Shown: piece after piece, positions 1-64,000 of the stretch | Position numbering within the stretch: position 1 is the first letter of the stretch | Layout: every line of letters begins with the position of its first letter | Sequence record: NC_005066.1 | DNA from: Escherichia phage RB49 | DNA length: 64,000 bases | Strand: one strand, 5' to 3' | Position numbers and translations under genes: made by a program | The notes under the pieces: generated by a model | What the model was told of the DNA's origin: nothing | Databases searched by the model: none | The model's input: the letters and a program-made list of their open reading frames with translations, nothing else

Positions 1-2109
1 TTAAAATTTAACATTCTTAACCAGTTTCATAAAGTCTTGTGCGCGTTTGTCATTATGCAGAATACGATACCAGTTATCTACAATATCATACAGTAACGGG
101 CTATTCTCTTTAAACTTCGCACAAACTGCTTTAATTCGTTCGTTTGCTGCCGTGAATTTTTCATCACAGATCTTTTTAGTTTCTTCGTCCATAATCCAAC
201 GAGTACGAAGGAGTAACTTGGAAACCTCTTTATTATAATGACGACCGTACAGTCTGTCAATAAATTCTGGAACACAGCGTTCTAGTTCATCGTCATGAAA
301 CAACATAGTGATCACACCCAGATATTCGCCATACCCCAGATGATTGGTCTTAACCTTCTTAGCCAGACCAGCCAGCTTACCGCGAACAAATTCTAGCGCA
401 CATTCCAATTGTTCGTCAACGAGATATTTTTGTGTCTCGTTTCGAGTAATAATATACTTTGTTACCCCGAAGTAGTCAAGCGCCGTATGTAATGTATTTT
501 CACTATAGATCGATTTACGACTACGGCTTTCGAATGCATCACCTACGCGGAACATGTGCAAGCCTGATAACTCGCGAATCTCTGCCGCTTTCATGTGATG
601 GCTGGTTTTATGCCAACTGTCACCAATCTTTTCCATGATATACACGTTAGGCAGCTTGGGAGTCGCTTCACGTTGTGTACGCTCGGTCTTTTCCGGTTTA
701 ACTGCTTTAGCACGCAGATCATCGGCCTCAGACACTTTAATCACGGTCATTTCAGAATCATCATAATACTGTTTGATGTACTCGAAAGTCTCCATATGTT
801 TTTCGTTGTTCTGACGGAACACCAGTACCTTTTTATTGATGCCGTATTCCTGGACCATGCCGTTAAGAGTCAGTGCACGCAGTTTCGGTTTATCGGTATC
901 ATCAATAAGACACGTAATATCTTCTTTATGCATCCATACAAAATGCGTAATGTTGTATTGACTGCTAACGAAAGCAGGGCGCAATTTACTGATTGTGTGA
1001 CGAGTACGATACAGAGTATACACCTGACCTTCTACGTCATTAGGCGAATCTTTACCCGCATTCACAAACTTATTATAGATTGCTACCGGATCGTCCCATT
1101 GTCCGATCTTACCCATCTTGCTAATAATATTGCGTTGCGTCGATGAATACTCGCTCATAAATTGCGCAAGTTTACGCTCTGTTTTAATGTTGGCGATCTT
1201 TTCTTTAACCTTTTCCAACATCATTTCATTGATTTCTGCAATGCGTTTTTCGATGTTCGCTTTAGTCTCAATTGACAAGTGAACTTCTTCACGCGATGGC
1301 ATAAGGTCCAGATCACCCAACTCAAAATTAATGTAAATGGTCTGGTGCTGGCGGTTTACAGCTTCTAACCATGTTCCTCGAACATATTCATACGGGATCG
1401 GATACTGGATCTTACCCATGATTGCATATACTACATAGGAATCGTTATCACGCCCATTGCAAACATAATAATTATCAAAGCTAGGGAAATAATTAATTTC
1501 GATTGCATTGATATTAGGTTTGTGTTCCCCAAAATGACGAAGTACAAATTGTGCTTCTCGATGCCATGTCTGAATGTCTTTTTCTTTCACCGGAATAGTG
1601 ATTTTCAGACCGTTGTCTTCATAGGTCGGTTCGTCGAAAATCTGCACCATTTTCGGCATAGAGTTTTGCACAAATGCAGTAAAGCCATAAGCGCGACCAT
1701 TGTAGTAGTTTACGATTGTAAAGGTGTCAGTATAGCTATAAGCAGACTTCGCACCTAAACCAAAAGATCCGATATAATCATTAGTCTGGTCTTTTGTTGA
1801 TTCAAAGTAAACCGTAAACAGTTGTTCTAATTCTTTCTTAGACGGAATACCAGTACCATAATCACGCACAGAAAAATACGGTTCGATTGCAGTCGGTAAA
1901 TGAATATCAAACGGACGATCTAAGGTTCCGGCTTCTTTGTGAGTGTCGGTAGCATTGCACGAATACTCACGGACGCAAGCACGCTCACAATATTGATAAG
2001 TGTTCTTAGAAAGCACCATAAAAGCCTTGCTACTTGCTTTCAGTGAAAAATCAACCGCACCGCTCAAGTCACTGCCAAATACTTCTTCATTATCAATATG
2101 CATTTTCAT
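1..2109 (-). CDS. rIIA: rIIA protein (GHKL ATPase-like; rapid-lysis/exclusion locus)
   Basis: 702 aa ORF; motifs DYGTGIP and GSFGLGAKS typical of rIIA N-terminal ATPase-like domain; SD GAGGA then ATG at 2107-2109; stop at 1-3. Confidence 0.85.
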   Translation of the reverse strand: MKMHIDNEEVFGSDLSGAVDFSLKASSKAFMVLSKNTYQYCERACVREYSCNATDTHKEAGTLDRPFDIHLPTAIEPYFSVRDYGTGIPSKKELEQLFTVYFESTKDQTNDYIGSFGLGAKSAYSYTDTFTIVNYYNGRAYGFTAFVQNSMPKMVQIFDEPTYEDNGLKITIPVKEKDIQTWHREAQFVLRHFGEHKPNINAIEINYFPSFDNYYVCNGRDNDSYVVYAIMGKIQYPIPYEYVRGTWLEAVNRQHQTIYINFELGDLDLMPSREEVHLSIETKANIEKRIAEINEMMLEKVKEKIANIKTERKLAQFMSEYSSTQRNIISKMGKIGQWDDPVAIYNKFVNAGKDSPNDVEGQVYTLYRTRHTISKLRPAFVSSQYNITHFVWMHKEDITCLIDDTDKPKLRALTLNGMVQEYGINKKVLVFRQNNEKHMETFEYIKQYYDDSEMTVIKVSEADDLRAKAVKPEKTERTQREATPKLPNVYIMEKIGDSWHKTSHHMKAAEIRELSGLHMFRVGDAFESRSRKSIYSENTLHTALDYFGVTKYIITRNETQKYLVDEQLECALEFVRGKLAGLAKKVKTNHLGYGEYLGVITMLFHDDELERCVPEFIDRLYGRHYNKEVSKLLLRTRWIMDEETKKICDEKFTAANERIKAVCAKFKENSPLLYDIVDNWYRILHNDKRAQDFMKLVKNVKF

Positions 2110-2123
2110 AATATAATCCTCAC

Positions 2124-2381
2124 TTAATTAAAATCTTCTTTGTCCATCTCTGCGTAGATTACATCCCACGCCCATAAATCAATAAACGCATTATATGTCA
2201 CGGTGCAATCGTTGTCAATCACTTCTTTCGCATATTTCTTGATGTTTTCGTAGGAAACTTGCGGATCAATTTTGTGTTTACGAAGATGCGCATATTCATA
2301 CCTCAAACACTCCATAAACAGGTCCATCGATTTCTTTTCTCGATGACACTTGGCGATCAGAAAATCAAAACTTCGACTCAT
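2124..2381 (-). CDS. hypothetical protein (position of T4 rIIA.1)
   Basis: 85 aa ORF immediately upstream of rIIA, same strand. Confidence 0.45.
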   Translation of the reverse strand: MSRSFDFLIAKCHREKKSMDLFMECLRYEYAHLRKHKIDPQVSYENIKKYAKEVIDNDCTVTYNAFIDLWAWDVIYAEMDKEDFN

Positions 2382-2391
2382 TTTCTACTCC

Positions 2392-2586
2392 TTATACATT
2401 TTCAATCACCCATTGCAGATGGGCTTCTGCGTCAACCAGTTCAGCGCGGCTTTTCTCTAAGCACTTGCTGTATTCTTTACGTTCCCAATCAGCTATTTCG
2501 TTTTTCAAGACTTCTTCATAGTAAGCAATTACGCCTTTCAGGTCTGAAACTTTACGGCTTGCCAGTTCGATGTAATGGTTACGCAT
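2392..2586 (-). CDS. hypothetical protein
   Basis: 64 aa ORF in tandem same-strand array. Confidence 0.4.
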   Translation of the reverse strand: MRNHYIELASRKVSDLKGVIAYYEEVLKNEIADWERKEYSKCLEKSRAELVDAEAHLQWVIENV

Positions 2587-2763
2587 TTTGATTCTCCTTT
2601 GTTACTAGATAACGAATTTGGTCTTGCATTGCGATCAGTTCCCAGCGTGCTACTTTCATCATGGAAACCGACTCTTTGAACATAATATTAGCTTTTTCCT
2701 TATTCCCTGTCAAGTAGATTTCTGCAATTTTTTCACAAAATTTTTGAGTTTCTTCATTCTTAA
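2579..2763 (-). CDS. hypothetical protein
   Basis: ATG at 2761-2763 (MKPFKNEE...); ORF-track extension begins at TTG inside the upstream -35 box. Confidence 0.4.
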
Positions 2764-2826
2764 ACGGTTTCATATAAGTCAACCTTTTGTTTTCGATGGG
2801 GACATTATGATATATCCCCGATCCAG
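2764..2826 (-). promoter_or_regulatory. early-promoter/stem-loop cassette (TTGACA ... CATAAT)
   Basis: minus strand reads TGTTGACA-N17-CATAAT with GGGGA..TCCCC inverted repeat, then leader and ATG. Confidence 0.5.
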
Positions 2827-2839
2827 TGTCAACAGATTT

Positions 2840-3139
2840 TTAATCTTTTTTCAATGCATCCATTACTCGCTCTGCGATCAGTTCTCGTAAGCACTGATAA
2901 CCATGATATTTGATGGCAATGTCACGCAGATCATTAACCAGTTCCCGTACTTCATGGTCTTTCAGATCGTCTCTGTATTTCGATTTAACCGTGTCTTTAG
3001 GTGAATTGTGGATAACCTGAAAACCTTGTTCTGCAATCACTGCGGCTTCGCGCTGGCGTTCATGCTGTACTGTATTTTTGATCAGGTCTGCTTCCATGAA
3101 CTTTGCCATACTCATCATCATGTTATTCTTTTTGCTCAT
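2840..3139 (-). CDS. hypothetical protein
   Basis: 100 aa; ATG at 3137-3139 (MSKKNN...) preceded by GAGGA; ORF-track N-terminus is translated promoter sequence. Confidence 0.45.
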   Translation of the reverse strand: MSKKNNMMMSMAKFMEADLIKNTVQHERQREAAVIAEQGFQVIHNSPKDTVKSKYRDDLKDHEVRELVNDLRDIAIKYHGYQCLRELIAERVMDALKKD

Positions 3140-3204
3140 TATTAAATCCTCATAAAAGAAAAGGGAGACTCCCATTATAGAGAATCTCCCTTGTATGTCA
3201 AGTG
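3140..3204 (-). promoter_or_regulatory. early-promoter/stem-loop cassette
   Basis: minus strand TTGACA-N16-TATAAT flanked by GGGAGA/TCTCCC inverted repeat, between gene 39 stop and next ORF. Confidence 0.5.
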
Positions 3205-5028
3205 TTATGATTGCATCCAAATTTTGCGCTGATCTGCATCTTCACTATAGAGCAAATCGAATAGCTCTTTATAGTTTTCCGGTAACGTGATGATCTCCAT
3301 GACAGGATCGTTGATCACGCGATGATAGTCTGATTCTGTGAGCGATGCTAAACCTTTGATATATCGAATGTTGTAACCTTTGATATTATCTCGGTCGTTC
3401 TCGAAATCTTCTAGGTCATAATACCATCGAACATCATCACCTTTCTTTGGTTCCGCAATGATAATAGGTGTTTTGATAAACCGGATTCGTCCATCTTCGA
3501 ACAATTCAGGCCAACGTGCAAAGAAAGAGATCAGACTAGGTTTAATAGACCCGATCCCGTCAGTATCAGCGTCTGTCATAATCGCAATATTTTTGTATTG
3601 CATAACGTCCAGCGCATCAACACCAAATTGCAAACCAGTGATCGCCATGATGTTAAAAATTTCGGCGTTCTTAACGATCTTTGCCTCTGGTTGTTCCCAC
3701 GTTGTAAGAGTTTTACCTCGCAACGGGAAACCGCCATGTAAATCTTGATCACGTACAGAGATCAGATAGTTGATCGCGGAATCACCTTCCGTCAAAAACA
3801 GGGTAGTTTCTGCGTCAGTTCCAATAAGGTTAGCTTTAACGTGTTTTGCTACCTTAGCCCGTTTCGCTGCCTTTGCTGCCTTAGTCGCTGCCGCTTTATC
3901 TGCTGCCTCTTTGCGTGCCAGGACTACAGCAATAATAGGCATGATAATGTTTTCTTTCTTCGCAATGACTTTAGCCAGCTTTTTAAAATCAAGATCAATA
4001 TGACGCTTGATATCACCAGTCGGGTTAGTCAAGCGTTCTTTTGTCTGTGAATCAAAACGAAGGTTAGGCAATTCACGAACAATAAGAATACAGGTCAATC
4101 CAGATTTAACCGCAGCTTTAGTAACATCAACCTTATATTCTTTCTTGATTCGTTTTACAATCTCTTCACAAAGATCATCTGTCACATAATCAACGTGTGT
4201 TCCCCCGTTTTTGGTAAACAGACCGTTAGCAAAGGATACTGATTTAAAACCTTCTCCCTCGACCGCAGGAACTAGGGCAAGTGAAAAGTTTTTATCTTCA
4301 ATGACAAACGGATCATCATTGTATAGTTTAGCATAATCCTTGAACTTACTAACAATACGTTTACCATTAAACTTAAACGTGATCTTAGGAAATATTACGC
4401 TCAATGATTGCAGACGATCATGAACAATATCTAAAACAGAGTTGTCCATCATATAACCTTCGAAGTGGTCGAAGTCTGGACAAAATGTAACATTTGTTCC
4501 CTTCAATTTTGATGGTTTCGATGACCATGTGATATTTTCAGCACCGTTTGTACATTGAACGGTCATTTCTGTTTCGCCGTCACAGGTCACACCAGTAAAC
4601 CAATCGCTAAAGAAATTTGATAACGACGACCCAACACCGTTCATCCCTTGCGTTAATCGATTGGTATCATCAAAGTTAGACCCTGCTTTTGTTCGTGTCC
4701 ATGCGGCTACAGGTTGCGGAATCTGCGTACCCTCTGGGGTAGTAACCATATGTTGAGGAATACCGCGACCATTGTCTGTTACCGTAACAATATTGTTTTG
4801 GATATCGACGCTAATCACATTGGCAAATTCAAAGTTAGTGCGGATCGCCTCGTCTACAGAGTTGTCGATGATCTCATCAATGATTTTAACCAGTCCAGGA
4901 ACGTATGAAATTTTTGTCCATTTACCGAACAGGAAACGTTGATGTTCTTCGTAAGTTGTTGATCCTATATACATTCCTGCACGCTTAAGGACATGTTCAC
5001 GATCAGATAAAATGCGAAACTCACTCAT
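3205..5028 (-). CDS. 39: DNA topoisomerase II large subunit, fused gp39+gp60 type (GyrB-like ATPase + Toprim)
   Basis: 607 aa; GHKL ATPase motifs (DNGRGIP), Toprim region (MTDADTDG), C-terminal ...RKIWMQS matching the gp60 end; position after rIIA. Confidence 0.9.
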   Translation of the reverse strand: MSEFRILSDREHVLKRAGMYIGSTTYEEHQRFLFGKWTKISYVPGLVKIIDEIIDNSVDEAIRTNFEFANVISVDIQNNIVTVTDNGRGIPQHMVTTPEGTQIPQPVAAWTRTKAGSNFDDTNRLTQGMNGVGSSLSNFFSDWFTGVTCDGETEMTVQCTNGAENITWSSKPSKLKGTNVTFCPDFDHFEGYMMDNSVLDIVHDRLQSLSVIFPKITFKFNGKRIVSKFKDYAKLYNDDPFVIEDKNFSLALVPAVEGEGFKSVSFANGLFTKNGGTHVDYVTDDLCEEIVKRIKKEYKVDVTKAAVKSGLTCILIVRELPNLRFDSQTKERLTNPTGDIKRHIDLDFKKLAKVIAKKENIIMPIIAVVLARKEAADKAAATKAAKAAKRAKVAKHVKANLIGTDAETTLFLTEGDSAINYLISVRDQDLHGGFPLRGKTLTTWEQPEAKIVKNAEIFNIMAITGLQFGVDALDVMQYKNIAIMTDADTDGIGSIKPSLISFFARWPELFEDGRIRFIKTPIIIAEPKKGDDVRWYYDLEDFENDRDNIKGYNIRYIKGLASLTESDYHRVINDPVMEIITLPENYKELFDLLYSEDADQRKIWMQS

Positions 5029-5127
5029 TATTAAACCTCTTCATAACATAACCATAACTTACTGCAACCGCCACAAAGACGGCTGCAACAATCATATTAA
5101 AAATTGAGTGATTGTCAAGTATATGAC

Positions 5128-5301
5128 TCATGACACGCGCACATTTTTATCATAGTACCCGCCATTAATCCCGCGCGGGGCAGTTAATCCCTGTTTGCAT
5201 TCTTTACCACATTCAGGGCATTCTGCCTTTTCACGCTCGGAAATTTTGCGGATTTTCTGAAATTGACCGTGTTCTTCACAAGAATAATCGTATAATGGCA
5301 T
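5128..5301 (-). CDS. zinc-ribbon protein (CxxC...CxxC)
   Basis: 57 aa from ATG at 5299-5301 (MPLYDYSCEEHG...CPECGKEC); SD AAGGGGA. Confidence 0.5.
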   Translation of the reverse strand: MPLYDYSCEEHGQFQKIRKISEREKAECPECGKECKQGLTAPRGINGGYYDKNVRVS

Positions 5302-5302
5302 A

Positions 5303-5971
5303 TTATCCCCTTTGTTTCTTAACTGAATTTGGATCTGGATTTTCTGGTAGGTCTTCCAGACCCATAGCATAACGTTGTGCATAGATTAGCATAAGAATAT
5401 CGCGAGCGCAATCATGAATTGCATCATGTGCGATAAAACCATCTAGCGTACCCATTGGTAACGGACACTCACACATCCCGCGATGCATCAATGTACGCTC
5501 AATGGCGGTGCGAACATCTCGGATATTCCAGAATCGCACAGGTTCAAGGCTGAACGTCTCTCGTGTATTGTGTGCACGGCGGATCATATCAACTAGTAAC
5601 GGAATATCAAACGCATTACCGCGTGACCACAATACGGATTTAACCGGATCTACTCCTACGGCTTCACAGAATGCGTTAAAACGCGCTAAACCTTCTTTAG
5701 TTGATACTTCCGTACCATTTGTGATTAATTGCTTTCTCATGCCTTCTGAGGCGGTATTCTTCCACCATTCAACCACACCATGATCAAACACCCTTACACC
5801 TTTCTGGGAAGGAATATCAAATTTTACCAGAAAGGAATTGTCAACCAGTTCTTTAAATGTAGGTGGATTGTGAGGATCTTCTTTAAATCCGATTGCCGCC
5901 ATATTGATAACCGCCCCATCAGGCGGATAACCTAAACTTTCAAAGTCAATCATTAAATCCACTGGAAGCAT
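5303..5971 (-). CDS. dexA: exonuclease A (DnaQ-like 3'-5' exonuclease)
   Basis: 222 aa from ATG 5969-5971 with GGAGGA SD; N-terminal DxE exonuclease motif (MLPVDLMIDFESLG); position between 39 and dda. Confidence 0.75.
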   Translation of the reverse strand: MLPVDLMIDFESLGYPPDGAVINMAAIGFKEDPHNPPTFKELVDNSFLVKFDIPSQKGVRVFDHGVVEWWKNTASEGMRKQLITNGTEVSTKEGLARFNAFCEAVGVDPVKSVLWSRGNAFDIPLLVDMIRRAHNTRETFSLEPVRFWNIRDVRTAIERTLMHRGMCECPLPMGTLDGFIAHDAIHDCARDILMLIYAQRYAMGLEDLPENPDPNSVKKQRG

Positions 5972-5972
5972 T

Positions 5973-6215
5973 TTAAATATCCTCCGCGATATGCCGGAAC
6001 AACTCCAGATCGTTTTTATCCAGAATGAAACCGCTACAATCAATAATCCCGTTACCGTAATTATCGGTTAACAGTCGTTCCGTTGCCATGTATGCGCGTA
6101 CTTTGTTGTTAAAATTCATTACATGTTGTGCATAGTCACAATGAATCTTTTGACGGTTCCACGCGACAATTGATTGTAGATGTATTACATTAGCCACATT
6201 ATTAATAACAACCAT
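5973..6215 (-). CDS. hypothetical protein
   Basis: 80 aa ORF upstream of dexA. Confidence 0.4.
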   Translation of the reverse strand: MVVINNVANVIHLQSIVAWNRQKIHCDYAQHVMNFNNKVRAYMATERLLTDNYGNGIIDCSGFILDKNDLELFRHIAEDI

Positions 6216-6216
6216 A

Positions 6217-6384
6217 TCAAAACCCTCGCTTAGTGAAATATTCGATCATTTTATTGATACATTCAGCTTCACTGTCGCCGGATACGTTCCATCCATAATG
6301 ACCCCAACTAAAACACATGGTAACAGTTCCATTGTGACGGCGTACCGTCACATCGTCAAATTCTGGGATACTTCGCATAATCAT
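6217..6384 (-). CDS. small hypothetical protein (55 aa, below ORF-track cutoff)
   Basis: hand-translated MIMRSIPEFDD...; GAGGAA SD; stop one nt before next ATG. Confidence 0.35.
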   Translation of the reverse strand: MIMRSIPEFDDVTVRRHNGTVTMCFSWGHYGWNVSGDSEAECINKMIEYFTKRGF

Positions 6385-6394
6385 AATAATTTCC

Positions 6395-7786
6395 TCAAAT
6401 ATAGTCTACTCGATACCGCGCACGGGTAACACCAACATATAATAACTGCATTGCCAATTCAAAGTCAACATTGTCTGTACACATGCAAGGAGTATACAGG
6501 AACACGCGGTCTACGCTGATCCCTTGTGACTTATGAATGGTGCAAGCTGGTAATGCTTTTACATTCAAGAACATACGTTTCATCGTCCAGAAGGAATCCC
6601 AATCTGGTTTAAATTTTGGATTCTCTTTCTTCATTTCGCGATATTGTCCAGCGACCGTATTCAGATAGATAGAGAAAATGTTCTTCTGACGTTGTTCTGT
6701 TAGAATGTTGATTTCTACTAAATCCGGTTTATCTGTAGTGATTCCTACTGCATCTAAACCGACTTTCTGATTTAGGATTTCTTTGTCTTCGTCATCATCG
6801 ACGCTTTCCACTTTCAGAGTATAGCCTAAAACTGGTTGCGGTTCTACCCCCGTGCAACGTAATGTAAATTCACGCGGTATAACCTCTTTAACCCGGATCA
6901 TCTCACCATTGTTAAAAATAACATTGGGAATTTTCTTCCCGCGTTCATCTCGCAGATATTCGATCAACGGTTCCTGAGTAACCAGAATTTCATCTACAAT
7001 CACTGGTTCATCGGTGTTATAAACGCGCTTGCGCACAATTTCATTGAGTTTTTCGACGCTCTTGTTAGTGTAAGCCAGAATACGGTTTTCTAGAAGGTCT
7101 TCCGGCGTTTTAACGGTTTCGAAATAATGCTTCATAAACTCCGGCAGAGTTGAGCTATGGAATACACCCTCGTTACCGCACTGCTTTTCGAATACCCATT
7201 TACCGTTACGGACAGCGGTCGCCACATCAATTATTGGTGCATTGGACCGTTTAATCTCTGTGAGTTCTACATTCTGGAATCTTTCATCGGTGAAGAAAGG
7301 AGAGATCGACGTTGCACCGCTCGGATCAACTGGTCGTAACTGGTACAGATCACCCACGGCAATAATAACAATTCGACCGTTGATACTCTTCATGAGAATA
7401 TCAAATAGTTTCTTATCGACCATACTCGCTTCATCAACAATGATGATCTGAACATCATCTAGCTTAGGAGTATCTTTTTGTTCAAATACTTGAGTATCTT
7501 CATAGTTGGTCGGGTTAAGACGCAATAAAGCATGTAAAGTAAATGCTTGACGACCTACCGCCTTACTCAAAACTTTTTTAGCCTGGTGGGTAGGCGTTGC
7601 CAAAACCACACCAGTTACACCACGGCGGACCATTTCCTGAACAATGAATTTCATCATTGCGGTTTTACCAGTACCCGCCGCACCCCGGACCGTTGTATGC
7701 TTCTTTTGTTCAATGCGTTTCATTAGAACATCAAAAGCATGTTTTTGCCCGTCTGTTAACATATCGAAAGTTAATACTCTGCTCAT
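6395..7786 (-). CDS. dda: Dda DNA helicase (SF1B)
   Basis: 463 aa; Walker A GAAGTGKT, Walker B IIVDEASM; ATG at 7784-7786. Confidence 0.88.
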   Translation of the reverse strand: MSRVLTFDMLTDGQKHAFDVLMKRIEQKKHTTVRGAAGTGKTAMMKFIVQEMVRRGVTGVVLATPTHQAKKVLSKAVGRQAFTLHALLRLNPTNYEDTQVFEQKDTPKLDDVQIIIVDEASMVDKKLFDILMKSINGRIVIIAVGDLYQLRPVDPSGATSISPFFTDERFQNVELTEIKRSNAPIIDVATAVRNGKWVFEKQCGNEGVFHSSTLPEFMKHYFETVKTPEDLLENRILAYTNKSVEKLNEIVRKRVYNTDEPVIVDEILVTQEPLIEYLRDERGKKIPNVIFNNGEMIRVKEVIPREFTLRCTGVEPQPVLGYTLKVESVDDDEDKEILNQKVGLDAVGITTDKPDLVEINILTEQRQKNIFSIYLNTVAGQYREMKKENPKFKPDWDSFWTMKRMFLNVKALPACTIHKSQGISVDRVFLYTPCMCTDNVDFELAMQLLYVGVTRARYRVDYI

Positions 7787-8100
7787 TATCCTAAAATCCT
7801 CACCTTGCGAACACAGATAGTATTGAGTTCTCGCCGTACCCGTTCTTTTTCATATTCAGGAATTTTATATTCGATACCATCCCGAACAATTTCAGAAGAC
7901 CGGATTATACCAAATTTTCGTTTAGGCACAACCTTGTATTTCGGTTCACCTGCCAATAGACTCTCACAATAATCTATCTGATCACACATTGACGCTAACG
8001 CAGCATCATGTGTTTCGCAAGTTAGGACGCGACCTTTCGCGTCCACTGAGTATTGAAAGAATCCGTCTTTATCACGATAACATACAGCAAATACATGCAT
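7786..8100 (-). CDS. hypothetical protein (dda.1 position)
   Basis: 104 aa ORF, start overlaps dda upstream end. Confidence 0.45.
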   Translation of the reverse strand: MHVFAVCYRDKDGFFQYSVDAKGRVLTCETHDAALASMCDQIDYCESLLAGEPKYKVVPKRKFGIIRSSEIVRDGIEYKIPEYEKERVRRELNTICVRKVRILG

Positions 8101-8855
8101 TATAAACCTACCTTCGCTTTCATCAATTCAATCCACGACGCATCAATCGGAAGCCCGTATTTCACGCGTTCTTTTTGTGCTGGCGTTAAGTTCTCATACT
8201 TAGAAAGAGATTCAATCAAAACGCTGGTATATTTTAGCACGATTTCGGTATTGTTTGCAATAGCCTTAAGTTTTTCTTCTTTCTTGTTGATTTCGCTAAG
8301 GGCTTGCTTGAGATCTGCAATTTTCTGATAACGTTCTTCCATACGGGAGAGAGTATTTTTAATCGCTCGCTCGGCTGCCTCTGCTTTCTCCGGTTCGTTG
8401 TGCTTTTTATGGCGCTCGATGGCTAATTTCTTTTCTTCGATTGCCATTTCCTGATTTTTGATGCGATTCTCGTTAAGTTCGATCCACTCGATGTACTTCG
8501 CACGTAGGGCAATTTCATCATCAGAAAGTTTACCGTTAGTTCCTAGTTCCTGGATCTCTTTAAGAGATTCGATAGTGTGATTGCCACGGAAAGAATTGTA
8601 TTTCAGTTTAACCGGAATTACATTGCCATCAACATATCCCAGATTGCAATCAATGCGCTCTAAGGAGAGTCCATCATCACCTTCACCGAACGCTTCACCT
8701 GAATAGGCGCAATGAGTCTGACGGTAAATGTTACGCACAGTGACTAAGCTCATAGAGAAGTCTTTGTTGCGACGTGAAGCGCCAGCCATGATAGAGTTCA
8801 GACGGAAAACAACCAGCGCCAATTCTTCGTTAGATTTAAAAGCAAACAGTTTCAT
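8100..8855 (-). CDS. hypothetical coiled-coil protein (position of T4 srd)
   Basis: 251 aa; long charged helical C-terminal half; call is positional only. Confidence 0.4.
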   Translation of the reverse strand: MKLFAFKSNEELALVVFRLNSIMAGASRRNKDFSMSLVTVRNIYRQTHCAYSGEAFGEGDDGLSLERIDCNLGYVDGNVIPVKLKYNSFRGNHTIESLKEIQELGTNGKLSDDEIALRAKYIEWIELNENRIKNQEMAIEEKKLAIERHKKHNEPEKAEAAERAIKNTLSRMEERYQKIADLKQALSEINKKEEKLKAIANNTEIVLKYTSVLIESLSKYENLTPAQKERVKYGLPIDASWIELMKAKVGL

Positions 8856-8916
8856 AATTGATTCTCCTTAGTTGGTATGTGTGTATTATTGTCTATCTGG
8901 TTTGTCCTGTCAACAC
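8856..8916 (-). promoter_or_regulatory. early-promoter/stem-loop cassette
   Basis: TTGACA-N17-AATAAT then AAGGAGAATCAA-ATG. Confidence 0.5.
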
Positions 8917-9420
8917 TTAAATTAAAGAAAATTTGTAAATCTCTATCAGATCGCCGTTACACGCGTAAACTTCCTCGATCTCATCAAGGATCATGGTCGT
9001 CCCTGTCTTGTATATGCACTCGCGCTCATCTGCCAACATAGCATACAAAGACAGTCGAGTAGTCGGATTGTCATACTCTTTAGACACCACTCGATCAATA
9101 GCATGTTCGTAATAATTCATGCAAGGCTTGGTAGGTTTTATTGCAATAATCTTTCCTGTTGCATAAACATCGGTTGCAAAGTCCTCTGCTGTTGATTGCA
9201 GTGGCGTAAAGCTCATAGGACGCTCTACAACGAAAGAATCACCCACAATTAAGGTATCCAGCTTACGGCCTTCTCTTTTGCTCACACCGCGATACAAGGC
9301 TTCATGATGCACTAACCGCTCAGTCTTTTCAATCAATCCATTAAGGATCGACATATCGATATTTTCTTTAGAGTTCATCACCTCATCAATGATGTTAAGT
9401 TCTTCTGGTGTAAATTGCAT
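8917..9420 (-). CDS. putative ADP-ribosyltransferase (ModA/ModB-like)
   Basis: 167 aa; R (ALYRG), S-T-A and E-R-E motifs in R-S-E order; position of T4 mod genes. Confidence 0.45.
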   Translation of the reverse strand: MQFTPEELNIIDEVMNSKENIDMSILNGLIEKTERLVHHEALYRGVSKREGRKLDTLIVGDSFVVERPMSFTPLQSTAEDFATDVYATGKIIAIKPTKPCMNYYEHAIDRVVSKEYDNPTTRLSLYAMLADERECIYKTGTTMILDEIEEVYACNGDLIEIYKFSLI

Positions 9421-9489
9421 AATAAAAAAGCCTCCAATCTTTCGACGGGAGGCATAATAAAACCATTATAGAGTAGTGTCAACTAATTT
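9421..9489 (-). promoter_or_regulatory. promoter plus leader hairpin sequestering the SD
   Basis: minus strand TTGACA-N17-TATTAT, then hairpin GCCTCC..GGAGGC and U-run 10 nt before ATG. Confidence 0.45.
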
Positions 9490-10014
9490 TTAGTAGCCGC
9501 GTTCTTGACGGGCGAAGTTTTCAGCATTTTTCAGATAGTACAGAATAAAGAGTTCTTGAGCGTCAATACCCAGCGGGATCATCTTTGACAGAATGAAGTG
9601 GATCGCGTCCACAAATTCAAATTTCACTTCAAGCTGATCTTCCGGTGACAGTTCAGAGAATTTACGCGCTCGCGCTTCTCCGTGGTTCTTTTTCCACATT
9701 TTCCAGATTGCACTTGCATCTTTACCATTGGACATTCCACCCAGCGATGTGTAAAGCTCTCGTGTTTCGTCTGCGATAGCGTCATCCATCCGTTGCATCC
9801 AATCCAGCATTTCACCGCAAGTCTCTAGCTTAGTTGGATTTGGGACCCAATCAAATTTTTCGGATAATGCAACCTGCAAACCAGTTTGCATTTCGAGCAT
9901 CACCTGAAACGGATCTTTACCTTCTGCAATCGCGTGATGATATGCGGCGATAGCCGCGTTAATATCTTTTTCGTTAACCAGACCAGCACAAGAATTAAAT
10001 TCTGACATATTCAC
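9490..10014 (-). CDS. 56: dCTP pyrophosphatase (dCTPase/dUTPase)
   Basis: 174 aa all-alpha NTP-pyrophosphatase-like sequence; position between mod and 61. Confidence 0.65.
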   Translation of the reverse strand: MNMSEFNSCAGLVNEKDINAAIAAYHHAIAEGKDPFQVMLEMQTGLQVALSEKFDWVPNPTKLETCGEMLDWMQRMDDAIADETRELYTSLGGMSNGKDASAIWKMWKKNHGEARARKFSELSPEDQLEVKFEFVDAIHFILSKMIPLGIDAQELFILYYLKNAENFARQERGY

Positions 10015-10022
10015 CTCATTAA

Positions 10023-11051
10023 TTAAAATTTACAATATTTCATAAACCGCATTTTAGCCATCAGACCTTGTACGGTGTTCTCTTTGATATATTCCATGAT
10101 CTGGTCGCGTGTAGCGCCCTCGTCCTGAATCATGGCGTTAACGTCTTTAGAATGCCACGGGCAGCGATCCCACAAAACAATCTTTTCCCCTGCATTGATA
10201 AACTTTTCCAGTCGGTGCATTGTATCGGCAGACCGTGGTTCCGCATCAAGTACAAACACTCGCTGGTCTGGGAAAGGGATTTCATCTAATCCCAACGTAC
10301 CGCCAGTAATTGCACACCCGTTATCAATAAACAATGAATCGATCGGACCTTCTAAGAAATACACTGGTTTACTCGGATCGGCGCGTTCAAGACCATAGAC
10401 CTTACTCGCTAACTCATGAGTTTTAATCGTCATATATTTGGTCTTTCCGTAATCCTTTCTCAATGCTCTCCCCTGAATGGATTCTATCTTGTTCTCGCGG
10501 TTAAAGATAGGAATCACTAAACGCGGTTCAGGTTGTGGATTCTTGAAAGTATCAGCCTTAATGTGATTTGCTACCTTTTGCCATTCTCTCGTGAAATACA
10601 GAAGATCCCATTTATCGTGAGGGATGCAACGATCACTGACATACTTTATTATAGGATGATTAGCCGGAAGAGTATCTAATCTCTCGCAGAAAGGCAATGT
10701 TTGCACTTTCTTAATCTCCGGCTTTTCTACCTTTTTCAGTGGCTTGAACGTGGTGTTCTTGTGGTCGCCTTGTTCCTTCCGTCTCTCCATAAGCCATTCC
10801 CTGAATAGGTCCGGCTTATACTGTTTGAGAAATTCACCTAACGGCTGATTGTAGTTACAGTTGAAACAACCACAACGCAAACTATCCTTATAGGTATAGA
10901 TACGGAATCGCGCTTGAGTATGATTTTTCTTTGAGTCACCGCAGATCGGACAACTACAGACCAGCGTAAATGAGCTAGTATGCAACCGTTTAAAATTTCG
11001 TTCGCCGTATATGGCTTTTTCCGCTATTTCATAATCTGCGTAGTAAATCAT
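10023..11051 (-). CDS. 61: DNA primase
   Basis: 342 aa; zinc ribbon CPICGDSK...CFNCNY, Toprim FLEGPIDSLFIDNGCAITGG; near-collinear with T4 gp61. Confidence 0.9.
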   Translation of the reverse strand: MIYYADYEIAEKAIYGERNFKRLHTSSFTLVCSCPICGDSKKNHTQARFRIYTYKDSLRCGCFNCNYNQPLGEFLKQYKPDLFREWLMERRKEQGDHKNTTFKPLKKVEKPEIKKVQTLPFCERLDTLPANHPIIKYVSDRCIPHDKWDLLYFTREWQKVANHIKADTFKNPQPEPRLVIPIFNRENKIESIQGRALRKDYGKTKYMTIKTHELASKVYGLERADPSKPVYFLEGPIDSLFIDNGCAITGGTLGLDEIPFPDQRVFVLDAEPRSADTMHRLEKFINAGEKIVLWDRCPWHSKDVNAMIQDEGATRDQIMEYIKENTVQGLMAKMRFMKYCKF

Positions 11052-11060
11052 ATTAACCTC

Positions 11061-11264
11061 TTATAACTCAAATTTCATGAAAGTTCCCACACTTTCATTT
11101 TCATTCTCTCCGTTTTCATCTAAGCCAAATTTATAGACACTACCATCTGGCGATGTGTAAGAGAATACACGAAAACGGCCTACCGGGTCAAGTTCTGTAA
11201 ATTCATATTCTTTTCCGGCTTCAAAAAGTGCATATGTGCTTTTAAGACATTTCATCGTAATCAT
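11061..11264 (-). CDS. hypothetical protein
   Basis: 67 aa ORF downstream of small coupled ORFs. Confidence 0.45.
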   Translation of the reverse strand: MITMKCLKSTYALFEAGKEYEFTELDPVGRFRVFSYTSPDGSVYKFGLDENGENENESVGTFMKFEL

Positions 11265-11404
11265 TTAAGCGCCACCGACAACAGGATGAGAACTACACCA
11301 ACATACATTGTGATCTCGGATAACTTTTCTGTTTTTGTTTTGTGTCCAGATAATCCGAAAACAACAACACCGACAATAGCGGACAGCAAGCCAACGATAA
11401 ACAT
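11261..11404 (-). CDS. small membrane protein (47 aa, below cutoff)
   Basis: hand-translated MFIVGLLSAIVGVVVFGL...; ATGA overlap with next ORF start. Confidence 0.35.
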   Translation of the reverse strand: MFIVGLLSAIVGVVVFGLSGHKTKTEKLSEITMYVGVVLILLSVALK

Positions 11405-11411
11405 GATGATA

Positions 11412-11588
11412 CTAAGCACCGTCTTTCTCCTTTTTGCGTTTTTCTTTACCCGCTACACTAGGTCCACGATTGGTAATAGATCCGCTCGTTTCACCTGCTG
11501 CGATCTTCTCAGGATTGCCGCCAGCATCGCCAGCGGTCATATCTTCTTTGAGTTTATTTTCTTCAACAAACTGTTTAAATCCAATCAT
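11412..11588 (-). CDS. small hypothetical protein (58 aa, below cutoff)
   Basis: hand-translated MIGFKQFVEENKLKED...; ATGA overlap with upstream ORF stop. Confidence 0.35.
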   Translation of the reverse strand: MIGFKQFVEENKLKEDMTAGDAGGNPEKIAAGETSGSITNRGPSVAGKEKRKKEKDGA

Positions 11589-11962
11589 AGAATAATCTCT
11601 TTCAGTAAGTCAACAATCTGGTCTTTCGTCAGTTTATCCTGATTCTCTACAATCTTGATAACACAAGCATTAACATCTTTTCGAGTCACGCGGGAGATCG
11701 TTTTAATACGATGAAACGGTTCGTAGAAATATACTGCTTCATTATAGAGCGCAGCAATTTTTCGACGCATTTGATCTTTATCTGACAAGAAAACAAGTGC
11801 TGTTTTATGACCTTCTACACCCGCCACGTTATATAGTTCAGCAACACCCCAGCGACCTTCCGGTTCAATCATTCCGGCGTGTTTACCGTCGATAAAAATA
11901 AGAATATCTCCGTTGAATGCGGTTTTAAATGCTACATCTTCCGGTGTAATCATATTTTTCAT
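11585..11962 (-). CDS. hypothetical protein
   Basis: 125 aa ORF between 61 and 41. Confidence 0.5.
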   Translation of the reverse strand: MKNMITPEDVAFKTAFNGDILIFIDGKHAGMIEPEGRWGVAELYNVAGVEGHKTALVFLSDKDQMRRKIAALYNEAVYFYEPFHRIKTISRVTRKDVNACVIKIVENQDKLTKDQIVDLLKEIIL

Positions 11963-11992
11963 AATATAGTCTCCTTAGAGTTTCATTATAGA

Positions 11993-12628
11993 TCAAGCGA
12001 ATGTAGAAAGCAAATGTTTTGTTTCTTTCAGTTGTCTTTCAAGATCTTTGCGTTTCTCTTTAAGTTGCATTTTAGCATTATTTCGCTGTTTTTCAACATC
12101 TTTATCGATGTGCTTAGTCCAATTATCAATATCAGAATAAGTTGGCATACCCAATTCTAAGCCTAATGCGGTTGGATACAGGGTAACAGTCCATAAACCG
12201 CTAATCTTCTTAAACAGGTCGGGGTGTAGTGTACTACCTACATCTTCCGGTGTCAACTCTTTTTCTTCTTTCAGTGGTGGGATCTCGTCATATGGTTCCA
12301 GTGCATTTACTTTAATATCAGATACCTCATCAAAGAATCCGCGTACATCCGCAGGAAATACACAAGCAATTTCCCAACCGTGATCACGCAGAGAAGTAAT
12401 ATTTTTCACTCCCCCACCATGTGTGATGATTGATGTGACATTGCCATCAAGGTCCACCGAATTTACGAGAAATGGCTTATCGTCTGTCAGATCATTATAA
12501 AACTGTGCTTCGGCTGTAGTCATCTCCAGAAACAGATCTCGGATCGGACGACCATCAGGTGCGTTACCTTCCTTGAGAGTATAAAAGCGACTTACGATCC
12601 ATTTTGGCGGTAAAGCATTAGCGATCAT
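11993..12628 (-). CDS. hypothetical protein
   Basis: 211 aa ORF between 61 and 41. Confidence 0.5.
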   Translation of the reverse strand: MIANALPPKWIVSRFYTLKEGNAPDGRPIRDLFLEMTTAEAQFYNDLTDDKPFLVNSVDLDGNVTSIITHGGGVKNITSLRDHGWEIACVFPADVRGFFDEVSDIKVNALEPYDEIPPLKEEKELTPEDVGSTLHPDLFKKISGLWTVTLYPTALGLELGMPTYSDIDNWTKHIDKDVEKQRNNAKMQLKEKRKDLERQLKETKHLLSTFA

Positions 12629-12678
12629 GTTATATCTCCTATCAAATCATTCACCAGCGCCCCACAGGGCGCATTTTA

Positions 12679-14091
12679 TTAGAAAGTCATGTTATTTGCT
12701 AGCTCGTCGAGTTTTTCTCGTTTCTCGGCTTGCTGTGCGCTTTGTGGTTTAACTTGTGCATTCTCCTGATCTGCGATCTGGTTTGGTACTTCATACCAAC
12801 GCTGATTGCCTTTTTTCACACCAACGTTAAACCGTGAATAATAGTTCTTGTCACCGTAACGAGACTTGATCTGCTTCATGAGTTGAACGCCCATTTTAGC
12901 AAGGTCTTCGGTCTCGATAACACCCAACATAAAATCGGCTGTAGCCGGAAGACCTGCTGATTCAGCGGTATCACTCATGTTAAGGTCGGAAGCATCCCAA
13001 CCCGCGCGGGTAGTCTGTGCCGCAGTCCAACCAACAACATCCCACTTAACAAAAAATCCTCGCAGTTCTTCCGCAATCGCCTTAACTAGTGTGTAACTAT
13101 TTTCAGAGTATACACGCAAGCGAGACGATGCGCAAATCCCCAGATAGTCAACAATCACAACATCAGGTTTAAACTGTTTCTTGAGTCGCAATTCATTCAT
13201 TAACGCCTCAAAGTGATTGGAGTTCGCGCCACCAGTAGGATACTGCTTGATCATCAATTTTCCAACCGGACGATCTCCGATCTTCTTATTCTTAACACGC
13301 TTCATACGTGCGGAATATTCCGCAAAAGAAACATTACCATTATCCAATTCATCTAATGTAATGTCAAGCAAGTTTGCGTCGATACGTTTGGCTACGACAT
13401 GCTCTGCCATCTCCATTGAGATATACAATACATCATAACCACATTCCATATAATCCGCAGCAAGAGAACACAATCCAAGCGATTTACCAACGTTTACACC
13501 AGCAAGCAACACATTTAGCGTTTTTCTTTCCGCCCCTCCTTTCGTGATTTTATTCAACATCGGCAGCTTAAACGGGATCTTATTCGCCTTAGTCTGATAT
13601 AGCAAGAATCGTTTTTCAAAGTCATTAAACCAGTCATGACCTACATCAGAATCAAACGTAATGGATAGTGCTTCCTGCATGATCTCAGGAATAGCACCCT
13701 CACTCGGCAATTTCTTATTCTGTTTCTCTTTTGGTAGTTGTGCGTTCGCCTGAATCTCTAGCGCCCGTGACATTGCATTATACATGGCACGGTCACGAAT
13801 AAATTTTTCGGTTTCCTTCATTAACCAATCAAGGTCTTCCGGTGTATTCTCAAGCGAATCAAGAAGAGTTTTAGCCCCTTCATATGTTGTCTGATTGCCT
13901 CTCTCCTTGTCTAAAGCAATCTGTAATGCAGTTGGCGTAGGAATGTTGGAATATTCGTCTACGTGCTTTTTAATCAGCTTATAAATCAGTTTTTCTTCGT
14001 CTTCGGTGAAGTAGTCCGCTTTAAGGTGAGGCCATACATTCGTAAAGAATGCGCCATTGTAAATCAACTGTGAAAAGATAGTTTTAATCAT
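12679..14091 (-). CDS. 41: replicative DNA helicase (DnaB-like)
   Basis: 470 aa; Walker A GVNVGKS, RecA-like core; ATG at 14089-14091; order 61-41-uvsX. Confidence 0.9.
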   Translation of the reverse strand: MIKTIFSQLIYNGAFFTNVWPHLKADYFTEDEEKLIYKLIKKHVDEYSNIPTPTALQIALDKERGNQTTYEGAKTLLDSLENTPEDLDWLMKETEKFIRDRAMYNAMSRALEIQANAQLPKEKQNKKLPSEGAIPEIMQEALSITFDSDVGHDWFNDFEKRFLLYQTKANKIPFKLPMLNKITKGGAERKTLNVLLAGVNVGKSLGLCSLAADYMECGYDVLYISMEMAEHVVAKRIDANLLDITLDELDNGNVSFAEYSARMKRVKNKKIGDRPVGKLMIKQYPTGGANSNHFEALMNELRLKKQFKPDVVIVDYLGICASSRLRVYSENSYTLVKAIAEELRGFFVKWDVVGWTAAQTTRAGWDASDLNMSDTAESAGLPATADFMLGVIETEDLAKMGVQLMKQIKSRYGDKNYYSRFNVGVKKGNQRWYEVPNQIADQENAQVKPQSAQQAEKREKLDELANNMTF

Positions 14092-14405
14092 ACATAGCCC
14101 CCAACTACACGCATAACAAAGGTCTTGAGTTTATACCAGAAAGTTTCTTTTTTCAACTTTTCTTCTGCTTCTTTGATCTGCGCGGTTAACGCCTTAATGA
14201 CGTGTGGATATACCACATCACGATCTGACGGCGTGGAGTAGTCGACCACAATACCTTTAGTGTCTGGATCGTATTCAACATTATGAATATAGACAATATG
14301 ATGTTCTCCCTCTTCATCAACAATTATCAGTTCCTGGATAACTGTCTTCATTGCTTCTTGAATCAAGCTGTGTGCTTCTTCTAAACTTGTTGGTTTCTTA
14401 TCCAT
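14088..14405 (-). CDS. hypothetical protein (position of T4 gene 40)
   Basis: 105 aa; ATGA-type overlap with gene 41 start. Confidence 0.45.
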   Translation of the reverse strand: MDKKPTSLEEAHSLIQEAMKTVIQELIIVDEEGEHHIVYIHNVEYDPDTKGIVVDYSTPSDRDVVYPHVIKALTAQIKEAEEKLKKETFWYKLKTFVMRVVGGYV

Positions 14406-14426
14406 AATATAATCCTCTCTAGATAT

Positions 14427-14450
14427 GAAAAAGGGGCACGTAGCCCCTTT
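14427..14450 (-). terminator. rho-independent terminator after uvsX
   Basis: hairpin GGGGC-N5-GCCCC followed by U-run on minus strand. Confidence 0.55.
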
Positions 14451-14460
14451 ACTACCATTG

Positions 14461-15531
14461 TTATGCTAACATATCTTCGATTTCTTTGTCAACTGCTTCG
14501 TCGCTGATCACTTGCCCCAGCTTATAATGATCGTTGATTGCTTCGTTAAACTTATCGTTTGTCAGAAGTGGTTTCCAGAACTCAATGCTATTGGTTTCTT
14601 TAGCACGGAACTTGCGTTCTTCGGTTTCCATCTCTCCGGTCTCGGTATTTAGGATTGAACGAGAATACCAGCCGTTTGACGGTTTCACTACCCAGCCTAA
14701 CTCTACAGCCAATTCCAGCAAGCCGGAATAAGGATCGATGCCACCGCTAAATGTTACGCTAATCGGGAACTTAGATTTTTCTTTAACGGTTCGTGATTTT
14801 TCCGCATTCAGGATAAAATCATAACCAGTAATTTCGGTTCCTTCTTTCTGCTGACGACGACCAATAATGAAAACTTCATTGGCTGAATACATCGCGCCCG
14901 TACCGCCGGACATAACGGTCTTACTAAACATTTCTTGCGTTTCGTAAGTGTGGTTAATAGCGATGCACGGGATATCATTCATAGTCAGATACGGCGTCAC
15001 CATACGGAACAAGCCTTTAAGTGCTTTAGCTCGCGTCATATCCTGTGCGGATTTCTCATTAATCGCGTCTTCAACTTCTTTTTTACTTGCTAAGTTACCG
15101 ATTGAGTCAATAAAGATGATCACTTTATCTTCACGGGTAATTTGCTCAAGCTGGTTCATGATTTCAAATTTAAGTTCTTCGATGTTCTTGATTGGAACAT
15201 GCACCACGCGATCAGGATCTACACCCATAGATTCAAGATAAGCGGATGTAATACCGAACTCAGAATCAAAGAACAAGCAAGCCGCATCGGGATTCTGTTT
15301 CATGTATGCACTAACACAAGTTAATCCCATGTTTGATTTAAAGTGCTTAGACGGACCAGCAAAGAAAATTAGACCCGATTGAAAACCTTTTTTAAGATCA
15401 CCGGAAAACGCAATATTCAGCATCGGGATCTTAGTGCGAGTATTTGTTTTTTCGTTAAAGAAGCTGGATTTAGACAGTACCGCAGTAGTTTTCAGGGTAG
15501 AGTTCTTTTTCAGTTTTTCCAGTACAGACAT
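14461..15531 (-). CDS. uvsX: UvsX recombinase (RecA-like)
   Basis: 356 aa; Walker A GPSKHFKS, RecA fold; SD AGAGG. Confidence 0.9.
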   Translation of the reverse strand: MSVLEKLKKNSTLKTTAVLSKSSFFNEKTNTRTKIPMLNIAFSGDLKKGFQSGLIFFAGPSKHFKSNMGLTCVSAYMKQNPDAACLFFDSEFGITSAYLESMGVDPDRVVHVPIKNIEELKFEIMNQLEQITREDKVIIFIDSIGNLASKKEVEDAINEKSAQDMTRAKALKGLFRMVTPYLTMNDIPCIAINHTYETQEMFSKTVMSGGTGAMYSANEVFIIGRRQQKEGTEITGYDFILNAEKSRTVKEKSKFPISVTFSGGIDPYSGLLELAVELGWVVKPSNGWYSRSILNTETGEMETEERKFRAKETNSIEFWKPLLTNDKFNEAINDHYKLGQVISDEAVDKEIEDMLA

Positions 15532-15542
15532 TATTAATACCT

Positions 15543-15770
15543 CTATTCAGTTAATCCGTAATACTTTAATTGCTTCATTGTTATTCGATCTTTGTAATGC
15601 TCTTGAATTAACTTTTTCATCGCATCAACATCGATCGTCACAAATACTTCGTTGCTGTGATTTCCGTGAACTTTCTTGAAATGATCTATGCCTTCCTCAC
15701 GTTCACGTTTAATCTTTTCAATGTCTCTCATAGTATATTTCTCACGTTGGCGGGTATCGTCACCCAACAC
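15543..15770 (-). CDS. hypothetical protein
   Basis: 75 aa, the only ORF between 43 and uvsX. Confidence 0.4.
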   Translation of the reverse strand: MLGDDTRQREKYTMRDIEKIKREREEGIDHFKKVHGNHSNEVFVTIDVDAMKKLIQEHYKDRITMKQLKYYGLTE

Positions 15771-15792
15771 CCGCCATTATACACACTTTATC

Positions 15793-18471
15793 TTAAATGT
15801 CAAACAGGTCCGTAAGCGATGCCACTTTTTCATATTGCAGCTTTGCAGCCGTGGTAATGTTCTCAAGTGGTTTGACGAAAGTCTTATTAAACAACAAAGG
15901 CCAGTCCAACCACTTCAACACCTCCGATTCAATTTCTGGAGGAATACGAGTACCAGACAACCAACCAAAACAGATTTCTCCAAACGGATTTCGATCTTTA
16001 AGCGGTACAATCATAACCTTCTCGCCTTCACGAATCGGATCTAGTCCGAATTTTCGAGCATTACGATTATAACACAATACACTCTTAACCGCATACGGAC
16101 AACCCTTAATCGGATACCCGTTTGAATCGCTGTATTTCTGTAGGTTGTTTGCAGATGATACCGCAGCAACCTCAAGATAATCAAGTTTTCTAAATTCTTG
16201 CTCAAAAATACCGTAGTATTCCTGCAATGACTCTTCACCTTCCTGCAACATACGGCGAATACATTCTTTCAGTGATTTCTGACATGCTTTAGGGGTGGAG
16301 CTACGTTGCGTTTCCAAGCCCATGATTTTTAGCTTAGGTTCAGCAAAGCGCGTTCCTTCCATATCCCAAACATTAAGAGCATAACGCTTTTTGCCAGTCC
16401 AGAATCCACCGATACCCGCAGATTTCAACGGAGGACCAGCAATTGCCTCACGGTCCATAAACATCAAGTGCTCATAGTTGTTCATGTACTCGCATAACTC
16501 GCGATATCCCTTGTCGATAATAGGTTCCATTCGATGTTTACCGAAATTATCAAGGAAGTCAACAAGTTTTTCGGTATCGTCGAAACGGTCTTCCCCGCCA
16601 ACCTTATCAACAACATTGTTAACCAGCACATAAACGGAGTCAGTATCACAATAACGAACATATGCAAAATCAGTTGTTCCGCAAAGCTCGTTTAAGTATT
16701 CGTTAATCTTACGCTCAATCCACTGAATTGCAAGCTGACCGAACAGTGTGATCGCACTAGCGTTACGGAGATCATAAAAACGGAATTTAGGATTCCCCAA
16801 CGCACCATAAAGGGAGTTGATCAAAACTTTTCGAGAAAGCTGGTTTGTATTGCACAAGATCGACTCGTCTTTACATTCTTCCAGCAATTTCTCTAAGGCA
16901 TCTTTGCTCAATTCAGAAAGCATCGATTTAAACGCTTCATCGAAGTCATGACGCACTTCAACGCTATAGCTAATGGTTCCCCCATAAACATGATTTTCAT
17001 CGTGTAGAATCGCTTTACAGAGTTCAGCATTGCGATCACATGCCAACATCATGTTTTTGTACTGCTTACGCTGGTCAAATACCTTTTTAATCTCAATCGG
17101 TACGATACCATGAATATCTTTTCGATACATCCATCCGTTAGGCGAGCAAGAATACTCATCACTAGGACGTGGTGCAGTTTTATTGATATACTCGTGCATC
17201 GGTGCAGCATCAAAAGATCCAGCGATTGTTTCCGGCGAAATGTTGACCTGACGGATGATTGATGGATACAGACTTGTTAAGTCAAAGCTCATCATCCAAC
17301 GGTAAGCATTCGGCACAGGTTCTTTTACAAATGCGCCTGGATACGTCTGCTTAGGCTGTATCTTATTTTCCGGTACTACTTTACCCTCAGCTTTCAGAGA
17401 TCCGAAGATAATAGCATCCCATACTTTCATCGGGTTATAAACATGGTTAAATTTAATCTTTGCATAGAAACATAGACTATACACAAGATCGATAAATCCA
17501 CGCTTTTTATCAATCGCCAGCACACGATCAACGTCGCCGATGTTATAATCGATGTAAAGTTGATGGTTGTCATCACGCAATTTCTTTAACGGACCATCAT
17601 AATCAACCTTACCGATTCCTGTCTCATATTCAGCAACATAATCTAACGCATATGTTGGTTGAGTCGTAAAGCTAAATTTCTTGTACAGGTCAATATAATC
17701 AAGGCTTTCGATCCCCATGATCGTAAATGCTTCACGCTCGTTGCCAAAATCATCCTGTGAGATTCGGGATTTAATCTTACCGCACGGGCTTAGACGGTTA
17801 GCGGTTCTACTTCCGAACTTATTACTGATACGTTTAATGATATATGGAATATCGAATGTTTCTGTGTTCCAGCCAGTGAAACCAACGGGTCGGTTTTCCT
17901 CAAAGAATCGGATGTATTCTAACAGCAATTCATCTTCTGTGTCATAGACGTTATAAACAACGCGCTCTACAATATCAGGTCGAAGAATAGACTTGCTAGA
18001 TTCCCAGATTTCACCGTTTTTTCCTTTCAAATCAAATACAAAGAAACGATCATGTACGGAATCATAATGCGTAATTGCATCGATAGGATATTTCGCTTCT
18101 TCTGGTTTAGGAAATTCTGGGGCAGTGACCTCGATATCAACCCATGCTACACGGATTTTATTTCGGTCATATCGAATCTCGCCTTTATACGTATCAGACA
18201 GATAGGAGATGATAAAATCATCCATCCCTAGCGCCTCTTGCCCCATTTCTCCCATCTTTTTACGCCATTTGTTGGCCTCATTCATAGATGGGAATTTTTT
18301 AGCAATGCAAGGCTTGCCATAGATATCTTTATAATTCGTAACCATACCAGGCGCGGCATGATGAAATAATGTTGGCGTATATTCAACGTAACGCTCTTGT
18401 TCTTGTCCAGCATCATCAATATAACGCTCGTAGATCTTATCACCCACTCGCTCACATGACAGAAAATACAT
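15793..18471 (-). CDS. 43: DNA polymerase (family B)
   Basis: 892 aa from ATG 18469-18471 with AAGGAG SD; exo and pol motifs including YCDTDS; collinear with T4 gp43. Confidence 0.93.
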   Translation of the reverse strand: MYFLSCERVGDKIYERYIDDAGQEQERYVEYTPTLFHHAAPGMVTNYKDIYGKPCIAKKFPSMNEANKWRKKMGEMGQEALGMDDFIISYLSDTYKGEIRYDRNKIRVAWVDIEVTAPEFPKPEEAKYPIDAITHYDSVHDRFFVFDLKGKNGEIWESSKSILRPDIVERVVYNVYDTEDELLLEYIRFFEENRPVGFTGWNTETFDIPYIIKRISNKFGSRTANRLSPCGKIKSRISQDDFGNEREAFTIMGIESLDYIDLYKKFSFTTQPTYALDYVAEYETGIGKVDYDGPLKKLRDDNHQLYIDYNIGDVDRVLAIDKKRGFIDLVYSLCFYAKIKFNHVYNPMKVWDAIIFGSLKAEGKVVPENKIQPKQTYPGAFVKEPVPNAYRWMMSFDLTSLYPSIIRQVNISPETIAGSFDAAPMHEYINKTAPRPSDEYSCSPNGWMYRKDIHGIVPIEIKKVFDQRKQYKNMMLACDRNAELCKAILHDENHVYGGTISYSVEVRHDFDEAFKSMLSELSKDALEKLLEECKDESILCNTNQLSRKVLINSLYGALGNPKFRFYDLRNASAITLFGQLAIQWIERKINEYLNELCGTTDFAYVRYCDTDSVYVLVNNVVDKVGGEDRFDDTEKLVDFLDNFGKHRMEPIIDKGYRELCEYMNNYEHLMFMDREAIAGPPLKSAGIGGFWTGKKRYALNVWDMEGTRFAEPKLKIMGLETQRSSTPKACQKSLKECIRRMLQEGEESLQEYYGIFEQEFRKLDYLEVAAVSSANNLQKYSDSNGYPIKGCPYAVKSVLCYNRNARKFGLDPIREGEKVMIVPLKDRNPFGEICFGWLSGTRIPPEIESEVLKWLDWPLLFNKTFVKPLENITTAAKLQYEKVASLTDLFDI

Positions 18472-18545
18472 AATATAAACTCCTTCATTTACGAAAGACA
18501 CTCATTATAGGGGAATCGACCTAGTTTGTCAATACCCCTATCCCA
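18472..18545 (-). promoter_or_regulatory. sigma70-type promoter for gene 43 with flanking inverted repeat
   Basis: minus strand TTGACA-N17-TATAAT bracketed by TAGGGG/CCCCTA. Confidence 0.55.
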
Positions 18546-18553
18546 TCAGTATC

Positions 18554-18916
18554 TTAGCGTCCGATCTGATATTTCTCGATCAGCGTCCACTCTTCTTTCT
18601 GTTTGAAAGACAGTACACGGAAATTATTAACTTCGGTAGTTTCAAAATCACTATCAATCAGGGTACACAGATTCCACTGCGCAAGAAGTTTTGCAATGTT
18701 ATTACGGCGTAATTCATCTTCCCACGTCATTTTAACACTACGACCATCTAATTTCAACAACTCCTTGAAATGAACGATGTAATAGCGCCCCTTCTTCTGG
18801 AGAATATGACAAGACTGATACAGTGTCTTGTCTCGATTGTTGGCAATGCCGCAGCGGGTTAAAGTCTCCTTAATTTTAAGGAAGTTTTCAGGACTAATCA
18901 AATTAATTTCAATCAT
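18554..18916 (-). CDS. regA: RegA translational repressor
   Basis: 120 aa; MIEI...LTR.GIANN.DK.LYQSCHILQKKG.YYIVHFKE core as in T4 RegA. Confidence 0.9.
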   Translation of the reverse strand: MIEINLISPENFLKIKETLTRCGIANNRDKTLYQSCHILQKKGRYYIVHFKELLKLDGRSVKMTWEDELRRNNIAKLLAQWNLCTLIDSDFETTEVNNFRVLSFKQKEEWTLIEKYQIGR

Positions 18917-18917
18917 T

Positions 18918-19496
18918 TTACCACCTTTCTATAATCTTTTTAAGTCGTTTCCTTTCTGTCTGATTCTTAGTAACACCCGCCAAAAGTTCATCGGTCGCAT
19001 ACGGTTTAATATGCTTCAATAACTTGTCCATATATCCCTTTTCATTAGCCAAATCGAGATAAAACCGGGCGTCATCCATATTTACACAATATGCTTTCGC
19101 CACTGCCATTAAAACCAATTTTTGGTCCAATTCTTCTGTTAGTTTAGCCCATTTACCGTATCGTTTCCCCTTAGAAATACTCTGTAAGAGATAATCAAAA
19201 TGCATTTGATCTGGGAGGCCATGACCGATTAAATTCATCACATACGCGCTATATAGGCAATCTGCGTGCTGGGAAAGAGCGGTATTAATCCATCTCTGAT
19301 TGTATGCAGAATTATTCCCCACATTAACGCGCTGTTTATCTAAGGTGATATGATCCATCAGAGCAAATAATGCATTGTCGGTTTTCTCGGTGAATGTATC
19401 CGCTAATTCAGACACCTTTTCCCAATCACGAGAGCGCCATGCAATTTCATGCTCGTTTAATTGTGTATCATCTTCACCGAAAAATTGACCTAACAT
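18918..19496 (-). CDS. 62: clamp loader small subunit
   Basis: 192 aa; KRYGKWAKL motif; start overlaps gene 44 stop. Confidence 0.8.
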   Translation of the reverse strand: MLGQFFGEDDTQLNEHEIAWRSRDWEKVSELADTFTEKTDNALFALMDHITLDKQRVNVGNNSAYNQRWINTALSQHADCLYSAYVMNLIGHGLPDQMHFDYLLQSISKGKRYGKWAKLTEELDQKLVLMAVAKAYCVNMDDARFYLDLANEKGYMDKLLKHIKPYATDELLAGVTKNQTERKRLKKIIERW

Positions 19497-20470
19497 TACA
19501 CGAACTCCAATTCAACCATTAATTGCATTAACAAAAAGACAATGTGAATCTCTTTATCAGCCGCGTGCGCAAACATCTGATTATTTTCACCGATAATCTC
19601 AGTGAGACGAATAATAGAAGCTGGCTTAACTTGAGTATACAACTCATTATAAAGTTTCTTGACAAATTGAGCGTATGTATTGGTATAGCGTGGCGCGAGT
19701 TTACGCACATTAGCAAACTGTTTAGTTTTAAGTGCTTCCACCACATCGGTTACTTCGGTATTGCTACTTTCGATAACCATGCTCAATACGCCAGCATCAA
19801 TTTTACCATGTTTAGCGTAGCGATCCAAAAGTTTCATTACGCGCCGGAAGTCTGGGAAGTTCTGTTTAACCAGTTCCGCTAATACGCGCATTTCTTCGAC
19901 TGGCACACCTTCTTTATCAAGAATTGCTTTACACCGGACGATCATTTCTTTCATCATGCGAAGCTGATCATCTTTAGTCGGAGATCCAAACGTGATGGGG
20001 TCAAATCGAGATCGTAACGCTGGGATAATACCTTCTAGATCGTTTGCTGTGATAATGAATGTCACGTTGTTTGAGTATGCCTCAGAGAAACTACGCAAGT
20101 GTCTTTGAGCATCAGCTAGCCCCGCTCGGTCATACTCATCGATAATAACAACTTTGCCTTTTTCTCGTTTTTCTTCATCGAGTGATACACTCTGTGCAAA
20201 GCGTGTAATCTCATCGCGGATAAAATCAATCTTACAATCTGCGCCGTTAACAAACAGATAATCAACACCCACATCTTCACAAAGCGCCTTAGCAACGGTT
20301 GTTTTACCAGTACCCGGCGATGGGCTATGCAGAATCATAGAAGGGATTCGGCCTTGCTTAACAATCTGCGCGAAGATCTTTTTATCTGCTTCCGGCAGAA
20401 TACATTCAGAAATTGATTTCGGACGGTATTTCTGTTCCCACTGAAACTCATTTTCATTAACACTCAGCAT
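19496..20470 (-). CDS. 44: clamp loader large subunit (AAA+)
   Basis: 324 aa from ATG 20468-20470; Walker A SPSPGTGKTT, Walker B VIIDEYD. Confidence 0.9.
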   Translation of the reverse strand: MLSVNENEFQWEQKYRPKSISECILPEADKKIFAQIVKQGRIPSMILHSPSPGTGKTTVAKALCEDVGVDYLFVNGADCKIDFIRDEITRFAQSVSLDEEKREKGKVVIIDEYDRAGLADAQRHLRSFSEAYSNNVTFIITANDLEGIIPALRSRFDPITFGSPTKDDQLRMMKEMIVRCKAILDKEGVPVEEMRVLAELVKQNFPDFRRVMKLLDRYAKHGKIDAGVLSMVIESSNTEVTDVVEALKTKQFANVRKLAPRYTNTYAQFVKKLYNELYTQVKPASIIRLTEIIGENNQMFAHAADKEIHIVFLLMQLMVELEFV

Positions 20471-20565
20471 ATAATCACCTCTCACAAATTACATCATTAA
20501 AACGGGGAGTATTTACACTCCCCACAAACATTATATTAGTCGGTGTAGCTGGAGTCAAGGTCACA
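20471..20565 (-). promoter_or_regulatory. promoter (TTGACT-N17-TATAAT) plus leader hairpin for 44-62 operon
   Basis: promoter overlaps gene 45 3' end; leader hairpin GGGGAGTG..ACTCCCC. Confidence 0.5.
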
Positions 20566-21222
20566 CGCGATCATATAAGATACGGTTTCACTTGCCAGCC
20601 ATACAGCCTTACGGCGAGTGAAGCTAAGTTTGTAATCGCCGAAGTCAGTAGCAACCAGTTTCATGTTATCTTTACGAATAAAGAAATGGAAGTCTGCTGT
20701 TCCTGTATATTCGCCCATATCAAGACAAAACATCTCATTAGGATTATTTTTGTCAATCTCTTCCCAACCTTTGATCATCAGACGACCATCAATCGGAAGA
20801 AATTCAAGGCGATCCACTTTAAGCTGATTGCTCATTTTCATAAGCTGTTTCAGATCGTCGTTGCTCAGTTCGTAATCTACATCGCTTGCAGGTGGAGTAA
20901 CTCGGCCTTTCGGTGATACGATAGCAGCAGCACTAGCACCAGGATAATTAATTTTCAGACGATCATTAGACACACGAATGTTACCAGTGCGGTTATCAAC
21001 CGTAATATCTGCTTCATCGCCTACCAGATTCAGAATACCCAAGAAAGAGTTAAGATCATAGATCCCAATTTCGTGTTCCAGTTCTTGATTCAGAGTCGCT
21101 TCACCATATACAACGTTTGTCATGTTTTTGGTGATCAGGACGTTTCCTTTTTTCAGGATGATACCTGGGTTAATAGCGGAAAAGTTTTTCAGGGTAGCAA
21201 TGGTTTCTTTAGTCAGTTTCAT
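20536..21222 (-). CDS. 45: sliding clamp
   Basis: 228 aa; MKLTKETIATLKNF... collinear with T4 gp45. Confidence 0.88.
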   Translation of the reverse strand: MKLTKETIATLKNFSAINPGIILKKGNVLITKNMTNVVYGEATLNQELEHEIGIYDLNSFLGILNLVGDEADITVDNRTGNIRVSNDRLKINYPGASAAAIVSPKGRVTPPASDVDYELSNDDLKQLMKMSNQLKVDRLEFLPIDGRLMIKGWEEIDKNNPNEMFCLDMGEYTGTADFHFFIRKDNMKLVATDFGDYKLSFTRRKAVWLASETVSYMIACDLDSSYTD

Positions 21223-21252
21223 CAAATCACCTTTATCATGTTAATCAATTAA

Positions 21253-21651
21253 TTACGGGTTTACTTCGTGCTCATTTTGAATCTTTAGCATTCTTTCGAT
21301 AAATTTTTTCTCGGCTTCCTTGTCGGATGAGTGAGTATACTTCAATCCAATGTAAGCTGTCAAGTATTGTTGCAGAGCATAGACAGTAACAGGATTCTTT
21401 GCGGTCTTTTTGCCGTCGAGATATACCAGATCACCACGAACATCAAACGCAAGTTTACGACGAATCACATCATCAACAAATTTATCTAGGACAAAATACC
21501 ACTCAATACACTCTATCCCGTGACGGTAGTTCATTACATCATTATCTTTGATATAGTCAAACGGAATATGACATAATTTACTATTTTGTAGGATGAATAG
21601 CATTTGTTCTTTTAAGCTCATACGTTTCATTCTATCACTTCCCATCAGCAA
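21253..21651 (-). CDS. hypothetical protein (position of T4 rpbA)
   Basis: 132 aa immediately upstream of 45; start uncertain. Confidence 0.45.
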   Translation of the reverse strand: MLMGSDRMKRMSLKEQMLFILQNSKLCHIPFDYIKDNDVMNYRHGIECIEWYFVLDKFVDDVIRRKLAFDVRGDLVYLDGKKTAKNPVTVYALQQYLTAYIGLKYTHSSDKEAEKKFIERMLKIQNEHEVNP

Positions 21652-22027
21652 TTGCGATCAGACGAGTTACTACTACGCTAGCGGCTTCAATCAGCAGTTC
21701 ATCAGTGTCAATCTGATAACCTTTTTCGAGAATATCTTTACCTCGAATAGTTTTAGCTCCTTTAGCAATTGAATCATCGTAATACTTGCGCATTGCCGCG
21801 ATCCATTCTTTTTGCACCATATCATCAATATGCGCGTACAGTTCAAAGCGTGCTTGCTGCGGGATAACCTTCATTTTAGCTTTCTCGCTTTCCGGCATTT
21901 GTAGTACCCACGCTTTACGGATCTTGTTCATTGCTCGGTCAAATTCGAGACTGGTTTTCTTGTTCTGAATGTCTGCTACAGTAATTTTAGCCAGGTTTGC
22001 GGAAGTAGTCATAATATTAATCTCCAA
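21635..22027 (-). CDS. hypothetical protein
   Basis: 130 aa ORF between 46 and 45. Confidence 0.45.
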   Translation of the reverse strand: MEINIMTTSANLAKITVADIQNKKTSLEFDRAMNKIRKAWVLQMPESEKAKMKVIPQQARFELYAHIDDMVQKEWIAAMRKYYDDSIAKGAKTIRGKDILEKGYQIDTDELLIEAASVVVTRLIAIADGK

Positions 22028-22042
22028 AATAAAATCAGTATA

Positions 22043-22273
22043 TCACGTTCTAAAGTTTGTTGCAACCCCAGCATCAGGGTAATCAAGTTTATCAAAGTTG
22101 GGGACCAGCATAAACTCATGATGACGACAAGACAACATTTTTGTTATGTCTTCATCGCTGTATATGCTGTTTTTCATATCCCCCATACTAACTACATATT
22201 CTTCACCGGAATATAGATTGATTAAGGTATACAATTCTAACTCCGGCTGCGTTACTCTGTCAAATGTTAACAT
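22043..22273 (-). CDS. hypothetical protein
   Basis: 76 aa ORF between 46 and 45. Confidence 0.4.
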   Translation of the reverse strand: MLTFDRVTQPELELYTLINLYSGEEYVVSMGDMKNSIYSDEDITKMLSCRHHEFMLVPNFDKLDYPDAGVATNFRT

Positions 22274-23942
22274 TCATTTCAGTGAATCGCCCACGTTTAA
22301 CCATCTTGAGATGACGGCTAAAATCATCAGGGTTATGGTCACGATGGCTGATAATATACACGTTATCATCTAACTTGTCAATGATGGAATCAAGTGCTTT
22401 TACGCCCTGAACGTCCGTAGCCCCATCATAAATTTCGTCGAGTACCAACAAAGAAATATTAGTACCAGATACTTTACCAGCAACATCACGCCATGTAAAG
22501 AGCATCGCAAGGTCAATACGTGCTTTTTCGCCTTGACTGAATGATGTATACGAAAACGATTCACGCCCCCGTGATTTGATTGTTTCGTTAAACTCTTCAT
22601 CTAACGTAAAGATATAATCCGCTTCCATGATATCAAGATAATACGCAATCCGATCATTGAAATATGGAATATATTTCTTGACGATAGACGCCTTAACACC
22701 GGAATCCTTCAACATTTCTGTTACAAATCCACGGTGATATTTTTCAAGAACTAGCTTTGATTTTTCATTAGTAATCTCTACCAGTTCGTGTTCCAGTTTA
22801 GCAAGTTCTTCGGAATTGTCAACTCTTTCTTTTTGTAATTCCTGAATTGCTTTCTGGATCTGTTTAGCCCGACCTACAGATGCCGTTAAATTTGCTCTCT
22901 GTGACTCTATAGCGCGTTTAATTTCCAAGACCTTAGTTTGTGCTGTCTGGAAAGAATTGGCTTTCTCTGCGTATTCTACGCGTTTCTCGTCAATAAGAGA
23001 CAGTTTATGTTCGGCTTGTGCTTTTTGTTCGCGTACAGCCTGATCATTACCCTGAATGATCGGTTGTGTGCACGTAGGACAGATCCCGCCTTTCTCGTGC
23101 ATATGGATAACACGATCAAAGTTCTGGATCTGTGCACCAATCTGTGCGATAGCCGTATTGATTTTAGCCAATGCCGCGCTAGGATCTTCCGGCATAACAA
23201 CAGCCAATAGCTCATCGGTCAAGCGCGTTTCTTCGGCTTTAAATGCTTTAGCCGATTCTACCTCTTTATCATACATATTCTGTAAACGCTGGAGATTCTC
23301 GGCACTCGCCTTGCTAGCGTCTTCTATGTACTTTTTATGAGTGTTGATTTGTTGCTGAACGTGATTAGCTTTCATTTCCTGCATTTGGATATTCTGGGTA
23401 ATCTCGCGCACATACGCTTTATTCAGTTTATCCATTTCGCCTAGCGTAGCAATATCAAGCAAATCCTCAACCAGTTTACGGCGACCCGCTGCCGGAAGAC
23501 TCATAAACGGAACATAACCAGCAGTGCCTAAAACAACGATCTGTTTAAAGCTGGCTAGGTTCATGCCTATGATACCTTCAAAATATTCCTGAAAGTCTTT
23601 GGTGCTTGCGCTCTCGTCGATCTTTTGACCGTCGCGATGCACTTCGAATACTTCCGGTTTTTGACCACGTTTGATATAAAACTCTTTCCCGTCCAGTTCA
23701 AACCAGACTTCGACTAACAGTTTCTTTTTGTTGACGCTGTTAATCAATTGGCCTTTCTTGATACTACGAAACGGTTTACCGAACAACACAAAGCAAAGCG
23801 CCTCGATCATGGTCGATTTACCAGCACCGTTAACACCAGTGATTAGTGTCTTTTTGAATCCGTCTAGCTGAATCTCAACAGGTTCAGCACCCACGCTCAT
23901 TATATTTTGATAGCGCAAGGTTTTAAAATTTAACTTTGCCAT
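22260..23942 (-). CDS. 46: recombination nuclease ATPase subunit (Rad50/SbcC-like)
   Basis: 560 aa from ATG 23940-23942 (MAKLNF...); Walker A GVNGAGKST, long coiled coil with CPTC zinc hook, Walker B LLVLDE. Confidence 0.88.
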   Translation of the reverse strand: MAKLNFKTLRYQNIMSVGAEPVEIQLDGFKKTLITGVNGAGKSTMIEALCFVLFGKPFRSIKKGQLINSVNKKKLLVEVWFELDGKEFYIKRGQKPEVFEVHRDGQKIDESASTKDFQEYFEGIIGMNLASFKQIVVLGTAGYVPFMSLPAAGRRKLVEDLLDIATLGEMDKLNKAYVREITQNIQMQEMKANHVQQQINTHKKYIEDASKASAENLQRLQNMYDKEVESAKAFKAEETRLTDELLAVVMPEDPSAALAKINTAIAQIGAQIQNFDRVIHMHEKGGICPTCTQPIIQGNDQAVREQKAQAEHKLSLIDEKRVEYAEKANSFQTAQTKVLEIKRAIESQRANLTASVGRAKQIQKAIQELQKERVDNSEELAKLEHELVEITNEKSKLVLEKYHRGFVTEMLKDSGVKASIVKKYIPYFNDRIAYYLDIMEADYIFTLDEEFNETIKSRGRESFSYTSFSQGEKARIDLAMLFTWRDVAGKVSGTNISLLVLDEIYDGATDVQGVKALDSIIDKLDDNVYIISHRDHNPDDFSRHLKMVKRGRFTEMNVNI

Positions 23943-24186
23943 TAATCCACTCCGCAATCACACATTCCATAATATTAAATGCTAACACATCTTCATCAAT
24001 GTTGTAAACACTTGCCGCCTTCACTTTAACTAGTGTGTCTCTGCGATCTGGCAACATGATCACATAATCCAGTGTCGCCGGGTCATATGTCATAAAGGGA
24101 TCAACGTAAATCCCTTTATTCAATGCCAGATATTCGCGAAGACCTTCTATAACCCTGTGTCTAAGGTAGGTCATCGATAGAATCAT
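23923..24186 (-). CDS. hypothetical protein
   Basis: 87 aa ORF between 47 and 46. Confidence 0.45.
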   Translation of the reverse strand: MILSMTYLRHRVIEGLREYLALNKGIYVDPFMTYDPATLDYVIMLPDRRDTLVKVKAASVYNIDEDVLAFNIMECVIAEWINGKVKF

Positions 24187-24767
24187 TTTAGTTTATGTTC
24201 CTCTAAAAATTCTTCAATTTCACCTTGCAGGTCTTCCGCTTGTTGTTCCAGAATATCGCGAAATTCACCTACAGTCAAGCGGTAATCACACTTCACCAGT
24301 CGATGTGGGAGAATATACCCTTTATACATCGTCTCTGACGCTTCCAGGAATACCCCACTATGCATGACAGAGATCCAACCTGTTAGCGTCAATGGAGTAT
24401 TCGGAAAATAATATTTGCTGGATTGTTTCCACTGGACGAAAGCACCATATACAATCGGATTATATTCACCAACCACACTCTTAATAATGGATTCTACTTT
24501 GTCTTTTACAAAGTCGCCAATGTCCATAGTTATCATCAACTCTTTTGGATTAATGATTTTAAGGTAACGACGGTAGCCGTCATCATACCACATCTTAACA
24601 ACTGACCGATCAATATTCGCTTTCAGATAGCCATAGATCGGATTCTTGTAATATGATTGTTTTAGTGTGTATGTGTGCACCAATTTAATAAAATGTTCCA
24701 TTACCAACAAATCAGAATCAGCCGCGACCATAGTCGTATTCATAATATGTTCCTCGTTCAATCTCAT
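24183..24767 (-). CDS. hypothetical protein
   Basis: 194 aa ORF between 47 and 46; start uncertain. Confidence 0.45.
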   Translation of the reverse strand: MRLNEEHIMNTTMVAADSDLLVMEHFIKLVHTYTLKQSYYKNPIYGYLKANIDRSVVKMWYDDGYRRYLKIINPKELMITMDIGDFVKDKVESIIKSVVGEYNPIVYGAFVQWKQSSKYYFPNTPLTLTGWISVMHSGVFLEASETMYKGYILPHRLVKCDYRLTVGEFRDILEQQAEDLQGEIEEFLEEHKLK

Positions 24768-25035
24768 ATTGTTTCAGGTCTTCTAAAAGTTCATCCACTG
24801 CTTGTTTCAGCACATGACGCAGCGTAAAGTAATAGCTTTCATCAAATTCTATTTCCGCGCGAGGAATAGAGCGAAACTTACACTTAACGGTAGTATCAGT
24901 GAGTCGCTTTTCGACCATCATCCGAACTTCTTCATTCTCTTTGGAATACCATACATCAACGGAGATCCCCTTACGTCGAGCAAACATAGGCAATGCCGCA
25001 TTAAATTCCATTACCTTTTGTGCAATTGTTTTCAT
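24718..25035 (-). CDS. hypothetical protein
   Basis: 105 aa ORF between 47 and 46. Confidence 0.45.
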   Translation of the reverse strand: MKTIAQKVMEFNAALPMFARRKGISVDVWYSKENEEVRMMVEKRLTDTTVKCKFRSIPRAEIEFDESYYFTLRHVLKQAVDELLEDLKQYEIERGTYYEYDYGRG

Positions 25036-25295
25036 CGTACAGACCCCATAGATCCACGCGCAATAACATTCTGGGTAATATCAGCAACCTTATGGGATAC
25101 GATGTTTGTTAGCCCCTCTTTGGTGATATTTTCACGATCAAATGGGATTTCGTCATGAGTCCACAAACCATAGTTAGACCGAAATGATAGCATATACTGA
25201 CCATCTCGCACAACCTCAAATACATGGATCTTAGTGAATTTCGACAAACCTTCGTTGATTTCTTTCAGTGCATTAGTAATCATAACAACCTCCAA
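25032..25295 (-). CDS. hypothetical protein
   Basis: 87 aa ORF between 47 and 46. Confidence 0.45.
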   Translation of the reverse strand: MEVVMITNALKEINEGLSKFTKIHVFEVVRDGQYMLSFRSNYGLWTHDEIPFDRENITKEGLTNIVSHKVADITQNVIARGSMGSVR

Positions 25296-25338
25296 TCAAT
25301 TTTTTAGAGAGTATAACGGGGATTTCTCCCCGCGTCAA

Positions 25339-26364
25339 CTAACTTTTTGCGCTATTTACTTCGGCTAAAAGTTCATCAGAAATACGCTTAACTGCCGCAA
25401 GTTCTTCCGGTTCTAGGTTTTGTTCTTCCAGATATTCATAGACCATCTGAATGGTGCTTTTAACTTCAATAACACCTGTTTCCTGTGATGCGCTACTCTC
25501 CAGCTTATGGACCACTTTTAGCTTGTGCACAACGGCCTCTAACGCGCTTTCTAACTTAGTTAACCCATTATCAGCGACCGTTGTGATAAGACGCACACTA
25601 AGCCCCTTAAAGCGTTCTACGTCGATTTTATCATCTGACGGGTAAGTGATACGCACATGATAAGTTTTATCATTCTGGATAAACTCTTTTTTGTGTGTAT
25701 CGGTATCGAATACCCAAAAACCACGCGGATCGTTTTCGTCACCCGCCGTTAGTGTGTATGGTGTACCGATATACGTTACGTTACCGCCATCACTGATAGT
25801 ATGAAAGTGACCGGAAAACACTTCACGGTATTTCTTGAGGAAGTCCGCGCTATAACCTTCGGATTTTAGCCCTTTATAGAAATAGTAGCCAGACAATTCC
25901 CAATGGCCTACACAATATTCACTGAATGAGTTTTGAATAAACTCTAAAATCTCTGATTTATTGTCATCACAAAACCACGGGAACAGATCAAATGATACAC
26001 CATCAAAGGTAACTGTTTCCGGTTTATCAATGACCTTAATGCAATCATATTGGCTTAACACTTCACGCGGTGCGTTAGGCTGGATCTTGTTTCGTTTAAA
26101 CATATCATGATTTCCGACCGTGATATAACAAGTAATACCAGCCTCTTCCAGTAACGGGATAATTTTCGTTCTATTAAAACGCATAGTTGCATGTGTGATT
26201 GCTTTTCGGCAATCAAACCAGTCCCCTGTCTGAATCCATGCCTTAATATTATGTTTTTTTGAATAATCGACTGCCTTTTTAATAGTATCAAGAATATACT
26301 CATGTATCCACGGATCATCGTTGCCGATACCAGTATGCAGATCACCTAAAAGCAAAATTTTCAT
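25339..26364 (-). CDS. 47: recombination nuclease subunit (Mre11/SbcD-like phosphoesterase)
   Basis: 341 aa from ATG 26362-26364; motifs GDLH, GDWFD, GNHD, GHWE, GHFH. Confidence 0.88.
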   Translation of the reverse strand: MKILLLGDLHTGIGNDDPWIHEYILDTIKKAVDYSKKHNIKAWIQTGDWFDCRKAITHATMRFNRTKIIPLLEEAGITCYITVGNHDMFKRNKIQPNAPREVLSQYDCIKVIDKPETVTFDGVSFDLFPWFCDDNKSEILEFIQNSFSEYCVGHWELSGYYFYKGLKSEGYSADFLKKYREVFSGHFHTISDGGNVTYIGTPYTLTAGDENDPRGFWVFDTDTHKKEFIQNDKTYHVRITYPSDDKIDVERFKGLSVRLITTVADNGLTKLESALEAVVHKLKVVHKLESSASQETGVIEVKSTIQMVYEYLEEQNLEPEELAAVKRISDELLAEVNSAKS

Positions 26365-26379
26365 ATTATACATAATCTC

Positions 26380-26934
26380 CTAAAAATTTTTAACACCATA
26401 TTCACCAAAATAAAGATCAACCGCTTTGTCATAAGCTCTAGCCGCATCTTCTTCGTTGACATAATACCCAAGAGATATTAGTTTATCATTATTTCGTATT
26501 CTTGCAACCCATTTCTTCGTATGTTTATGCCAGCTAACTCCTTTATACTTGCTTGCTTTATTCTTGTACTTTCCAACGTTACAAGCATTTTTCTTTGCGT
26601 CGGACTCTCTAAGATTGCGCGGTGCGTTGTTTAAAGGATTTCGGTCTATATGATCTATAATTTCTGGTTGTGTTCCATGCTCAAGAAACCATACAACACG
26701 ATGTACATATGGCTTTAAAACCCTCCCATTATCCATAACGATTGCAATTTGGAGATGATCCTGACTTTTAAAAGTTTTTACTTTATCTCCTGCCTTATAA
26801 AACTTTCCTTCGTAATTCTTTCCTCCGGCTCGGCTATTCTTTAAATGATAAAGAATACCCTCATCGTCATGTCTATATCTTTCTCTTATAATTCGTTGCG
26901 TTTCTTCATCCCACAATTTGGAACGTCTACTCAT
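26380..26934 (-). CDS. HNH homing endonuclease with AP2 DNA-binding domain
   Basis: 184 aa; HNH core VHRVVW...HIDRNPLNN...NLR; AP2-like YKGVSWHKHTKKWVARI...LGYYVNEEDAARAYD. Confidence 0.75.
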   Translation of the reverse strand: MSRRSKLWDEETQRIIRERYRHDDEGILYHLKNSRAGGKNYEGKFYKAGDKVKTFKSQDHLQIAIVMDNGRVLKPYVHRVVWFLEHGTQPEIIDHIDRNPLNNAPRNLRESDAKKNACNVGKYKNKASKYKGVSWHKHTKKWVARIRNNDKLISLGYYVNEEDAARAYDKAVDLYFGEYGVKNF

Positions 26935-27024
26935 AGTCTCTTCCTCTCTTCGTTTTCGATGCTCTCACTATATCACAGAAAAATAAAAAGGGAAACCCCT
27001 TTCAGAGTCTCCCTTATAAAGCCA

Positions 27025-27312
27025 TTACAGCATACTTAATACAGTTTGCCGTGTACTAATCCACATAGCAGAAAGCAGTTCTGGCGTGTGTGGCTGTTTG
27101 TAGATATCACGTAACTTTCCGATAGCGTAGATATACGCATCACGGTTATCATCGATGATAGCTTGTTCAGCCCACCGCTTAAGGCGTGCAATCTCTCGCG
27201 AGTTCTTACGCAAGATCTTTTCCGCTTTCTTAGCGGCTTTAGCCTCTAGTTCTGCTTGTACTTTGTCTACTTCATTCACTGCAATCTGGTCATGCTGTTC
27301 ATCGTAAGTCAT
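27025..27312 (-). CDS. hypothetical protein
   Basis: 95 aa ORF between HNH gene and 55. Confidence 0.45.
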   Translation of the reverse strand: MTYDEQHDQIAVNEVDKVQAELEAKAAKKAEKILRKNSREIARLKRWAEQAIIDDNRDAYIYAIGKLRDIYKQPHTPELLSAMWISTRQTVLSML

Positions 27313-27313
27313 G

Positions 27314-27547
27314 TTATTTTACCTCTGGGATATAATCAATTATTAAAGAAAATTCATCTTCTGATACATTATAGCTATGTGAGATTGTACCCGTAAAGAC
27401 CTCAAGATCCGGTGATTTGATATTGCACGGATCGATAATCACCGGAACGCCGCAATCTCTCAAAAATAATTTGGCGAAATACGGCACGAGGTCAGTTTCA
27501 AACTCTGCTTCTTCCAGCAAACGGGAAATGTTAATTTTCAATCTCAT
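27314..27547 (-). CDS. hypothetical protein
   Basis: 77 aa ORF adjacent to 55. Confidence 0.45.
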
Positions 27548-28064
27548 AAAATTGGTCCAAGCTAGGCAATTCCTCGGTCAATACATCTTCAACCTTTGGC
27601 GCTTTCGGTTTATTGACCGATTCCTCGTAGTTGTTGATTTTATCGTAAATGTCCTGTATGAATGCCTCATCAGCAATCTGGCACATATCAGCGTCGCGTT
27701 CGTCATATACATGATGCACAAAATATTTGTATTTTGCGGCTGTCGCTGTTCTCTCTTTTTTAATGCGCTGTACAAAAGCATTAAAGCACGCTTGCGTGAT
27801 GTAAGCATGAGGATTTTTATACTTTGTCTCGTCAAAATTAATCAAACCCTTGACCGCCGCTTCGATTCCGTCGTCGATCATTTCTTCGCGCCATGTTTGA
27901 CTATAACCAGAAAAGTTAAAACGACGTGATAGATTTTTAGAGATTTGCATAATTGCTAGGCCGATTTGATCGCTCATTGGAACTTGCCGACCTTGTGCTG
28001 CAATTTGTTGTTTCCAACGGCAAATTTCTTCGTAAAGCTCTTTATTGTTTACATAATCAGACAC
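27531..28064 (-). CDS. 55: late-transcription sigma factor
   Basis: 177 aa; SRRFNFSGY...[30 protein letters not shown] collinear with T4 gp55. Confidence 0.88.
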
Positions 28065-28104
28065 TTCGCACCCTCGCTATTATTTAGGAAATAACCCTTT
28101 CGGG

Positions 28105-29574
28105 CTATTCCCCATTACCATTATACTTTCTTTGCTTAGTTATCCACACTCTAACCATCTCTACAGATTCACCGTCAGACGGATCAAGAGTTTTTCCTTT
28201 TTTCTTCATGCGGTACTTAAATCCGTTAAATCTTGCATTCTCTTGCTCGTTAAAGTCGAACATCTTTTTAAATGATTTTCGCCCTTTACGCTCACCGCAT
28301 TCTAGCGGAATCATTCGGTCTGTTATTACATTGGCATTAGGTAGAAACGTTTTTAGATAATCTACCAACGCCCAATCAGGAACATATAGATTAACATTCT
28401 CCTTGCTCTCGTTGTCTCTCAGGTTACAACGCAAACATAATTGAAATGCTGGTTCCAGATAATCAGACACATGACGCGCTTTCAAAAACTCGTTTGTCGG
28501 GAGATCACAACTATTAGCAAGACCTTTTAAAATATCAATCTCCCATCGTTGAGGGTTAAAGCTGAACATCACAGCAACATTTTTATGATGAATGTAAGAG
28601 TTAAGACCATAAGATCCGTAAGGTATCCGCTCACCAATACCATTTGTACACGCTTCACGGTCCCGATTCACGGTATAAATGAAGTCATCACCACATTCAT
28701 TTTTAACCATATCAACAAGACGTTCAAAGGTATTGTTTGTTTCTGACTGGTGACGCGACCATCGTTCGGAGTCCGTCATAAGGATGATGTTAACTCTATC
28801 TGTATTTTTATACTCTTTGAAATATAGTCTGGATTCTAGCGCACTCGGAACAAAATCGCAATTTGCATAGTATCGTAGATACTTCCCACTATATGTATCA
28901 AAGAGATTTGCACATGCTATCGTAACCTTTTTAAAGTCTCCCCACGTACCGTGTTTGTTATCGTTCAAGAAAACAATTTTCGACCCATTCTTCCGGTGTC
29001 CTTCGTTATGTTTTACCATAACGTTGATTTTCTTCTCTAATAACGCCTCATAAAGCCCTCTAAGAGAAGAATCGATCATATCAGTACCATCCTTTGCACT
29101 TTCTATCTTTTCTTTGATAGCGGCCTTCTCAGAGTCTTTTAGAACTAAGTTCTGTAGGCATTCCGATTCGTCGGCGATTGGTTCGCAATGCTTCGTGATA
29201 AGTTCAAGATTAGACTTAAACGGATACTCATTAAATTCAACCAGTTGAGGAACTTCATCAATGTAAAGAGCATATTCACCAAACATTTTTGAACGTTCCA
29301 TATTAGATAACGCTGTATGTGTAATGAATATCACATCAGCACCGTCTTTAACTGATTGCATTATCGACGCTTGCACTGTCTTAAGGCTTCTTAGTCTGGT
29401 GCTATCAATCAAGACAGCACGACCGCCCATTCTTTTAAACTTATTGTAAGATTGTTCACTTAAAACACGAGATGGCGAAGCAATAACCGCTTTTTCTTTT
29501 GTCTCTAGGACGTGGGAAAGTATAGCATCAGTTTTCCCCGCCGCTGGCAATGCGATTAATGTTTCAATCTTCAT
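28105..29574 (-). CDS. uncharacterised P-loop NTPase (helicase-like N-terminal domain, novel C-terminal domain)
   Basis: 489 aa; Walker A ALPAAGKT at residues 8-15, Walker B ALYIDEV; no T4 counterpart at this position. Confidence 0.6.
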   Translation of the reverse strand: MKIETLIALPAAGKTDAILSHVLETKEKAVIASPSRVLSEQSYNKFKRMGGRAVLIDSTRLRSLKTVQASIMQSVKDGADVIFITHTALSNMERSKMFGEYALYIDEVPQLVEFNEYPFKSNLELITKHCEPIADESECLQNLVLKDSEKAAIKEKIESAKDGTDMIDSSLRGLYEALLEKKINVMVKHNEGHRKNGSKIVFLNDNKHGTWGDFKKVTIACANLFDTYSGKYLRYYANCDFVPSALESRLYFKEYKNTDRVNIILMTDSERWSRHQSETNNTFERLVDMVKNECGDDFIYTVNRDREACTNGIGERIPYGSYGLNSYIHHKNVAVMFSFNPQRWEIDILKGLANSCDLPTNEFLKARHVSDYLEPAFQLCLRCNLRDNESKENVNLYVPDWALVDYLKTFLPNANVITDRMIPLECGERKGRKSFKKMFDFNEQENARFNGFKYRMKKKGKTLDPSDGESVEMVRVWITKQRKYNGNGE

Positions 29575-29860
29575 TAGAAACCCTTACGTCGTGCTTTCTG
29601 GCATTTCTTGATCATTTTATCAGAAATTTCGCGCTTAGGTGCAATCTCTTTCACACCGAAAGCACTAATGCCAAATTCAGAGAGAATATATTCAACTAAC
29701 AATTCACGCACACGCGCTTTACCGATATTCACGCCGTTATTTTTCAGATATGTCTGGCCTTCGACTTGCATCAGATCTAAATCTGCGTCGGTAATAATGA
29801 TTTCTTCCATGCGCCCAAATCGAGAATAAACCATGTGTGCGATTGCATTGTGTACTAACA
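29574..29860 (-). CDS. hypothetical protein, translationally coupled to the P-loop NTPase
   Basis: 95 aa from ATG 29858-29860 with GAGGAA SD; stop overlaps downstream start. Confidence 0.45.
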
Positions 29861-29882
29861 TAATATATTCCTCACTCAAGAA

Positions 29883-30041
29883 TTACTTAATGATACTTAC
29901 TTTACCAGATCCGTGACAATGAGCACAACACCCATCACCACGCAATCCTGTTCCGTTACAGTGTTTACACTTCTTCAACGGTAAAGTCATTATAGCAAAT
30001 AAAGCAATAATGAACACCGAAACTAAATTCTCAATAATCAT
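29883..30041 (-). CDS. small membrane-anchored protein with two CxxCxGxG zinc-finger motifs (52 aa, below cutoff)
   Basis: hand-translated MIIENLVSVFIIALFAIMTLPLKKCKHCNGTGLRGDGCCAHCHGSGKVSIIK; GAGGG SD. Confidence 0.35.
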   Translation of the reverse strand: MIIENLVSVFIIALFAIMTLPLKKCKHCNGTGLRGDGCCAHCHGSGKVSIIK

Positions 30042-30300
30042 AAATCGCCCTCAGTTCTTTATAGCCTCCAATGTGCTCGTTGTCAATGAATATCTGGGGG
30101 TATACAAAACGGAGGCTCTTTGAGTTCAGCCTCCCCGCCAGTTCTTCAATCATATCACGGTCGGGAATAATGTCAACCCCGACCTGCTTGAATACTGGTT
30201 TAAGTGTATACGGAATACCCAGATCATCCAGTAGCTTCATTGCACTAATACAACCATAACAATGATAAGCCTCTTTCGGTATGCCGTATATCTCGATCAT
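30031..30300 (-). CDS. glutaredoxin-like redoxin (NrdH/NrdC-type)
   Basis: 89 aa; CYGC active site and C-terminal PQIFIDNEHIGGY glutaredoxin signature. Confidence 0.65.
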   Translation of the reverse strand: MIEIYGIPKEAYHCYGCISAMKLLDDLGIPYTLKPVFKQVGVDIIPDRDMIEELAGRLNSKSLRFVYPQIFIDNEHIGGYKELRAIYDY

Positions 30301-30773
30301 TTCTCAGCCTTTAATCTTTCTAGTTCTTCTTCCAGTTCCTTGATCCGTTGGTCACGTTCAAAGTCACGCTGTAGCTTAGTGGCGAATACTCGTTTAAACT
30401 GATTGTAATCATCGATTTTAAACACTTCTTCTTCGCCATAGCGACGCACAGAAACTTCGTAGTTATTGAAGAATTGTTGCATCATTGCTTCGGATGATAG
30501 TTCTGCTGATACCACTTTAAAATATTGATCTTCGGTAGGTGAAAACCAATTACAAGCATAAAGATAAACCTTTTCATTGTCTGGACACTGGTAAGCCTTA
30601 CCATCGATTTCAATCACAGAAACATATTCAGGTATACTAGATGAATCAATAGCTAAGACTTTAAACGCACGGTCCCCGATAAACTCGGAGATCACACGAT
30701 TCGCATCACTGGTTGCAAATGCTTTACGCGCTTGTTCGTTTTTCCACTGATAGGTCATACCAACAACAAACAT
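30297..30773 (-). CDS. repeat-domain paralog family protein (1 repeat + coiled-coil tail)
   Basis: motifs VGMTYQWKNE, IEIDGKAY, WFSPTEDQYF; ATG 30771-30773. Confidence 0.5.
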   Translation of the reverse strand: MFVVGMTYQWKNEQARKAFATSDANRVISEFIGDRAFKVLAIDSSSIPEYVSVIEIDGKAYQCPDNEKVYLYACNWFSPTEDQYFKVVSAELSSEAMMQQFFNNYEVSVRRYGEEEVFKIDDYNQFKRVFATKLQRDFERDQRIKELEEELERLKAEK

Positions 30774-30774
30774 A

Positions 30775-31599
30775 TTACCAACCTCGCTCTTTACCAATCA
30801 AAAATTCAACTTCACGACGTTTAATGTCTTCTTGAAGGTCTTTAATCTTCTGGCGATCTTGCATGATTTCATCCATCTTGTCAAGTGCCGCAATGAAATC
30901 ATCGAAACGTTCAAAGGTTTTACCTTCATTTGCTTCGCCAAATTTAACCATTGTCAGGCCGTAACGACTACTAAACAGACGTTTCAACTGTCCAACGATT
31001 TTAGAATCAGTGGTTATAACTTCCAATTCTTCTACTTCACGAAAGAATTTTCTATCAGAATCAATAAACCAGCTAGTTCCTTTATGGTCTCTATCTTCGG
31101 TTGCGCTCATTAGAGTATGGTCTTTACCATCAATTTCAATTACATCAATTTGCCCACATGGACGAACATTTTTAACAGTAAAAGGTCTATAATTTATTGC
31201 TCGTGCAATAACATAATTAAGATTAGATACGTTTTCAGCATAATGACAGAAGTCGGTCATAGCCTTATCATCTTTCCAAGTATAAGTTTTACCAACTTCC
31301 CATTTCTGGGGAACTTCTTCAACTTCACGAAAGAATTTTCTATCAAATGGACTAAAGAAATATGTTGCAGTCCAAATGTCTTTTCCTGTAGCAGTTTTCG
31401 CCGTATGATAAACACCGTCTAGCTCTATTGCATCAATCCAACCGTTACCCTCGATCTCGATGATGGTAAATGGCTTGTCACCAATAGCTGCACTGATATC
31501 GCTGTTAAGTGGAGAAAGAACACCTTCTCCGTTAGTAATAAACTCAGTTTTAGCGTTTTCATCTTTCCAAGTGTAAGTTTTACCAATTTCCCATTTCAT
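30775..31599 (-). CDS. repeat-domain paralog family protein (2 repeats)
   Basis: WEIGKTYTWKDE and WEVGKTYTWKDD; IELDGVYHT and IEIDGKDHT; DRKFFREVEE twice. Confidence 0.5.
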   Translation of the reverse strand: MKWEIGKTYTWKDENAKTEFITNGEGVLSPLNSDISAAIGDKPFTIIEIEGNGWIDAIELDGVYHTAKTATGKDIWTATYFFSPFDRKFFREVEEVPQKWEVGKTYTWKDDKAMTDFCHYAENVSNLNYVIARAINYRPFTVKNVRPCGQIDVIEIDGKDHTLMSATEDRDHKGTSWFIDSDRKFFREVEELEVITTDSKIVGQLKRLFSSRYGLTMVKFGEANEGKTFERFDDFIAALDKMDEIMQDRQKIKDLQEDIKRREVEFLIGKERGW

Positions 31600-31611
31600 A
31601 ATATATTCCCC

Positions 31612-32076
31612 TTAACCGATTTTATCAAGTTCGTTTAATGCTTTCTCAGCTTCCTGTATAGCTTGCACTCTTTCCGGCATTTTGTCAAGAAAATCTTTCA
31701 ACTCTTCAAAACTGGAGATATGACGCAAGGCGTTAGCACCGATAGCCGCATGTGATTTGCATTCAAAGCGGATTTTATAATTATCCATCGCCAATTTGAG
31801 AAGATCAATTAATTTAGATTCTTCTGGAATAATAATTTCTTCAAATCTGCTACGGTCATGATCCAGAAACCAACAAGATAGACCTACATCGGTTGAACTC
31901 ATATAAGTTCCATCATGAAGATAAACAGACCGCACGTATCCTTTTTTCGCATCAACCGACGCAACTTTAAACGGTAATCGCAGATATTTCAAATAATCAA
32001 CATCATACCATTTAAAAAATTGGTTTGCATCTTTTACATCTTTCCACGCATAGGTCTTACCAGCTTCCAATTTCAT
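31612..32076 (-). CDS. repeat-domain paralog family protein
   Basis: MKLEAGKTYAWKD, LHDGTYMS, WFLDHDRSRFEE. Confidence 0.5.
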   Translation of the reverse strand: MKLEAGKTYAWKDVKDANQFFKWYDVDYLKYLRLPFKVASVDAKKGYVRSVYLHDGTYMSSTDVGLSCWFLDHDRSRFEEIIIPEESKLIDLLKLAMDNYKIRFECKSHAAIGANALRHISSFEELKDFLDKMPERVQAIQEAEKALNELDKIG

Positions 32077-32080
32077 AATA

Positions 32081-32608
32081 TCATCTCTCATTTTTGATAC
32101 GTGATTCTAATTGGATCATACGGTCTCGCGTTTGTTTGTATTCTCGGATAGCACCGATCCGGCTAGGCATACCATCCAGTACGCTCTTAATACCTTCTAG
32201 GGTAGTAATTTTGGCAATGCTATTATGCAACCCCATCTTATCGATCAACTGAATGTCGTAGGCTTCCATAAGCAGACCCAGGCGTTCTAAAGTTAGGTCT
32301 TCTTCTTTTTCTTCTGAATCTGGAATCTTAGGTTCAATAGTAACTTCGGTAAAGAAACGACGCTCACCCGACCAAAACCACACACCGGAACAGCCAATAG
32401 GGGATTCTTTTAACGTCATAGAGTCGAAATTACTACCAATAATAGTAATTTCTCTAACATCACCATCATCGTCAAGGTCTTCTACCCTAAACGGGCGACC
32501 AGCCAACAAGTCAACAATACATCTGTTAATAGACGACGAAAATTTAGTCAGTTCGGCTTTCGACGCTTCGCATTCAATCTTGTAAGTTTTACCAACTTCC
32601 CATTCCAT
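32081..32608 (-). CDS. repeat-domain paralog family protein
   Basis: MEWEVGKTYK, WFWSGERRFFTEV; ATG 32606-32608 with GAGGTGA SD. Confidence 0.5.
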   Translation of the reverse strand: MEWEVGKTYKIECEASKAELTKFSSSINRCIVDLLAGRPFRVEDLDDDGDVREITIIGSNFDSMTLKESPIGCSGVWFWSGERRFFTEVTIEPKIPDSEEKEEDLTLERLGLLMEAYDIQLIDKMGLHNSIAKITTLEGIKSVLDGMPSRIGAIREYKQTRDRMIQLESRIKNER

Positions 32609-32618
32609 AATAATCACC

Positions 32619-33128
32619 TCAAATAATTTTCACTGGAATACTATTAACAATCTTGTATTGTACTTGATTGTCAGACCCCCGCCACGGCTTCTTCGTTGGC
32701 ATATCTTTAATATAACGCCCATCGATGAACATGTCAACTGATTCTACAATTTTTCTTTGCTCATCATTCAATTGGTCAAGGGTATAACCGGACCATAGCC
32801 AAATATCTTTATTTGGCATCCATGATTTTACTTCATCGATGATCCGCTGTACACCCTTTAAATTGCGTTTATACAGTGGATCGCCACCTAAGAATGTTAG
32901 CCCCTGAATAAAATCAGGTCTAAGCAGATCCAGAATCAATCCCATTGTATCATCGGTGAATGGTTCCCCGTTCTTAGGATTGAGTAGACTGGAATTAAAG
33001 CAACCATCACATGCGTGTGAACATCCGGTAACGTAAAGGGAGACTCTCACTCCCTCACCGTTAACCATATCACAATCTTTAATATCGGCATAGCGTAGTT
33101 TGCCGTATGTATCAGAACTCATATTCAA
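32619..33128 (-). CDS. nrdG: anaerobic ribonucleotide reductase activating protein (radical SAM)
   Basis: 169 aa; radical-SAM cysteine cluster CSHACDGC; collinear with T4 NrdG. Confidence 0.85.
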   Translation of the reverse strand: MNMSSDTYGKLRYADIKDCDMVNGEGVRVSLYVTGCSHACDGCFNSSLLNPKNGEPFTDDTMGLILDLLRPDFIQGLTFLGGDPLYKRNLKGVQRIIDEVKSWMPNKDIWLWSGYTLDQLNDEQRKIVESVDMFIDGRYIKDMPTKKPWRGSDNQVQYKIVNSIPVKII

Positions 33129-33264
33129 TTACCCCGAACTCGTTTACAATCTGCGCTTTATAGTAACCACCGCGAGATGCTAATATATAAGCTGGGCTTA
33201 GGTATTCGTATTCACGGATTTCTACTTGTGCGTTTTCAGTTTCCCAAATCAGTAAAGTCCACAT
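33112..33264 (-). CDS. small hypothetical protein (50 aa)
   Basis: ATG 33262-33264 (MWTLLIWETENAQ...) after promoter cassette. Confidence 0.3.
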   Translation of the reverse strand: MWTLLIWETENAQVEIREYEYLSPAYILASRGGYYKAQIVNEFGVIEYEF

Positions 33265-33339
33265 ATTTGATTCTCCTGTAAAGTTGTATCTCGTCTTGAT
33301 GAATATAGTATAGGGGATCTCGCGATCCCCGTCAAGCAT
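33265..33339 (-). promoter_or_regulatory. early-promoter/stem-loop cassette with palindromic spacer
   Basis: TTGACG-GGGATCGCGAGATCCCC-TATACT; the 17-nt spacer is a perfect palindrome. Confidence 0.5.
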
Positions 33340-33867
33340 TTATTTTAAATTTTTTCGAATGTATTCAGACCATTCCTTCCCTGTCAGTTCGGTCCCATTC
33401 TGGAAACTGAAATATTCATACGGCATCGAGTCAAGATAAAACAGGATCATACATCGCGCCATATAATACCAATCACGATTAAAGTAAACTACGTTATCGC
33501 CAGTACCATCAGCACCTTTATCATAACCATCGCGGGTACGGGCGACCCATTGAATGGTATCATTTTTCTCACGGATAGTAACAGGTTCCCAATATCCAGC
33601 ACATCCAGCATGACCACACGAACAAGTAAGGAAATATTGACCTTTTGCTTTGTTGTCATCCCATTCACGATGAATTGGTTTGATTTCGTGAAACAGTGCC
33701 AAACAATCATGATTATGCAACACTGGCTTACCATCAATCAATGCATGGAATGTATACAAACGACCCGTAGACAAATAGTTATCTTCTCGCTCTACAAGTT
33801 CAATAGCAATCTTTTTAGCTCGTTCTTTGTGTCGTTGTGCTTTACGCTTACGGTTTAATGATTTCAT
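33340..33867 (-). CDS. hypothetical Cys/His-rich protein
   Basis: 175 aa from ATG 33865-33867; CSCGHAGCAG cluster. Confidence 0.45.
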   Translation of the reverse strand: MKSLNRKRKAQRHKERAKKIAIELVEREDNYLSTGRLYTFHALIDGKPVLHNHDCLALFHEIKPIHREWDDNKAKGQYFLTCSCGHAGCAGYWEPVTIREKNDTIQWVARTRDGYDKGADGTGDNVVYFNRDWYYMARCMILFYLDSMPYEYFSFQNGTELTGKEWSEYIRKNLK

Positions 33868-33884
33868 ATTCACCTCACACATTA

Positions 33885-34424
33885 TCAAAGGTCGCGATAT
33901 AGTACATTATGAAAATGAGAACTTGCATTACCAATATTGTAGATAATAAATTCTTCATCCGGCGCTTGCGCTACAAATTGAGTATGAGCAACCGCCACAA
34001 CCTTAAAAATACGATCCGTGATCTTGTGTTTAATTTCTGCCCCTACTTCCATAGGAACATATTCATGTGTTTCTGTTTCAGTCGCAAAACAGCCATCTTC
34101 TTCATAAGCACGAACAAATCGATCGCAATCAGTACGCTTAACAAATTCAAGAGTATACAATTCTCGTGAATTGTCGGTATAAACCAACACAGAATTATTA
34201 TGATAGCGAATCACATACAGGTTATTATCATCGTCAATTACGCAAAAGCTACGGATTCCTTCGCCTTTACTCCAGCAGATATTAACCACCGTTCCTCTAA
34301 TAAAAAAACTTTCCTTTAAATTAAAACTAGTCAATGTGCTAGCGTGCATTTTAACAACAACACCATCGCCAATTTCCAGTTTACGAAGTTTAACTTCTTT
34401 GCTCAGTACACAAAACATCATCAT
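33885..34424 (-). CDS. hypothetical protein
   Basis: 179 aa ORF downstream of nrdD. Confidence 0.45.
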   Translation of the reverse strand: MMMFCVLSKEVKLRKLEIGDGVVVKMHASTLTSFNLKESFFIRGTVVNICWSKGEGIRSFCVIDDDNNLYVIRYHNNSVLVYTDNSRELYTLEFVKRTDCDRFVRAYEEDGCFATETETHEYVPMEVGAEIKHKITDRIFKVVAVAHTQFVAQAPDEEFIIYNIGNASSHFHNVLYRDL

Positions 34425-34490
34425 GTTGTCCTCTCGTTGTTTTCGATGTGAGCATTATACATTAGCTAATCATGTTGTCAACACCCCAAA
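34425..34490 (-). promoter_or_regulatory. early promoter (TTGACA-N16-TATAAT)
   Basis: minus strand promoter between nrdD terminator and next ORF. Confidence 0.5.
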
Positions 34491-34518
34491 ACGAAAAAGC
34501 CGACCCTTTCGGATCGGC
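34491..34518 (-). terminator. rho-independent terminator after nrdD
   Basis: hairpin GCCGATCC-GAAAGG-GTCGGC followed by U-run on minus strand. Confidence 0.6.
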
Positions 34519-34524
34519 TGAAAA

Positions 34525-36387
34525 TTACATGTGCTTAACGCGGTTTACCATCTCGGAGTGTTTCCCGTGGTTGAATGGACGCAGATCAACAGATCCAAGA
34601 TATCCACTAACGCGACGGATAACATTCATCTTTTCCAGATTGTCATTGCCGCAATCAGGACAAACAAAACCAGACTCGGTCGCTCTCATTTCCTTAGTAG
34701 ATCCGCATACATGACATACATCAGAAGGAGTATTAACACCGAAGTAGTGCAATTTATCCATTGCATAGTCTACTACAGTTTCAAGACCTTTCAGGTTGTT
34801 TTTCATGTCTGGGAACTCAACATAAGAGATCATGCCACCGGACGCCAGCCAGTGATAATCTTTCTCAAAGTCGATTTTCTCAAATGGAGTGACTTTCCGG
34901 TCTACGTCAAGGTGGAATGAGTTGGTGTACCAGTCTTTATCGGTAGCACCCTTAACAATACCAAATTGCTCTCGGTCCAGTCGATTAAATCGATAGCAAA
35001 GGCTCTCGGCTGGCGTACCGTAAAGACTAAACCCAAGTCCGGTTTCATCCTTCCATTTTTCAGTATAATGACGCAAGATCTTAAGAATATGTTTACCGTA
35101 TCGCTGCGCATCTTCCGAATCAAACGGATGAACACCAAACAGGACGCTCAATACCTCATGTAAACCAATATATCCAAGAGAGATACTAGCGCGACCATCT
35201 TTCAGAACTTCCAAAATTTCATCGTTTTGATGAATACGGAAAAATGCACCTTCTGTATACAGTACAGGAGCAACATTGGCTTTAGCCCCTTTTAAAGCGT
35301 CTACGCGACTCATGAGCGCATCAAAGCAAATAGGCATACGATTAGCTAGCTCTTGTTCGAATAGCTCAATTCTGCGCATTACAGACGCTTTACCAGCACG
35401 ACGCGCGGCAATAAGGGCAATACGCGGAAGATTTAGAGTCACAACACCTAAGTTATTACGTCCGTCTAATACTTCTTCGCCTTTCTCATTATGCCACACA
35501 CCCAGGAAGCTACGACAACCCATCGGGCTAACCGGAACACTAGATCCGGTGATACTACGGTTATTCTTCGCAGAGATATAATCAGGGTAAAGACGCTTAC
35601 TAGAACATTCCAATGCAAGTTGCTTAATGTCGTAGTTCGGATCTTCTGGTTTAAGGTTTAATCCTTCTTCTAAGAACATCACCAGCTTAGGAAACACCGG
35701 AGTTATACCATCTTTACCTAAACCTTTAGTTCGAACTTTCAGGATCGCTTTCTGAATCAGTTTTTCTTCCCAGCTAGTACCCATACCAAAGGTTAAAGTC
35801 ACAAAAGGCGTTTGACCGTTGGTGGAGAACAAAGTGTTGATCTCATATTCCAACGCCTGATATCCGTCTAACGTTTCTTTTTCTGTCTTCTCTTGTGCAT
35901 AGAGAGTATCAGCTTTGATTCCGTAGGTTTCGGCATCAGCAAGGTGTTTATGATATGTTTTCTTAACATACGGTGCTAACACCTGATCGATGTTTGCAAT
36001 TGTGGTCCCGCCATATTGATGACTTGCCACCTGTGCGATAATTTGAGCGGTTACAGCACATGCAACACCGATCGATTTAGGACTTTCGATTTGTGCGCTA
36101 CCCAATTTAAAACCATTCTCTAACATGTCTTTGAGATTAACAAGACAGCAGTTAGTAAACGGCATAGCGGGTGCATAATCCATATCATGATAATGAATAT
36201 CACCATCTACATGCGCTTTATAGATGTGCTCAGGTAACACGGTTTTAGCAATCTGTTTAGACACAGCGCCAGCAATCAGATCTCGACGTGTCGGGAATGT
36301 TCGCGCGTCTTTGTTCGCGTTCTCTTTACTTACTTCGTTTTCTTTACCCGTTGCGATCTCTGTAATGTCTTTGATTAGTTTTTCCAT
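34525..36387 (-). CDS. nrdD: anaerobic ribonucleoside-triphosphate reductase (glycyl radical enzyme)
   Basis: 620 aa; C-terminal zinc ribbon CHVCGS..CPDCG and glycyl radical motif RVSGYLG; uninterrupted ORF. Confidence 0.92.
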   Translation of the reverse strand: MEKLIKDITEIATGKENEVSKENANKDARTFPTRRDLIAGAVSKQIAKTVLPEHIYKAHVDGDIHYHDMDYAPAMPFTNCCLVNLKDMLENGFKLGSAQIESPKSIGVACAVTAQIIAQVASHQYGGTTIANIDQVLAPYVKKTYHKHLADAETYGIKADTLYAQEKTEKETLDGYQALEYEINTLFSTNGQTPFVTLTFGMGTSWEEKLIQKAILKVRTKGLGKDGITPVFPKLVMFLEEGLNLKPEDPNYDIKQLALECSSKRLYPDYISAKNNRSITGSSVPVSPMGCRSFLGVWHNEKGEEVLDGRNNLGVVTLNLPRIALIAARRAGKASVMRRIELFEQELANRMPICFDALMSRVDALKGAKANVAPVLYTEGAFFRIHQNDEILEVLKDGRASISLGYIGLHEVLSVLFGVHPFDSEDAQRYGKHILKILRHYTEKWKDETGLGFSLYGTPAESLCYRFNRLDREQFGIVKGATDKDWYTNSFHLDVDRKVTPFEKIDFEKDYHWLASGGMISYVEFPDMKNNLKGLETVVDYAMDKLHYFGVNTPSDVCHVCGSTKEMRATESGFVCPDCGNDNLEKMNVIRRVSGYLGSVDLRPFNHGKHSEMVNRVKHM

Positions 36388-36432
36388 TGTATCACCTATG
36401 AAAAAGCGGGATTTTCTCCCGCTCGTTGATAG

Positions 36433-36927
36433 TTATTTTACCAGTTCTGCTAATTCTTTTTCTTTAGCTTCTAGTTCAGCTTTAAGCTGTTTAATCTCTT
36501 GTCGCTTCTTATTAGCGGCTTCTTGCTTACTATTTCGGATAACCTGATCTAGATACAACTCCCAATCCTGAATATTTTTGATAATGTAACCGTCAACATT
36601 AATTGGTCGGAGATTCAGTACAGCTTCCAGTTTAGTTGCAAAAACTTTAATTGCTGGGGTGAAGTATTCATATTCGTTATCTTCAAACCAATAACCTAGA
36701 CTTGCATTATCAATACGAAGACGAAGTTCAAGATCAAGGTCTTTATCTTCGGTGTATAGGTCTTTTACACACCCCATAGAATTAACAACAACTTTAAAAC
36801 GAATTTTATCTACACCACCAAACACATCAGTAAGGATACCAGCAATTGAGCTATTAGCGCAAGATTGGTCGCTGAATGCGTCAAGGTTTTCTTTAGTTAC
36901 AGTATACCAAACATCTTGTACCCACAT
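36433..36927 (-). CDS. hypothetical protein with C-terminal coiled coil
   Basis: 164 aa; tail KQLKAELEAKEKELAELVK resembles tails of the paralog family. Confidence 0.45.
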   Translation of the reverse strand: MWVQDVWYTVTKENLDAFSDQSCANSSIAGILTDVFGGVDKIRFKVVVNSMGCVKDLYTEDKDLDLELRLRIDNASLGYWFEDNEYEYFTPAIKVFATKLEAVLNLRPINVDGYIIKNIQDWELYLDQVIRNSKQEAANKKRQEIKQLKAELEAKEKELAELVK

Positions 36928-36981
36928 AATATAATCCTCTCGTTGTTAAGTGGGAGTATTATAGCATACTCCCTTTGCATG
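36928..36981 (-). promoter_or_regulatory. early-promoter/stem-loop cassette
   Basis: TTGACA-N16-TATAAT with GGGAGTA/TACTCCC inverted repeat around the -10. Confidence 0.5.
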
Positions 36982-38160
36982 TCAAGCACTAACTTTTTTC
37001 TTTACTGCTTTCACCTTCTGGCGAATTGCTCGAATCTCTTCGATCTCTTTTTCAGTCTCTTTAACAATTTCTTTGCGATTCTGAATATCTGTATCGAGAT
37101 TATCATCAAGTTTAGGCAGCATGTCAATCAAGAACTTTTTAAAGTCTTTCAGGTTTCGGATAACAGCACCTTCACCCATTACCGCCACACCAACACCATC
37201 CGGCAGATCACCAAACAGTTTAACCAGTTCAGACAGATGATCATGGTCTTCTAATGCTTCCTCCGGTTCAGATGGCAGTTCAACAAAGTTATAACGTTCA
37301 TCATTGCTGATCAAGTGATACCAGCAAAGCCCGAAAGATTTCGGTGTATATTCTACACCATCAATTTCAACCGCGTCAACACTTCCATAATCATCTACTT
37401 TAGTTACCTTAAATCCTTGTCCCAGCTTTTGAACAATTTCAACAACATGACTTGATACAGTTTCAGCGGTAAACCAATATGGCAAATTATGCTGATTTGG
37501 CTTGTAGCGTTCACCTACTTTAAATCTCTGACCATCCGCTTGCATAGCATGAAATTGTTGTTTCGTGATTTCCGCGAAGTATTCAAATTCGCCACCATCA
37601 AACACACAAGCCCATTGATCACAAAAACGATCTGCCTTAACAGTTTCACCTTTCGCGGTGATCATGGTAGCCGATCCGTGCAATTCTTCTTCAACCAAAA
37701 AGCCATATTCGACAAAATCAACAAGTTTCATGGCTTCTTTGTGCTCTGGGTCATGCTCTCCCCAGAATCGCTTAAATTCTTGCAAACCTTCTGGTGTAAA
37801 CGAATAACATTTACCTTTTTCAAAGTAAGTCGGCATTACATCCTCTTTCTTGTTCATCGCTTCGTATGCCTCTTTTGAGATGCGTTTAAAGTATTTACGC
37901 TCATCGTGCATAATCATAGTAGCCCAATAATAAACGATATCCTCAGCGGAATAAACTACATCTCCAGCTTCAATAGTAATAACATGACCGTGGTCATCTT
38001 TTTCTAATACTTTAAAGCCCTTTTCGACGATTTCAGCAACCCGAATATGACCACGGCGCGAAGCATCGGTCAGAATAATTGAATAGCGAGAAAAGTCTAG
38101 AAACTCATCTTTACCACCTTCACGGAATGCATAGTAATGACCTTCAAAGAATTTAGCCAT
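36982..38160 (-). CDS. repeat-domain paralog family protein (3 repeats)
   Basis: 392 aa; three copies of the G-K/E-x-Y ... D-G ... D-E-R-[KY]-[YN]-F module. Confidence 0.5.
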   Translation of the reverse strand: MAKFFEGHYYAFREGGKDEFLDFSRYSIILTDASRRGHIRVAEIVEKGFKVLEKDDHGHVITIEAGDVVYSAEDIVYYWATMIMHDERKYFKRISKEAYEAMNKKEDVMPTYFEKGKCYSFTPEGLQEFKRFWGEHDPEHKEAMKLVDFVEYGFLVEEELHGSATMITAKGETVKADRFCDQWACVFDGGEFEYFAEITKQQFHAMQADGQRFKVGERYKPNQHNLPYWFTAETVSSHVVEIVQKLGQGFKVTKVDDYGSVDAVEIDGVEYTPKSFGLCWYHLISNDERYNFVELPSEPEEALEDHDHLSELVKLFGDLPDGVGVAVMGEGAVIRNLKDFKKFLIDMLPKLDDNLDTDIQNRKEIVKETEKEIEEIRAIRQKVKAVKKKVSA

Positions 38161-38216
38161 AATATAATCCTCTCGTTGTTTAAATGGGAGTATCTTACTA
38201 CTCCCGTTTCATCATG
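38161..38216 (-). promoter_or_regulatory. early-promoter/stem-loop cassette
   Basis: TTGACA-N17-TAAGAT with GGGAGTAG/ATACTCCC inverted repeat. Confidence 0.5.
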
Positions 38217-38783
38217 TCAAGCGTTAAATGACTTTTGGATCTCTTTCAGTTCAGCTACTTTATCGGCGCTGAATTTAGCGTAGGTATCATGTCGAATAAT
38301 TTCACTTTCAAGAAAGGTTTCCAGCCGAGATCTATTTTCAATAAGGAACTCTTTCAGGTCTTCCGCGTTCTTGATAAAGATTTTATTGTCAGTAATGTCA
38401 TCTTCAATCGCAAAGGAGATAGAGCGAACTTTACCAAACAAGTTAATCAGATCTTCCAGAGATTCTTCTTTCTTAACTGGTTTCATTTCTTCAAACTGCT
38501 TTTTAGTGATGCGTTTAAAGTATTTGCGCTCGCTTACATCAATCATGATTGACGCACCCTCATAATCATGAGTTTCGACCAAATACACTTTACCCATAAC
38601 ATTAACAGTTAGAACTTTAAAGCCCTTGTGAAGCACACCATACAGGAACTTGTTATGTTGTGGATAGCGTTTAACAAATTCCTCTGCGGACTCAGCATTA
38701 CGGAAAGTGTAATAACGACCTCGTTCAAAAACAGCATCAGTTGAAGACTTAGCCGGATACAATTTATACGTTTTCTGTACCAT
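38217..38783 (-). CDS. repeat-domain paralog family protein
   Basis: 188 aa from ATG 38781-38783; YFERGRYYTFRNAESAEEF and SERKYFKRI. Confidence 0.5.
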   Translation of the reverse strand: MVQKTYKLYPAKSSTDAVFERGRYYTFRNAESAEEFVKRYPQHNKFLYGVLHKGFKVLTVNVMGKVYLVETHDYEGASIMIDVSERKYFKRITKKQFEEMKPVKKEESLEDLINLFGKVRSISFAIEDDITDNKIFIKNAEDLKEFLIENRSRLETFLESEIIRHDTYAKFSADKVAELKEIQKSFNA

Positions 38784-38797
38784 AATATAATCCTCTA

Positions 38798-39070
38798 TCA
38801 TTTCACTAATTGAACAGCACGAAACAGAATGCGGTCACACGGAAGAAGCATAAATTCCCAACGCGGATCAAAGTCTTTAGCGGTATATGTTTTCCCATCA
38901 ACCGAGATTTCACTTACATAACCAATAGGTGACAATTTAAGAACAGTAAACCCATTCTTGATGACTTCGTAGGTATCTTTCAAACCTTCGTAGTCATCCT
39001 CTAAGAAGTCTTTACGTGCTTGCTCAGATTTAAAAACATAGGCCACACCGGATTTAAACATCTTACGCAT
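38798..39070 (-). CDS. repeat-domain paralog family protein (single repeat)
   Basis: 90 aa; FKSGVAYVFKSEQARKDF, ISVDGKTYTAKDF. Confidence 0.5.
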   Translation of the reverse strand: MRKMFKSGVAYVFKSEQARKDFLEDDYEGLKDTYEVIKNGFTVLKLSPIGYVSEISVDGKTYTAKDFDPRWEFMLLPCDRILFRAVQLVK

Positions 39071-39133
39071 TGTTGATTCTCCTTCTTGATTAGATGGGAG
39101 TATTTTACTACTCCCATTTCATGCTGTCAACTA
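39071..39133 (-). promoter_or_regulatory. early-promoter/stem-loop cassette
   Basis: TTGACA-N17-TAAAAT with GGGAGTAG/TACTCCC inverted repeat. Confidence 0.5.
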
Positions 39134-39607
39134 CTATCTTAATCTTTGTATAAATTGTTTCTTATACTTCTTCGTGATCTCTTCTCTTGTATCCGCGTCA
39201 CAATAATCGAAACCTTCTGCGTCCATAATAGCAACCATCTCCGCGCGTGTCAAGCGTGAAAATCGTTTTACTTTATCAACAGCATATTGAGGATGTAAAT
39301 GATTGTTGGTGTAGTCTCCTTTGATGTAATTAACATAGTTTGTAGCCCAAACAACGAAATCAGCACCTAAAGCACCAACACCAAACCGTTTAAAGTCTCC
39401 GGTCAACGATCCTTCTAGGCGGTTGCAACACGAATGAAGCAATCCCCTTACACGGCCTTGCCCTTTCCCATCTAGATCGTGGTCGTGGTCAAGATGGTTT
39501 TTGCTCATATCCTCAAAAAGTGGCAATTGACAAAGGGGGCAAATGCCCCCCTGTTTTTCGAATAGTTCTTGTTTGTACTCTTTAGCACTCTTAGCAGTCA
39601 GTAACAT
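39134..39607 (-). CDS. 49: endonuclease VII (Holliday junction resolvase)
   Basis: 157 aa from ATG 39605-39607 (MLLTAKSAKEYKQ...); CPLCQ...NHLDHDHDL...RGLLHSCCN zinc site; collinear with T4 Endo VII. Confidence 0.88.
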   Translation of the reverse strand: MLLTAKSAKEYKQELFEKQGGICPLCQLPLFEDMSKNHLDHDHDLDGKGQGRVRGLLHSCCNRLEGSLTGDFKRFGVGALGADFVVWATNYVNYIKGDYTNNHLHPQYAVDKVKRFSRLTRAEMVAIMDAEGFDYCDADTREEITKKYKKQFIQRLR

Positions 39608-39631
39608 AAATTCACCCTCCAAAGAAGGTAT

Positions 39632-39913
39632 TTAACCATTAATCTTGTTTTTGACTACAAAGGATCGGAACTCATCAAAACCACCGATATAATCACCATC
39701 ATAGAAAATCTGCGGCATGGTGGCAATAACTTCTACCCCTGCGCGATCCTGAATATCGGCAATGATAGAATCAATCTTTACCGGACGACCGTTTTCGTCC
39801 ACACCATCATTAACCGGAATGTAGATGTAAGGGATCTTACGCGCTTCACAAAGGCGCTTTGCATTCTGGCAATACTTACAGTTGTAACCTTCAAAACCAA
39901 AAATTTCTACCAT
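39632..39913 (-). CDS. nrdC: glutaredoxin/thioredoxin-like NrdC
   Basis: 93 aa from ATG 39911-39913; CKYC active site, C-terminal MPQIFYDGDYIGGF; adjacent to 49. Confidence 0.7.
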   Translation of the reverse strand: MVEIFGFEGYNCKYCQNAKRLCEARKIPYIYIPVNDGVDENGRPVKIDSIIADIQDRAGVEVIATMPQIFYDGDYIGGFDEFRSFVVKNKING

Positions 39914-39921
39914 GTTATACC

Positions 39922-40734
39922 TCAATCTACGTTAGTTACATAAACTTCTTGCGTATCAGAAGACTTACCACCTGAACGATCTAGGCAATAGGTCTTATTC
40001 AACAGGACGCAGTTTAAATCATTCCGCTTGATAAAGTCAAGAAGATGATCATTTACCTTTCCCTTATGATGCGTGACATTACTGATACCAAACTGAAAAC
40101 CACGCGCCATAATAGATTCTACCCACTGATAGAATTTAATCTCTTCCTCGTCACTCCAGAACTTATTATATTCCGCAGAAGTGACAAGGTACGGCGGGTC
40201 CAAATAAACGAAATCACCTGGCAAGATCTCGATCTCGTCATAACGACCAGACGTAAAACTGATTCGACCGTCTTTGTTTTCTTCCTTAAAATTCAGGACA
40301 CGCTCTACCGCGTTTTCGTTAAAAGTCCGGCGACCAAAATTAGCATTAAATTCGCCCTTCCTGTTATGGCGGTTAATGTTGCTAAAACTGTGCTGAATCA
40401 GAACAAACAGAGATAGCGGATCTGGATTCTCATTATACTTCTTACGGAATGCCATGTAAGCATCTTTATCATCACGAGACAAACCATTTTCGGTAATAAT
40501 ACGCTTGATCGTAGAAACCGGATCAGGACACTCGTCAATCGCTTTGTACGCGTCAATTAAGCGGTGATCATAGTCATTAGCCAGCACATCCCCTTCGACG
40601 TACAGAGACACGCTCAAGCCGCCACAGAAGGCATCAACAAAGCGGTTATAGTGCTTAGGGAAATACTTACTAACACCTGGCAATAACTTTTCCTTATTGC
40701 CAGTATAGGGAATTAAACCTAATGCTTTCTTCAT
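39922..40734 (-). CDS. dam: DNA adenine methyltransferase (Dam, N6-adenine)
   Basis: 270 aa; FxGxG-like FCGGLSV and catalytic DPPY; collinear with T4 Dam. Confidence 0.88.
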   Translation of the reverse strand: MKKALGLIPYTGNKEKLLPGVSKYFPKHYNRFVDAFCGGLSVSLYVEGDVLANDYDHRLIDAYKAIDECPDPVSTIKRIITENGLSRDDKDAYMAFRKKYNENPDPLSLFVLIQHSFSNINRHNRKGEFNANFGRRTFNENAVERVLNFKEENKDGRISFTSGRYDEIEILPGDFVYLDPPYLVTSAEYNKFWSDEEEIKFYQWVESIMARGFQFGISNVTHHKGKVNDHLLDFIKRNDLNCVLLNKTYCLDRSGGKSSDTQEVYVTNVD

Positions 40735-41165
40735 TATCCCTTCCTCAAATAAGTTCGCTCAATCTCTACCAGTTCGAAAAATTCTTGCCAATCACACGGA
40801 AAATTGCAGTTTCCGAAATGATCCTCTTTGTAAAGTTCTTTACCGGATGGCAGCTTAATATCTGTTACGCTGTAGTATCCGCAACAATCGCAATCACCAT
40901 CTGTATATTCTGTTTTGGTAGGAATATCCATCATTGCCAGATACAAAGGTACATCGTCTTGCTCAAAGTTCATGTAACCTTCATGATCGAATGAAACAAA
41001 GTTATCATCGCCACCGAAAGGGATATAATGGTCATAATCGGTTACAGGTTGACCGTGTAATTCCCATTCTACAATTTTAACATTACCGCTAAACTTGATA
41101 CCCATAATTTCAACAAGAAAATGAGTATCGTCAATGTAAATCTTACTAGGGGTTGGATAAACCAT
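40734..41165 (-). CDS. hypothetical protein
   Basis: 143 aa ORF in small-ORF block. Confidence 0.45.
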   Translation of the reverse strand: MVYPTPSKIYIDDTHFLVEIMGIKFSGNVKIVEWELHGQPVTDYDHYIPFGGDDNFVSFDHEGYMNFEQDDVPLYLAMMDIPTKTEYTDGDCDCCGYYSVTDIKLPSGKELYKEDHFGNCNFPCDWQEFFELVEIERTYLRKG

Positions 41166-41175
41166 TATATAATCC

Positions 41176-41472
41176 TCATATCTCAGAGAATAGAATCTCT
41201 GTTAGCTTCACTGACTGCTCTCTGAATGTTAGCGTATACTCGAAAGGAAAGTCAACACCCAACTTCAAAAGAGAATAGCCTACAGCCTCTTTATGCTTAT
41301 CGGTTAGGGCAATCCTAACCAATTCCCGTTGAATCTCTTTAGGCGGTGAATGGATAGTAACACGGGTATCATGCAATGTCCAGTCACCATTACGAATCAA
41401 GATTAACGGTTTATCGTCATTGAAGATCACCGACCCCTTTCCGGTCGGTGAGTGTTTTATACTAATCATCAA
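41176..41472 (-). CDS. hypothetical protein
   Basis: 98 aa ORF. Confidence 0.4.
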   Translation of the reverse strand: MMISIKHSPTGKGSVIFNDDKPLILIRNGDWTLHDTRVTIHSPPKEIQRELVRIALTDKHKEAVGYSLLKLGVDFPFEYTLTFREQSVKLTEILFSEI

Positions 41473-41683
41473 ATTCTAAGAAATATTCTGGAACGATATA
41501 ACCGTTAAAGTCATTACACTTATAAAAATGTGGTGCATTTAATGCTGGATGAGCATTAGTAAAGAGTTTACCCTCTAGAAACAGAATGTAATTAATAGGT
41601 CTAATACCTACAGAATCAGGGTCTAAACCTTTTTCTTTCAGTTCAGCCAGCGTTAAAACTCGTCCAGATCGTAACTTAGCCAT
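41462..41683 (-). CDS. hypothetical protein
   Basis: 73 aa ORF. Confidence 0.4.
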   Translation of the reverse strand: MAKLRSGRVLTLAELKEKGLDPDSVGIRPINYILFLEGKLFTNAHPALNAPHFYKCNDFNGYIVPEYFLEFDD

Positions 41684-41969
41684 GATTTACCCCTAATTCA
41701 TCAAGATTATGTCGCAGCATTTCAGAGTATTTTTCTACTTCCTTGATCTTAGTGTGGATCTCCACGATCTCATCTTCACTATCAGATAGTTTAATGGCAA
41801 TCGCGAGCGTGCTTTTACCAGCTTTCATAGTCTCTTTCCGTTCAACCAATAGATCCGCGTGTTTCAATAGCAATTCTTCACGTCGAACATAAGCGACGGT
41901 CAAAGCCTCGTCAGCAATTTCTAAAGCATTTTCAGCGACACCAACAACCATTTTACGAGTAGACAGCAT
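41676..41969 (-). CDS. hypothetical protein
   Basis: 97 aa ORF. Confidence 0.4.
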   Translation of the reverse strand: MLSTRKMVVGVAENALEIADEALTVAYVRREELLLKHADLLVERKETMKAGKSTLAIAIKLSDSEDEIVEIHTKIKEVEKYSEMLRHNLDELGVNHG

Positions 41970-41983
41970 AAATTCACCTCACA

Positions 41984-42328
41984 TTATTTCACGTTAACGC
42001 CGTCATCAATCCAGCCGACGCTATTTGGTTTAACAGTTTTACCATAGGATGCATACTTAATCAAGCATGGTTTAACATCATTATCAAATCTTCCTAAACG
42101 TACTCCCAAATCAGGAATATCCATGTATGCGGCTTTATATCCCCATGTGCCATATTCAGAATCAATCTCAACCGGACGGCCTTTAAAAGCATACACTACA
42201 CCGTGACGGTCAATGATAACATAGCAATAACCAGCCGGAAGATACACAGTTTCGCCGTAAACTTTAACTGGAGTAGCCGAAGAGATAAACATAATATAAT
42301 CCTCACATCGTTCATTTGATGCGGTCAT
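41984..42328 (-). CDS. hypothetical protein
   Basis: 114 aa ORF. Confidence 0.4.
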   Translation of the reverse strand: MTASNERCEDYIMFISSATPVKVYGETVYLPAGYCYVIIDRHGVVYAFKGRPVEIDSEYGTWGYKAAYMDIPDLGVRLGRFDNDVKPCLIKYASYGKTVKPNSVGWIDDGVNVK

Positions 42329-42362
42329 TATATGATAACCGCATTTTCATGTCAAACAGTTT

Positions 42363-42737
42363 TTAAAAATCTTCTTCCGGTTTATATCGTCCGTCATCAA
42401 CTGGTTTTGGGCTGAATCCGGTATGTTTGCGCGGCTTCGCTTCCGGTTTCCCCGCGATCGATAGTCCAAGCCATTTAAGAAGTTTGTATGAGTAAGCGAT
42501 GATCACAACTACCCACGTTAAAGGCCATACAATAGAACAAATGGCATATGCTCCGGTATCGACCTCTTTGGTGTCCTTATCGAATCTGGCATACAAGCAA
42601 ATTATAAGATAGGTGATCATTGCACCAGTAGGCCAAATATAAAGCACATTAACAATATCTTGTGTTGTCACGTTATCCTCCTTACATGTCTTGCAGTGCA
42701 TAAAAGCATTTTTCTTCGTAGTCATAGAAAATGTCAA
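42363..42737 (-). CDS. predicted membrane protein
   Basis: 124 aa with two hydrophobic helices; start uncertain. Confidence 0.4.
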   Translation of the reverse strand: MTFSMTTKKNAFMHCKTCKEDNVTTQDIVNVLYIWPTGAMITYLIICLYARFDKDTKEVDTGAYAICSIVWPLTWVVVIIAYSYKLLKWLGLSIAGKPEAKPRKHTGFSPKPVDDGRYKPEEDF

Positions 42738-42960
42738 AGTATGCTTTTTCTACATACTCGCCATTGATCCAAGCGGCAGTAACAATCAGAGTAGTCCAGT
42801 TAGACCCGCTCTCAACGGTAAAGGTTTTAATACCCAGCTTCGCTGCCAAGTCGAACGCAAACCGGACGCAACCACGGCAGGAAGTGATATTGGAAGTTTT
42901 GATTTTAAAGCCACCGCGAGTTTTAGAAATTTCTACTTTAGCGAAAGACAGGTTGCTCAT
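42682..42960 (-). CDS. hypothetical protein
   Basis: 92 aa from ATG 42958-42960 (MSNLSF...) directly after cassette RBS. Confidence 0.4.
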   Translation of the reverse strand: MSNLSFAKVEISKTRGGFKIKTSNITSCRGCVRFAFDLAAKLGIKTFTVESGSNWTTLIVTAAWINGEYVEKAYFDIFYDYEEKCFYALQDM

Positions 42961-43039
42961 TTTGATTCTCCTTAAGAAAGTGTGTTTCGTTTTGATGTGT
43001 GTAGTATAGGGGATCACCGATCCCCTGTCAACAACTTTT
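42961..43039 (-). promoter_or_regulatory. early-promoter/stem-loop cassette with palindromic spacer
   Basis: TTGACA-GGGGATCGGTGATCCCC-TATACT. Confidence 0.5.
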
Positions 43040-43369
43040 TTATGATTTTAGTGAATTAACCACTACATCAAAATGATGTACAGAGCACACCTTACGAAAC
43101 ACATATTCATCATGTTTCGGAATCGCCCCCAACCGCTTTATTTCGCTCGCTGACACGATAAACCGTTTATCCGGTGCATTTACCTTATATGCTTCAACAA
43201 CGCACGGAAAACGCGTTTTAGCGAGTTCGGGATAGTTTTCTGACTCCATCAGGACAATGAATACACTATTACATTGATTGTAGAATCCTGTTTTTGATTT
43301 CATCAAGTTTTCTTCTATGTTCAAGTCGTGCAATCTTCCTTTCATGATTTCGTTGGTTCTTGTCTTCAC
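43040..43369 (-). CDS. hypothetical protein
   Basis: 109 aa ORF; start uncertain. Confidence 0.35.
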   Translation of the reverse strand: MKTRTNEIMKGRLHDLNIEENLMKSKTGFYNQCNSVFIVLMESENYPELAKTRFPCVVEAYKVNAPDKRFIVSASEIKRLGAIPKHDEYVFRKVCSVHHFDVVVNSLKS

Positions 43370-43610
43370 AGTTTACCCACTCAACAAGATCTTTACCCAA
43401 CTCGAAAGCCCATTCTCGGTCTTGCTTTACGTTTTGTAGGTATGGACTTTCCGACACTCTACGAAGTGATGTTGTCGTAACAAGAATGATCCCATGAATG
43501 GTCGGATGTTCCTTTCCATATACAATAGGACGCGAGTCACTATCAATACCTTGTAAGAAGGTGTATCCTGAATCACTTAGAATCATATACTTTTTCATTT
43601 CACACATCAC
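43269..43610 (-). CDS. hypothetical protein
   Basis: 113 aa ORF; start uncertain. Confidence 0.35.
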   Translation of the reverse strand: MMCEMKKYMILSDSGYTFLQGIDSDSRPIVYGKEHPTIHGIILVTTTSLRRVSESPYLQNVKQDREWAFELGKDLVEWVNCEDKNQRNHERKIARLEHRRKLDEIKNRILQSM

Positions 43611-43864
43611 AGTTTCCTCAACCAGTTATTAAAGCTAGCAAACCATGATGCTTTTCGTGCTTCTTTTACTTTATGTGCACGAAAACCACTGAAACACCAT
43701 TCATAATCATCACTGAAACATGATTCAACAGGAACACCCGCATTTCGTAGTTCTCTGGTCTTTATCATGAATCCTTGACATAAGGGGCGACCTTCAACAA
43801 TGATAGGAAGTTTAACTTTTTCCATGAAAGTATACCCAGCACGGTCAATAATTTCAATCTTCAT
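43607..43864 (-). CDS. hypothetical protein, MKIEIID paralog 1
   Basis: 85 aa; MKIEIIDRAGYTFMEKVKLPIIVEGR. Confidence 0.45.
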   Translation of the reverse strand: MKIEIIDRAGYTFMEKVKLPIIVEGRPLCQGFMIKTRELRNAGVPVESCFSDDYEWCFSGFRAHKVKEARKASWFASFNNWLRKL

Positions 43865-43882
43865 AATATAATCCTCAATTAG

Positions 43883-44080
43883 TTATACCGCCCAGGCTTC
43901 ATTTGCACGAAAACACCATTCATACTCAGGAAAATAACCTTTAATTGGTACGCCAGCTTTTTGTAGTTCCTGTGTTTCTACAAGATAATCAAGCCCATAA
44001 CGACGACCTTCCACGATGATAGGAAGTTTAACGCCATTCATGAAAGAAAATCCACCGTCATCAATAATTTCAATTTTCAT
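43883..44080 (-). CDS. hypothetical protein, MKIEIID paralog 2
   Basis: 65 aa; MKIEIIDDGGFSFMNGVKLPIIVEGR. Confidence 0.45.
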   Translation of the reverse strand: MKIEIIDDGGFSFMNGVKLPIIVEGRRYGLDYLVETQELQKAGVPIKGYFPEYEWCFRANEAWAV

Positions 44081-44325
44081 TTTACATTATCTCCATAGAT
44101 CTTTCCAGCAATATCAATTTCACCAGCGCGAACATCTAGGATAAGATGCGGTAGGCGTATGCAGTTTTCCCACCCTACTCGCTTCATTTCTGAAACAGTG
44201 ACGTAAGCCCACCCGTTCGCTGTAATAAAGTCTACTTCAACCTTGAGAGGAAAGCAAGACTTTTCTATGTCTTCGAATCCGATAATGTGTTTTGTCGTTG
44301 AATATGGAATATATCCGGTGATCAT
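44077..44325 (-). CDS. hypothetical protein
   Basis: 82 aa ORF. Confidence 0.4.
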   Translation of the reverse strand: MITGYIPYSTTKHIIGFEDIEKSCFPLKVEVDFITANGWAYVTVSEMKRVGWENCIRLPHLILDVRAGEIDIAGKIYGDNVK

Positions 44326-44783
44326 TTTGTGATCTCCTTATACTCAACACACCATAAGCGGGTAGCCCATGATAAACGCTCATAACGCTGGCAGAAATCG
44401 GACCATAGATATTGTGCACCGTTCGGCATAGTTGAAATATGCGTTTTCTCTCCAACTTTCACGAAAGAAGTATTCGATTTTGTGATCTCGACCGGAGTAT
44501 ATCCGAAAGCGGGTTCCAAGCCAACATCTGAACTAAATGCCAATTTAACAGAATTTGTTTTTCTGACCGCTGTCCGGTTTCCTTCTGGGTATAGCACAGC
44601 AGGTTTAGCGCCTAAGCGGATAAACTCAGTATTTTTAATAAACAGAATATCATGATAACCGTCGTATTCCGACACTTCCATAGTAACAGGAAAATCGATA
44701 TGTGCTAAACCTGGTAGATCTCGCATATCATGAAATGTAGCCATCAACTTTTTCATCTTGTATGCCTCACTCTTCTGTTTCAT
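44322..44783 (-). CDS. hypothetical protein
   Basis: 153 aa ORF. Confidence 0.4.
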   Translation of the reverse strand: MKQKSEAYKMKKLMATFHDMRDLPGLAHIDFPVTMEVSEYDGYHDILFIKNTEFIRLGAKPAVLYPEGNRTAVRKTNSVKLAFSSDVGLEPAFGYTPVEITKSNTSFVKVGEKTHISTMPNGAQYLWSDFCQRYERLSWATRLWCVEYKEITK

Positions 44784-45003
44784 TTCTTTTATATGGTACT
44801 ATAACAGGATTAATACAGCAAGCACCAATTACGTTATGAGCACCACAATTTAAACATTTATAGTCATGGAACTTATTAAGGAATCGACCAAACTCATAAC
44901 CGACTAGCGCCGCGTGTACTTGAGTCTCGATCTCATCCATATCAGCCAATGTTTTAACCTTCATAATATAATCCTCAAATTGTAGTTTTGCGAAGATGGT
45001 CAT
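44767..45003 (-). CDS. hypothetical Cys-rich protein
   Basis: 78 aa; CLNCGAHNVIGACC. Confidence 0.4.
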   Translation of the reverse strand: MTIFAKLQFEDYIMKVKTLADMDEIETQVHAALVGYEFGRFLNKFHDYKCLNCGAHNVIGACCINPVIVPYKRNETEE

Positions 45004-45265
45004 TACATGCTTTTAATGCATCGGTCGCGGTGTCATAGCGAGTATTATCATAGCACCAATAACCATCTGTCAACTGATAAATTAATCCATCCTTTTTAGC
45101 TTCGATGAAAGACAATTCTTTGAAAGTTTCTACTTTCTTTGCTGATACTCCACGGTCACGGCGCTTATAGAGTTTAGCTAAAATGCGTTCAGCTTGTTCC
45201 TCTTTATCACCAGACAGATCCCAGATGATGTTTCGGATATGTTTGATTAATTGTTCAGTGGTCAT
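44975..45265 (-). CDS. hypothetical protein
   Basis: 96 aa ORF preceded by cassette RBS. Confidence 0.4.
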   Translation of the reverse strand: MTTEQLIKHIRNIIWDLSGDKEEQAERILAKLYKRRDRGVSAKKVETFKELSFIEAKKDGLIYQLTDGYWCYDNTRYDTATDALKACNDHLRKTTI

Positions 45266-45329
45266 CTTTGATTCTCCTTAGTTGGTATGTGTGCATTATA
45301 GCACTATGATTTTCATTGTCAACAACTAA
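45266..45329 (-). promoter_or_regulatory. early promoter cassette (TTGACA-N16-TATAAT)
   Basis: follows terminator, precedes AAGGAGAATCAA-ATG. Confidence 0.5.
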
Positions 45330-45360
45330 AAACAAAAAGGGCTATCCCGAAGGATAGCCC
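45330..45360 (-). terminator. rho-independent terminator
   Basis: hairpin GGGCTATCC-TTCG-GGATAGCCC followed by U-run on minus strand. Confidence 0.6.
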
Positions 45361-45366
45361 ATAAAA

Positions 45367-46143
45367 TTACACGCGAGCACCGTAGATCGTGCCTACTTTA
45401 TCCCAGCGTGGAGCATTACCAGTAACGGCTTTACCAGCAGCACCACCGTTATATTCTGTACCGTTCCCCTGAGTATTACATCTTCCTCCAGCAGCACCAA
45501 CGTTACCGCCCGCACCGCCTGTATATGCACTAAGAGACCCCTCACCAACAGATCCTTTACCCGGAGCGGAAATGGAGCCAGCGGTTGCACCAGAACCCAT
45601 ATTAGAGGAAGACCCACCAGCACCGAATGGGCGACCACCACCGCCACCAAATACTAGTCGACCCCTGTTACCGCCACCACCACCGCCACCACCGCCAGCG
45701 ATAGCACCGTTATTTGTAATTCGTAGACGTGTACCGATAGCGTTATTGATTGCGTTTCCACCAGCAGCGCCAGCCGCGTTACTACCACCGTTACCCCCAC
45801 GTCCGTAGACAGTCACACCGGAGTTAATGATCAATGTTACATATTCGTTTGTTAACGAGCTAGGGAAGTCAAGACAAGGAACGCCAGTAGATTGGGAAAC
45901 AATATTACCCGTGATAGTAATTACTACCGGAGTAGATCCTTGTGCTTTCATCCAGTTAATAAGAGTGTCTTTATTGTAAGAGTTACTAGCACCAATGCTA
46001 TAATGAATCTCTTTAGAGCGTCCGACCATTGCCGACATATACGCCGGACGACCTAAGCGAACAGCTTGCATTGCGGCGCTCATCCACCGTTGACCAGTCT
46101 CGGACACAGCCGATGATCCGACCCAACCTGCTTTAATTGCCAT
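45367..46143 (-). CDS. glycine-rich protein (N-terminal globular region + Gly/Ala/Asn-rich low-complexity C-terminus)
   Basis: 258 aa; runs such as GGGGGGGGGNRGRLVFGGGGGRPFGAGG; GGN codon run raises local GC. Confidence 0.5.
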   Translation of the reverse strand: MAIKAGWVGSSAVSETGQRWMSAAMQAVRLGRPAYMSAMVGRSKEIHYSIGASNSYNKDTLINWMKAQGSTPVVITITGNIVSQSTGVPCLDFPSSLTNEYVTLIINSGVTVYGRGGNGGSNAAGAAGGNAINNAIGTRLRITNNGAIAGGGGGGGGGNRGRLVFGGGGGRPFGAGGSSSNMGSGATAGSISAPGKGSVGEGSLSAYTGGAGGNVGAAGGRCNTQGNGTEYNGGAAGKAVTGNAPRWDKVGTIYGARV

Positions 46144-46197
46144 AAAGTTTCCTCACAAGAAAAGCCCCAATTAAGGGGCATTGATTGATAATATTAC

Positions 46198-46419
46198 TTA
46201 GATGATCTCTGCTTCACCATTCAGGAAGAAAGACCATGTTTTGTTAGGATAGCGAAGCGCCCATGATTCGGCAGTTTTAACACCAGCTTCGAACAATTGA
46301 CGGCTGGTCACTTTAGCCATACCATCTTCGATGGCAACGTTTTCAATAATCATCGGGTACTTAGCGCCACGCATGAAACCGAAGCCAGCGGAAGACTTGA
46401 TAATTTTAACAGTTGCCAT
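46198..46419 (-). CDS. hypothetical protein, MKIEIID-family paralog 3
   Basis: 73 aa from ATG 46417-46419 (MATVKIIKSSAGFGFMRGAKYPMIIENV). Confidence 0.45.
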   Translation of the reverse strand: MATVKIIKSSAGFGFMRGAKYPMIIENVAIEDGMAKVTSRQLFEAGVKTAESWALRYPNKTWSFFLNGEAEII

Positions 46420-46507
46420 TTTGATTCTCCTAGAAAGTGTATCTCGTTTCGATGGGTGTATTATGCAATAACACCGGATCGCTGTCAACACTTTCTAAGA
46501 AAAATTT
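46420..46507 (-). promoter_or_regulatory. early promoter cassette (TTGACA-N17-CATAAT)
   Basis: conserved leader CACCCATCGAAACGAGATAC then AGGAGAATCAAA-ATG. Confidence 0.5.
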
Positions 46508-46792
46508 TTAAACTAATCGAATATAACCCAGAATTTCAGCACCTTTAGCCAGTTCTAAAACTTCCCATTCAAGGTCTCCGTAGTCATAATTTGCAACCAT
46601 CAACTGACCATTTTTCATGCAGCAATCATGAGAGAAAATTTGCCCCGCATAAACTACGATAGTAATAAACTTTCCTGATTCTGGCGGTGTGGAAGACAAA
46701 GCGACCATATGATCATTCAGCTTAGTCACCAGTGATGGAACAATAAAATTCGGGCTTACCTGAATACCGTTAAATTCGTTTGTGTCTTTCAT
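46508..46792 (-). CDS. hypothetical protein
   Basis: 94 aa ORF. Confidence 0.45.
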   Translation of the reverse strand: MKDTNEFNGIQVSPNFIVPSLVTKLNDHMVALSSTPPESGKFITIVVYAGQIFSHDCCMKNGQLMVANYDYGDLEWEVLELAKGAEILGYIRLV

Positions 46793-47139
46793 GCCATACC
46801 CCTTAAAACACTAATAGCATAATCATGCTGGTTATTCATAATATCAATTGCATTGTGATAACGAGCTAAACCATCAAGGATAAATTCTTGTTTATCCTGT
46901 TTCAGTTTGGTATCACGCGCAGCCATAAGAGCATCAAGAACAGGTCCAAAGTGATTATCTAATTCATCTTCGGTTGCAATGTTTCCTATTGCCTCGTCGA
47001 TCCGTGATTCTAATGCTTGCTTTTCGTTGATCACTTGCTGGGTATATTCCAACACATCAAGAATATCGCGGGTAACGTCGCCATGATAAGGTGTTCCCGC
47101 ATGAAGGTAATCAATTAGTCGTTGAATGTCAATGTTCAT
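46789..47139 (-). CDS. hypothetical protein
   Basis: 116 aa ORF. Confidence 0.45.
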   Translation of the reverse strand: MNIDIQRLIDYLHAGTPYHGDVTRDILDVLEYTQQVINEKQALESRIDEAIGNIATEDELDNHFGPVLDALMAARDTKLKQDKQEFILDGLARYHNAIDIMNNQHDYAISVLRGMA

Positions 47140-47474
47140 TTGTAACCCTCCTCTGAAAGTACATCCCAGATCGTTGAGTCAAGGTGCATTAAATTCCACA
47201 TAATAGAGTCATAACTACCGAAGCCAGAAGTAAAAATTACATCACACTGGCGATAGGTCTTATGAAAATCGGTGGCTGTCTCTGCATCAATAGGCATATC
47301 GTCACCGGAAAGCACCAGACATTTAAGAATCATAACTCTGTTAGCCGTTGGCGCTTGCTTAGTCTTTTCAGCATATTTTTCGATGATCCGTTTTGCCTTT
47401 TCTTCTTTGATACGTCCAGACCAAATCCGGTTTCGGTATTGATTCATAATAATTTCAATCACATCATTTTGCAT
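47136..47474 (-). CDS. hypothetical protein
   Basis: 112 aa ORF. Confidence 0.45.
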   Translation of the reverse strand: MQNDVIEIIMNQYRNRIWSGRIKEEKAKRIIEKYAEKTKQAPTANRVMILKCLVLSGDDMPIDAETATDFHKTYRQCDVIFTSGFGSYDSIMWNLMHLDSTIWDVLSEEGYK

Positions 47475-47509
47475 TCTTCACGGTCTCCATAATTGTTTTG
47501 TAAGCCAGT

Positions 47510-47674
47510 TTAAGATGATTCACCGAAAAACTTTGCGGTGTTACCCTTCGGATCGCGGAGCATGGTTTCTACGATCTCATCGGCAGTAACAATTTCTCCT
47601 TTCTTTGCTGCATGTTCTACCATATACTTCAAAGTTTCTTCGGAAGCAAGTGCTGCGGCTACTGGATTAATCAT
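47510..47674 (-). CDS. small hypothetical protein (54 aa, below cutoff)
   Basis: hand-translated MINPVAAALASEETLKYMVEHAAKKGE...; ATG directly after cassette RBS. Confidence 0.35.
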   Translation of the reverse strand: MINPVAAALASEETLKYMVEHAAKKGEIVTADEIVETMLRDPKGNTAKFFGESS

Positions 47675-47740
47675 TTTGATTCTCCTTTGTTGTCGATGTG
47701 TGCATTATGCTATACTCTATTCCGGTTGTCAACACCTAAA
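47675..47740 (-). promoter_or_regulatory. early promoter cassette (TTGACA-N17-CATAAT)
   Basis: conserved leader and AAGGAGAATCAAA-ATG. Confidence 0.5.
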
Positions 47741-47773
47741 AACGAAAAAGCCACCCTTTCGGATGGCTTTTTG
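47741..47773. terminator. bidirectional rho-independent terminator
   Basis: hairpin AGCCACCC-TTTC-GGATGGCT flanked by A-run and T-run. Confidence 0.6.
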
Positions 47774-56134: not shown

Positions 56135-56473
56135 TCACACCTTTAAAGTCATAGACGCATAAACATTAATGCCAGGCCAGTTAGGATCGCAATTATACTC
56201 AACATCCCACAAATAAAGCGGTTTAGATGTATCAGCCAAGTTTTTAAAATCTTCTACCCACATTTCAAGGCTATATGATGGATAAACTAGGCTATCATAT
56301 CCGCCGTAACGTTGGCCTACTGGTCGGTCAGTAAAAACTACCTCAAGATCCGGTAATTCTTTTTCAAGGATAACCGCCAGCGCATAAATAAGACGGTCTT
56401 CCTTGTTACGCTGCCGAAGGACCGTTGTCAGTTGGTTTTTCTGGTTCACTAGCAAGCACCTCCACATTTTCAC
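56135..56473 (-). CDS. hypothetical protein
   Basis: 112 aa ORF; start uncertain (overlaps upstream ORF). Confidence 0.4.
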   Translation of the reverse strand: MKMWRCLLVNQKNQLTTVLRQRNKEDRLIYALAVILEKELPDLEVVFTDRPVGQRYGGYDSLVYPSYSLEMWVEDFKNLADTSKPLYLWDVEYNCDPNWPGINVYASMTLKV

Positions 56474-56726
56474 AGAATGAAATTTTCACAGACACAATTT
56501 TACCATAAGTGAAGAATGAATATACATTATCGATATATTCAACGTCACCTACAATCACATCAAACTGCGGATCAGCAACCGCCGCAACATATTCTACCAG
56601 TTCATCAAGAGAATGCAACTTAATTTCATCAATTCGGCTGTATTTGGTTGCATCTTTGATTTTAAAACCACGTTCTTTCAGCTTATCAATTAGAATTTCA
56701 CGCGGAGTTTCAAACAGTTTGCTCAT
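56406..56726 (-). CDS. hypothetical protein
   Basis: 106 aa; GAGGATTATATT-ATG initiation region. Confidence 0.45.
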   Translation of the reverse strand: MSKLFETPREILIDKLKERGFKIKDATKYSRIDEIKLHSLDELVEYVAAVADPQFDVIVGDVEYIDNVYSFFTYGKIVSVKISFCENVEVLASEPEKPTDNGPSAA

Positions 56727-56747
56727 AATATAATCCTCACATTAAAT

Positions 56748-56948
56748 CTAAAATTTGTTAACGACGAATTGCATAATTAGACTAATCACAAACATTGCAA
56801 ACCAAGTATAAATGCAACAGATAAAAGCTACATACAATTCAATCTGGTCAGAGAATACACCGGGTAAAAGCATTAGCAAAATAACAACAGTAAAGACGCT
56901 AGCGATACCCGCAACAAAACCAATATCATTTTTACTAATCGTCATCAA
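56748..56948 (-). CDS. small membrane protein
   Basis: 66 aa, hydrophobic. Confidence 0.4.
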   Translation of the reverse strand: MMTISKNDIGFVAGIASVFTVVILLMLLPGVFSDQIELYVAFICCIYTWFAMFVISLIMQFVVNKF

Positions 56949-57154
56949 GTCACCGTTTTGTAAAGAAACACAATAAAATCCAAGACAAGAAAGACAGTGT
57001 AAATGATCATCGTCAAGACAGTAAACACTGTCAGATTTTCATCGTTAGTTAATTCATAGTCGCCCATCCATACAATCACAAGATATAGCATTGAAAGAAT
57101 GGAAGCGCCTACGAAGTTGAAAAACATATTCTTGAGCGTCATATTAACAACCAT
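56945..57154 (-). CDS. small membrane protein
   Basis: 69 aa, hydrophobic. Confidence 0.4.
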   Translation of the reverse strand: MVVNMTLKNMFFNFVGASILSMLYLVIVWMGDYELTNDENLTVFTVLTMIIYTVFLVLDFIVFLYKTVT

Positions 57155-57326
57155 CGCGGCTTAAGTCAATAGCAATTGCATACAGCATAATGAATATGCT
57201 AGCAGATCCAAGAATCAATGCACCGTCACATTTTGAAACTCGCTCATCAAAATGTAACATTATCCATCCGAGGATGTTAAAGGCGCATAACGCGCCTATA
57301 TTATCTAACCAATTAATCTTTTTCAT
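57144..57326 (-). CDS. small membrane protein
   Basis: 60 aa, hydrophobic. Confidence 0.4.
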   Translation of the reverse strand: MKKINWLDNIGALCAFNILGWIMLHFDERVSKCDGALILGSASIFIMLYAIAIDLSRDGC

Positions 57327-57334
57327 AATATACC

Positions 57335-57661
57335 TTAGAAAGAAACAGTTTTCAAGAAATCAAGATTTTCAGTACCGAAAACAGAAAAGTAGTGTTTTCC
57401 TTTTTCGGTTTTAGAGAAAGCGATTGTCTTCTCTACATGGTGACGGAAGCCAGATAGACGATCACCCAGGTCAAGGCGGCAAGCGTAAGTAGTGCCGTTT
57501 TCGAAAGTAACCTCGATTTGAGTTTTGTCATATTCGCTTTCATAGGCTTTTGCTGCCGCGTCCAGTGCTTTACGCTCGAAGTCTTCGAAGTGGAATACTT
57601 CGTTTGCGTTAGCGAATACAGAGGATTCAGAGAAGATAACTTTAACAGATACTGGTTTCAT
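57335..57661 (-). CDS. hypothetical protein
   Basis: 108 aa; ATG directly after cassette RBS. Confidence 0.45.
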   Translation of the reverse strand: MKPVSVKVIFSESSVFANANEVFHFEDFERKALDAAAKAYESEYDKTQIEVTFENGTTYACRLDLGDRLSGFRHHVEKTIAFSKTEKGKHYFSVFGTENLDFLKTVSF

Positions 57662-57740
57662 TTTGATACTCCTTAGTAGTTCGTGTTTCGTTTCGATGGG
57701 TGTATTATGCTATACACCCTCTTGTGTGTCAACAACTTTT
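57662..57740 (-). promoter_or_regulatory. early promoter cassette (TTGACA-N17-CATAAT)
   Basis: conserved leader CACCCATCGAAACGAAACAC then AAGGAGTATCAAA-ATG. Confidence 0.55.
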
Positions 57741-57929
57741 TTAGTCTTTTTTCATAATTTCTAGAGCAGTTTCTACCGCACCTTTCCAACCCTCCCACAT
57801 AATGGACATAGTAATGAAGTTAAAGCACCCGCAGGAATCAGCCTTTTTAGAAATAAACCATTCTACAAACGCTTCGCTCATACCATGCTCTTTAGCGGAT
57901 TCGCGTAATTGTTCAATTTGGTCTTCCAT
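57741..57929 (-). CDS. hypothetical protein
   Basis: 62 aa ORF. Confidence 0.4.
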   Translation of the reverse strand: MEDQIEQLRESAKEHGMSEAFVEWFISKKADSCGCFNFITMSIMWEGWKGAVETALEIMKKD

Positions 57930-57938
57930 AGTATCACC

Positions 57939-58127
57939 TCAACACTTAACGCTATTCAAACGATTTTGAAAGTACATATAGCAAGCATAATTTTGCTTTG
58001 GCTGTACCGTATCAGATAGACACGCTTTTACAGCCTCGCGGTCCGATGGATCTACACCCTCAGCTTTAAGTAATGCTAAAATCTGGTTATAGCGTACTCT
58101 TAGTTGTACTAATGGTTTATCCCCCAT
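57939..58127 (-). CDS. hypothetical protein
   Basis: 62 aa ORF. Confidence 0.4.
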   Translation of the reverse strand: MGDKPLVQLRVRYNQILALLKAEGVDPSDREAVKACLSDTVQPKQNYACYMYFQNRLNSVKC

Positions 58128-58136
58128 ATTACCCCC

Positions 58137-58358
58137 TTATAGTTGATCAGCGATGTAAGCGTGACAAGCGCGGAGTTTCATTAATGCACTACCTTTCACT
58201 TCGCCGACGATGTTCATAACTTCTAAGCGGTCGGATGGATTCATCTTAGAGCACCAGATCTGGTTAGCCAATTCCAGTTTACTCATATTTGGTTCCATCT
58301 CAAACAGTTCACGCTCAAAGTCGATAATTTCTTTTGCTGCGTCTTTAAAGTTAATCAT
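58137..58358 (-). CDS. hypothetical protein
   Basis: 73 aa ORF after cassette RBS. Confidence 0.4.
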   Translation of the reverse strand: MINFKDAAKEIIDFERELFEMEPNMSKLELANQIWCSKMNPSDRLEVMNIVGEVKGSALMKLRACHAYIADQL

Positions 58359-58424
58359 TTTGGTCCTCCCGTTTCGTTGATGGTTGTATTGTAGGGGAGT
58401 TATCCTCCCCTGTCAACACTTTTA
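58359..58424 (-). promoter_or_regulatory. early-promoter/stem-loop cassette with palindromic spacer
   Basis: TTGACA-GGGGAGGATAACTCCCC-TACAAT. Confidence 0.5.
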
Positions 58425-58610
58425 TCAGAAATATGCAATATAGTTTGCCAGTCCTACAGAGTCATCATTCGGCATTGCTTTTACTGCCAGTTCAAACCCT
58501 GCTTCAACTTTCTGTTTAGCGGATTCTTCGTTATAACCCCAGATTACCAGAATAGCTACTACGTTTTCTTTGCTTACTGCTTTCAGTGCTTTAGTGATGC
58601 GACGTGCCAT
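58425..58610 (-). CDS. hypothetical protein
   Basis: 61 aa ORF after cassette RBS. Confidence 0.4.
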   Translation of the reverse strand: MARRITKALKAVSKENVVAILVIWGYNEESAKQKVEAGFELAVKAMPNDDSVGLANYIAYF

Positions 58611-58700
58611 AATTTGATTCTCCGTTTAAGAAAGTGTGTTTCGTTTCGATGGGTGTATTATGCTATAGGCAGGATCTGGTGTCAACAACTTTTTTAAAAA
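58611..58700 (-). promoter_or_regulatory. early promoter cassette (TTGACA-N17-CATAAT)
   Basis: conserved leader CACCCATCGAAACGAAACAC then GGAGAATCAAA-ATG. Confidence 0.55.
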
Positions 58701-58710
58701 AATTTTAGGC

Positions 58711-58740
58711 AATAAAAAAGCCACTCCGAAGAGTGGCTTA
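58711..58740 (-). terminator. rho-independent terminator
   Basis: hairpin AAGCCACTC-TTCG-GAGTGGCTT followed by U-run on minus strand. Confidence 0.6.
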
Positions 58741-58745
58741 TAGGG

Positions 58746-58895
58746 AAGGTAGCGAATCTTCCTTGTCTCCAACCTGCTAGCGGCCTAGCAAGTGAATGCT
58801 TTAGCGTACCGGATCGCCCACATACGCTGTAATAAATGCGGCTAGGTGACGTCCAAATCATTCTAACCGCGCTGTCTTTAGTTCACTATTATTTA
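58746..58895 (-). ncRNA. candidate small structured RNA (not a tRNA)
   Basis: ~150 nt ORF-poor segment between a TATAAATA-type late-promoter match (plus-strand tatttata near 58899-58906) and the terminator; local hairpins GGAAG..CTTCC and TGCTAG..CTAGCA. Confidence 0.2.
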
Positions 58896-59107
58896 TATCG
58901 CTTTCTCTCGCGACGTTTTTGGTCTTCTTCCTTGATAGAGTTAAATGCATCAAAAAGACACATGGCACTAATAATAAACATAACCGTATTTTCTACGATA
59001 TCCCACGGCTTCGCATCAGTACAGATCCCCCAAACGGTAAGAAATGCAAATAAGGCAGAAGAGATCACAAGCATGATACTTGCTAAGATATAAAAAGTCA
59101 TTTTCAT
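58889..59107 (-). CDS. small membrane protein
   Basis: 72 aa, two hydrophobic helices. Confidence 0.4.
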   Translation of the reverse strand: MKMTFYILASIMLVISSALFAFLTVWGICTDAKPWDIVENTVMFIISAMCLFDAFNSIKEEDQKRRERKRYK

Positions 59108-59298
59108 GGTTTTACCTCAATTCTTCGATATTCATCACACATCCACACAGTAAGCAAGAATCCCAGCACATAAGCAACAAAATACGTTAATGCTTCTTCT
59201 GGTTCGGTGCTATGCGCCATCATCAGACCAGCGAGAAAGGTCTTAACAATTACATTTAAAATAATTAGCCACGCAAATAATTTCATAGTTTGCCCCAT
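59104..59298 (-). CDS. small membrane protein
   Basis: 64 aa, hydrophobic. Confidence 0.4.
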   Translation of the reverse strand: MGQTMKLFAWLIILNVIVKTFLAGLMMAHSTEPEEALTYFVAYVLGFLLTVWMCDEYRRIEVKP

Positions 59299-59522
59299 TT
59301 CGGACGAGTATTTTCAAACTTATACATTACGTAACAATCTCGAATCATCCACGTAACAAGAGCACCAGTCAACACAGACAATACGCAGAAGAAGTAAAAC
59401 GGTCCGGTTGCATTATCAACATGAGCAAGCCAGGTAAAGAAAACACATGCTAAGAATGTAAAGAACATCATAAAGCACAAGAAAGCGAAATATTTTATAC
59501 TACTCATAGCGCCACCATACAA
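59283..59522 (-). CDS. small membrane protein
   Basis: 79 aa, hydrophobic. Confidence 0.4.
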   Translation of the reverse strand: MYGGAMSSIKYFAFLCFMMFFTFLACVFFTWLAHVDNATGPFYFFCVLSVLTGALVTWMIRDCYVMYKFENTRPKWGKL

Positions 59523-59610
59523 CAGATCATAAGAAACCCCAACGCAATAAGAATTGCGTCAAATTTAGTGAACTCCGGTCCACCTATCAACATCATTCGT
59601 TCTATTTCGT

Positions 59611-59853
59611 TCATAGCGTACAAAGCCATTTAAAAGCACCACATAAAGCGAGCAGAATACTAGGTATAAACGAGACCAAAACAAGTTTGCAAAAATCATC
59701 TAAGGTAACACCGGAATAGCTACCTACTGTAACAACACCGATCATCAGACACAGAAAGAAAACAAATGCAATCATAAACAAAGTATTGCTAAACAGTTTA
59801 GTGATCATTAGACACCCCACGACGATCAATTTCAAAAACTTTTTTATCATCAA
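59611..59853 (-). CDS. small membrane protein
   Basis: 80 aa, hydrophobic. Confidence 0.4.
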   Translation of the reverse strand: MMIKKFLKLIVVGCLMITKLFSNTLFMIAFVFFLCLMIGVVTVGSYSGVTLDDFCKLVLVSFIPSILLALCGAFKWLCTL

Positions 59854-60001
59854 CGAAGCATGTCACAACTGCCTCGTTGACTTCCGCAAATTGTTGTGTC
59901 ACCCACTTAAGGTCAGAGCGAAACAATGTTCTATTAATAACAAATGTTTTACCGCTCTTATCCTTACCCATAAATTTTGCTTTACCCATATCCAATTCCA
60001 T
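59798..60001 (-). CDS. hypothetical protein
   Basis: 67 aa ORF; start uncertain. Confidence 0.35.
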   Translation of the reverse strand: MELDMGKAKFMGKDKSGKTFVINRTLFRSDLKWVTQQFAEVNEAVVTCFVDDKKVFEIDRRGVSNDH

Positions 60002-60010
60002 ATTATCACC

Positions 60011-60169
60011 TTATTTGCTAATCGCTAAACCCAATCCGAAGAGAGCACCCGATGCTACAGTATACCCGAAAGTTTCAAAGGCAGTAAAGATATCTAAGCC
60101 ACCAGCTAACAGAGTTGCAGTAAACAGAGTACCAGCTACGAACATAAAAGTTTTACCGATGAATTTCAT
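60011..60169 (-). CDS. small membrane protein (52 aa, below cutoff)
   Basis: hand-translated MKFIGKTFMFVAGTLFTATLLAGGLDIF...; ATG directly after cassette RBS. Confidence 0.35.
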   Translation of the reverse strand: MKFIGKTFMFVAGTLFTATLLAGGLDIFTAFETFGYTVASGALFGLGLAISK

Positions 60170-60236
60170 TTTGATTCTCCTTTCGTTTGTTTGTGGGGGT
60201 ATCTTACTACCCCCCGTTTCATGTTGTCAACTATTT
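60165..60236 (-). promoter_or_regulatory. early-promoter/stem-loop cassette
   Basis: TTGACA-N18-TAAGAT with GGGGGGTA/TACCCCC inverted repeat. Confidence 0.5.
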
Positions 60237-60614
60237 TTAAGAATATTTTACTTCGTCTACAATGTCTTTCATGACATTGATTTCCATTCCGGTCAGAACA
60301 CGTTGGAACATGTGCTGCACATACGCTTTCAGGTATTCATTTGATGGCTTGCTATCGAAAGTCTTTTTAGTGTAGTAGTCATCACCGAAAGCTACTGTAA
60401 TTATATTTTCGTCGTCGTTCCAAGCGATATAAGCAAATTTGCCGTTATCCCAGAAGCGAGCACTAATTGCTACTTTTGTTGAATCGAATCCTACTTCGCT
60501 GTGAGATTCAAGAACTACTTGCGTGCCAGTTTCTTTATGAATGTAGTAGCGGGATACTAAGTCAAAGTTACGGGTGTAGTGACATTCGAATTTATCTTTA
60601 AACATCATCATCAT
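60237..60614 (-). CDS. hypothetical protein
   Basis: 125 aa from ATG 60612-60614 after cassette RBS. Confidence 0.45.
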   Translation of the reverse strand: MMMMFKDKFECHYTRNFDLVSRYYIHKETGTQVVLESHSEVGFDSTKVAISARFWDNGKFAYIAWNDDENIITVAFGDDYYTKKTFDSKPSNEYLKAYVQHMFQRVLTGMEINVMKDIVDEVKYS

Positions 60615-60687
60615 TTTGATTCTCCTAAGTGTGTTTCGTTTCGATATGTGCATTATGCTATAGTCGTTTATGGTTGTCAACAACTAA
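60615..60687 (-). promoter_or_regulatory. early promoter cassette (TTGACA-N17-CATAAT)
   Basis: conserved leader then TTAGGAGAATCAAA-ATG. Confidence 0.55.
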
Positions 60688-60719
60688 AAACAAAAAAACC
60701 CCGAAAAATTTTCGGGGTA
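60688..60719 (-). terminator. rho-independent terminator
   Basis: hairpin ACCCCGAAAA-TTTTTCGGGGT followed by U-run on minus strand. Confidence 0.6.
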
Positions 60720-60724
60720 TAAAA

Positions 60725-61195
60725 TTACAGTTTGGTCGTCCACTCCAGGTCTAGATCTTCGACATACTCATGAGATCGGACAATCTCTAAATCGAACTCT
60801 AGGTCAGTGCCAAATTTACGCGCACCAACATCATAAGAAAGCGTGATATGCGGTACATATTCAGGATAATCCCACGTCGCGCCTAAAGCAGTTCCGATAT
60901 CGTGTCTGAATTGCATGTAGTCGCTTTCAAATGCCAACACAAGCGCATTAGTACCGGATTGAGTTTCAAACACTTTCAGATGGCATAGAGAGCCTAAAAA
61001 CTTTTCACCCTCTTCTGGGATAAACGGAACATAGACACGAGAATATAAGATAGTGCTATGCAGTTTATCACGAGGAACGGCATTAGGCAGATCGTAGAAC
61101 TCCTGCAATTTTTCAATGCGGTCTAGTGTATCCTCAGTGAATTTAACCGCCGCATATGTACCTTTAACGGATTCTCGAAACGGGGTCATAATCAA
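60725..61195 (-). CDS. 57B: 2H phosphoesterase (LigT-like), candidate Acb1-type cyclic-nucleotide phosphodiesterase
   Basis: 156 aa; two H-x-[ST]-x motifs (HSTI, HITL) about 85 residues apart; ATGA-coupled downstream of 57A, the T4 57B position. Confidence 0.55.
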   Translation of the reverse strand: MIMTPFRESVKGTYAAVKFTEDTLDRIEKLQEFYDLPNAVPRDKLHSTILYSRVYVPFIPEEGEKFLGSLCHLKVFETQSGTNALVLAFESDYMQFRHDIGTALGATWDYPEYVPHITLSYDVGARKFGTDLEFDLEIVRSHEYVEDLDLEWTTKL

Positions 61196-61458
61196 GCCTC
61201 CGTGATCAGTTCTACTTCCTCTTTAGCGTCTTCCGCTGCTTCGTCTTTAGGGAGAAGTGCTTTCACTTCTTCGACAATAGCATCAAGGGAAACAGTGCCG
61301 TTTTCGTCTGGCTGAATACCCAGAATGCGTACAAGTTCCATCAATACACGCTCACGATCTTTCAGTTGGCCTTCTAAGAATGCGGCCTTTTCTTGAGTGT
61401 CAAACAGACGTACTTTCAGGACATTAATCATTTGTTCATGCTGATTGGACATATTCAC
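61192..61458 (-). CDS. 57A: tail-fibre assembly chaperone 57A-like coiled-coil protein
   Basis: 88 aa acidic coiled-coil protein immediately downstream of gene 1. Confidence 0.5.
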   Translation of the reverse strand: MNMSNQHEQMINVLKVRLFDTQEKAAFLEGQLKDRERVLMELVRILGIQPDENGTVSLDAIVEEVKALLPKDEAAEDAKEEVELITEA

Positions 61459-61484
61459 ATCTCCTACTTGTTGATAACTTTTTA

Positions 61485-62141
61485 TTAAATGTTCGCGAGA
61501 ATCGCGCTTTCAAATTCTTCTAATGTGCCATTATTTATGATAACTGTTTCACCGTCAATAGGCAAAATTCCTTTTTCGGTGGAGTGGGTCGATACAATAC
61601 CAGTATCGCGCTGAATATGCAACACCTTAGCACCCATAGCACGCATGAGAGCAATTTCAATAGGCTGACGCACATCAACCACTACAAAATACCCTTCTTC
61701 ATTTTTGCGCTTCATAAACTCATCCACAAAGAGATTACACCAATAAAGCGGATTGATCAAGTTAACCATTATATCAGTACCGAGAGTGGTTAACATGAGA
61801 CGAATAGACCAGACGTTATTATGTTTTTCGCCAATCTCATTAACGACCTTGTAAATCTCAGCCAGACGATCACAAGTAAAGGAACTACCGCCATACTTCG
61901 AATCTAGCATAAGCAGACACTGAATAAACCACTTATGCGCGGTATAGGTATCAATACCTAGATCGGCTTCTCTGTCACGCCCTAACCCGTCAAAGTCAAG
62001 ATAAGTCAGACCTAAGTCTGGTTGACATTCGCATAAGATTTCTTTGATCGGTGCTGCCAGTTGATAACTATGTCCATCAATGATTAACGCGGCAGTGTCT
62101 TTTCCTACTCGCTTTTTACCACAAAGTGCAATCAATTTCAT
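61485..62141 (-). CDS. 1: deoxynucleoside monophosphate kinase
   Basis: 218 aa; Walker A CGKKRVGKDT; LMLTTLGTDIMVN and MRAMGAKVLHIQR collinear with T4 gp1. Confidence 0.85.
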   Translation of the reverse strand: MKLIALCGKKRVGKDTAALIIDGHSYQLAAPIKEILCECQPDLGLTYLDFDGLGRDREADLGIDTYTAHKWFIQCLLMLDSKYGGSSFTCDRLAEIYKVVNEIGEKHNNVWSIRLMLTTLGTDIMVNLINPLYWCNLFVDEFMKRKNEEGYFVVVDVRQPIEIALMRAMGAKVLHIQRDTGIVSTHSTEKGILPIDGETVIINNGTLEEFESAILANI

Positions 62142-62156
62142 TATATAAGCCTCTTA

Positions 62157-62747
62157 TTACTTTCTAAAAGCAGGGTGCATAGCTTTAATACCTTCCACTC
62201 GCTGACGATCCGCCGCCTGAATTGCAGGGCGAGGAACGATCAGTTGACCATCACGTTCAATGCTCATTGTTTTAAATGGAAGAATTGCAGTACACACCAG
62301 AGATTCATGCATATCATCGGTGTATGTTAACTCAAGTTCCCCCAATTGTGAACACCAACAACCATAAAAGTTAAAAGTGCACACAATGTTACGTCGTTCG
62401 TTGTCCATCATGTGAACTTGAACGGCTTCCGGCATTGAATCCTTCCACGCAGTGGAGTTACCGTTATTGTAGTCTACTATAGAAAGCATCCATGTGTAAA
62501 GGTTTAGATAGCTTTCCAAATGCTCATCGACAATAAACCGGACTACCAACGGGTCAAACTCCACATGACTGGAAGGATAATCTGCAATAGCCAAACCATA
62601 TTGACCAGCAACTTGCTTAGTCGGTGGAATGGTTATAGCCGGAAGCGTAACACCTTGAGCATTTAAAGTAAAGCCTTTTGTTAGCTGTCCATCTGGAATA
62701 TTGATCTGCCAGTTGCTAGGGTTAGCATAGTTAAAGAGATTAGACAT
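62157..62747 (-). CDS. 3: structural protein at the position of T4 gene 3 (tail tube terminator)
   Basis: 196 aa; assignment by position after gene 1 only. Confidence 0.4.
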   Translation of the reverse strand: MSNLFNYANPSNWQINIPDGQLTKGFTLNAQGVTLPAITIPPTKQVAGQYGLAIADYPSSHVEFDPLVVRFIVDEHLESYLNLYTWMLSIVDYNNGNSTAWKDSMPEAVQVHMMDNERRNIVCTFNFYGCWCSQLGELELTYTDDMHESLVCTAILPFKTMSIERDGQLIVPRPAIQAADRQRVEGIKAMHPAFRK

Positions 62748-62936
62748 TACTGATTCCTCAAATGAAAATATTTATTAACAATTGTCGCTTTGCGACGTGC
62801 CGTAGGCACTGACTAATTTTTAACCGAAACAAATTTTTATTATTCTAAAGATCTTTCTTCGTTTTGGTTATGTTTTAACCAATAACTATATTTTTATACA
62901 GTAATAAATAAAACGGGTACTATACGAGGACTTCTT

Positions 62937-63191
62937 ATGACAGAAGACATTTTGTTAAAACTCTATGATCGTTTGGATAACGAATTAGCAACATTGCGGG
63001 GTGAAGTTCTCTATTTGTCTAAATGCAATACAGATCTGCTTAAGCAGATTGCAGAAAGGGATGATCAAATAAAATCCCTTTCAGGTGCATTACGTGATCG
63101 CGACAAGGCATTAGAGATTTTACAGCGTGTTACCAATAAGGAAGAATTAAAAGACTTCTTACATGGTTATGCTCATGCTATCGATCTATAA
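62937..63191 (+). CDS. hypothetical coiled-coil protein (plus strand)
   Basis: 84 aa; GAGGA SD 7 nt before ATG; sits in a divergent AT-rich intergenic region. Confidence 0.4.
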   Translation: MTEDILLKLYDRLDNELATLRGEVLYLSKCNTDLLKQIAERDDQIKSLSGALRDRDKALEILQRVTNKEELKDFLHGYAHAIDL

Positions 63192-63208
63192 TAAAAAAGC
63201 CCGTCATT
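63183..63208 (-). terminator. rho-independent terminator
   Basis: hairpin AGCCCGTCA-ATGACGGGCT followed by U-run on minus strand. Confidence 0.55.
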
Positions 63209-63221
63209 GACGGGCTTAATG

Positions 63222-63968
63222 TTATGCATCCTTCCAAACTTTCCTTGCGTCGTATTTCTTGCCTTTTGACATAAACTGATATGTAGGCATATAGATAATA
63301 TTGCTCCAGTCTTTCGGGCTAATCTCAACAAGTTTTGTTTTAATGTGTCCCGGTAGATATGCTTTGATCATGTGGTCACTACCACGCATACCTTTTACAT
63401 CGCTCCATTTGATTTTTAAGCGTGTTTTATTGCTCAAGGTAGGAGTAGATGCATATTGCTTTAAAAGTGCCTCTAAAAACTGCTGACGGGCTTTAGGAGT
63501 TACATAGTGTAAGTTAAGACCCAGCATCACAGTATTACCCGCCTTTGTCTTAGAATCACCCAGACAAATGATCAGCGGGAAAACATCCCAATATGGCAAA
63601 GTGTCTTTATACTTAGCATCATACATAAAGGTATAGATTCGCCCTACTTGCGGTTTTACAATCTGGTGTCCCTTTATTCCCGCTTTTATTGTTTTAGTAA
63701 ACCACTCCTGTGATTTTTCTTTAGGACGACTCTTTGATACAGCACGCATAGACGCACGAAAATCATTAATCATCATCATTGCACGTTGCTGCTTATTGAG
63801 ACCCTTTGCTCCTTTCCCTTTTAGTTTTTCAACTTCTATTGCTGTTTTAATTTCGCTGGCATAACGAGACATACTTTTAGTGAAAGTCGCATAGGCTATT
63901 CCCTTAGAATCTGCAAATGCTTTAGCTGTCATGCCTTTGGCTTTTGCTTTCGCAAATTCTACACCCAA
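63222..63968 (-). CDS. 2: basic protein at the position of T4 gene 2 (DNA end protector)
   Basis: 248 aa lysine-rich ORF; ORF-track start is a non-ATG codon near the window edge; positional call only. Confidence 0.35.
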
Positions 63969-64000
63969 TTCGACCCACTGTTTAGACTTTCGTTTTTGGG

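Follow-up and report, generated by a model that had tools for sequence, protein, structure and literature searches.

What are the promoter, stem-loop and ribosome-binding-site (RBS) units that recur along the minus strand of this phage DNA, and do they serve to move genes? The window analysed here (64,000 nucleotides) covers the opening 64 kb of a coliphage of the RB49/Phi1 type (genus Krischvirus), collinear with Phi1, RB49, and GEC-3S at ~97% identity. The units are very probably the PeSLs (promoter-early stem-loops) of RB49/Phi1-type T4-like phages, i.e., compact boundary units of early transcription. They are real, and the observation is correct, but it has a precedent: in 2010, Arbiol et al. 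reported these early-gene control cassettes for phi1 and RB49 (PMC2839356), members of this very group of T4-like E. coli phages.

A total of 25 intergenic cassettes of the sigma-70 type are present, all on the minus strand, with the layout TTGACA, 16-18 nt, -10 hexamer, leader, Shine-Dalgarno (SD) site, and ATG; a G-rich/C-rich hairpin occurs in ~21 of the 25. They are listed below with the -35 position in brackets, the spacer length, the -10 hexamer, and the RNA folding z.

2774..2839, minus: PeSL 5' of ORF004; TTGACA(2832)-17-CATAAT; GGGGATAT/ATGTCCCC hairpin brackets the -10; z -2.74
3140..3204, minus: PeSL 5' of ORF005; TTGACA(3201)-16-TATAAT; 13-bp hairpin with the -10 in its loop, then TTTTCTTTT; z -4.07
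8856..8916, minus: promoter/leader/RBS cassette 5' of srd; TTGACA(8913)-17-AATAAT, AAGGAGAATCAA; without hairpin; z +1.8
9421..9489, minus: PeSL 5' of modB; TTGACA(9482)-17-TATTAT; GCCTCC...GGAGGC + T6 downstream of the -10, SD contained in the hairpin 3' arm; z -2.75
15732..15803, minus: PeSL 3' of gene 43, 5' of ORF025; TTGACA(15803)-16-TATAAT, then 12-bp hairpin; z -4.92
18472..18553, minus: PeSL 5' of gene 43; TTGACA(18532)-17-TATAAT; GGGG...CCCC encloses -35 and spacer; z -3.57
20471..20560, minus: PeSL 5' of gene 44; TTGACT(20558)-17-TATAAT; hairpin GGGGAGTGTAAATACTCCCC + GTTTT downstream of the -10; z -1.22
25284..25345, minus: PeSL 5' of ORF038; TTGACG(25338)-17-TATACT; spacer hairpin CGGGGAG-AAAT-CCCCG; z -2.94
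33265..33345, minus: PeSL 5' of ORF053; TTGACG(33335)-17-TATACT; spacer hairpin GGGGATC-GCGA-GATCCCC; z -2.13
34428..34524, minus: predicted terminator and promoter 5' of ORF055; AGCCGATCC/GGGTCGGCT + T-run, then TTGACA(34481)-16-TATAAT; z -3.02
36928..36995, minus: PeSL 5' of ORF057; TTGACA(36985)-16-TATAAT; GGGAGTAT/ATACTCCC brackets the -10; z -2.28
38161..38230, minus: PeSL 5' of frd.2; TTGACA(38220)-17-TAAGAT; hairpin GGGAGTA/TACTCCC; z -3.33
39071..39140, minus: PeSL 5' of ORF060; TTGACA(39130)-17-TAAAAT; hairpin ATGGGAGTA/TACTCCCAT; z -3.06
42293..42362, minus: PeSL 5' of ORF068; TTGACA(42355)-17-TATAAT; hairpin TGCGGTTAT/ATGACCGCA; z -2.14
42961..43039, minus: PeSL 5' of ORF070; TTGACA(43031)-17-TATACT; spacer hairpin GGGGATC-GGT-GATCCCC; long leader; z -1.15
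45266..45366, minus: predicted terminator and promoter 5' of ORF078; GGGCTATCC/GGATAGCCC + T-run, then TTGACA(45322)-16-TATAAT; z -5.30
46420..46507, minus: promoter cassette 5' of ORF080; TTGACA(46488)-17-CATAAT; leader CACCCATCGAAACGAGATAC; stem weak
47675..47775, minus: predicted terminator and promoter 5' of ORF084; AAAAAGCCATCC/GGGTGGCTTTTT, then TTGACA(47732)-17-CATAAT; z -2.87
51469..51555, minus: PeSL 5' of vs.1; TTGACT(51531)-17-TATTAT; stem CTTTCTG/CAGAAAG brackets the -10; z -4.2
52319..52380, minus: PeSL 5' of ORF095; TTGACA(52375)-17-TAATAT; hairpin GGGGGTA/TACCCCC; z -3.39
57662..57740, minus: PeSL 5' of ORF113; TTGACA(57732)-17-CATAAT; hairpin GGGTGTAT/ATACACCC; full 20-nt leader; z -3.04
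58359..58424, minus: PeSL 5' of ORF116; TTGACA(58416)-17-TACAAT; spacer hairpin GGGGAG-GATAA-CTCCCC; z -3.84
58611..58745, minus: predicted terminator and promoter 5' of ORF117; AAGCCACTC/GAGTGGCTT + T6, AT-rich stretch, TTGACA(58685)-17-CATAAT, full 20-nt leader
60170..60236, minus: PeSL 5' of ORF124; TTGACA(60230)-18-TAAGAT; hairpin GGGGGTA/TACCCCC
60612..60724, minus: predicted terminator and promoter 5' of ORF125; ACCCCGAAA/TTTCGGGGT + T7, then TTGACA(60680)-17-CATAAT, leader; z -3.01

The initial annotation, which had described this recurring architecture in about twenty copies over 2764-60687, is confirmed: its count and span are fair, since there are 25 cassettes, ~21 of them with a GC-rich hairpin, from 2774-2839 to 60612-60724. 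All six sites that it quoted read as given on the minus strand, and the terminator hairpins that it placed ahead of some cassettes are seen at 34428, 45266, 47675, 58611, and 60612. Some details need correction. The -35 of the 33335 copy is TTGACG, not TTGACA. The spacer repeats, called perfect palindromes, are indeed inverted repeats, but they form hairpins of 6-7 bp with loops of 3-5 nt (GGGGATC-GCGA-GATCCCC, GGGGATC-GGT-GATCCCC, and GGGGAG-GATAA-CTCCCC). The core of the proposed shared leader is recurrent, whereas its full 20-nt version is limited to five copies.

The strand bias of the signals is strong. There are 53 TTGACA sites on the minus strand versus 9 on the plus, and the numbers for TTGACA-N16-18 with an adjoining -10-like hexamer are 42 versus 1. 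A composite pattern (-35 with at most one mismatch, -10, SD, start codon, and an ORF of at least 35 aa) has 36 minus-strand and no plus-strand matches, compared with a mean of 0.8 (maximum 3) in 30 dinucleotide shuffles. In an unbiased repeat search the cassette makes up the top direct-repeat families D1, D2, D5, D6, D8, and D12. Promoter matches between genes have a more stable fold than look-alikes within genes (mean z -1.96 versus -0.64, p = 2e-5) and have a higher AT content in the 30 nt upstream (0.68 versus 0.61, p = 0.004); z is at most -2.1 in 18 of the 20 cassettes folded. The Phi1 gene model, carried over to the window, gives 129 gene junctions; 34 of them measure 40 bp or more, and 25 of these 34 carry a sigma-70-type cassette. 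Other gaps have a hairpin or terminator and no full cassette:

26935..27024, minus: predicted terminator, leader, and RBS 5' of an HNH gene; AAGGGAGAC.../...GTTTCCCTT + T-run, then CATCGAAAA leader; a clear -35 was not found in this gap
36388..36432, minus: predicted terminator only, 5' of nrdD; GAGCGGGA-GAAAA-TCCCGCTTTTTC
46144..46197, minus: hairpin/predicted terminator only, 5' of gp38; GCCCC-TTAATT-GGGGC + T-run
53533..53618, minus: predicted terminator only; AAGCCAATCC/GGGTTGGCTT + T-run; site of a homing-endonuclease gene insertion in JSE, JK32, and MIZ4
54657..54718, minus: hairpin only; GGGGAGA...TCTCCCC; adjoins the AP2/HNH gene insertion of RB49(OZ), JSE, JK32, and G2248
55913..55973, minus: hairpin only; GGGTAG/CTACCC core conserved, loop hypervariable between relatives

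An unannotated, strongly conserved non-coding element of 144 nt lies at 58745-58888.

All sequence features that define PeSLs are present in the window: a sigma-70 promoter close to consensus, AT-rich sequence upstream of it, a 3'-terminal SD site and start codon, a Gn-loop-Cn hairpin at any of five positions, and intergenic siting 5' of small ORFs without known function. The identification as T4-type PeSL elements in the initial annotation is thereby upheld, Phi1/RB49-type phages being those in which PeSLs were defined (PMC2839356). Published totals are 52 PeSLs for phi1 and 51 for RB49, their hairpins taking any of five positions (PMC2839356, PMC4122927), and all five are represented among the window cassettes; the PeSLs on both flanks of gene 43 are also on record (PMC2839356). 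Ten relatives have the cassettes at the same positions, and in the GEC-3S record 12 homologous sites carry a predicted-promoter annotation and several a terminator annotation.

Transcription probably starts at the A of a conserved CC-ATCGAAAC, 7 nt past the -10, which would give an unstructured, A/C-rich leader ending in either of two strong RBS types. These two types, AAGGAGAATCAAA-ATG and GAGAGGATTATATT-ATG, alternate among the cassettes, GGAGAATCAAA being the commoner; it occurs nine times, every time at a minus-strand RBS. The leader CACCCATCGAAACGAAACAC is found in five copies at up to two mismatches (0.01 expected) and AAGGAGAATCAAAATG in 11 minus-strand copies at up to three (1.3 expected on both strands), while the leader core CATCGAAA[AC]/CATCGACAA has eight intergenic copies and two more with one-base variants. 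The conserved RBS GGAGAATCAAA agrees with the T4 RegB/S1 cleavage consensus GGAGRAYARAA in all but one of its 11 positions (10 of 11); the early mRNAs are therefore probable targets of inactivation by RegB, a nuclease that the window itself encodes. The RBS of the window's regB is GGAU, in agreement with published RB49. Over the whole window, the degenerate RegB consensus shows no clear enrichment (15 matches versus 9.6 expected; a count of 15 is reached in 4 of 100 shuffles).

The G-rich/C-rich hairpin is selected for pairing rather than for sequence. Among the ten relatives, variant states per position amount to 0.00 in the -35, 0.015 in the -10, 0.016 in the SD, and 0.046 in stem arms, as against 0.26 in loops, 0.24 in non-stem spacer, and 0.245 at third codon positions; the arms are thus about five times less variable than loops and remaining spacer (Fisher test, p = 2e-9). 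Nine paralogous hairpins bracket the -10; their inner seven positions are paired in 63 of 63 cases with 2-4 pair types per position, and pairing over all ten positions is 87% in register versus ~40-52% with the 3' partner slid by 1-3 nt. Low arm variation and the compensatory differences that maintain pairing between paralogous cassettes favour a selected structure over a sequence-specific operator, and the operator-like reading of the palindromes offered in the initial annotation is not borne out. It is quite unlikely that the repeats are double-stranded sites for an operator-like or recombination protein, whose binding to GGGG...CCCC would silence promoters or target recombination, even though several hairpins are placed right in the spacer or over the -10, sites at which a bound protein would obstruct polymerase, MotA is missing from RB49-type phages, leaving early-promoter shut-off without explanation, and the original authors speculated on such a protein (PMC2839356). 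The arms vary between copies (GGGGATC, GGGGAG, GGGAGTA, GGGGGTA, GGGTGTAT, GCGGTTAT), loops are 3-12 nt long and vary in sequence at about the neutral rate, and the hairpins fall into five position classes relative to the promoter, including U-tract hairpins placed 20-40 nt 5' of the -35. Two terminator-arm substitutions stay paired solely as G-U, which points to pairing at the RNA level. Hairpins formed in DNA are likewise improbable, whether extruded to place the -10 single-stranded in the loop (a supercoiling-dependent promoter) or cut as cruciforms by endonuclease VII (gp49, encoded at 39134-39607) to start recombination. The geometry is strikingly regular, a 6-nt loop holding most of the -10 hexamer in nine cassettes, and loops show multi-base replacements, including the exact reverse complements GGT and ACC at 42961-43039, of the kind expected from hairpin-templated events; however, a stem length of 6-9 bp is low for a cruciform to extrude stably, and the hairpin is far from the -10 in other cassettes.

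A more serious possibility, still rather doubtful, is that these are ordinary early promoters, terminators, and RBSs, alike through convergence on host-optimal signals and without a special gene-moving role, indels arising mostly in other ways. Similar promoter and leader designs are found in unrelated T1-like and Casjensviridae phages, and the ATCGA start resembles that of the T7 A1 promoter. Nearly all of the ~10 indels (eight in 40.5-62.5 kb and two versus Phi1 in 1-41 kb) have no junction inside a cassette: three are homing-endonuclease genes (53547-53569, 54734-54761, and 26361-26930), one is a deletion between the 5' ends of tandem paralogues (77 nt, 79% identical, D10), one has an RBS repeat of 16 nt on its flanks, one is a deletion within a 2.1-kb gene, one (ORF009.1) is apparently ORF010 duplicated in tandem, and two have no explanation. 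The modular gene shuffling of the initial annotation is therefore upheld only in part, a single indel, that of the gp38 module, having a cassette-internal junction. Its right junction is the cassette at 45266..45366 and its left junction the gap at 46144..46197; phages without gp38 have a chimeric cassette, with -35 and leader/RBS unchanged, whose spacer hairpin CGGGGAGAAATCCCCG is that of the window cassette at 25338. This chimeric PeSL argues against purely ordinary signals, as do the spacer of cassette 52319-52375, a four-variant mosaic with some variants like other cassettes, and the published mini-circles, which arise by recombination between PeSLs and have their junctions inside them (PMC2839356).

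As PeSLs, the cassettes would be read by the sigma-70 E. coli RNA polymerase, initiating at TTGACA-N16-18-TAtAAT behind an AT-rich stretch, a step predicted in the window from its sequence. For RB49, the consensus of early promoters fits the mapped 5' ends (PMC1524935), and lacZ assays gave promoter activity for PeSL206/205 and terminator activity for the PeSL211/210 stem-loop (PMC2839356, PMC4122927); these assays cover three sister copies, all outside the window, and start and termination sites here are putative. The hairpin probably acts on RNA coming from upstream as a terminator, attenuator, or 3'-end stabiliser, and each small-ORF block would thus be insulated. By their sequence, hairpins placed 5' of the -35, which have U-tracts, are intrinsic terminators of the canonical kind. 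Those overlapping the promoter would be split by the transcription start, so that the cassette's own transcript would lack the 5' arm and escape the stop; this logic does not extend to every copy, since at 20558 the hairpin and its U-run lie wholly downstream of the predicted start. Inside the promoter, most hairpins have no U-tract after them and so differ from canonical intrinsic terminators; any effect of theirs on read-through RNA is putative. As a by-product, repeats of 60-100 bp in the same orientation would let the phage recombination system delete, insert, and swap ORF modules.

The promoter cassettes of the window belong to the published family of promoter-early stem-loops (PeSLs), in the genus where this family was defined, and as such are already known. 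PeSLs have been reported from phi1 (52 copies) and RB49 (51 copies) (Arbiol, Comeau, Kutateladze, Adamia, Krisch 2010, Genome Biol Evol 2:140; PMC2839356). As described there, a PeSL comprises an AT-rich region that includes the stop codon of the upstream gene, a promoter matching the sigma-70 consensus, a Shine-Dalgarno (SD) sequence and start codon on the 3' side, and a stem-loop (often polyG...polyC) that takes one of five positions with respect to the promoter; the elements lie mainly in hyperplastic regions upstream of ORFans and also flank gene 43 (PMC2839356). The RB49/phi1 type was later restated as TTGACA-N17-TATAAT with a Gn-loop-Cn stem (Comeau et al. 2014, PMC4122927). The initial annotation had identified the cassettes as PeSLs, and this identification is borne out: all sequence features of the RB49/phi1 type are found, including the five hairpin positions and the copies flanking gene 43. 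The genus, the positions in collinear genomes, the anatomy, and the preference for small ORFs are the same, and there is no essential difference; the window represents a different isolate of approximately 97% identity. The copies assayed in the original work (PeSL193/192, PeSL206/205, and PeSL211/210; PMC2839356) all lie outside the window. Promoter activity in vivo amounts to approximately 13,000 Miller units for PeSL206/205 and was inferred for PeSL193/192, while terminator activity of the stem-loop has been published for PeSL211/210 only (PMC2839356). In the GEC-3S record, 12 homologous sites carry predicted promoters and several carry terminators, as annotated by its depositors. The early-promoter consensus of RB49 is in agreement with the mapping of 5' ends (Desplats et al. 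2002), as reported in Nolan et al. 2006 (PMC1524935), and no transcriptome of RB49 or another Krischvirus was present among the top-ranked full-text literature matches.

In Megablast searches with the 40-48 kb and 41-62 kb intervals, approximately 95 phage records match the window, all of them RB49-like coliphages (Krischvirus, Straboviridae); the best-matching ones are 97-98% identical to it, and none is identical. Exactly like the Phi1 record, the window begins with the stop codon of rIIA, and the two are collinear: 128 of the 130 Phi1 proteins of the interval were placed on the minus strand, in order and mostly with more than 95% identity, while Phi1 ORF084.1 has no match in the window and the match of ORF009.1 is weak. 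No tRNAs were found in the window, and the whole window yielded zero matches to Rfam families at gathering thresholds. Gene junctions were scored on the model transferred from Phi1, which gives 129 junctions, including 34 of at least 40 bp.

The cassettes are strongly strand-biased. The minus strand of the window contains 53 copies of TTGACA and the plus strand 9; counting only those with a -10-like hexamer after a spacer of 16-18 nt, the numbers are 42 vs 1. The complete architecture (a -35 with at most one mismatch, a -10, SD, start codon, and an ORF of at least 35 codons) is found in 36 minus-strand and 0 plus-strand copies, vs 0.8 in dinucleotide shuffles. A repeat finder blind to promoters returned the cassettes as the largest direct-repeat families. 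The sequences quoted in the initial annotation are all in place on the minus strand, and three of its descriptions stand with corrections: the -35 is mostly TTGACA, with one TTGACG among the quoted copies; the shared 20-nt leader exists (5 copies vs 0.01 expected), although it is full-length in these five copies only; and the 'perfect palindromes' are genuine inverted repeats, which are in fact hairpins of 6-7 bp with loops of 3-5 nt. A 16-mer covering the ribosome-binding site (RBS) has 11 minus-strand copies vs 1.3 expected.

A sigma-70-type cassette occupies 25 of the 34 junctions of at least 40 bp, with a GC-rich hairpin in about 21 of these 25; eight further gaps contain a hairpin or terminator without a cassette. 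Among the 25 intergenic copies, the -35 is exactly TTGACA in 20 and TTGACG or TTGACT in the rest, the spacers span 16-18 nt, and no -10 has more than two mismatches. The 30 nt upstream of the promoters have an A+T content of 68%, compared with 61% at intragenic look-alikes (p = 0.004) and 60% in the window as a whole. Cassette-bearing gaps start immediately after the stop codon of the upstream gene, and all but one of the 25 cassettes are followed, 15-64 nt past the -10, by an SD and a start codon that open an annotated ORF; the exception is cassette 15803, where the scan detected no SD motif although ORF025, as annotated, begins 44 nt past the -10. Most of the cassettes (17/25) fall within 33-61 kb, a cluster of small hypothetical ORFs. 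Gene 43 is flanked by cassettes 18532 and 15803, and nrdD has a terminator-bearing gap on each side, the downstream one being a full cassette (34428-34524). Several other promoter matches were set aside. TTGACA-18-TAGCAT at 14492 was rejected as a cassette, as a complete terminator hairpin follows its -10, and is more likely the uvsX terminator; the intergenic matches at 57355, 47956, and 31628 are poor and lie 0 or 253 nt from the next start codon.

Hairpin position relative to the promoter (minus strand; numbers are -35 positions, or upstream edges in the first line)
34524, 45366, 47775, 58745, 60724: hairpin upstream of the -35
18532: hairpin over the -35
25338, 33335, 43031, 58416: hairpin in the spacer
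2832, 3201, 36985, 38220, 39130, 42355, 51531, 52375, 57732, 60230: hairpin over the -10
9482, 15803, 20558: hairpin downstream of the -10

By the criteria for intrinsic terminators (a GC-rich hairpin directly followed by a U-tract), the five hairpins upstream of the -35 qualify, as do those of 3201, 9482, and 20558 and five gaps with a terminator only (14406-14460, 26935-27024, 36388-36432, 46144-46197, and 53533-53618). The spacer hairpins and most hairpins over the -10 do not, the sequence that follows them being TATACT..., ATCGAAAC, or ATTTAAAC.

Selection on the hairpins is visible when 16 regulatory gaps (40.5-62.5 kb) are aligned with their homologues in ten RB49/Phi1-like relatives. 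Variant states per position amount to 0.00 in the -35, 0.015 in the -10, 0.016 in the SD, and 0.046 in the hairpin arms, followed by 0.065 in the leader, 0.11 in the upstream region, 0.24 in the non-stem spacer, and 0.26 in the loops; the corresponding values for codon positions 1, 2, and 3 of these alignments are 0.090, 0.057, and 0.245. Loops and free spacer thus drift at a nearly neutral rate, close to that of third positions, whereas constraint on the arms is comparable to that on second codon positions (Fisher p = 2e-9 for stems vs loops and spacer). In nine paralogous hairpins bracketing the -10, no mismatch occurs at the seven inner pair positions (63/63 paired), each of which shows 2-4 pair types, and over all ten pair positions the pairing drops from 87% in register to approximately 40-52% when the partner is slid by 1-3 nt. 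Intergenic promoter matches have a mean folding z of -1.96 vs -0.64 for intragenic look-alikes (p = 2e-5), and the RNA folds of 20 cassettes range from z -1.15 to -5.30, with 18 of the 20 at or below -2.1. No single consensus structure describes the cassette, because the hairpin lies in five registers relative to the promoter; the pairs were tallied directly in the nine copies bracketing the -10.

The initial annotation had proposed that the palindromes could be operator-like sites. Instead of the same half-site at a fixed spacing, the hairpins present at least six arm sequences and loops of 3-12 nt that change at a nearly neutral rate. Conserved arms, neutral loops, compensatory pairs, and the folding z together indicate that pairing is selected, rather than the sequence of arm or loop or the position, which argues against a sequence-specific operator. 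In the terminator at 45366, two arm substitutions turn pairs into G-U, so that pairing is kept only in the sense-strand RNA, which hints weakly at a structure working at the RNA level. The spacer hairpin at 42961-43039 retains its stem in all homologues, with three versions of the loop: seven phages have CACGT, JK32 has ACC, and the window shares GGT, the exact reverse complement of ACC, with kvi and G2494; the pattern looks like a possible hairpin-templated inversion or replacement. Another hairpin, CCCCAGATT...AATCTGGGG, is located in the tk-rI gap (48691-48758), its loop containing TATAAATA, the T4-type late-promoter motif; a sigma-70 promoter is absent from this gap.

Transcription from the cassettes would be initiated by host sigma-70 polymerase, for which the promoter sequence is seen in the window and activity is published for sister copies. 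It would probably start at the A of CC-ATCGAAAC, 7 nt past the -10. The T7 A1 promoter also has an ATCGA start. With their U-tracts, the hairpins upstream of the -35 would act as canonical terminators. Those overlapping the promoter would be split by the start site, such that RNA reading through from upstream contains the whole hairpin and the cassette's own transcript lacks the 5' arm. The SD of cassette 9482 lies within the 3' arm of its hairpin, and at 20558 the entire hairpin lies downstream of the presumed start. A split hairpin is predicted to provide a very compact stop-and-restart insulator. Most promoter-internal hairpins, however, have no U-tract, and may terminate transcription, cause pausing, or protect 3' ends.

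Two strong RBS types alternate among the cassettes. GGAGAATCAAA, the more frequent of the two, is found nine times without mismatch, in each case at the start of a minus-strand gene.

Exact copies of the RBS GGAGAATCAAA (minus strand)
2587: RBS at gene start
33266: RBS at gene start
42961: RBS at gene start
45267: RBS at gene start
46420: RBS at gene start
47675: RBS at gene start
58613: RBS at gene start
60170: RBS at gene start
60615: RBS at gene start

This RBS fits the strong T4 RegB/S1 cleavage-site consensus GG*AGRAYARAA at 10 of 11 positions. Early mRNAs of the cassettes would then be RegB targets, and the cassette may specify early-mRNA shut-off as well, by means of a near-consensus RegB/S1 site within its RBS. 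The degenerate RegB consensus has 15 matches in the window vs 9.6 expected, which is no clear enrichment. The window's own regB (51556-51978) has GGAU as its RBS, as already published for RB49. The connection is absent from the PeSL papers; RegB is not mentioned in PMC2839356.

The initial annotation cited PeSLs as elements proposed to drive modular gene shuffling. Insertions and deletions were sought in 40.5-62.5 kb against the ten relatives and in 1-41 kb against Phi1, which yielded ten events. The proposed role is only partly supported: the gp38 junction is chimeric and the spacer at 52319-52375 is a mosaic, but approximately nine other events are explained otherwise or unexplained. The gp38 module (45326-46197, with gp38 at 45367-46143) is missing from four relatives, namely G2248, MIZ4, kvi, and G2494. 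Immediately after the ORF080 stop codon, the first three of these carry TTGTTGACA-CGGGGAGAAATCCCCG-TATAAT-...CATACCAACTAAGGAGAATCAAA-ATG(ORF078), a cassette whose -35 and leader/RBS are those of the window's own cassette and whose spacer hairpin is that of 25338, upstream of ORF038. As read from the alignments, this junction is a chimeric PeSL of the kind predicted by the published model. Replacement of the gp38 adhesin module by a single chimeric cassette implies a different receptor-binding arrangement in these three phages. The cassette spacer at 52319-52375 exists in four mosaic versions, some of which resemble other cassettes.

The remaining differences are of various kinds. Loss of ORF074 in six relatives is attributable to a 77-nt direct repeat (D10), formed by the 79%-identical 5' ends of the tandem paralogues ORF073 (43788-43864) and ORF074 (44004-44080). 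G2494 carries a 229-bp insertion flanked by a 16-nt RBS repeat. Beside the 47732 cassette, JK32, Brandy, and G2248 encode a 2.1-kb hypothetical gene (approximately 715 aa); pieces of the 328-nt gap upstream of the ORF084 cassette (47675-48002) match both ends of this gene, which identifies the gap as a deletion scar and led to its rejection as an sRNA locus. Three homing-endonuclease genes are situated in or beside hairpin or terminator gaps (53547-53569, 54734-54761, and 26361-26930). ORF009.1 looks like a tandem duplicate of ORF010, while the loss of ORF111 and an insertion at 55832 in JK32 have no explanation among those considered. Judging from this sample, cassette-to-cassette exchange appears to be real, but to account for a minority of the gene-content differences. 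Two further observations concern gene content in the window:

26380-26934: a 184-aa ORF between gene 47 and a-gt.4, missing in Phi1 (570-bp indel); by position, putative RB49 ORF040, the AP2/HNH homing endonuclease of the literature
31245-32613: ORF049-051 and neighbours, tandem paralogues with a common 69-nt N-terminal repeat in four copies

Several known systems share features with these cassettes. The PeSLs and PmSLs of T4/PST and KVP40/nt-1 are likewise composite terminator/promoter units located in variable regions and linked to indels (Comeau, Arbiol, Krisch 2014; PMC4122927). They differ in a weaker promoter consensus (TTTACW...TAYWAT or TTGYVH...TAWWAT) and in AT-richer stems (A3-4G3-loop-C3T3-4, AGNA-loop-TCNT), usually located upstream of the promoter; some are built on Mot-box middle promoters, unlike those of the window (PMC4122927). 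Lambdoid morons (Hendrix et al. 2000, as summarized in PMC2839356) resemble the units in being single small genes with their own promoter and terminator, transcriptionally autonomous. Morons are often opposed to the surrounding transcription, whereas the units of the window are all co-oriented. Integron cassettes, a comparison drawn by the PeSL authors themselves (PMC2839356), are also small ORF modules, excised as circles and reinserted at repeats, with expression provided by the system. Integrons possess an integrase and attC/attI sites, which PeSLs are not known to have; exchange between PeSLs would depend on general homologous recombination over approximately 50-100 bp. No integrase or transposase is named in the annotations of this region in Phi1, GEC-3S, JSE, JK32, G2248, Brandy, MIZ4, kvi, and G2494, and the PeSL authors likewise found no recombinase (PMC2839356). 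The cassette repeats are fixed in register with gene starts. Compared with morons and integron cassettes, PeSLs are a conserved, co-oriented repeat family that would rely on general recombination.

Similar cassettes are also found outside T4-like phages. The small ORFs concerned lie between cassettes:

57970-58620, minus strand: ORF115, ORF116, and ORF117, compared with loci in phage tonn (L012/L015) and BECP10 (L013)

In a distant DNA search, ORF117, which has a cassette on either side, has 75-78% identity to a small ORF of T1-like Drexlerviridae, and ORF115/116 has 80% DNA identity to one ORF in a Rogunavirus. Escherichia phage tonn (Drexlerviridae, MN850596.1, L015) contains at least 11 copies of a composite cassette of its own (e.g., at 12515, 23179, 13876, 17098, and 19934), one of them upstream of the ORF117 homologue. 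In the tonn cassette, ATAGCACTTTTTGTTAAAA is followed by a spacer of approximately 16-20 nt, frequently in the form of a GC hairpin, and then by a -10-like hexamer, leader, SD, and ATG. Its leader is CATCGA[AC]A[AC] in at least five copies, and the T1-like design may be summarized as ATAGCACTTTTTGTTAAAA-hairpin-(-10)-CATCGAAAC. It differs from a PeSL in the upstream box, ATAGCACTTTTTGTTAAAA instead of TTGACA, and belongs to another family and genome architecture. Upstream of the ORF117 homologue the sequence reads GCCAGGC-GCAAA-GCCTGGC-ATAAT-AGCCT-CATCGAAACGAGA...GAGG...ATG, and the similarity of this module to the window has its upstream limit inside the -10/CATCGAAACGA leader. A description of the tonn cassette as PeSL-like is found neither in PMC2839356 and PMC4122927 nor in the full-text literature matches examined. 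In phage E21 (Casjensviridae), a terminator is followed by TTGACA-17-TATATT and ACTCACATCG, 45 nt being 91% identical to part of the 58685 cassette. Further intergenic matches to the -10/leader segment occur in many other T4-like phages, namely those of Klebsiella, Enterobacter, Cronobacter, and Citrobacter.

The ORF homologues suggest that cassette-bounded modules may have moved across phage families. The resemblances could have arisen by real exchange through cassette homology, or equally by convergent evolution towards a promoter and start region that are optimal in the host. DNA searches with 41-49 kb and 49.3-57.3 kb revealed no further cassette-bounded transfers; the matches are mostly conserved T4-like genes (gp38, tk, and vs.6/grcA), besides ORF090/tk.4, which is matched in rV5-like phages. 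The broader proposal, namely that PeSL-like cassettes extend beyond T4-like myoviruses and that the CATAAT-N5-6-CATCGAAACGA... plus SD module in Drexlerviridae, often with a GC hairpin in its spacer, could serve as a homology patch for moving small ORFs between families, is put forward as a rather doubtful one.

One gap contains a further conserved sequence:

58745-58888, minus strand: a 144-nt non-coding element between the ORF118 stop codon and the terminator hairpin at 58739-58718

Only 6 of its 144 positions vary among the ten relatives (0.042 vs 0.245 at third codon positions). The element is present in all 57 Krischvirus records at 96-100% identity, nearly always without annotation, and folds with -60.2 kcal/mol (z -2.83). 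Matches to Rfam for 58600-58900 at an E-value threshold all score far under gathering, and a 55-codon ORF overlapping the element has no third-position bias. The element is a candidate for a structured small RNA or a 3'-UTR element.

For a family already described, the contribution here is quantitative support for selection of the hairpins on pairing. The match of the cassette RBS to the RegB site, the look-alike cassettes of T1-like phages, and the conserved 144-nt element are leads for specialists. Gene gain and loss among relatives is, for the larger part of the events in the 64-kb window, not mediated by cassettes, which calls for caution in the use of the shuffling model. PeSLs constitute compact natural insulator-promoter-RBS parts, and are a concrete candidate for the 'linker' sequences of Botstein's modular theory of phage evolution.

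Follow-up and report, generated by a model that had tools for sequence, protein, structure and literature searches.

The interval between genes 47 and 46 of Escherichia phage RB49 was analyzed within a window of 64,000 nucleotides (NC_005066.1), and its features are listed in Table 1. The product of gene 47 belongs to the SbcD-like family phrog_100 and carries a Pfam Metallophos domain (E 2.5e-10), and gp46, a member of the SbcC-like family phrog_77 with 51% identity to T4 gp46, carries AAA_23 (E 1.9e-13) and SMC_N (E 3.8e-10) domains. The pair therefore satisfies the description of a Mre11-Rad50 nuclease, with gp47 as the metallophosphoesterase subunit and gp46 as the SMC-like ATPase subunit. 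The first-pass annotation had reported four ORFs between the two genes and an HNH endonuclease gene directly upstream of 47, and we identified both: the four ORFs are all intact, lie on the minus strand, and have the reported sizes in their longest forms (87, 105, 194, and 87 aa), and a 184-aa ORF adjoins gene 47. Consecutive genes overlap by 4 nt (orfD/orfC), 26 nt (orfC/orfB), 4 nt (orfB/orfA), and 20 nt (orfA/gene 46), and the GC content of the cassette (0.35-0.42) is the same as that of the neighboring genes.

Table 1. Features of the 47-46 region, in positions of the window
Feature	Position	Strand	Basis or alternative start
Gene 46, Rad50/SbcC-like subunit of the nuclease (560 aa, annotated ATG)	22260..23942	-	Longest ORF 22260-23957; annotated ATG 23942
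orfA, 87 aa, phrog_14972	23923..24186	-	ORF list and PHROG
orfB, 186 aa from annotated ATG (24743), phrog_16328	24183..24743	-	194 aa from first ATG 24767
orfC, 105 aa, phrog_15856	24718..25035	-	ORF list and PHROG
orfD, 83 aa from ATG 25283, phrog_15867	25032..25283	-	87 aa from TTG 25295
Predicted PeSL-type element between gene 47 and orfD	25284..25338	-	Motif and conservation
Gene 47, Mre11/SbcD-like subunit of the nuclease (341 aa, annotated ATG)	25339..26364	-	Longest ORF to 26373
570-bp insertion with HNH-AP2 gene (184-aa ORF, CDS 26380-26934)	26365..26934	-	Domains and junction comparison
Terminator-like hairpin followed by a T-run, 3' of a-gt.4 and upstream of the start of 47 (here HNH)	26988..27015	-	Annotated terminator in GEC-3S and G2248

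Constraint and divergence of the four ORFs

The four ORFs are genuine genes under purifying selection and not chance ORFs. All were intact in 10/10 Krischvirus genomes compared, with dN/dS values of 0.17 for orfD, 0.16 for orfC, 0.25 for orfB, and 0.11 for orfA, and values of 0.05 and 0.03 for the flanking gp47 and gp46 in the same genomes. Within the genus, orfA is the best conserved of the four (94-100% amino acid identity across 57/57 Krischvirus records), and the C-terminal tail of orfC, YxYDYGRG, is invariant. None of the four had a Pfam or NCBIfam match, so their earlier description as unrecognized holds, and PHROG assigns all of them to families of unknown function. Pfam matches to Herpes_UL46 and the MORC2 chromo domain were rejected as sub-threshold noise, as was all that NCBIfam returned, and no transmembrane segments were predicted in any of the four products.

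The two halves of the orfB product differ in constraint: the N-terminal one is variable (dN/dS of 0.34 over residues 1-90), whereas the C-terminal one, which ends in an acidic helix, hardly changes (0.04 over residues 91-190). The two halves also occur apart, with one related protein (P0008) consisting of the C-terminal domain alone and one relative (L024) dividing orfB into ORFs of 86 and 99 aa; in another, the mosaic L030, identity to the window is 100% in the C-terminal domain and 71% in the N-terminal domain. The allele in the window encodes 186 aa and, like that of GEC-3S, is without a 4-residue insertion. The 26-nt overlap of orfC and orfB is conserved, and programmed frameshifting there was considered but set aside, with orfB having its own Shine-Dalgarno sequence and ATG and standing as separate ORFs in L024. 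The AlphaFold2 model of orfB, built from a 5-sequence alignment, was unusable (pLDDT 39.9). Only orfC was well modeled, as a predicted small alpha+beta fold resembling adaptors or chaperones; it was set beside the alpha-beta-beta-beta-alpha-beta-beta-alpha sandwich of type III secretion class I chaperones and YbjN-like proteins, with its five-stranded sheet. Foldseek searches of this model against PDB and BFVD gave no match at E<0.01.

We searched 5.8 billion and 1.84 billion proteins and identified only Krischvirus clusters and two or three rare relatives. Profile searches with the 194-aa orfB protein, suggested earlier as a route to its identity, gave homologues only in Krischvirus and these rare relatives and no known family or PDB match, with nothing below E 0.09 in PDB profile searches for either orfB or orfC. 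Two giant repeat proteins (P0009 and P0010) appeared as homologues of the orfB N-terminal domain in the HMMER search of 1.84 billion representatives (E 1e-14 and 5e-10), and these were discarded as a repeat-summing artefact because no single domain exceeded the threshold in a local re-run. When an orfC profile was run against viral contigs and metagenome contigs, close Krischvirus relatives were likewise the only matches.

In the phage collection, every one of the 57 Krischvirus genomes has orfA-D at the 47/46 junction, and no phage outside the genus has them (tblastn E<0.01). They correspond in order and position to ORF035-ORF038 of phi1 and to the orthologues of these in RB49, JSE, GEC-3S, and other Krischvirus, with 85-100% amino acid identity, and all are annotated as hypothetical proteins. 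Diverged metagenomic relatives also carry the cassette at this junction, with 24-49% identity or none detectable in the cassette versus 81-92% in the flanks. For L022 and L024, gp47 is 81-88% and gp46 88% identical to the RB49 proteins, orfC is 45-49% and orfB 37-46% identical, and orfD and the orfB N-terminal domain are undetectable; orfA is 24% identical in L024 and missing from L022. The evolutionary rate of the cassette is thus several-fold higher than that of the flanking core genes, and its presence in all 57 Krischvirus records and in diverged metagenomic relatives indicates that it is ancestral to the genus.

The 47-46 slot and the neighboring HNH gene

The first-pass annotation had taken genes 46 and 47 to be adjacent in T4, which proved incorrect, as two ORFs, 46.1 of 68 aa and 46.2 of 87 aa, separate them in the T4 record. 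Across 15 T4-like lineages surveyed, the slot holds 0, 1, 2, or 4 ORFs belonging to at least 10 unrelated families. It is empty in SonariX, Roth51, Angelvirus, and Kuttervirus; it holds 1 ORF in Slopekvirus, phi1_146002, Gaprivervirus, Kanagawavirus, Schizotequatrovirus, Ceceduovirus, and cyanophage P-SSM4, 2 ORFs in T4, Mosigvirus, and Lazarusvirus, and 4 in Krischvirus. The occupants of different genera fall into distinct PHROG families, with no blastp link among them and a best hhalign probability of 15%. Since most of these lineages keep unrelated small ORFs in the slot, adjacency of the two genes is not the general ground state. Comparison of this junction, which had been put forward as the way to tell an insertion from an ancestral arrangement, therefore gave a divided answer, with ORFs present in T4 that are not homologous to those of RB49 and homologous ORFs only in Krischvirus-like phages.

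It is very unlikely that the cassette is a diverged equivalent of T4 46.1/46.2, with a slot content ancestral to T4-like phages that has drifted beyond sequence recognition. Small, tightly overlapping slot ORFs (50-100 aa) are kept by T4, Mosigvirus, Gaprivervirus, Kanagawavirus, cyanophages, and others, T4 46.2 and orfA are both 87 aa, and the loss of a detectable orfD and orfB N-terminal domain where gp47 is still 81-88% identical would be consistent with such drift. However, T4 46.1 and 46.2 had no blastp match to the Krischvirus ORFs, a hhalign probability of at most 1%, and different PHROG families, none of the four ORFs matched DUF5487, the Pfam family of 46.1, even with E values as high as 1 allowed, no T4 protein was among the best 50 BFVD structural matches of the orfC model, and the slot is empty in some lineages.

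The 184-aa ORF upstream of gene 47 has HNH_3 (E 7e-12) and AP2 (E 2.4e-10) Pfam domains. The intergenic distance is 660 nt in genomes with the HNH gene versus 90-91 nt in those without, and exact junction sequences place the 570-bp insertion precisely at the gene 47 start codon. The HNH gene uses the original ribosome-binding site and ATG of gene 47, and the insertion provides a new Shine-Dalgarno sequence (TAGGAG...) for gene 47. Copies with at least 95% identity were identified in only 3/57 database genomes (JK32, MIZ4, and MIZ5), and over the first ~240 nt of gene 47 the carriers have a haplotype in common that no other genome shows. The recent mobile insertion in this neighborhood is the HNH gene and not the four ORFs.

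A recent accessory insertion of the four ORFs, specific to the RB49 window and into an operon whose genes are normally adjacent, can be regarded as extremely improbable. Although the lack of homologues outside the RB49-like lineage and the mobile HNH gene next door would both suit such an event, it is refuted by the distribution across 57/57 Krischvirus genomes and diverged relatives with 81-92% identical flanks; further, the T4 genes are not adjacent, the GC content of the cassette matches that of its neighbors, and the HNH gene is a separate, precisely delimited event. With the cassette genus-wide and T4 having genes of its own at the same spot, the locus is an ordinary variable slot. What survives of the earlier reading, an accessory insertion into a conserved operon, is the accessory, lineage-specific content lodged in a conserved 47-46 pair and without a homologue in T4 or the other sampled genera; insertion in this one genome does not survive.

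A predicted PeSL and a proposed early operon that includes gene 46

The space between gene 47 and orfD is filled by an element with the layout of a PeSL (promoter-early stem-loop), a type described for RB49 and phi1 in 2010 (Arbiol et al., PMC2839356). Its -35 box, TTGACG (25338-25333), begins one base after the gene 47 TAG and is separated by 17 nt from the -10 box, TATACT (25315-25310), giving a 10/12 promoter match. The spacer holds the stem-loop CGGGGAGAAATCCCCG (25332-25317), with arms CGGGGA and TCCCCG around a gaaa loop, and a Shine-Dalgarno sequence, GGAGG (25293-25289), lies 5 nt before the orfD ATG. The element is annotated as a promoter in GEC-3S and is conserved in 10 Krischvirus genomes as well as L022 and L024. 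In L022, the boxes are TTGACA and TATAAT, again 17 nt apart, and the stem (GGGGGA-tagt-TCCCCC) has kept its pairing through a change on both arms. Three further elements of the same design lie within the window, and no T4-type late promoter (TATAAATA) was identified in the region. The published promoter and terminator assays were done on other PeSLs (PMC2839356); for the element described here, promoter and attenuator activities are predicted at the level of the motif.

In that study, PeSLs stand upstream of ORFans, with a few inside the replication module, and g46 is described as being without flanking PeSLs (Arbiol et al., PMC2839356), a point against the present assignment. With a 20-nt overlap joining orfA to gene 46, there is no second PeSL at the 3' end of the cassette, so excision by the published PeSL-PeSL mechanism is not expected. 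The overlaps downstream of the PeSL suggest that orfD, orfC, orfB, orfA, and gene 46 form one early operon. The stem-loop would attenuate transcription leaving gene 47, and host RNA polymerase would re-initiate at the PeSL promoter early in infection, yielding a single mRNA from orfD through gene 46 on which ribosomes could move from gene to gene via the overlapping stop and start codons.

Interpretation and comparison with known systems

Our preferred reading, which we consider probable, is that the 1.4 kb is a genus-wide Krischvirus accessory cassette composed of a PeSL and four protein-coding ORFans, lodged in the variable 47-46 slot of T4-like phages and functioning as an early operon with dispensable host-adaptation roles. 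Its products would be small soluble proteins without a catalytic motif, most likely binding partner proteins, with orfC as a putative adaptor or chaperone and with orfB constant in its C-terminal domain but changing fast in its N-terminal one. The four ORFs are most likely dispensable genes for host adaptation and not obligate parts of the nuclease.

The fixed position in every relative, the translational coupling to gene 46, and the near-invariant orfB C-terminal domain would fit a functional link with the nuclease equally well. In such a case, orfA-D would be dedicated accessory or regulatory partners of gp46/gp47, for example, adaptors or assembly chaperones, and might control the timing or DNA substrate of the nuclease. 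We take the DNA of RB49 to be ordinary cytosine DNA, and control of the nuclease could matter for such a phage. In addition to the fixed site between the subunit genes, the orfB C-terminal domain is as constrained as the nuclease genes and wholly unchanged in L030, the orfC model resembles small partner-binding chaperones, and other lineages also keep small ORFs in the slot. However, in several T4-like lineages 46 directly adjoins 47 and no such protein is present, the occupants are unrelated between genera, and a divergence several-fold faster than that of gp46/gp47, together with gene loss and splitting, is unusual for obligate partners, and we regard this explanation as unlikely.

More speculatively, and with a low probability in our estimation, the 47-46 space of T4-like phages in general may be a favored site for the docking of rapidly evolving DNA-end proteins that work with or defend the phage Mre11-Rad50. 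In Krischvirus, the invariant orfB C-terminal domain would then bind the phage complex while the hypervariable N-terminal domain engages a changing host target, for example, a defence or repair nuclease, with orfC as a small adaptor; if so, the cassette would encode counter-defence factors of a new, nuclease-associated class. Should one or more of the four proteins act on or with the phage Mre11-Rad50, this would offer a handle on how phages regulate the nuclease.

The arrangement itself is already known, being present in every published RB49-like genome, with T4 having its own small genes at this place, and matters little. It does indicate that, in T4-like phages, micro-slots in which unrelated small genes come and go exist even within the conserved module for replication and recombination, and the details added here are that a PeSL element heads such a micro-slot and that its content evolves several-fold faster than the adjoining core genes. 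Compared with phi1 ORF035-ORF038, nothing substantial differs in the window, which adds the rare HNH gene upstream of 47.

That gene resembles the free-standing HNH/AP2 homing endonuclease genes of T4-like phages in its HNH_3 and AP2 domains, its sporadic distribution, its precise insertion beside a conserved gene, and the distinct haplotype of its carriers there. Unlike in those, the putative endonuclease gene here has appropriated the signals at which translation of gene 47 would otherwise start.

The Krischvirus cassette resembles the morons of lambdoid phages, which are additional genes, equipped with a promoter, that sit between conserved ones; the promoter of the cassette is a predicted one. 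Unlike a moron, it has no 3' terminator of its own and reads into the next core gene, and it is fixed across the genus where morons are sporadic. Morons have also been contrasted with PeSLs (PMC2839356). With the published PeSL and ORFan cassettes of RB49 and phi1 (PMC2839356), the element shares sigma-70-like -35 and -10 boxes that enclose a GGGG...CCCC stem-loop, a start at the upstream stop codon, and an end in a Shine-Dalgarno sequence and ATG ahead of ORFans. It differs from them in heading four ORFans and a core gene and not a single ORFan, in lying in the replication module and not in a hyperplastic region, and in having no partner 3' PeSL, so that mini-circle excision is not expected.

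The positional counterparts in T4 are 46.1 (DUF5487, phrog_2327) and 46.2 (phrog_2192), which, like the cassette, are small ORFs of unknown function on the same strand between 47 and 46 and are joined to their neighbors by overlaps (4 and 20 nt in T4); nothing useful on their function was found in the literature. The T4 slot holds two ORFs versus four in Krischvirus, and gene 47 of T4 overlaps 46.2 directly, without an intergenic promoter or stem-loop, whereas Krischvirus has the PeSL at that point.

Gene content of the 47-46 junction

All genes in this portion of the window lie on the minus strand, and 4 small ORFs (orfD, orfC, orfB, and orfA, together the cassette) separate gene 47, encoding a calcineurin-like metallophosphoesterase (phrog_100, SbcD-like), from gene 46, encoding an SMC-type ATPase (phrog_77, SbcC-like) with 51% identity to T4 gp46. 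The ORF coordinates confirm the first-pass annotation, which had reported 4 unrecognized ORFs here: none matched Pfam or NCBIfam, and each corresponds end to end to 1 function-unknown PHROG (15867, 15856, 16328, and 14972 for orfD, orfC, orfB, and orfA, respectively).

Features at the 47-46 junction, with mean pairwise dN/dS across 10 Krischvirus genomes
Feature	Length (aa)	Sequence	Coordinates	Strand	Basis	dN/dS
HNH-AP2 ORF	184	window	26934-26380	minus	ORF call	
gene 47		window	26373/26364-25339	minus	ORF call	0.05
orfD	87 or 83	window	25295/25283-25032	minus	ORF call	0.17
orfC	105	window	25035-24718	minus	ORF call	0.16
orfB	194 or 186	window	24767/24743-24183	minus	ORF call	0.25
orfA	87	window	24186-23923	minus	ORF call	0.11
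gene 46		window	23957/23942-22260	minus	ORF call	0.03
orfC/orfB overlap		window	24718-24743	minus		
orfC/orfB overlap		L030	5299-5324			
orfC/orfB overlap		L022	1287-1312			
orfC/orfB overlap		L024	864-889			

Megablast of 22260-27000 matched 57 phage records at 90-99% identity, every one of them an RB49-like phage (Krischvirus, Straboviridae). Query coverage is at least 88% in each record and 100% only in JK32, MIZ4, and MIZ5; the remaining 54 records lack the HNH gene upstream of gene 47, which accounts for their missing 12%. The same 57 records were recovered by tblastn with orfB and with orfA, and nothing beyond them at E<0.01. The annotated genomes of phi1 (as ORF035 to ORF038), JK32, GEC-3S, and 6 others carry the same 4 hypothetical genes between 46 and 47, and the cassette is therefore fixed in Krischvirus.

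The cassette had been read as an accessory insertion into a conserved operon, with T4 taken as having 46 next to 47. That adjacency is wrong, as the T4 record has 46.2 (87 aa) and 46.1 (68 aa, DUF5487) between them, joined by overlaps of 4 and 20 nt. We selected 14 further lineages by gp47 tblastn and took the content of the junction, or slot, from the record annotations. The slot held 0 ORFs in Enterobacter phage SonariX, Klebsiella phage Roth51, Angelvirus AsFcp_4, and Kuttervirus (phage barely); 1 in Slopekvirus K41P2, Klebsiella phage phi1_146002, Gaprivervirus VR7 (46.2), Kanagawavirus PEi20, Schizotequatrovirus VH7D, Ceceduovirus AP1, and cyanophage P-SSM4; 2 in T4, Mosigvirus phiC120, and Lazarusvirus DLP2; and 4 in Krischvirus only, the largest load among the lineages sampled. 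Occupants split into separate families, with 46.2-like ORFs in 4 Tevenvirinae genera, 46.1-like ORFs in T4 and Mosigvirus, phrog_7762 in Slopekvirus and phi1_146002, and singletons elsewhere. Slot ORFs of other lineages showed no relation to those of Krischvirus by blastp or profile-profile comparison; hhalign probabilities peaked at 15% for any pair of slot families and did not exceed 1% when the Krischvirus ORFs were paired with 46.1 or 46.2. Across the whole group, then, the junction is a small slot of variable content.

Two records stood out individually. Acinetobacter phage DLP2 (L005, 5768-6379) encodes, as one of its 2 slot ORFs, a 203-aa metallophosphoesterase (phrog_547) between 47 and 46, a second phosphoesterase beside the Mre11-like one. 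In Aeromonas phage AP1 (L014, 4783-5616), gene 46 is annotated at just 277 aa, followed by opposite-strand genes, and may be split, interrupted, or misassembled.

The HNH-AP2 gene upstream of gene 47

An HNH endonuclease gene had also been placed immediately upstream of 47, and it is there: the 184-aa ORF has HNH_3 and AP2 domains. We compared 2 carriers (the window and JK32) with 8 noncarriers, which places a 570-bp insertion (26365-26934, minus) precisely where gene 47 would start. The HNH ORF has taken over the native ATG and ribosome-binding site of gene 47 and ends in TAGGAGATTATGTATAAT, supplying a new Shine-Dalgarno sequence to gene 47. The 2 carriers are separated by only 2 nt across the first 240 nt of this gene (26364-26125), compared with 37-46 nt from 7 of the 8 noncarriers, and past approximately nt 240 the carrier-noncarrier difference fades. 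The eighth noncarrier, phi1, is mosaic, with 18 nt different over the first 240, mainly in the first 120, and carrier sequence thereafter. A homing endonuclease with its target in the neighboring gene would be expected to leave such a pattern, and the private ~240-nt haplotype of the carriers suggests either a co-conversion tract or immunity of the target site.

Copies at least 95% identical to the HNH gene were identified in JK32, MIZ4, and MIZ5 only, with ~50%-identical paralogues elsewhere in Krischvirus genomes. Paralogues of ~47% identity adjoin gene 46 in Slopekvirus-like Klebsiella phages (L007, 7477-8202; L008, 7454-8164), on the opposite strand and overlapping the gene 46 3' end, so this endonuclease family is drawn to genes 46 and 47 in at least 2 genera.

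Distant relatives, selection, and possible function

HMMER with the orfB profile against the full 1.84 billion representative proteins identified only 2 real outliers, P0007 (176 aa, 37% identical to orfB) and P0008 (99 aa, aligning with the orfB C-terminal domain alone); 2 repeat proteins were discarded, no single domain of either passing the threshold. The orfB and orfC profiles were also run against 5.8 billion proteins in word-indexed searches, which added 1 cluster, P0014, an intermediate orfC.

Three contigs of metagenomic relatives, the source of these proteins, were compared by identity to the window. L030 has the same 4-gene layout as a mosaic (gp47 92%, orfD 77%, orfC 82%, orfB N-domain 71%, orfB C-domain 100%, orfA 94%, and gp46 98%). 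L022 encodes gp47 (88%), an 84-aa ORF that stands where orfD would be but is not detectably similar to it, orfC (49%), orfB (37%), and gp46 (88%); the contig lacks orfA, and gene 46 is preceded by a 53-nt spacer (1817-1870) containing an ATCCCC...GGGGAT inverted repeat. L024 encodes gp47 (81%), a 94-aa ORF, orfC (45%), an 86-aa ORF, a 99-aa ORF (orfB C-domain, 46%), and an orfA-like ORF (24%, E 1e-5). orfB is present there as 2 separate ORFs (864-1413), so its 2 modules were either fused in orfB or split apart in the L024 pair. These layouts indicate that the cassette predates the sampled genus and that its gene content is not rigid, and the identities indicate evolution several-fold faster than that of the flanks. 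The cassette is accessory, as first proposed, and lineage-specific, but not a recent insertion, being genus-wide and older than the sampled genus.

The 489-aa ORF between 55 and 55.2 (28105-29574, minus), 69% identical to its L030 counterpart beside a gp55 of 97%, is another fast-evolving or mosaic gene of the module, with a weak DEAD-box helicase match in a relative.

All 4 cassette ORFs are intact in the 10 Krischvirus genomes. orfB is sharply bipartite, with dN 0.107, dN/dS 0.34, and a 4-residue indel in residues 1-90, and dN 0.005 and dN/dS 0.04 in residues 91-190. None of the 4 proteins has a hydrophobic segment of membrane-span length, their charges are unremarkable, and Pfam, NCBIfam, and profile searches gave no functional clue. 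The AlphaFold2 model of orfB was unusable (pLDDT 39.9). That of orfC, from 5 sequences (pLDDT 85.6, pTM 0.74), has 2 short helices, a 3-stranded antiparallel sheet, and a long C-terminal helix, with no significant Foldseek match in PDB or BFVD; we read it only as a predicted small alpha+beta protein of a type whose members usually bind protein partners. Our best guess is that the 4 are nonenzymatic binding proteins made early in infection for host adaptation. A partnership with the gp46/gp47 nuclease is a real alternative but a less likely one, because the slot is empty in several lineages and because gp46 and gp47 change much more slowly than the cassette.

Promoter/stem-loop element and gene overlaps

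The 55 nt from the gene 47 stop to the orfD ATG read TTGACG-CGGGGAGAAATCCCCGT-TATACT, then 26 nt with GGAGG, then the ATG. The boxes match sigma-70 at 10/12 positions, and the GEC-3S record annotates the element as a promoter. It is conserved in all 10 Krischvirus genomes and retained in L024 and in L022 (TTGACA...GGGGGAtagtTCCCCC...TATAAT), where the stem is intact despite changes on both arms. Three further elements of this design in the window, all minus (33335-33307, 43031-43003, and 58416-58388), have TTGAC[AG], a GGGG...CCCC hairpin in the spacer, TATACT or TACAAT, and then a Shine-Dalgarno sequence and ATG.

No intergenic space follows 3' of the 47/orfD element through to gene 46: overlaps of 4 nt (orfD/orfC), 26 nt (orfC/orfB), 4 nt (orfB/orfA), and 20 nt (orfA/46) join the genes, each with its Shine-Dalgarno sequence inside the gene before it. 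A T4-type late promoter was not found in the region. This arrangement suggests a single early operon, orfD-orfC-orfB-orfA-46, which would be partly insulated from gene 47. The 26-nt dual-coding overlap (TATGAATAYGACTATGG...) is kept where the proteins are only 37-49% identical, and it encodes the YxYDYGRG tail of orfC, which is invariant although disordered in the model; what is constrained could be the peptide, the orfB start, or translational coupling.

The 47/orfD element has the design of the promoter-early stem-loop elements (PeSLs) of RB49 and phi1, which usually precede ORFans, with a few inside the replication module, and experimental promoter and terminator activity comes from other members (Arbiol et al. 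2010, PMC2839356). The cassette arrangement is present in dozens of annotated genomes and fits the published model of ORFan carriage.

What the first reader, a model, noticed from the sequence alone, without database searches (positions are those of the whole stretch)
26380..26934. Free-standing HNH-AP2 homing endonuclease adjacent to gene 47
The 184-aa ORF combines an HNH nuclease motif with an AP2 DNA-binding domain, the architecture of mobile homing endonucleases. Its position next to a conserved replication/recombination gene is typical of intronless homing, where such genes spread by cutting alleles that lack them.
Basis: partly seen in the sequence, partly recalled or inferred. Interest (0 to 1): 0.45.

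Follow-up and report, generated by a model that had tools for sequence, protein, structure and literature searches.

The report
Known RB49 HNH-AP2 homing endonuclease gene
This is a real selfish "homing endonuclease" gene, already published as ORF040 of coliphage RB49, sitting exactly on the start codon of recombination gene 47; most sister phages have a clean empty site there, so it is an ordinary member of a known class.

Summary
ORF 26380-26934 (- strand, 184 aa) carries an HNH_3 nuclease domain and an AP2 DNA-binding domain, with the catalytic residues intact and a confident I-HmuI-like + AP2 model. The protein is identical to RB49ORF040c (NP_891611), described in 2006-2010 papers as an AP2-HNH putative homing endonuclease absent from phage phi1. 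It is therefore already known.

New detail found here:
- **Insertion.** It is a 570-bp insertion flanked by a 5-bp TCATA repeat, placed exactly on the native ATG of gene 47. The endonuclease gene takes over gene 47's ribosome-binding site and start codon and supplies a new AGGAG for gene 47.
- **Distribution.** 54 of 57 Krischvirus records have the precise empty site.
- **Linked patch.** Comparing 16 carriers with 10 non-carriers gives only 15 fixed differences in about 6.5 kb. All lie in a 70-bp, mostly synonymous patch of gene 47 (26254-26323), 40-110 bp from the insertion.
- **Backgrounds.** The insert plus patch is nearly invariant, while the flanks are as diverse as, and interleaved with, those of non-carriers.

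This is the population signature of intronless homing, with a probable target in the 5' end of gene 47. Cleavage and homing have not been tested. Interest is low.

The parts
26380..26934 (-). Homing endonuclease ORF (184 aa plus TAG stop), identical to RB49ORF040c. It has an N-terminal beta-sheet module (aa ~20-62), an HNH nuclease (aa 76-117; H78, D94, H95, N103, N107, N116) and an AP2 DNA-binding domain (aa 128-171).
26365..26934 (-). 570-bp insertion relative to empty-site Krischviruses. The boundaries are ambiguous within the 5-bp direct repeat TCATA at 26361-26365 and 26931-26935. G+C is 35.6%, against 39.7% for gene 47 and 40.2% for the window.
   Evidence: Alignment A1, sequence, composition
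26365..26382 (-). 3' end of the insert, which re-equips gene 47. It reads TAG(stop)GAGATTATGTATAAT followed by the native ATGAAA. An AGGAG Shine-Dalgarno overlaps the endonuclease stop codon. The extra in-frame ATG (26371-26373) would add M-Y-N to gp47 (344 aa against 341 aa). The RNA here is unstructured.
25339..26364 (-). Gene 47 (Mre11/SbcD-like recombination nuclease subunit), native 341-aa frame. It is the host gene immediately downstream of the endonuclease gene and probably co-transcribed with it.
26254..26323 (-). Endonuclease-linked recoded patch in gene 47 (native nt +42 to +111, codons 14-37). It holds all 15 fixed differences between carriers and non-carriers. At codon level, 9 codons change synonymously and 4 change the residue (G15N, V20I, E33D, E37K). 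This is the proposed recognition/cleavage region in non-carrier genomes and the immunity determinant in carriers.
26161..26253 (-). Distal part of the endonuclease-linked haplotype block (gene 47 allele 'type A', 17 SNPs against the majority non-carrier allele). It is shared by all 16 carriers, but also by the non-carriers Phi1 and GoldenSnicker.
26935..27024 (-). Intergenic leader between a-gt.4 and the endonuclease gene, shared unchanged with empty-site genomes. It contains the a-gt.4 terminator hairpin (26988-27015), an extended -10-like TGATATAGT (26967-26975; read from the sequence only) and a GAGG Shine-Dalgarno (26943-26946) 8 nt before the ATG. These were gene 47's own expression signals and now serve the endonuclease gene.
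   Evidence: terminator also annotated in GEC-3S and G5211

Best explanation
The ORF is a free-standing homing endonuclease gene of the HNH-AP2 class, RB49 ORF040. It is a 570-bp selfish insertion placed precisely on the start codon of recombination gene 47.

Shown:
- The enzyme has an I-HmuI-like N-terminal module with an intact His-Me-finger active site, and a C-terminal AP2 domain.
- The insert uses gene 47's former leader, ribosome-binding site and ATG, and hands gene 47 a replacement AGGAG, so the host gene is not disrupted.
- Most sister phages have the exact empty site.
- The insert travels as one nearly invariant block with about 205 bp of the 5' end of gene 47, inside otherwise freely recombining genomes.

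Inferred:
- In a mixed infection the enzyme binds, through AP2 and the N-terminal sheet, a site in the 5' end of gene 47 of a non-carrier genome. The most likely location is native nt +42 to +111.
- It nicks or cuts there. By analogy with I-HmuI, MobA and MobE, a single-strand nick later converted into a break at a replication fork is the more likely event.
- The break is repaired by the T4-type recombination machinery, using the carrier genome as template. This copies the patch and the endonuclease gene into the recipient.
- The 15 substitutions in the carrier's own patch protect it from self-cleavage.
For: - **Domains and active site.** HNH_3 and AP2 both score above the Pfam cut-offs. In a 54-sequence alignment H95 and N107 are invariant, and H78, D94, N103 and N116 are at least 90% conserved.
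- **Fold.** The AlphaFold2 model has pLDDT 93.2. The best PDB match is the homing nickase I-HmuI, 1u3e (102 columns, probability 1.0). AP2 domains follow: TEM1, WRI1 and ERF1, rmsd 1.2-1.7 A (sequence-level match to WRI1 at 7.5e-10).
- **Identity.** The protein is an exact match to RB49ORF040c.
- **Empty sites.** 57 Krischvirus records match the region, and only MIZ4, MIZ5 and JK32 carry the ORF. The gap is exactly 570 bp, on the ATG of gene 47, with a TCATA repeat at both ends.
- **Same site everywhere.** All 16 metagenomic places shown have the order a-gt.4 | endonuclease | 47.
- **Linked patch.** The 15 fixed carrier/non-carrier differences all lie in 26254-26323, with none elsewhere in 13.2 kb (3 carriers against 10 non-carriers) or in 6.5 kb (16 against 10). 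At codon level, 9 changes are synonymous and 4 are not. No non-carrier record exceeds 95% identity over 26130-26379.
- **Diversity.** Among carriers, diversity is 0.002-0.005 in the endonuclease gene and 0.01-0.06 in the flanks. Outside the patch, between-group divergence equals within-group diversity.
- **Backgrounds.** The nearest flank neighbours of carriers are often non-carriers.
- **Asymmetry.** The linked block runs about 205 bp into gene 47 but less than 45 bp upstream.
- **Selection.** The two endonuclease haplotypes differ by 6 synonymous and 2 conservative changes.
- **Family mobility.** Paralogues 42-51% identical occupy at least four other sites in Krischvirus genomes, and the 46/47 module of RB16 and Matisse.
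- **Established knowledge.** Free-standing T4-type endonucleases cut at a distance from their insertion site, co-convert flanking markers, and the HNH Mob enzymes nick (review PMC2988022).
Against: - No biochemical or genetic test of this protein exists in the searched literature. Cleavage, its strandedness and its position are all inferred.
- The patch lies only 40-110 bp from the insert, so perfect linkage could reflect proximity alone rather than selection for immunity.
- The 40 nt between insert and patch are identical in carriers and non-carriers. The patch therefore looks like a short imported segment whose origin is unexplained, and no donor allele was found.
- I-HmuI-type enzymes can cut both carrier and non-carrier DNA, so an immunity patch is not obligatory.
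- The interleaving of flanks could come from ordinary recombination after a single old insertion rather than from repeated homing.
- The element is rare among isolates (3 of 57), which is not what an efficient ongoing drive would give on its own.
Confidence: 0.8

Rival explanations
1. Same element, different target. The enzyme recognises the intact a-gt.4/gene 47 junction itself (...GAGGAAGAGACTATGAAAATTTTG...), as intron-encoded endonucleases do. Immunity then comes simply from the insertion splitting the site. The gene 47 patch would be a hitchhiking remnant of the foreign DNA that first brought the element in.
For: The insertion is exactly at the ATG, with 5-bp microhomology. The patch is physically so close that linkage needs no selection. 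The structural relative I-HmuI cuts within a few bp of its insertion site (established knowledge; 1u3e match). The patch extends as a roughly 20%-diverged tract to 26161 in most comparisons, like an imported gene fragment.
Against: Free-standing T4-type endonucleases characteristically cut away from their insertion site (PMC2988022). The 40 nt next to the junction are identical in both allele classes, so a contiguous foreign tract is not what is seen. The linked block is strongly one-sided toward gene 47. Two of the four amino-acid changes (G15N, V20I) fall in the two G-rich elements of the non-carrier allele (GGTGGCG and GTGGGTG), the kind of sequence AP2 domains prefer (quoting Magnani 2004).
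Confidence: 0.3
2. Inactive or decaying relic. The gene was inserted once, no longer homes, and its patchy distribution reflects vertical descent plus ordinary recombination and loss.
For: It is rare among isolates, 3 of 57. No activity data exist. A frameshifted C-terminal variant (189 aa) circulates in metagenomes.
Against: All catalytic and structural residues are intact. The model is confident. The haplotype differences are 6 synonymous to 2 conservative. The gene is nearly invariant across 16 genomes whose flanks differ by 1-6%. That pattern implies recent spread rather than old vertical inheritance. The 189-aa variant alters only the last residues, beyond the AP2 domain.
Confidence: 0.1
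3. Domesticated function. The protein serves the phage as a DNA-binding regulator of the 47-46 operon, or as a weapon that excludes competing phages or satellites, rather than acting mainly as a selfish element.
For: AP2 is a transcription-factor domain. The gene is the first cistron of the gene 47 transcription unit. Endonuclease-mediated marker exclusion and co-option of such domains are documented in other phages (PMC2988022; PMC10448857).
Against: 54 of 57 close relatives do without it, so it is dispensable. The intact HNH active site argues against a purely regulatory role. Marker exclusion is mechanistically the same process as homing, so it is not a true alternative.
Confidence: 0.07

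Closest known systems
RB49 ORF040c (NP_891611.1 / AAQ15315.1), 'AP2 domain HNH endonuclease'
   Same: Identical over all 184 aa. It holds the same position between gene 47 (ORF039) and a-gt.4 (ORF041). It is listed as an AP2-HNH mobile element (PMC1524935), as the single HNH-AP2 endonuclease gene of RB49 (PMC2993671, Table 5), and as an RB49-specific 'novel HNH-type homing endonuclease' absent from phi1 (PMC2839356).
   Different: Nothing at the sequence level. The papers read here do not report the exact insertion point, the takeover of the ribosome-binding site, or the linked patch in gene 47.
I-HmuI (Bacillus phage SPO1 intron-encoded HNH nicking endonuclease, PDB 1u3e)
   Same: It is the best structural match to the N-terminal two-thirds, covering the DNA-binding beta-sheet and the HNH beta-beta-alpha-metal motif. 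It is monomeric and modular, with an extended DNA-binding architecture.
   Different: I-HmuI is intron-encoded and ends in a helix-turn-helix domain, whereas this protein is free-standing and ends in an AP2 domain. Sequence identity is only 24% over 102 columns. Nicking activity is not tested here.
T4 MobE / MobA (free-standing HNH endonucleases)
   Same: They are free-standing HNH genes in T4-type phages, lying beside a conserved DNA-metabolism gene. They nick a site in the neighbouring gene and are over-inherited in crosses (PMC2988022). The proposed genetic logic is the same.
   Different: The C-terminal DNA-binding region is different. Petrov et al. count 'mob-like HNH' and 'HNH-AP2' as separate categories. 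No direct sequence comparison was made here.
T4 SegF / SegG (GIY-YIG free-standing endonucleases; intronless homing)
   Same: They are inserted between genes and cut inside a neighbouring conserved gene at a distance. The carrier allele is protected by nucleotide polymorphisms, and flanking markers are co-converted (PMC2988022).
   Different: The nuclease superfamily is different (GIY-YIG, double-strand cut), and so are the target genes.
RB16 'putative homing endonuclease 2' and Slopekvirus (Matisse) homologues
   Same: They are the closest homologues outside the genus (about 46-47% identity, full length). They share the HNH-AP2 architecture and sit in the same 47-46 recombination module.
   Different: They are inserted immediately downstream of gene 46, not upstream of gene 47. 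RB16 carries a second endonuclease gene upstream of gene 46.
HNH-AP2 endonucleases of cyanobacteria and ciliates, and the ICP1 'IPA-HNH' endonuclease genes
   Same: The domain order is the same: N-terminal HNH, C-terminal AP2. AP2 is reported to prefer GC-rich DNA (Magnani 2004, as quoted in PMC10448857).
   Different: The ICP1 versions have HNH domains too divergent for the HNH_3 profile, whereas this one matches HNH_3 directly. The hosts and insertion contexts are different.

Membership tests
HNH / His-Me finger endonucleases (Pfam HNH_3, I-HmuI-like) | Profile match above the curated threshold | tested here: met
   PF13392 scores 45.2 bits against a cut-off of 24.8, aa 76-117. phrog_99 E 2.5e-50.
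HNH / His-Me finger endonucleases (Pfam HNH_3, I-HmuI-like) | Catalytic His and metal-ligand/structural Asn residues present | tested here: met
   H95 and N107 are invariant. H78, D94, N103 and N116 are at least 90% conserved among 54 homologues. All are present in the window protein.
HNH / His-Me finger endonucleases (Pfam HNH_3, I-HmuI-like) | Beta-beta-alpha-metal fold | tested here: met
   The AlphaFold2 model has pLDDT 93.2. The top Foldseek PDB hit is 1u3e, I-HmuI, probability 1.0, E 6.3e-4.
HNH / His-Me finger endonucleases (Pfam HNH_3, I-HmuI-like) | Metal-dependent DNA nicking or cleavage | not testable with these tools
   This needs biochemistry. No published assay was found.
AP2/ERF DNA-binding domain | Profile match above threshold, and a three-stranded sheet packed on one helix | tested here: met
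   PF00847 scores 41.0 bits against a cut-off of 33.3. phmmer against WRI1 AP2 gives 7.5e-10. The model has strands 133-136, 141-148 and 151-158 and helix 161-175. rmsd is 1.2-1.7 A to TEM1, ERF1 and WRI1 AP2 domains.
AP2/ERF DNA-binding domain | Sequence-specific DNA binding | not testable with these tools
   Not assayed. The GC-rich preference is known only for other members.
Free-standing homing endonuclease genes (intronless homing) | Stand-alone ORF between genes, not within an intron or intein | tested here: met
   It is a separate ORF between a-gt.4 and gene 47 and leaves both intact.
Free-standing homing endonuclease genes (intronless homing) | Presence/absence polymorphism among close relatives, with a precise empty site | tested here: met
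   3 of 57 records carry it. The gap is exactly 570 bp at the same nucleotide.
Free-standing homing endonuclease genes (intronless homing) | Carrier allele bears linked polymorphisms or a co-conversion tract in the neighbouring target gene | tested here: met
   15 fixed differences are confined to 26254-26323. The linked block is one-sided and runs to about 26161.
Free-standing homing endonuclease genes (intronless homing) | The element is found in several genetic backgrounds (horizontal spread) | tested here: inconclusive
   The endonuclease gene plus patch is nearly invariant, and the flanks are interleaved with non-carrier genomes. Ordinary recombination after a single insertion could give the same picture.
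Free-standing homing endonuclease genes (intronless homing) | Site-specific cleavage of the allele lacking the gene, and preferential (above 50%) inheritance in mixed infection | not testable with these tools
   This requires a cleavage assay and phage crosses.
T4 mob-type HNH endonucleases (MobA-E) | Sequence membership of the mob family | not tested
   No direct comparison was run. Petrov et al. 2010 place HNH-AP2 in a category separate from mob-like HNH.

The most novel reading that the evidence does not exclude
The endonuclease's recognition site lies in the first ~110 nt of gene 47. This region encodes the Mre11-like nuclease subunit that T4-type phages use to process broken DNA ends. The 70-bp recoded patch would then be a selected immunity allele, and it includes amino-acid changes in gp47 itself (G15N, V20I, E33D, E37K). 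On this reading the selfish element targets, recodes and co-transcribes with a gene of the repair pathway it depends on. It would also give the first defined natural DNA target for a phage AP2 domain, with GGTGGCG and GTGGGTG as candidate AP2 contacts.
Probability: 0.4. Interest if true: 0.35.

Novelty: already known. Interest (0 to 1): 0.2.

Why it matters
There is little new in kind. HNH-AP2 endonuclease genes in T4-type phages, and this very gene, have been catalogued since 2004-2010.

The value of this check is practical. It gives a nucleotide-exact insertion site and a concrete 70-bp candidate target and immunity region. It also points to natural carrier/non-carrier pairs (MIZ4/5 against MIZ2/3/6; RB49 against phi1). 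Together these would make it straightforward to obtain the first biochemical and genetic characterisation of a phage HNH-AP2 endonuclease, and the first native DNA target of a non-plant AP2 domain.

Tried and rejected
- **Chance ORF or misannotation.** Rejected on the domain scores, the structure model and conservation.
- **Other copies in the window.** tblastn finds only the ORF itself. The weak hit at 35386-35706 lies inside the NrdD ORF and is chance.
- **A donor for the gene 47 patch.** A distant blastn of 26130-26379 finds no non-carrier record above 95% identity, and nothing outside Krischvirus above about 69%. Exact-pattern scans for the carrier patch found nothing in IMG/VR or in JGI metagenomes, so 'patch without the endonuclease gene' could not be tested there. 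The non-carrier pattern hit only two IMG/VR contigs.
- **More gp47 contexts.** The search for related loci with gp47 returned only 2 Krischvirus contigs. Exact look-ups of the window's gp47 (341 and 344 aa) are not on record.
- **Late promoter or sequestered ribosome-binding site.** No TATAAATA is present in the leader (read from the sequence). The fold shows only the a-gt.4 terminator hairpin and an accessible Shine-Dalgarno. The consensus promoter scan gave no more sites than shuffled sequence (9 against 8.0 +/- 3.4), so the TGATATAGT element is only a reading of the sequence.
- **Packaging-associated HNH (HK97 gp74 type).** Rejected from context, because the gene lies in the early replication/recombination cluster.
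- **Literature.** Magnani et al. 2004 could not be read, as it is not held.

Full report
**1. Observation**

The ORF exists exactly as described: 26380-26934 on the - strand, ATG start, 184 aa.
- Pfam finds HNH_3 at aa 76-117 (E 7.2e-12) and AP2 at aa 128-171 (E 2.4e-10), both above the curated cut-offs.
- PHROGs assigns it to phrog_99, 'HNH endonuclease', E 2.5e-50.
- The next gene downstream on the same strand, 25339-26373, is gp47, the Mre11/SbcD-like recombination nuclease subunit (Metallophos; phrog_100, E 5.8e-125).
- gp46 lies further on at 22260-23957. Upstream lie a-gt.4, a-gt.5 and the late sigma factor gp55.

**2. What genome this is, and whether the gene is known**

The region is 97-98% identical to Krischvirus (RB49-like T4-type) coliphages. 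An exact-sequence look-up shows the protein is identical to RB49ORF040c (AAQ15315.1 / NP_891611.1), which sits on a 164,018-bp contig, the published RB49 genome length. The window is therefore RB49 or a phage indistinguishable from it at this gene.

This gene is already in the literature:
- 'RB49ORF040c, AP2 domain HNH endonuclease', and 'AP2-HNH mobile DNA elements' (PMC1524935).
- RB49 is scored as having one HNH-AP2 endonuclease gene and phi1 none (PMC2993671, Table 5).

Full-text searches turned up no biochemical or genetic test of it. Magnani et al. 2004 is cited for this class but could not be read.

**3. The protein**

An alignment with 53 homologues shows H95 and N107 invariant, and H78, D94, N103 and N116 at least 90% conserved. 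This is the His-Me-finger catalytic set, and all of it is present here.

The AlphaFold2 model is confident (pLDDT 93.2, pTM 0.84).
- Its best match among solved structures is the homing nickase I-HmuI (1u3e), over the N-terminal beta-sheet and HNH module.
- Plant AP2 domains follow for the C-terminus: TEM1, WRI1 and ERF1, at rmsd 1.2-1.7 A.
- The sequence-level match to WRI1 AP2 is 7.5e-10.

In architecture the protein is an I-HmuI-type enzyme whose terminal helix-turn-helix is replaced by AP2.

**4. Empty sites and the insertion point**

Of 57 phage records that match 25000-28200, only MIZ4, MIZ5 and JK32 are fully covered. The other 54 (some are RefSeq/GenBank duplicates) are 82% covered, in two pieces. 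tblastn finds a protein at least 95% identical only in those three.

Alignment with phi1 shows one clean gap of exactly 570 bp. Read in gene sense:
- The empty site is ...GAGGAAGAGAC**TATGA**AAATTTTG..., which is gene 47's Shine-Dalgarno and ATG.
- In the window the same GAGGAAGAGAC**TATGA** now opens the endonuclease ORF (M-S-R-R...).
- The insert ends ...AATTTTTAGGAGATTATGTATAA**TATGA**AAATTTTG.

So the insertion sits on the start codon of gene 47, bounded by a 5-bp repeat (TCATA on the + strand, at 26361-26365 and 26931-26935).

The endonuclease gene inherits the a-gt.4 terminator-to-ATG leader unchanged (terminator 26988-27015; also annotated in GEC-3S and G5211). The insert supplies an AGGAG overlapping its own stop codon, plus an optional extra ATG. 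This explains why gp47 is annotated as 344 aa in carriers and 341 aa in non-carriers. The junction RNA is unstructured. The insert has a lower G+C content (35.6%) than its surroundings, which is consistent with an insertion rather than a deletion in the relatives.

**5. Population evidence**

I aligned 13.2 kb from the window, MIZ4 and JK32 with ten empty-site phages. The carriers share 15 alleles that no non-carrier has. All 15 fall at 26254-26323, and none falls elsewhere.

Adding 13 metagenomic carrier contigs leaves the result unchanged, with the same 15 sites in 6.5 kb. Fifteen of the 16 metagenomic places shown carry the patch, with 0-1 difference. The sixteenth (L029) escaped that pattern test and was confirmed by alignment.

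The patch covers native gene 47 nt +42 to +111 and has these properties:
- 9 codons change synonymously, mostly in a run of consecutive third positions.
- 4 codons change the residue: G15N, V20I, E33D and E37K.
- No non-carrier record in the collection exceeds 95% identity over 26130-26379.

Diversity among carriers is 0.002-0.005 within the endonuclease gene but 0.01-0.06 in the flanks. Outside the patch, divergence between carriers and non-carriers equals diversity within each group. In both flanks the nearest relatives of individual carriers are often non-carriers.

The carrier-linked block actually extends to about 26161, through 17 more SNPs. These are shared with two non-carrier phages, Phi1 and GoldenSnicker, which look like recombinants. 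The block ends within 45 bp upstream of the endonuclease ATG. The two endonuclease haplotypes differ by 6 synonymous and 2 conservative changes.

Taken together, a nearly invariant insert-plus-patch unit sits in many backgrounds, with one-sided linkage into gene 47.

**6. Mechanism**

The shown and inferred steps are listed under Best explanation. Established work on T4 shows three things (review PMC2988022):
- Free-standing endonucleases cut at a distance from their own gene.
- The carrier allele escapes through polymorphisms, and flanking markers are co-converted.
- The HNH enzymes MobA, MobE and I-HmuI nick one strand.

On that basis I propose the following. The enzyme recognises the non-carrier form of gene 47 nt ~42-111 and nicks or cuts there. 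Recombinational repair from a co-infecting carrier genome then copies the patch and the 570-bp insert.

Two of the four amino-acid changes (G15N and V20I) fall in the two G-rich elements of the non-carrier allele, GGTGGCG and GTGGGTG. AP2 domains are reported to favour GC-rich DNA, which makes these candidate AP2 contacts. This is a lead, not a result.

The main rival for the target is the junction itself, with the patch merely hitchhiking. I cannot exclude this, and I put it at about 0.3.

**7. Family context**

Paralogues 42-51% identical occupy at least four other sites in Krischvirus genomes:
- upstream of the tail-completion gene;
- between gene 34 and rnh;
- after the endolysin gene;
- after gene 39.

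The closest homologues outside the genus (46-47% identity) sit just downstream of gene 46 in RB16 and in Klebsiella Slopekviruses. RB16 has a second endonuclease gene upstream of gene 46. The 47-46 recombination module is thus a recurrent landing place for this family.

**8. Verdict**

The finding is a textbook free-standing homing endonuclease gene and an already catalogued one, RB49 ORF040. What this check adds is the exact insertion point, the takeover and replacement of translation signals, the linked 70-bp patch as a candidate target and immunity site, and population evidence for recent spread.

Novelty: already known. Interest: low (0.2). The remaining open points, namely activity, nick versus cut, target position and AP2 specificity, need the bench experiments listed under the next steps.

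Noticed in passing
window 26161-26241 (gene 47): Gene 47 exists as two allele types differing at 17 sites. Type A is found in all 16 carriers and also in the non-carrier phages Phi1 and GoldenSnicker. Type B is found in the other 8 non-carriers. Phi1 and GoldenSnicker look like recombinants with a crossover between 26241 and 26254.
   Followed up: partly
L029-L034 (metagenomic contigs), endonuclease 3' end; equivalent to window 26380-26390: A 189-aa variant of the endonuclease circulates in metagenomes. One extra T in the T-run before the stop shifts the frame, giving ...NFLGDYV*. The new stop lies 1 nt before the native ATG of gene 47.
   Followed up: partly
L047 (AV108), L048 (FL15), L049 (KMB43), L050 (W115): HNH-AP2 paralogues 42-51% identical sit at four other sites in Krischvirus genomes. 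The sites are before the tail-completion gene, between gene 34 and rnh, after the endolysin gene, and after topoisomerase gene 39.
   Followed up: partly
L027 (RB16) 781-1311 and 2995-3570; L028 (Matisse) 3067-3549: RB16 carries two putative homing endonuclease genes flanking gene 46. Klebsiella Slopekviruses carry the homologue of the second one just downstream of gene 46. The 47-46 module is therefore a repeated endonuclease target.
   Followed up: partly
window ~21200-21600, 24400-24800, 30400-30800, 31000-31400, 31800-32200: These short stretches are far more divergent among Krischviruses (5-30%) than the 1-2% background. They are probably allele replacements in small ORFs of unknown function.
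   Followed up: no
OZ035808.1 (L018), labelled 'Krischvirus RB49', 162,105 bp: This record bears the RB49 species name but lacks ORF040 and carries the non-carrier gene 47 patch. It is not the same genome as the RB49 contig of 164,018 bp whose ORF040c is identical to the window protein.
   Followed up: no
window 28105-29574 (-): A 489-aa ORF conserved in all Krischviruses gives a borderline DEAD-box helicase match (27.4 bits against a cut-off of 26) and hits phrog_2467, a family of unknown function. It lies between gp55 and gp55.2.
   Followed up: no

Follow-up and report, generated by a model that had tools for sequence, protein, structure and literature searches.

A divergent SF2 helicase-like ATPase encoded between genes 55.2 and 55 in phage RB49 and other T4 relatives

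T4-type phages are a reference system for replication and recombination. In Escherichia phage RB49 (NC_005066.1), the interval between gene 55 and the glutaredoxin gene nrdH encodes a 489-aa protein with P-loop motifs, a 95-aa protein and a 52-aa protein. What is the 489-aa protein, and do the three genes belong together? The positions given below are those of the window, a 64,000-nt stretch of RB49 DNA, and the genes at issue are all on its minus strand:

27531..28064, minus strand: gene 55, late sigma factor (phrog_234, E 4.4e-63; Phi1 annotation)
28105..29574, minus strand: 489-aa SF2 helicase-like ATPase with XPD/DinG-type fold (Phi1 ORF044, phrog_2467)
29574..29861, minus strand: 95-aa gp55.2 homologue, DUF7570 (Pfam; BLASTP to T4 gp55.2)
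29883..30041, minus strand: 52-aa zinc-ribbon ORF (sequence; phrog_3931, E 4.4e-10)
30031..30300, minus strand: nrdH, glutaredoxin, the upstream edge of the conserved block (Pfam Glutaredoxin; Phi1 annotation)

The curated record of phage Phi1 labels these genes, in order, 55, ORF044, 55.2, ORF046 and nrdH. The 3-kb locus region showed 99.1-99.6% identity with phages Sf20, kvi, GEC-3S, RB49 and JSE, and 57 records matched it at 90% identity or more. The 489-aa gene ends 40 nt before gene 55, which lies downstream, and the stop of 55.2 overlaps the start of ORF044 by 1 nt in the junction TAATG. The 95-aa ORF starts with an ATG at 29861 that has a GAGG ribosome-binding site ahead of it; the coordinates of the earlier note were right for the 489-aa and 52-aa ORFs and for the strand, but its end of the 95-aa ORF (29860) falls one position short. 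The same note had placed the alpha-glucosyltransferase gene in the T4 interval after gene 55. Instead, a-gt sits on the far side of gene 55, and the T4 counterpart of the RB49 interval is the 55.1-55.6 block, from gene 55 to nrdH.

The 489-aa protein matched phrog_2467, a family with no assigned function, over its entire length (E 8.8e-175; residues 1-489 against profile positions 8-502 of 502). The Pfam model DEAD gave a marginal match at residues 11-130 (27.4 bits against a cutoff of 26). No match was found in NCBIfam, either for this protein or for 55.2, and none in PDB through searches with the single 489-aa sequence and with the family profile; Pfam Herpes_ori_bp (UL9) was not seen in the protein either.

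Conservation was judged on a family alignment of 25 members with 32-74% identity, to which the word invariant refers below, and on a distant set of 133 relatives. Four motifs were located:

29530..29553, minus strand: Walker A (motif I), residues 8-15, ALPAAGKT; G13, K14 and T15 invariant in 25
29251..29271, minus strand: Walker B (motif II), residues 102-108, ALYIDEV; D106 and E107 invariant in 25
28594..28620, minus strand: motif V-like, residues 319-327, YGSYGLNSY; G323 and N325 invariant, and 100% in the 133 distant relatives
28417..28443, minus strand: motif VI-like, residues 378-386, QLCLRCNLR (Q, R, R); Q378, R382 and R386 invariant

Both Walker motifs are present as first described, and with their five key residues invariant (G13, K14, T15, D106 and E107) the reading as a P-loop NTPase with intact motifs holds. 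GKT is kept in 80-89% of the distant relatives, P109 in 88%, and D106, E107, Q378, R382 and R386 in 100%. Motif II of the protein is a DEVP box, not DEAH. Beyond the Walker motifs the alignment revealed further invariant residues (T85-H86, T218 and Y300/N303/R306), and the invariant residues are spaced like SF2 motifs Ic, III, IV, V and VI. E445 and W477, near the C-terminus, are invariant too. The motif conservation in the 133 distant relatives argues strongly for a working ATPase.

The structure model contains two tandem RecA-like domains. Domain boundaries were inferred from the secondary structure of the model (DSSP) and the motif positions: lobe 1 comprises residues 1-119 and 216-255, and lobe 2 residues ~256-420. 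Two further parts complete the protein:

28930..29217, minus strand: insertion of ~95 residues (residues ~120-215; model secondary structure, boundaries from DSSP)
28108..28287, minus strand: basic helical C-terminal tail (residues ~430-489; model secondary structure)

In the model, the insertion is composed of two long helices at residues 147-179 plus strands, and it enters between motif II and a motif III-like TIAxAN strand, which in topology corresponds to the site of the Arch domain in XPD. The tail, read as ~433-486 in the domain layout, forms helices at 435-438, 443-458 and 468-486, and a low-confidence linker (426-432) lies ahead of it. Through the fold search, the XPD/Rad3/DinG group was found to be the closest in overall fold. 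DinG and XPD structures aligned over 313-358 residues, generic SF2 cores over ~250; among the best matches every one was an XPD/DinG-group DNA helicase of 5'-3' polarity, aligned over 60-100 residues more than any remodeller. In the BFVD library the same fold was found in several uncharacterised phage proteins of phiRSL1, Fnu1, Motura and H101. The ~370 residues after the Walker motifs, which had been thought to match nothing, thus match the rest of an SF2 helicase core at fold level, and the supposed novel effector-like C-terminal domain resolves into the insertion, RecA lobe 2 and the basic tail. The 489-aa protein is very probably a complete, if divergent, SF2 helicase-type motor with two RecA lobes.

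XPD, Rad3 and DinG carry a four-cysteine Fe-S domain between motifs Ia and II, an Arch domain between motifs II and III and a DEAH box, and they unwind with 5'-3' polarity. The phage protein differs from them in several respects. It has no Fe-S domain of the XPD/Rad3/DinG/CasDinG type, since no cysteine lies between the Walker motifs (residues 16-105) and the invariant cysteines are C130 and C380 alone. It has DEVP in place of DEAH, it is much smaller than the XPD/DinG helicases, and it showed neither a match to Pfam DEAD_2 or Helicase_C_2 nor profile similarity to E. coli DinG (hhalign with the family profile, probability 0.6%). It is a separate SF2 family that resembles XPD/DinG in fold alone, a divergent variant inside a superfamily that is very well known, and it reveals no system of a new kind.

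Through tblastn, we found full-length homologues of the 489-aa protein in 242 phage records at 35-100% identity, all of them annotated 'hypothetical protein' in GenBank. They comprise 57 Krischvirus records and 185 records at <60% identity, the latter from phages of Aeromonas, Cronobacter, Enterobacter, Citrobacter, Klebsiella, Serratia, Proteus, Morganella, Erwinia and Yersinia. The genera whose taxonomy was read (Krischvirus, Pseudotevenvirus, Angelvirus, Tulanevirus, Bragavirus and Muldoonvirus) all fall outside Tevenvirinae, the subfamily of T4. No Tequatrovirus record matched in tblastn, and T4 itself is without a homologue. About 240 sequenced T4 relatives hold, in this gene, a conserved fourth helicase-like gene that is missing from T4.

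With a profile search, 1347 relatives were found at E <=1e-3 among 1.84 billion representative proteins, 777 of them at E <=1e-10. The relatives fall into two size classes of ~500 aa and ~800 aa. One homologous C-terminal extension of ~360 aa is common to 63 of the longer relatives, with one invariant aspartate and a near-invariant DxD. Among 14 members of this extension, nine matched PHROG 'DNA primase' families (phrog_9765, best E 1e-12) and three matched PriCT_1, the Pfam model for the C-terminal domain that archaeo-eukaryotic primases have (best E 1.4e-4); in one relative (P0074) the primase match spans the DxD...RxR segment. Pfam recognised PriCT_1 alone and not the catalytic part, and the PDB profile search gave no match for the extension. 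The aspartate, the DxD and the primase matches are evidence that the extension is primase-like.

The cultured jumbo phage Atu_ph07 carries such a fusion (helicase HMM E 2.6e-35, extension HMM E 3.9e-37), detected by HMM; tblastn of cultured phages at 80% coverage or more found none. Another lies on a wastewater contig together with phage tail-fibre and SegE-type genes. The primase-fused relatives are distant (~23-27% identity) and none belongs to the T4-like clade. In plasmids, an 806-aa fusion relative as query gave weak matches to the helicase part alone, on Sinorhizobium megaplasmids and one Komagataeibacter plasmid. The scan of genome contigs returned just two close relatives; because both lie on phage-like contigs within bacterial assemblies, they give the family no bacterial context. 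The contig of P0043 had no informative neighbours, and the N-terminal extensions of P0128 and P0160 contained no recognised domain. The neighbourhoods in Atu_ph07 and PH357 are almost wholly 'hypothetical'.

Kazlauskas et al. (2018) predicted a virus and plasmid helicase family, 'pVOG1685/9714' (PMC5862659). They describe uncharacterised proteins from 'some T4-like phages' that remotely resemble SF2 and are related to the helicase-like domains found in fusion with AEP primases. The family of the 489-aa protein is probably the same one; the gene itself is already in GenBank many times, and its family was probably flagged computationally in that year. Both sets of fusions join helicase-like and primase or primase-like domains, but in opposite order: the published ones have the primase at the N-terminus (Prim+zf-CHC2+helicase; PMC5862659), whereas the relatives found here have the helicase at the N-terminus and the primase-like part at the C-terminus. 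We found no experimental work on the 489-aa gene in the literature.

The 95-aa ORF, part of the 'uncharacterised' module of the note, is homologous to T4 gp55.2, which has been characterised as a Topo I inhibitor (PMC4396842): it matched Pfam DUF7570 with 98.4 bits against a cutoff of 27 (E 2.6e-28), and showed 43% identity with T4 gp55.2 over the full length (BLASTP, E 9e-21). Both genes occupy the same place, between nrdH and gene 55. T4 gp55.2 binds DNA and inhibits relaxation by Topo I; with it, R-loop-primed plasmids reach a higher copy number and the phage gains in fitness (PMC4396842). Topo I inhibition is known from the T4 protein alone, and the RB49 protein is assigned by homology. 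Downstream of T4 gp55.2 lies 55.1 (87 aa), unrelated to the helicase; as positional counterpart it was considered as a homologue of the 489-aa protein, and no similarity was found.

Among 36 related loci from ~32 distinct phages, a 55.2 homologue was present in 35, directly upstream of the helicase gene in 26 and overlapping its start in 23. Gene 55 was present in 26 of them; in the RB43 group its place after the helicase gene is taken by tail-fibre gene 34. The zinc-ribbon ORF occurred in three loci, all Krischvirus. Across phage records the three genes are likewise found in unequal numbers (helicase 242, 55.2 1091, 52-aa ORF 108). A three-gene module, as had been proposed, is not what these numbers describe, and a check of co-occurrence found the 52-aa gene with the pair in Krischvirus alone. 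The 52-aa gene is a lineage-specific neighbour outside a conserved 55.2-helicase pair. This pair lies inside the backbone block nrdH-55.2-helicase-55-a-gt.5-a-gt.4-47, and the order nrdH-55.2-helicase-55 is kept across at least six genera, so that the locus is not the variable accessory slot it had been taken for.

The stop/start overlap, from which co-expression had been concluded, is real and the helicase gene is tightly linked to the ORF upstream of it. However, in 31 of the 36 loci its start overlaps with the last bases of the ORF before it, and in eight of these loci that ORF is unrelated to 55.2, so the overlap is weak evidence of co-function. The linkage to 55.2 may also be mere inherited backbone synteny, because 55.2 keeps the same place in T4, where the helicase is missing.

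The surroundings of the block were scanned for expression signals, and the following consensus matches were found:

30149..30176, minus strand: best sigma-70-like match upstream of the block, TTGACA-16-TATGAT + TG, 11/12 (consensus scan alone)
26988..27015, minus strand: intrinsic-terminator-like hairpin past a-gt.4, 12-bp stem and T run (consensus match)

The promoter-like match falls within the 3' end of nrdH, and the hairpin (27015-26988) is the first terminator-like one downstream of the block on the coding strand. T4-type late promoters (TATAAATA) are absent for ~19 kb around the locus; in the 64-kb window this sequence occurs at two sites alone, 48724 and 58890. Late-gene status was considered for the locus and dropped, as no TATAAATA lies nearby. 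The consensus matches and the neighbouring genes fit pre-replicative transcription of the block.

With this fold, motif conservation, phyletic distribution and synteny, and with the primase-fused relatives, we consider it rather likely that the 489-aa protein is an accessory helicase in phage DNA replication or recombination. We infer DNA as its substrate: the motor would bind single-stranded DNA between its two RecA lobes, and ATP hydrolysis would drive translocation and the unwinding of DNA or DNA-RNA hybrids, with K14 of Walker A and D106/E107 of Walker B in the chemistry and R382/R386 as putative arginine fingers. The gene would be transcribed early, together with the pre-replicative DNA-metabolism genes nrdH, 55.2 and 55. 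T4 Dda (SF1) and UvsW (SF2) are non-essential accessory DNA helicases encoded by early genes, the same sort of role as proposed here. The protein would supplement gp41 and Dda, both of them also encoded by Phi1; against the accessory-helicase reading, Dda and gp41 are already present and T4 manages without the protein. An XPD/DinG-like fold without Fe-S, a probable replication context and the partner gene 55.2 turn a 'hypothetical' protein into a testable enzyme, and would improve the annotation of the helicase-carrying genomes, many of which are phage-therapy candidates.

The sequence links to known helicases are marginal, which speaks against a helicase, and likeness of fold, seen in a model, would suit a translocase or remodeller as well. 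An SF2 motor that does not unwind DNA, whether a dsDNA translocase or a protein-displacing remodeller like Snf2, Mfd and RapA, or else an RNA helicase working on transcripts of phage or host, nevertheless appears unlikely, for 5'-3' DNA helicases of the XPD/DinG kind make up all of the best fold matches. The Q motif, DEAD and SAT of DEAD-box RNA helicases are all missing, with no Q motif (9 residues before the P-loop), DEVP for DEAD and CAN for SAT, and relatives carry primase-like domains in fusion, a type of domain that requires single-stranded DNA. The non-canonical motif II, the lack of an Fe-S domain and the lack of any curated helicase family match except the marginal DEAD would also suit a decaying, non-catalytic remnant retained as a structural partner. 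We regard this as highly improbable, given that the catalytic residues are all invariant over 35-100% identity, with D106/E107, G323/N325 and Q378/R382/R386 at 100% in the 133 distant relatives, and that a full-length ORF is maintained in all 242 phage records.

The earlier note had suggested an anti-defence or DNA-transaction factor. Its DNA-transaction half is supported by the present results. The anti-defence half, an ATPase driving a novel C-terminal effector in a module with the 95-aa and 52-aa proteins, is very unlikely, and its architecture and module parts are largely refuted: the C-terminal part is RecA lobe 2 with a short tail and not an effector domain of its own; PADLOC returned a single weak match without meaning or relevance; the gene keeps a constant position across genera; the 52-aa gene does not co-occur outside Krischvirus; and the 95-aa gene family has a known, different function (PMC4396842).

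An accessory helicase next to gp55.2 raises the idea of a functional partnership of the two in R-loop or D-loop handling, which we hold to be doubtful. Here gp55.2 would block Topo I and stabilise R-loops, and the helicase would process R-loops or D-loops. A stronger form, quite unlikely and speculative, would make the pair a device of two parts that starts R-loop-dependent replication in the non-T-even T4-like phages. In such a device gp55.2 would shield R-loops and negative supercoils from host Topo I, and the DinG-fold helicase would open or extend R-loops (or D-loops) for replisome loading. The helicase would then be a phage counterpart of an origin-unwinding helicase, akin to the helicase-primase fusions that other mobile elements carry, and its absence from T4 would be due to loss in that lineage.

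At its N-terminus the 52-aa protein is hydrophobic (L6-L22), and two perfect CxxCxGxG motifs follow (C25-G32 and C39-G46), as had been described. With two such motifs it would make one zinc unit, as in DnaJ-type zinc-finger and anti-TRAP-like mini-proteins; unlike DnaJ, it lacks a J domain and bears a hydrophobic helix at the N-terminus. Its matches to DnaJ_CXXCXGXG (PF00684, 14.6 bits against a cutoff of 32.7), DnaJ models and RtpA are weak and all far under the family cutoffs. Besides Krischvirus, the ORF was found in Felix-O1-like phages (Felixounavirus) and in one Aeromonas phage.

In 31 of the 36 related loci compared for gene order (L001-L036), the helicase gene (encoding the 489-aa SF2 helicase-like ATPase) begins before the ORF upstream of it has ended, with start-codon overlaps of 1, 4, 11, 17 or 20 nt. 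Because this overlap was found whichever gene stands upstream, the gene arrangement suggests that translational coupling itself is a conserved property of the helicase gene. On the downstream side, the 40-nt gap that separates the helicase gene from gene 55 (window 28065-28104, minus strand) contained a sole hairpin, with a 3-bp stem (CCC-GAAA-GGG), which was not called by the terminator scan. Terminators are annotated between the two genes in two relatives:

L005 5043-5088, annotated terminator, Proteus phage Pm5461
L044 2922-2948, annotated terminator, Serratia phage Muldoon

The position of the helicase is occupied in T4 by another gene:

L038 4694-4957, T4 gene 55.1

No sequence relationship was found between T4 55.1 and the helicase. 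According to work cited in PMC4396842, T4 55.1 acts on the host protein FolD and, by way of UvrA, blocks nucleotide excision repair. The gene found here appears, in T4 and in the phage of the window alike, to be tied to repair or other transactions of DNA, perhaps by coincidence.

Among the helicase relatives, a large uncharacterised group of ~800-aa proteins (P0063-P0189) carried the helicase type at the N-terminus and a primase-like domain, with DxD and PriCT-1, at the C-terminus. This order of helicase then primase-like domain is the reverse of the usual one, in which the primase precedes the helicase. Two such fusions were located as follows, and the one in the cultured jumbo phage Atu_ph07 is annotated as "hypothetical":

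L039 8001-10508, helicase/primase-like fusion
L042 5995-8283, helicase/primase-like fusion, Atu_ph07

The 52-aa membrane-anchored zinc-ribbon protein (window 29883-30041, minus strand) had homologues of ~42% identity in the Felix-O1-like phages (Felixounavirus), and homologues were absent from T4-like genera other than its own. This distribution makes it look like a small gene that has passed between coliphage and Salmonella phage lineages that are unrelated to each other.

Two further regions of the window contained the following ORFs:

26380-26934, minus strand, 184-aa ORF, domains HNH_3 (E 7e-12) and AP2 (E 2e-10)
30297-32617, minus strand, four consecutive ORFs of 166, 274, 159 and 178 aa (Phi1 ORF048-051)

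The 184-aa ORF is of homing-endonuclease type and sits between gene 47 and a-gt.4; since Phi1 has only ~90 nt at this site, the ORF is an insertion relative to Phi1. The four consecutive ORFs share one paralogous domain of ~90 aa in five copies, with the pattern W-E-x-G-K-T-Y-x-W-K-D ... F-F-x-E-V. Pfam search of these ORFs gave no match, and PHROGs gave weak matches to goF-like families.

The T4-type late promoter motif (TATAAATA) occurs in exact form only twice in the 64-kb window, whereas chance alone would give ~6 copies:

48724-48731, minus strand, exact match to TATAAATA
58890-58897, minus strand, exact match to TATAAATA

This scarcity fits a window composed of mostly early and middle genes. 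Gene 43 comes next after uvsX in Phi1 (L037 14639-18649), a single small ORF lying between them. Neither gene 42 (dCMP hydroxymethylase) nor beta-gt is annotated in this stretch, in keeping with the DNA of RB49-type phages, whose cytosine is unmodified.
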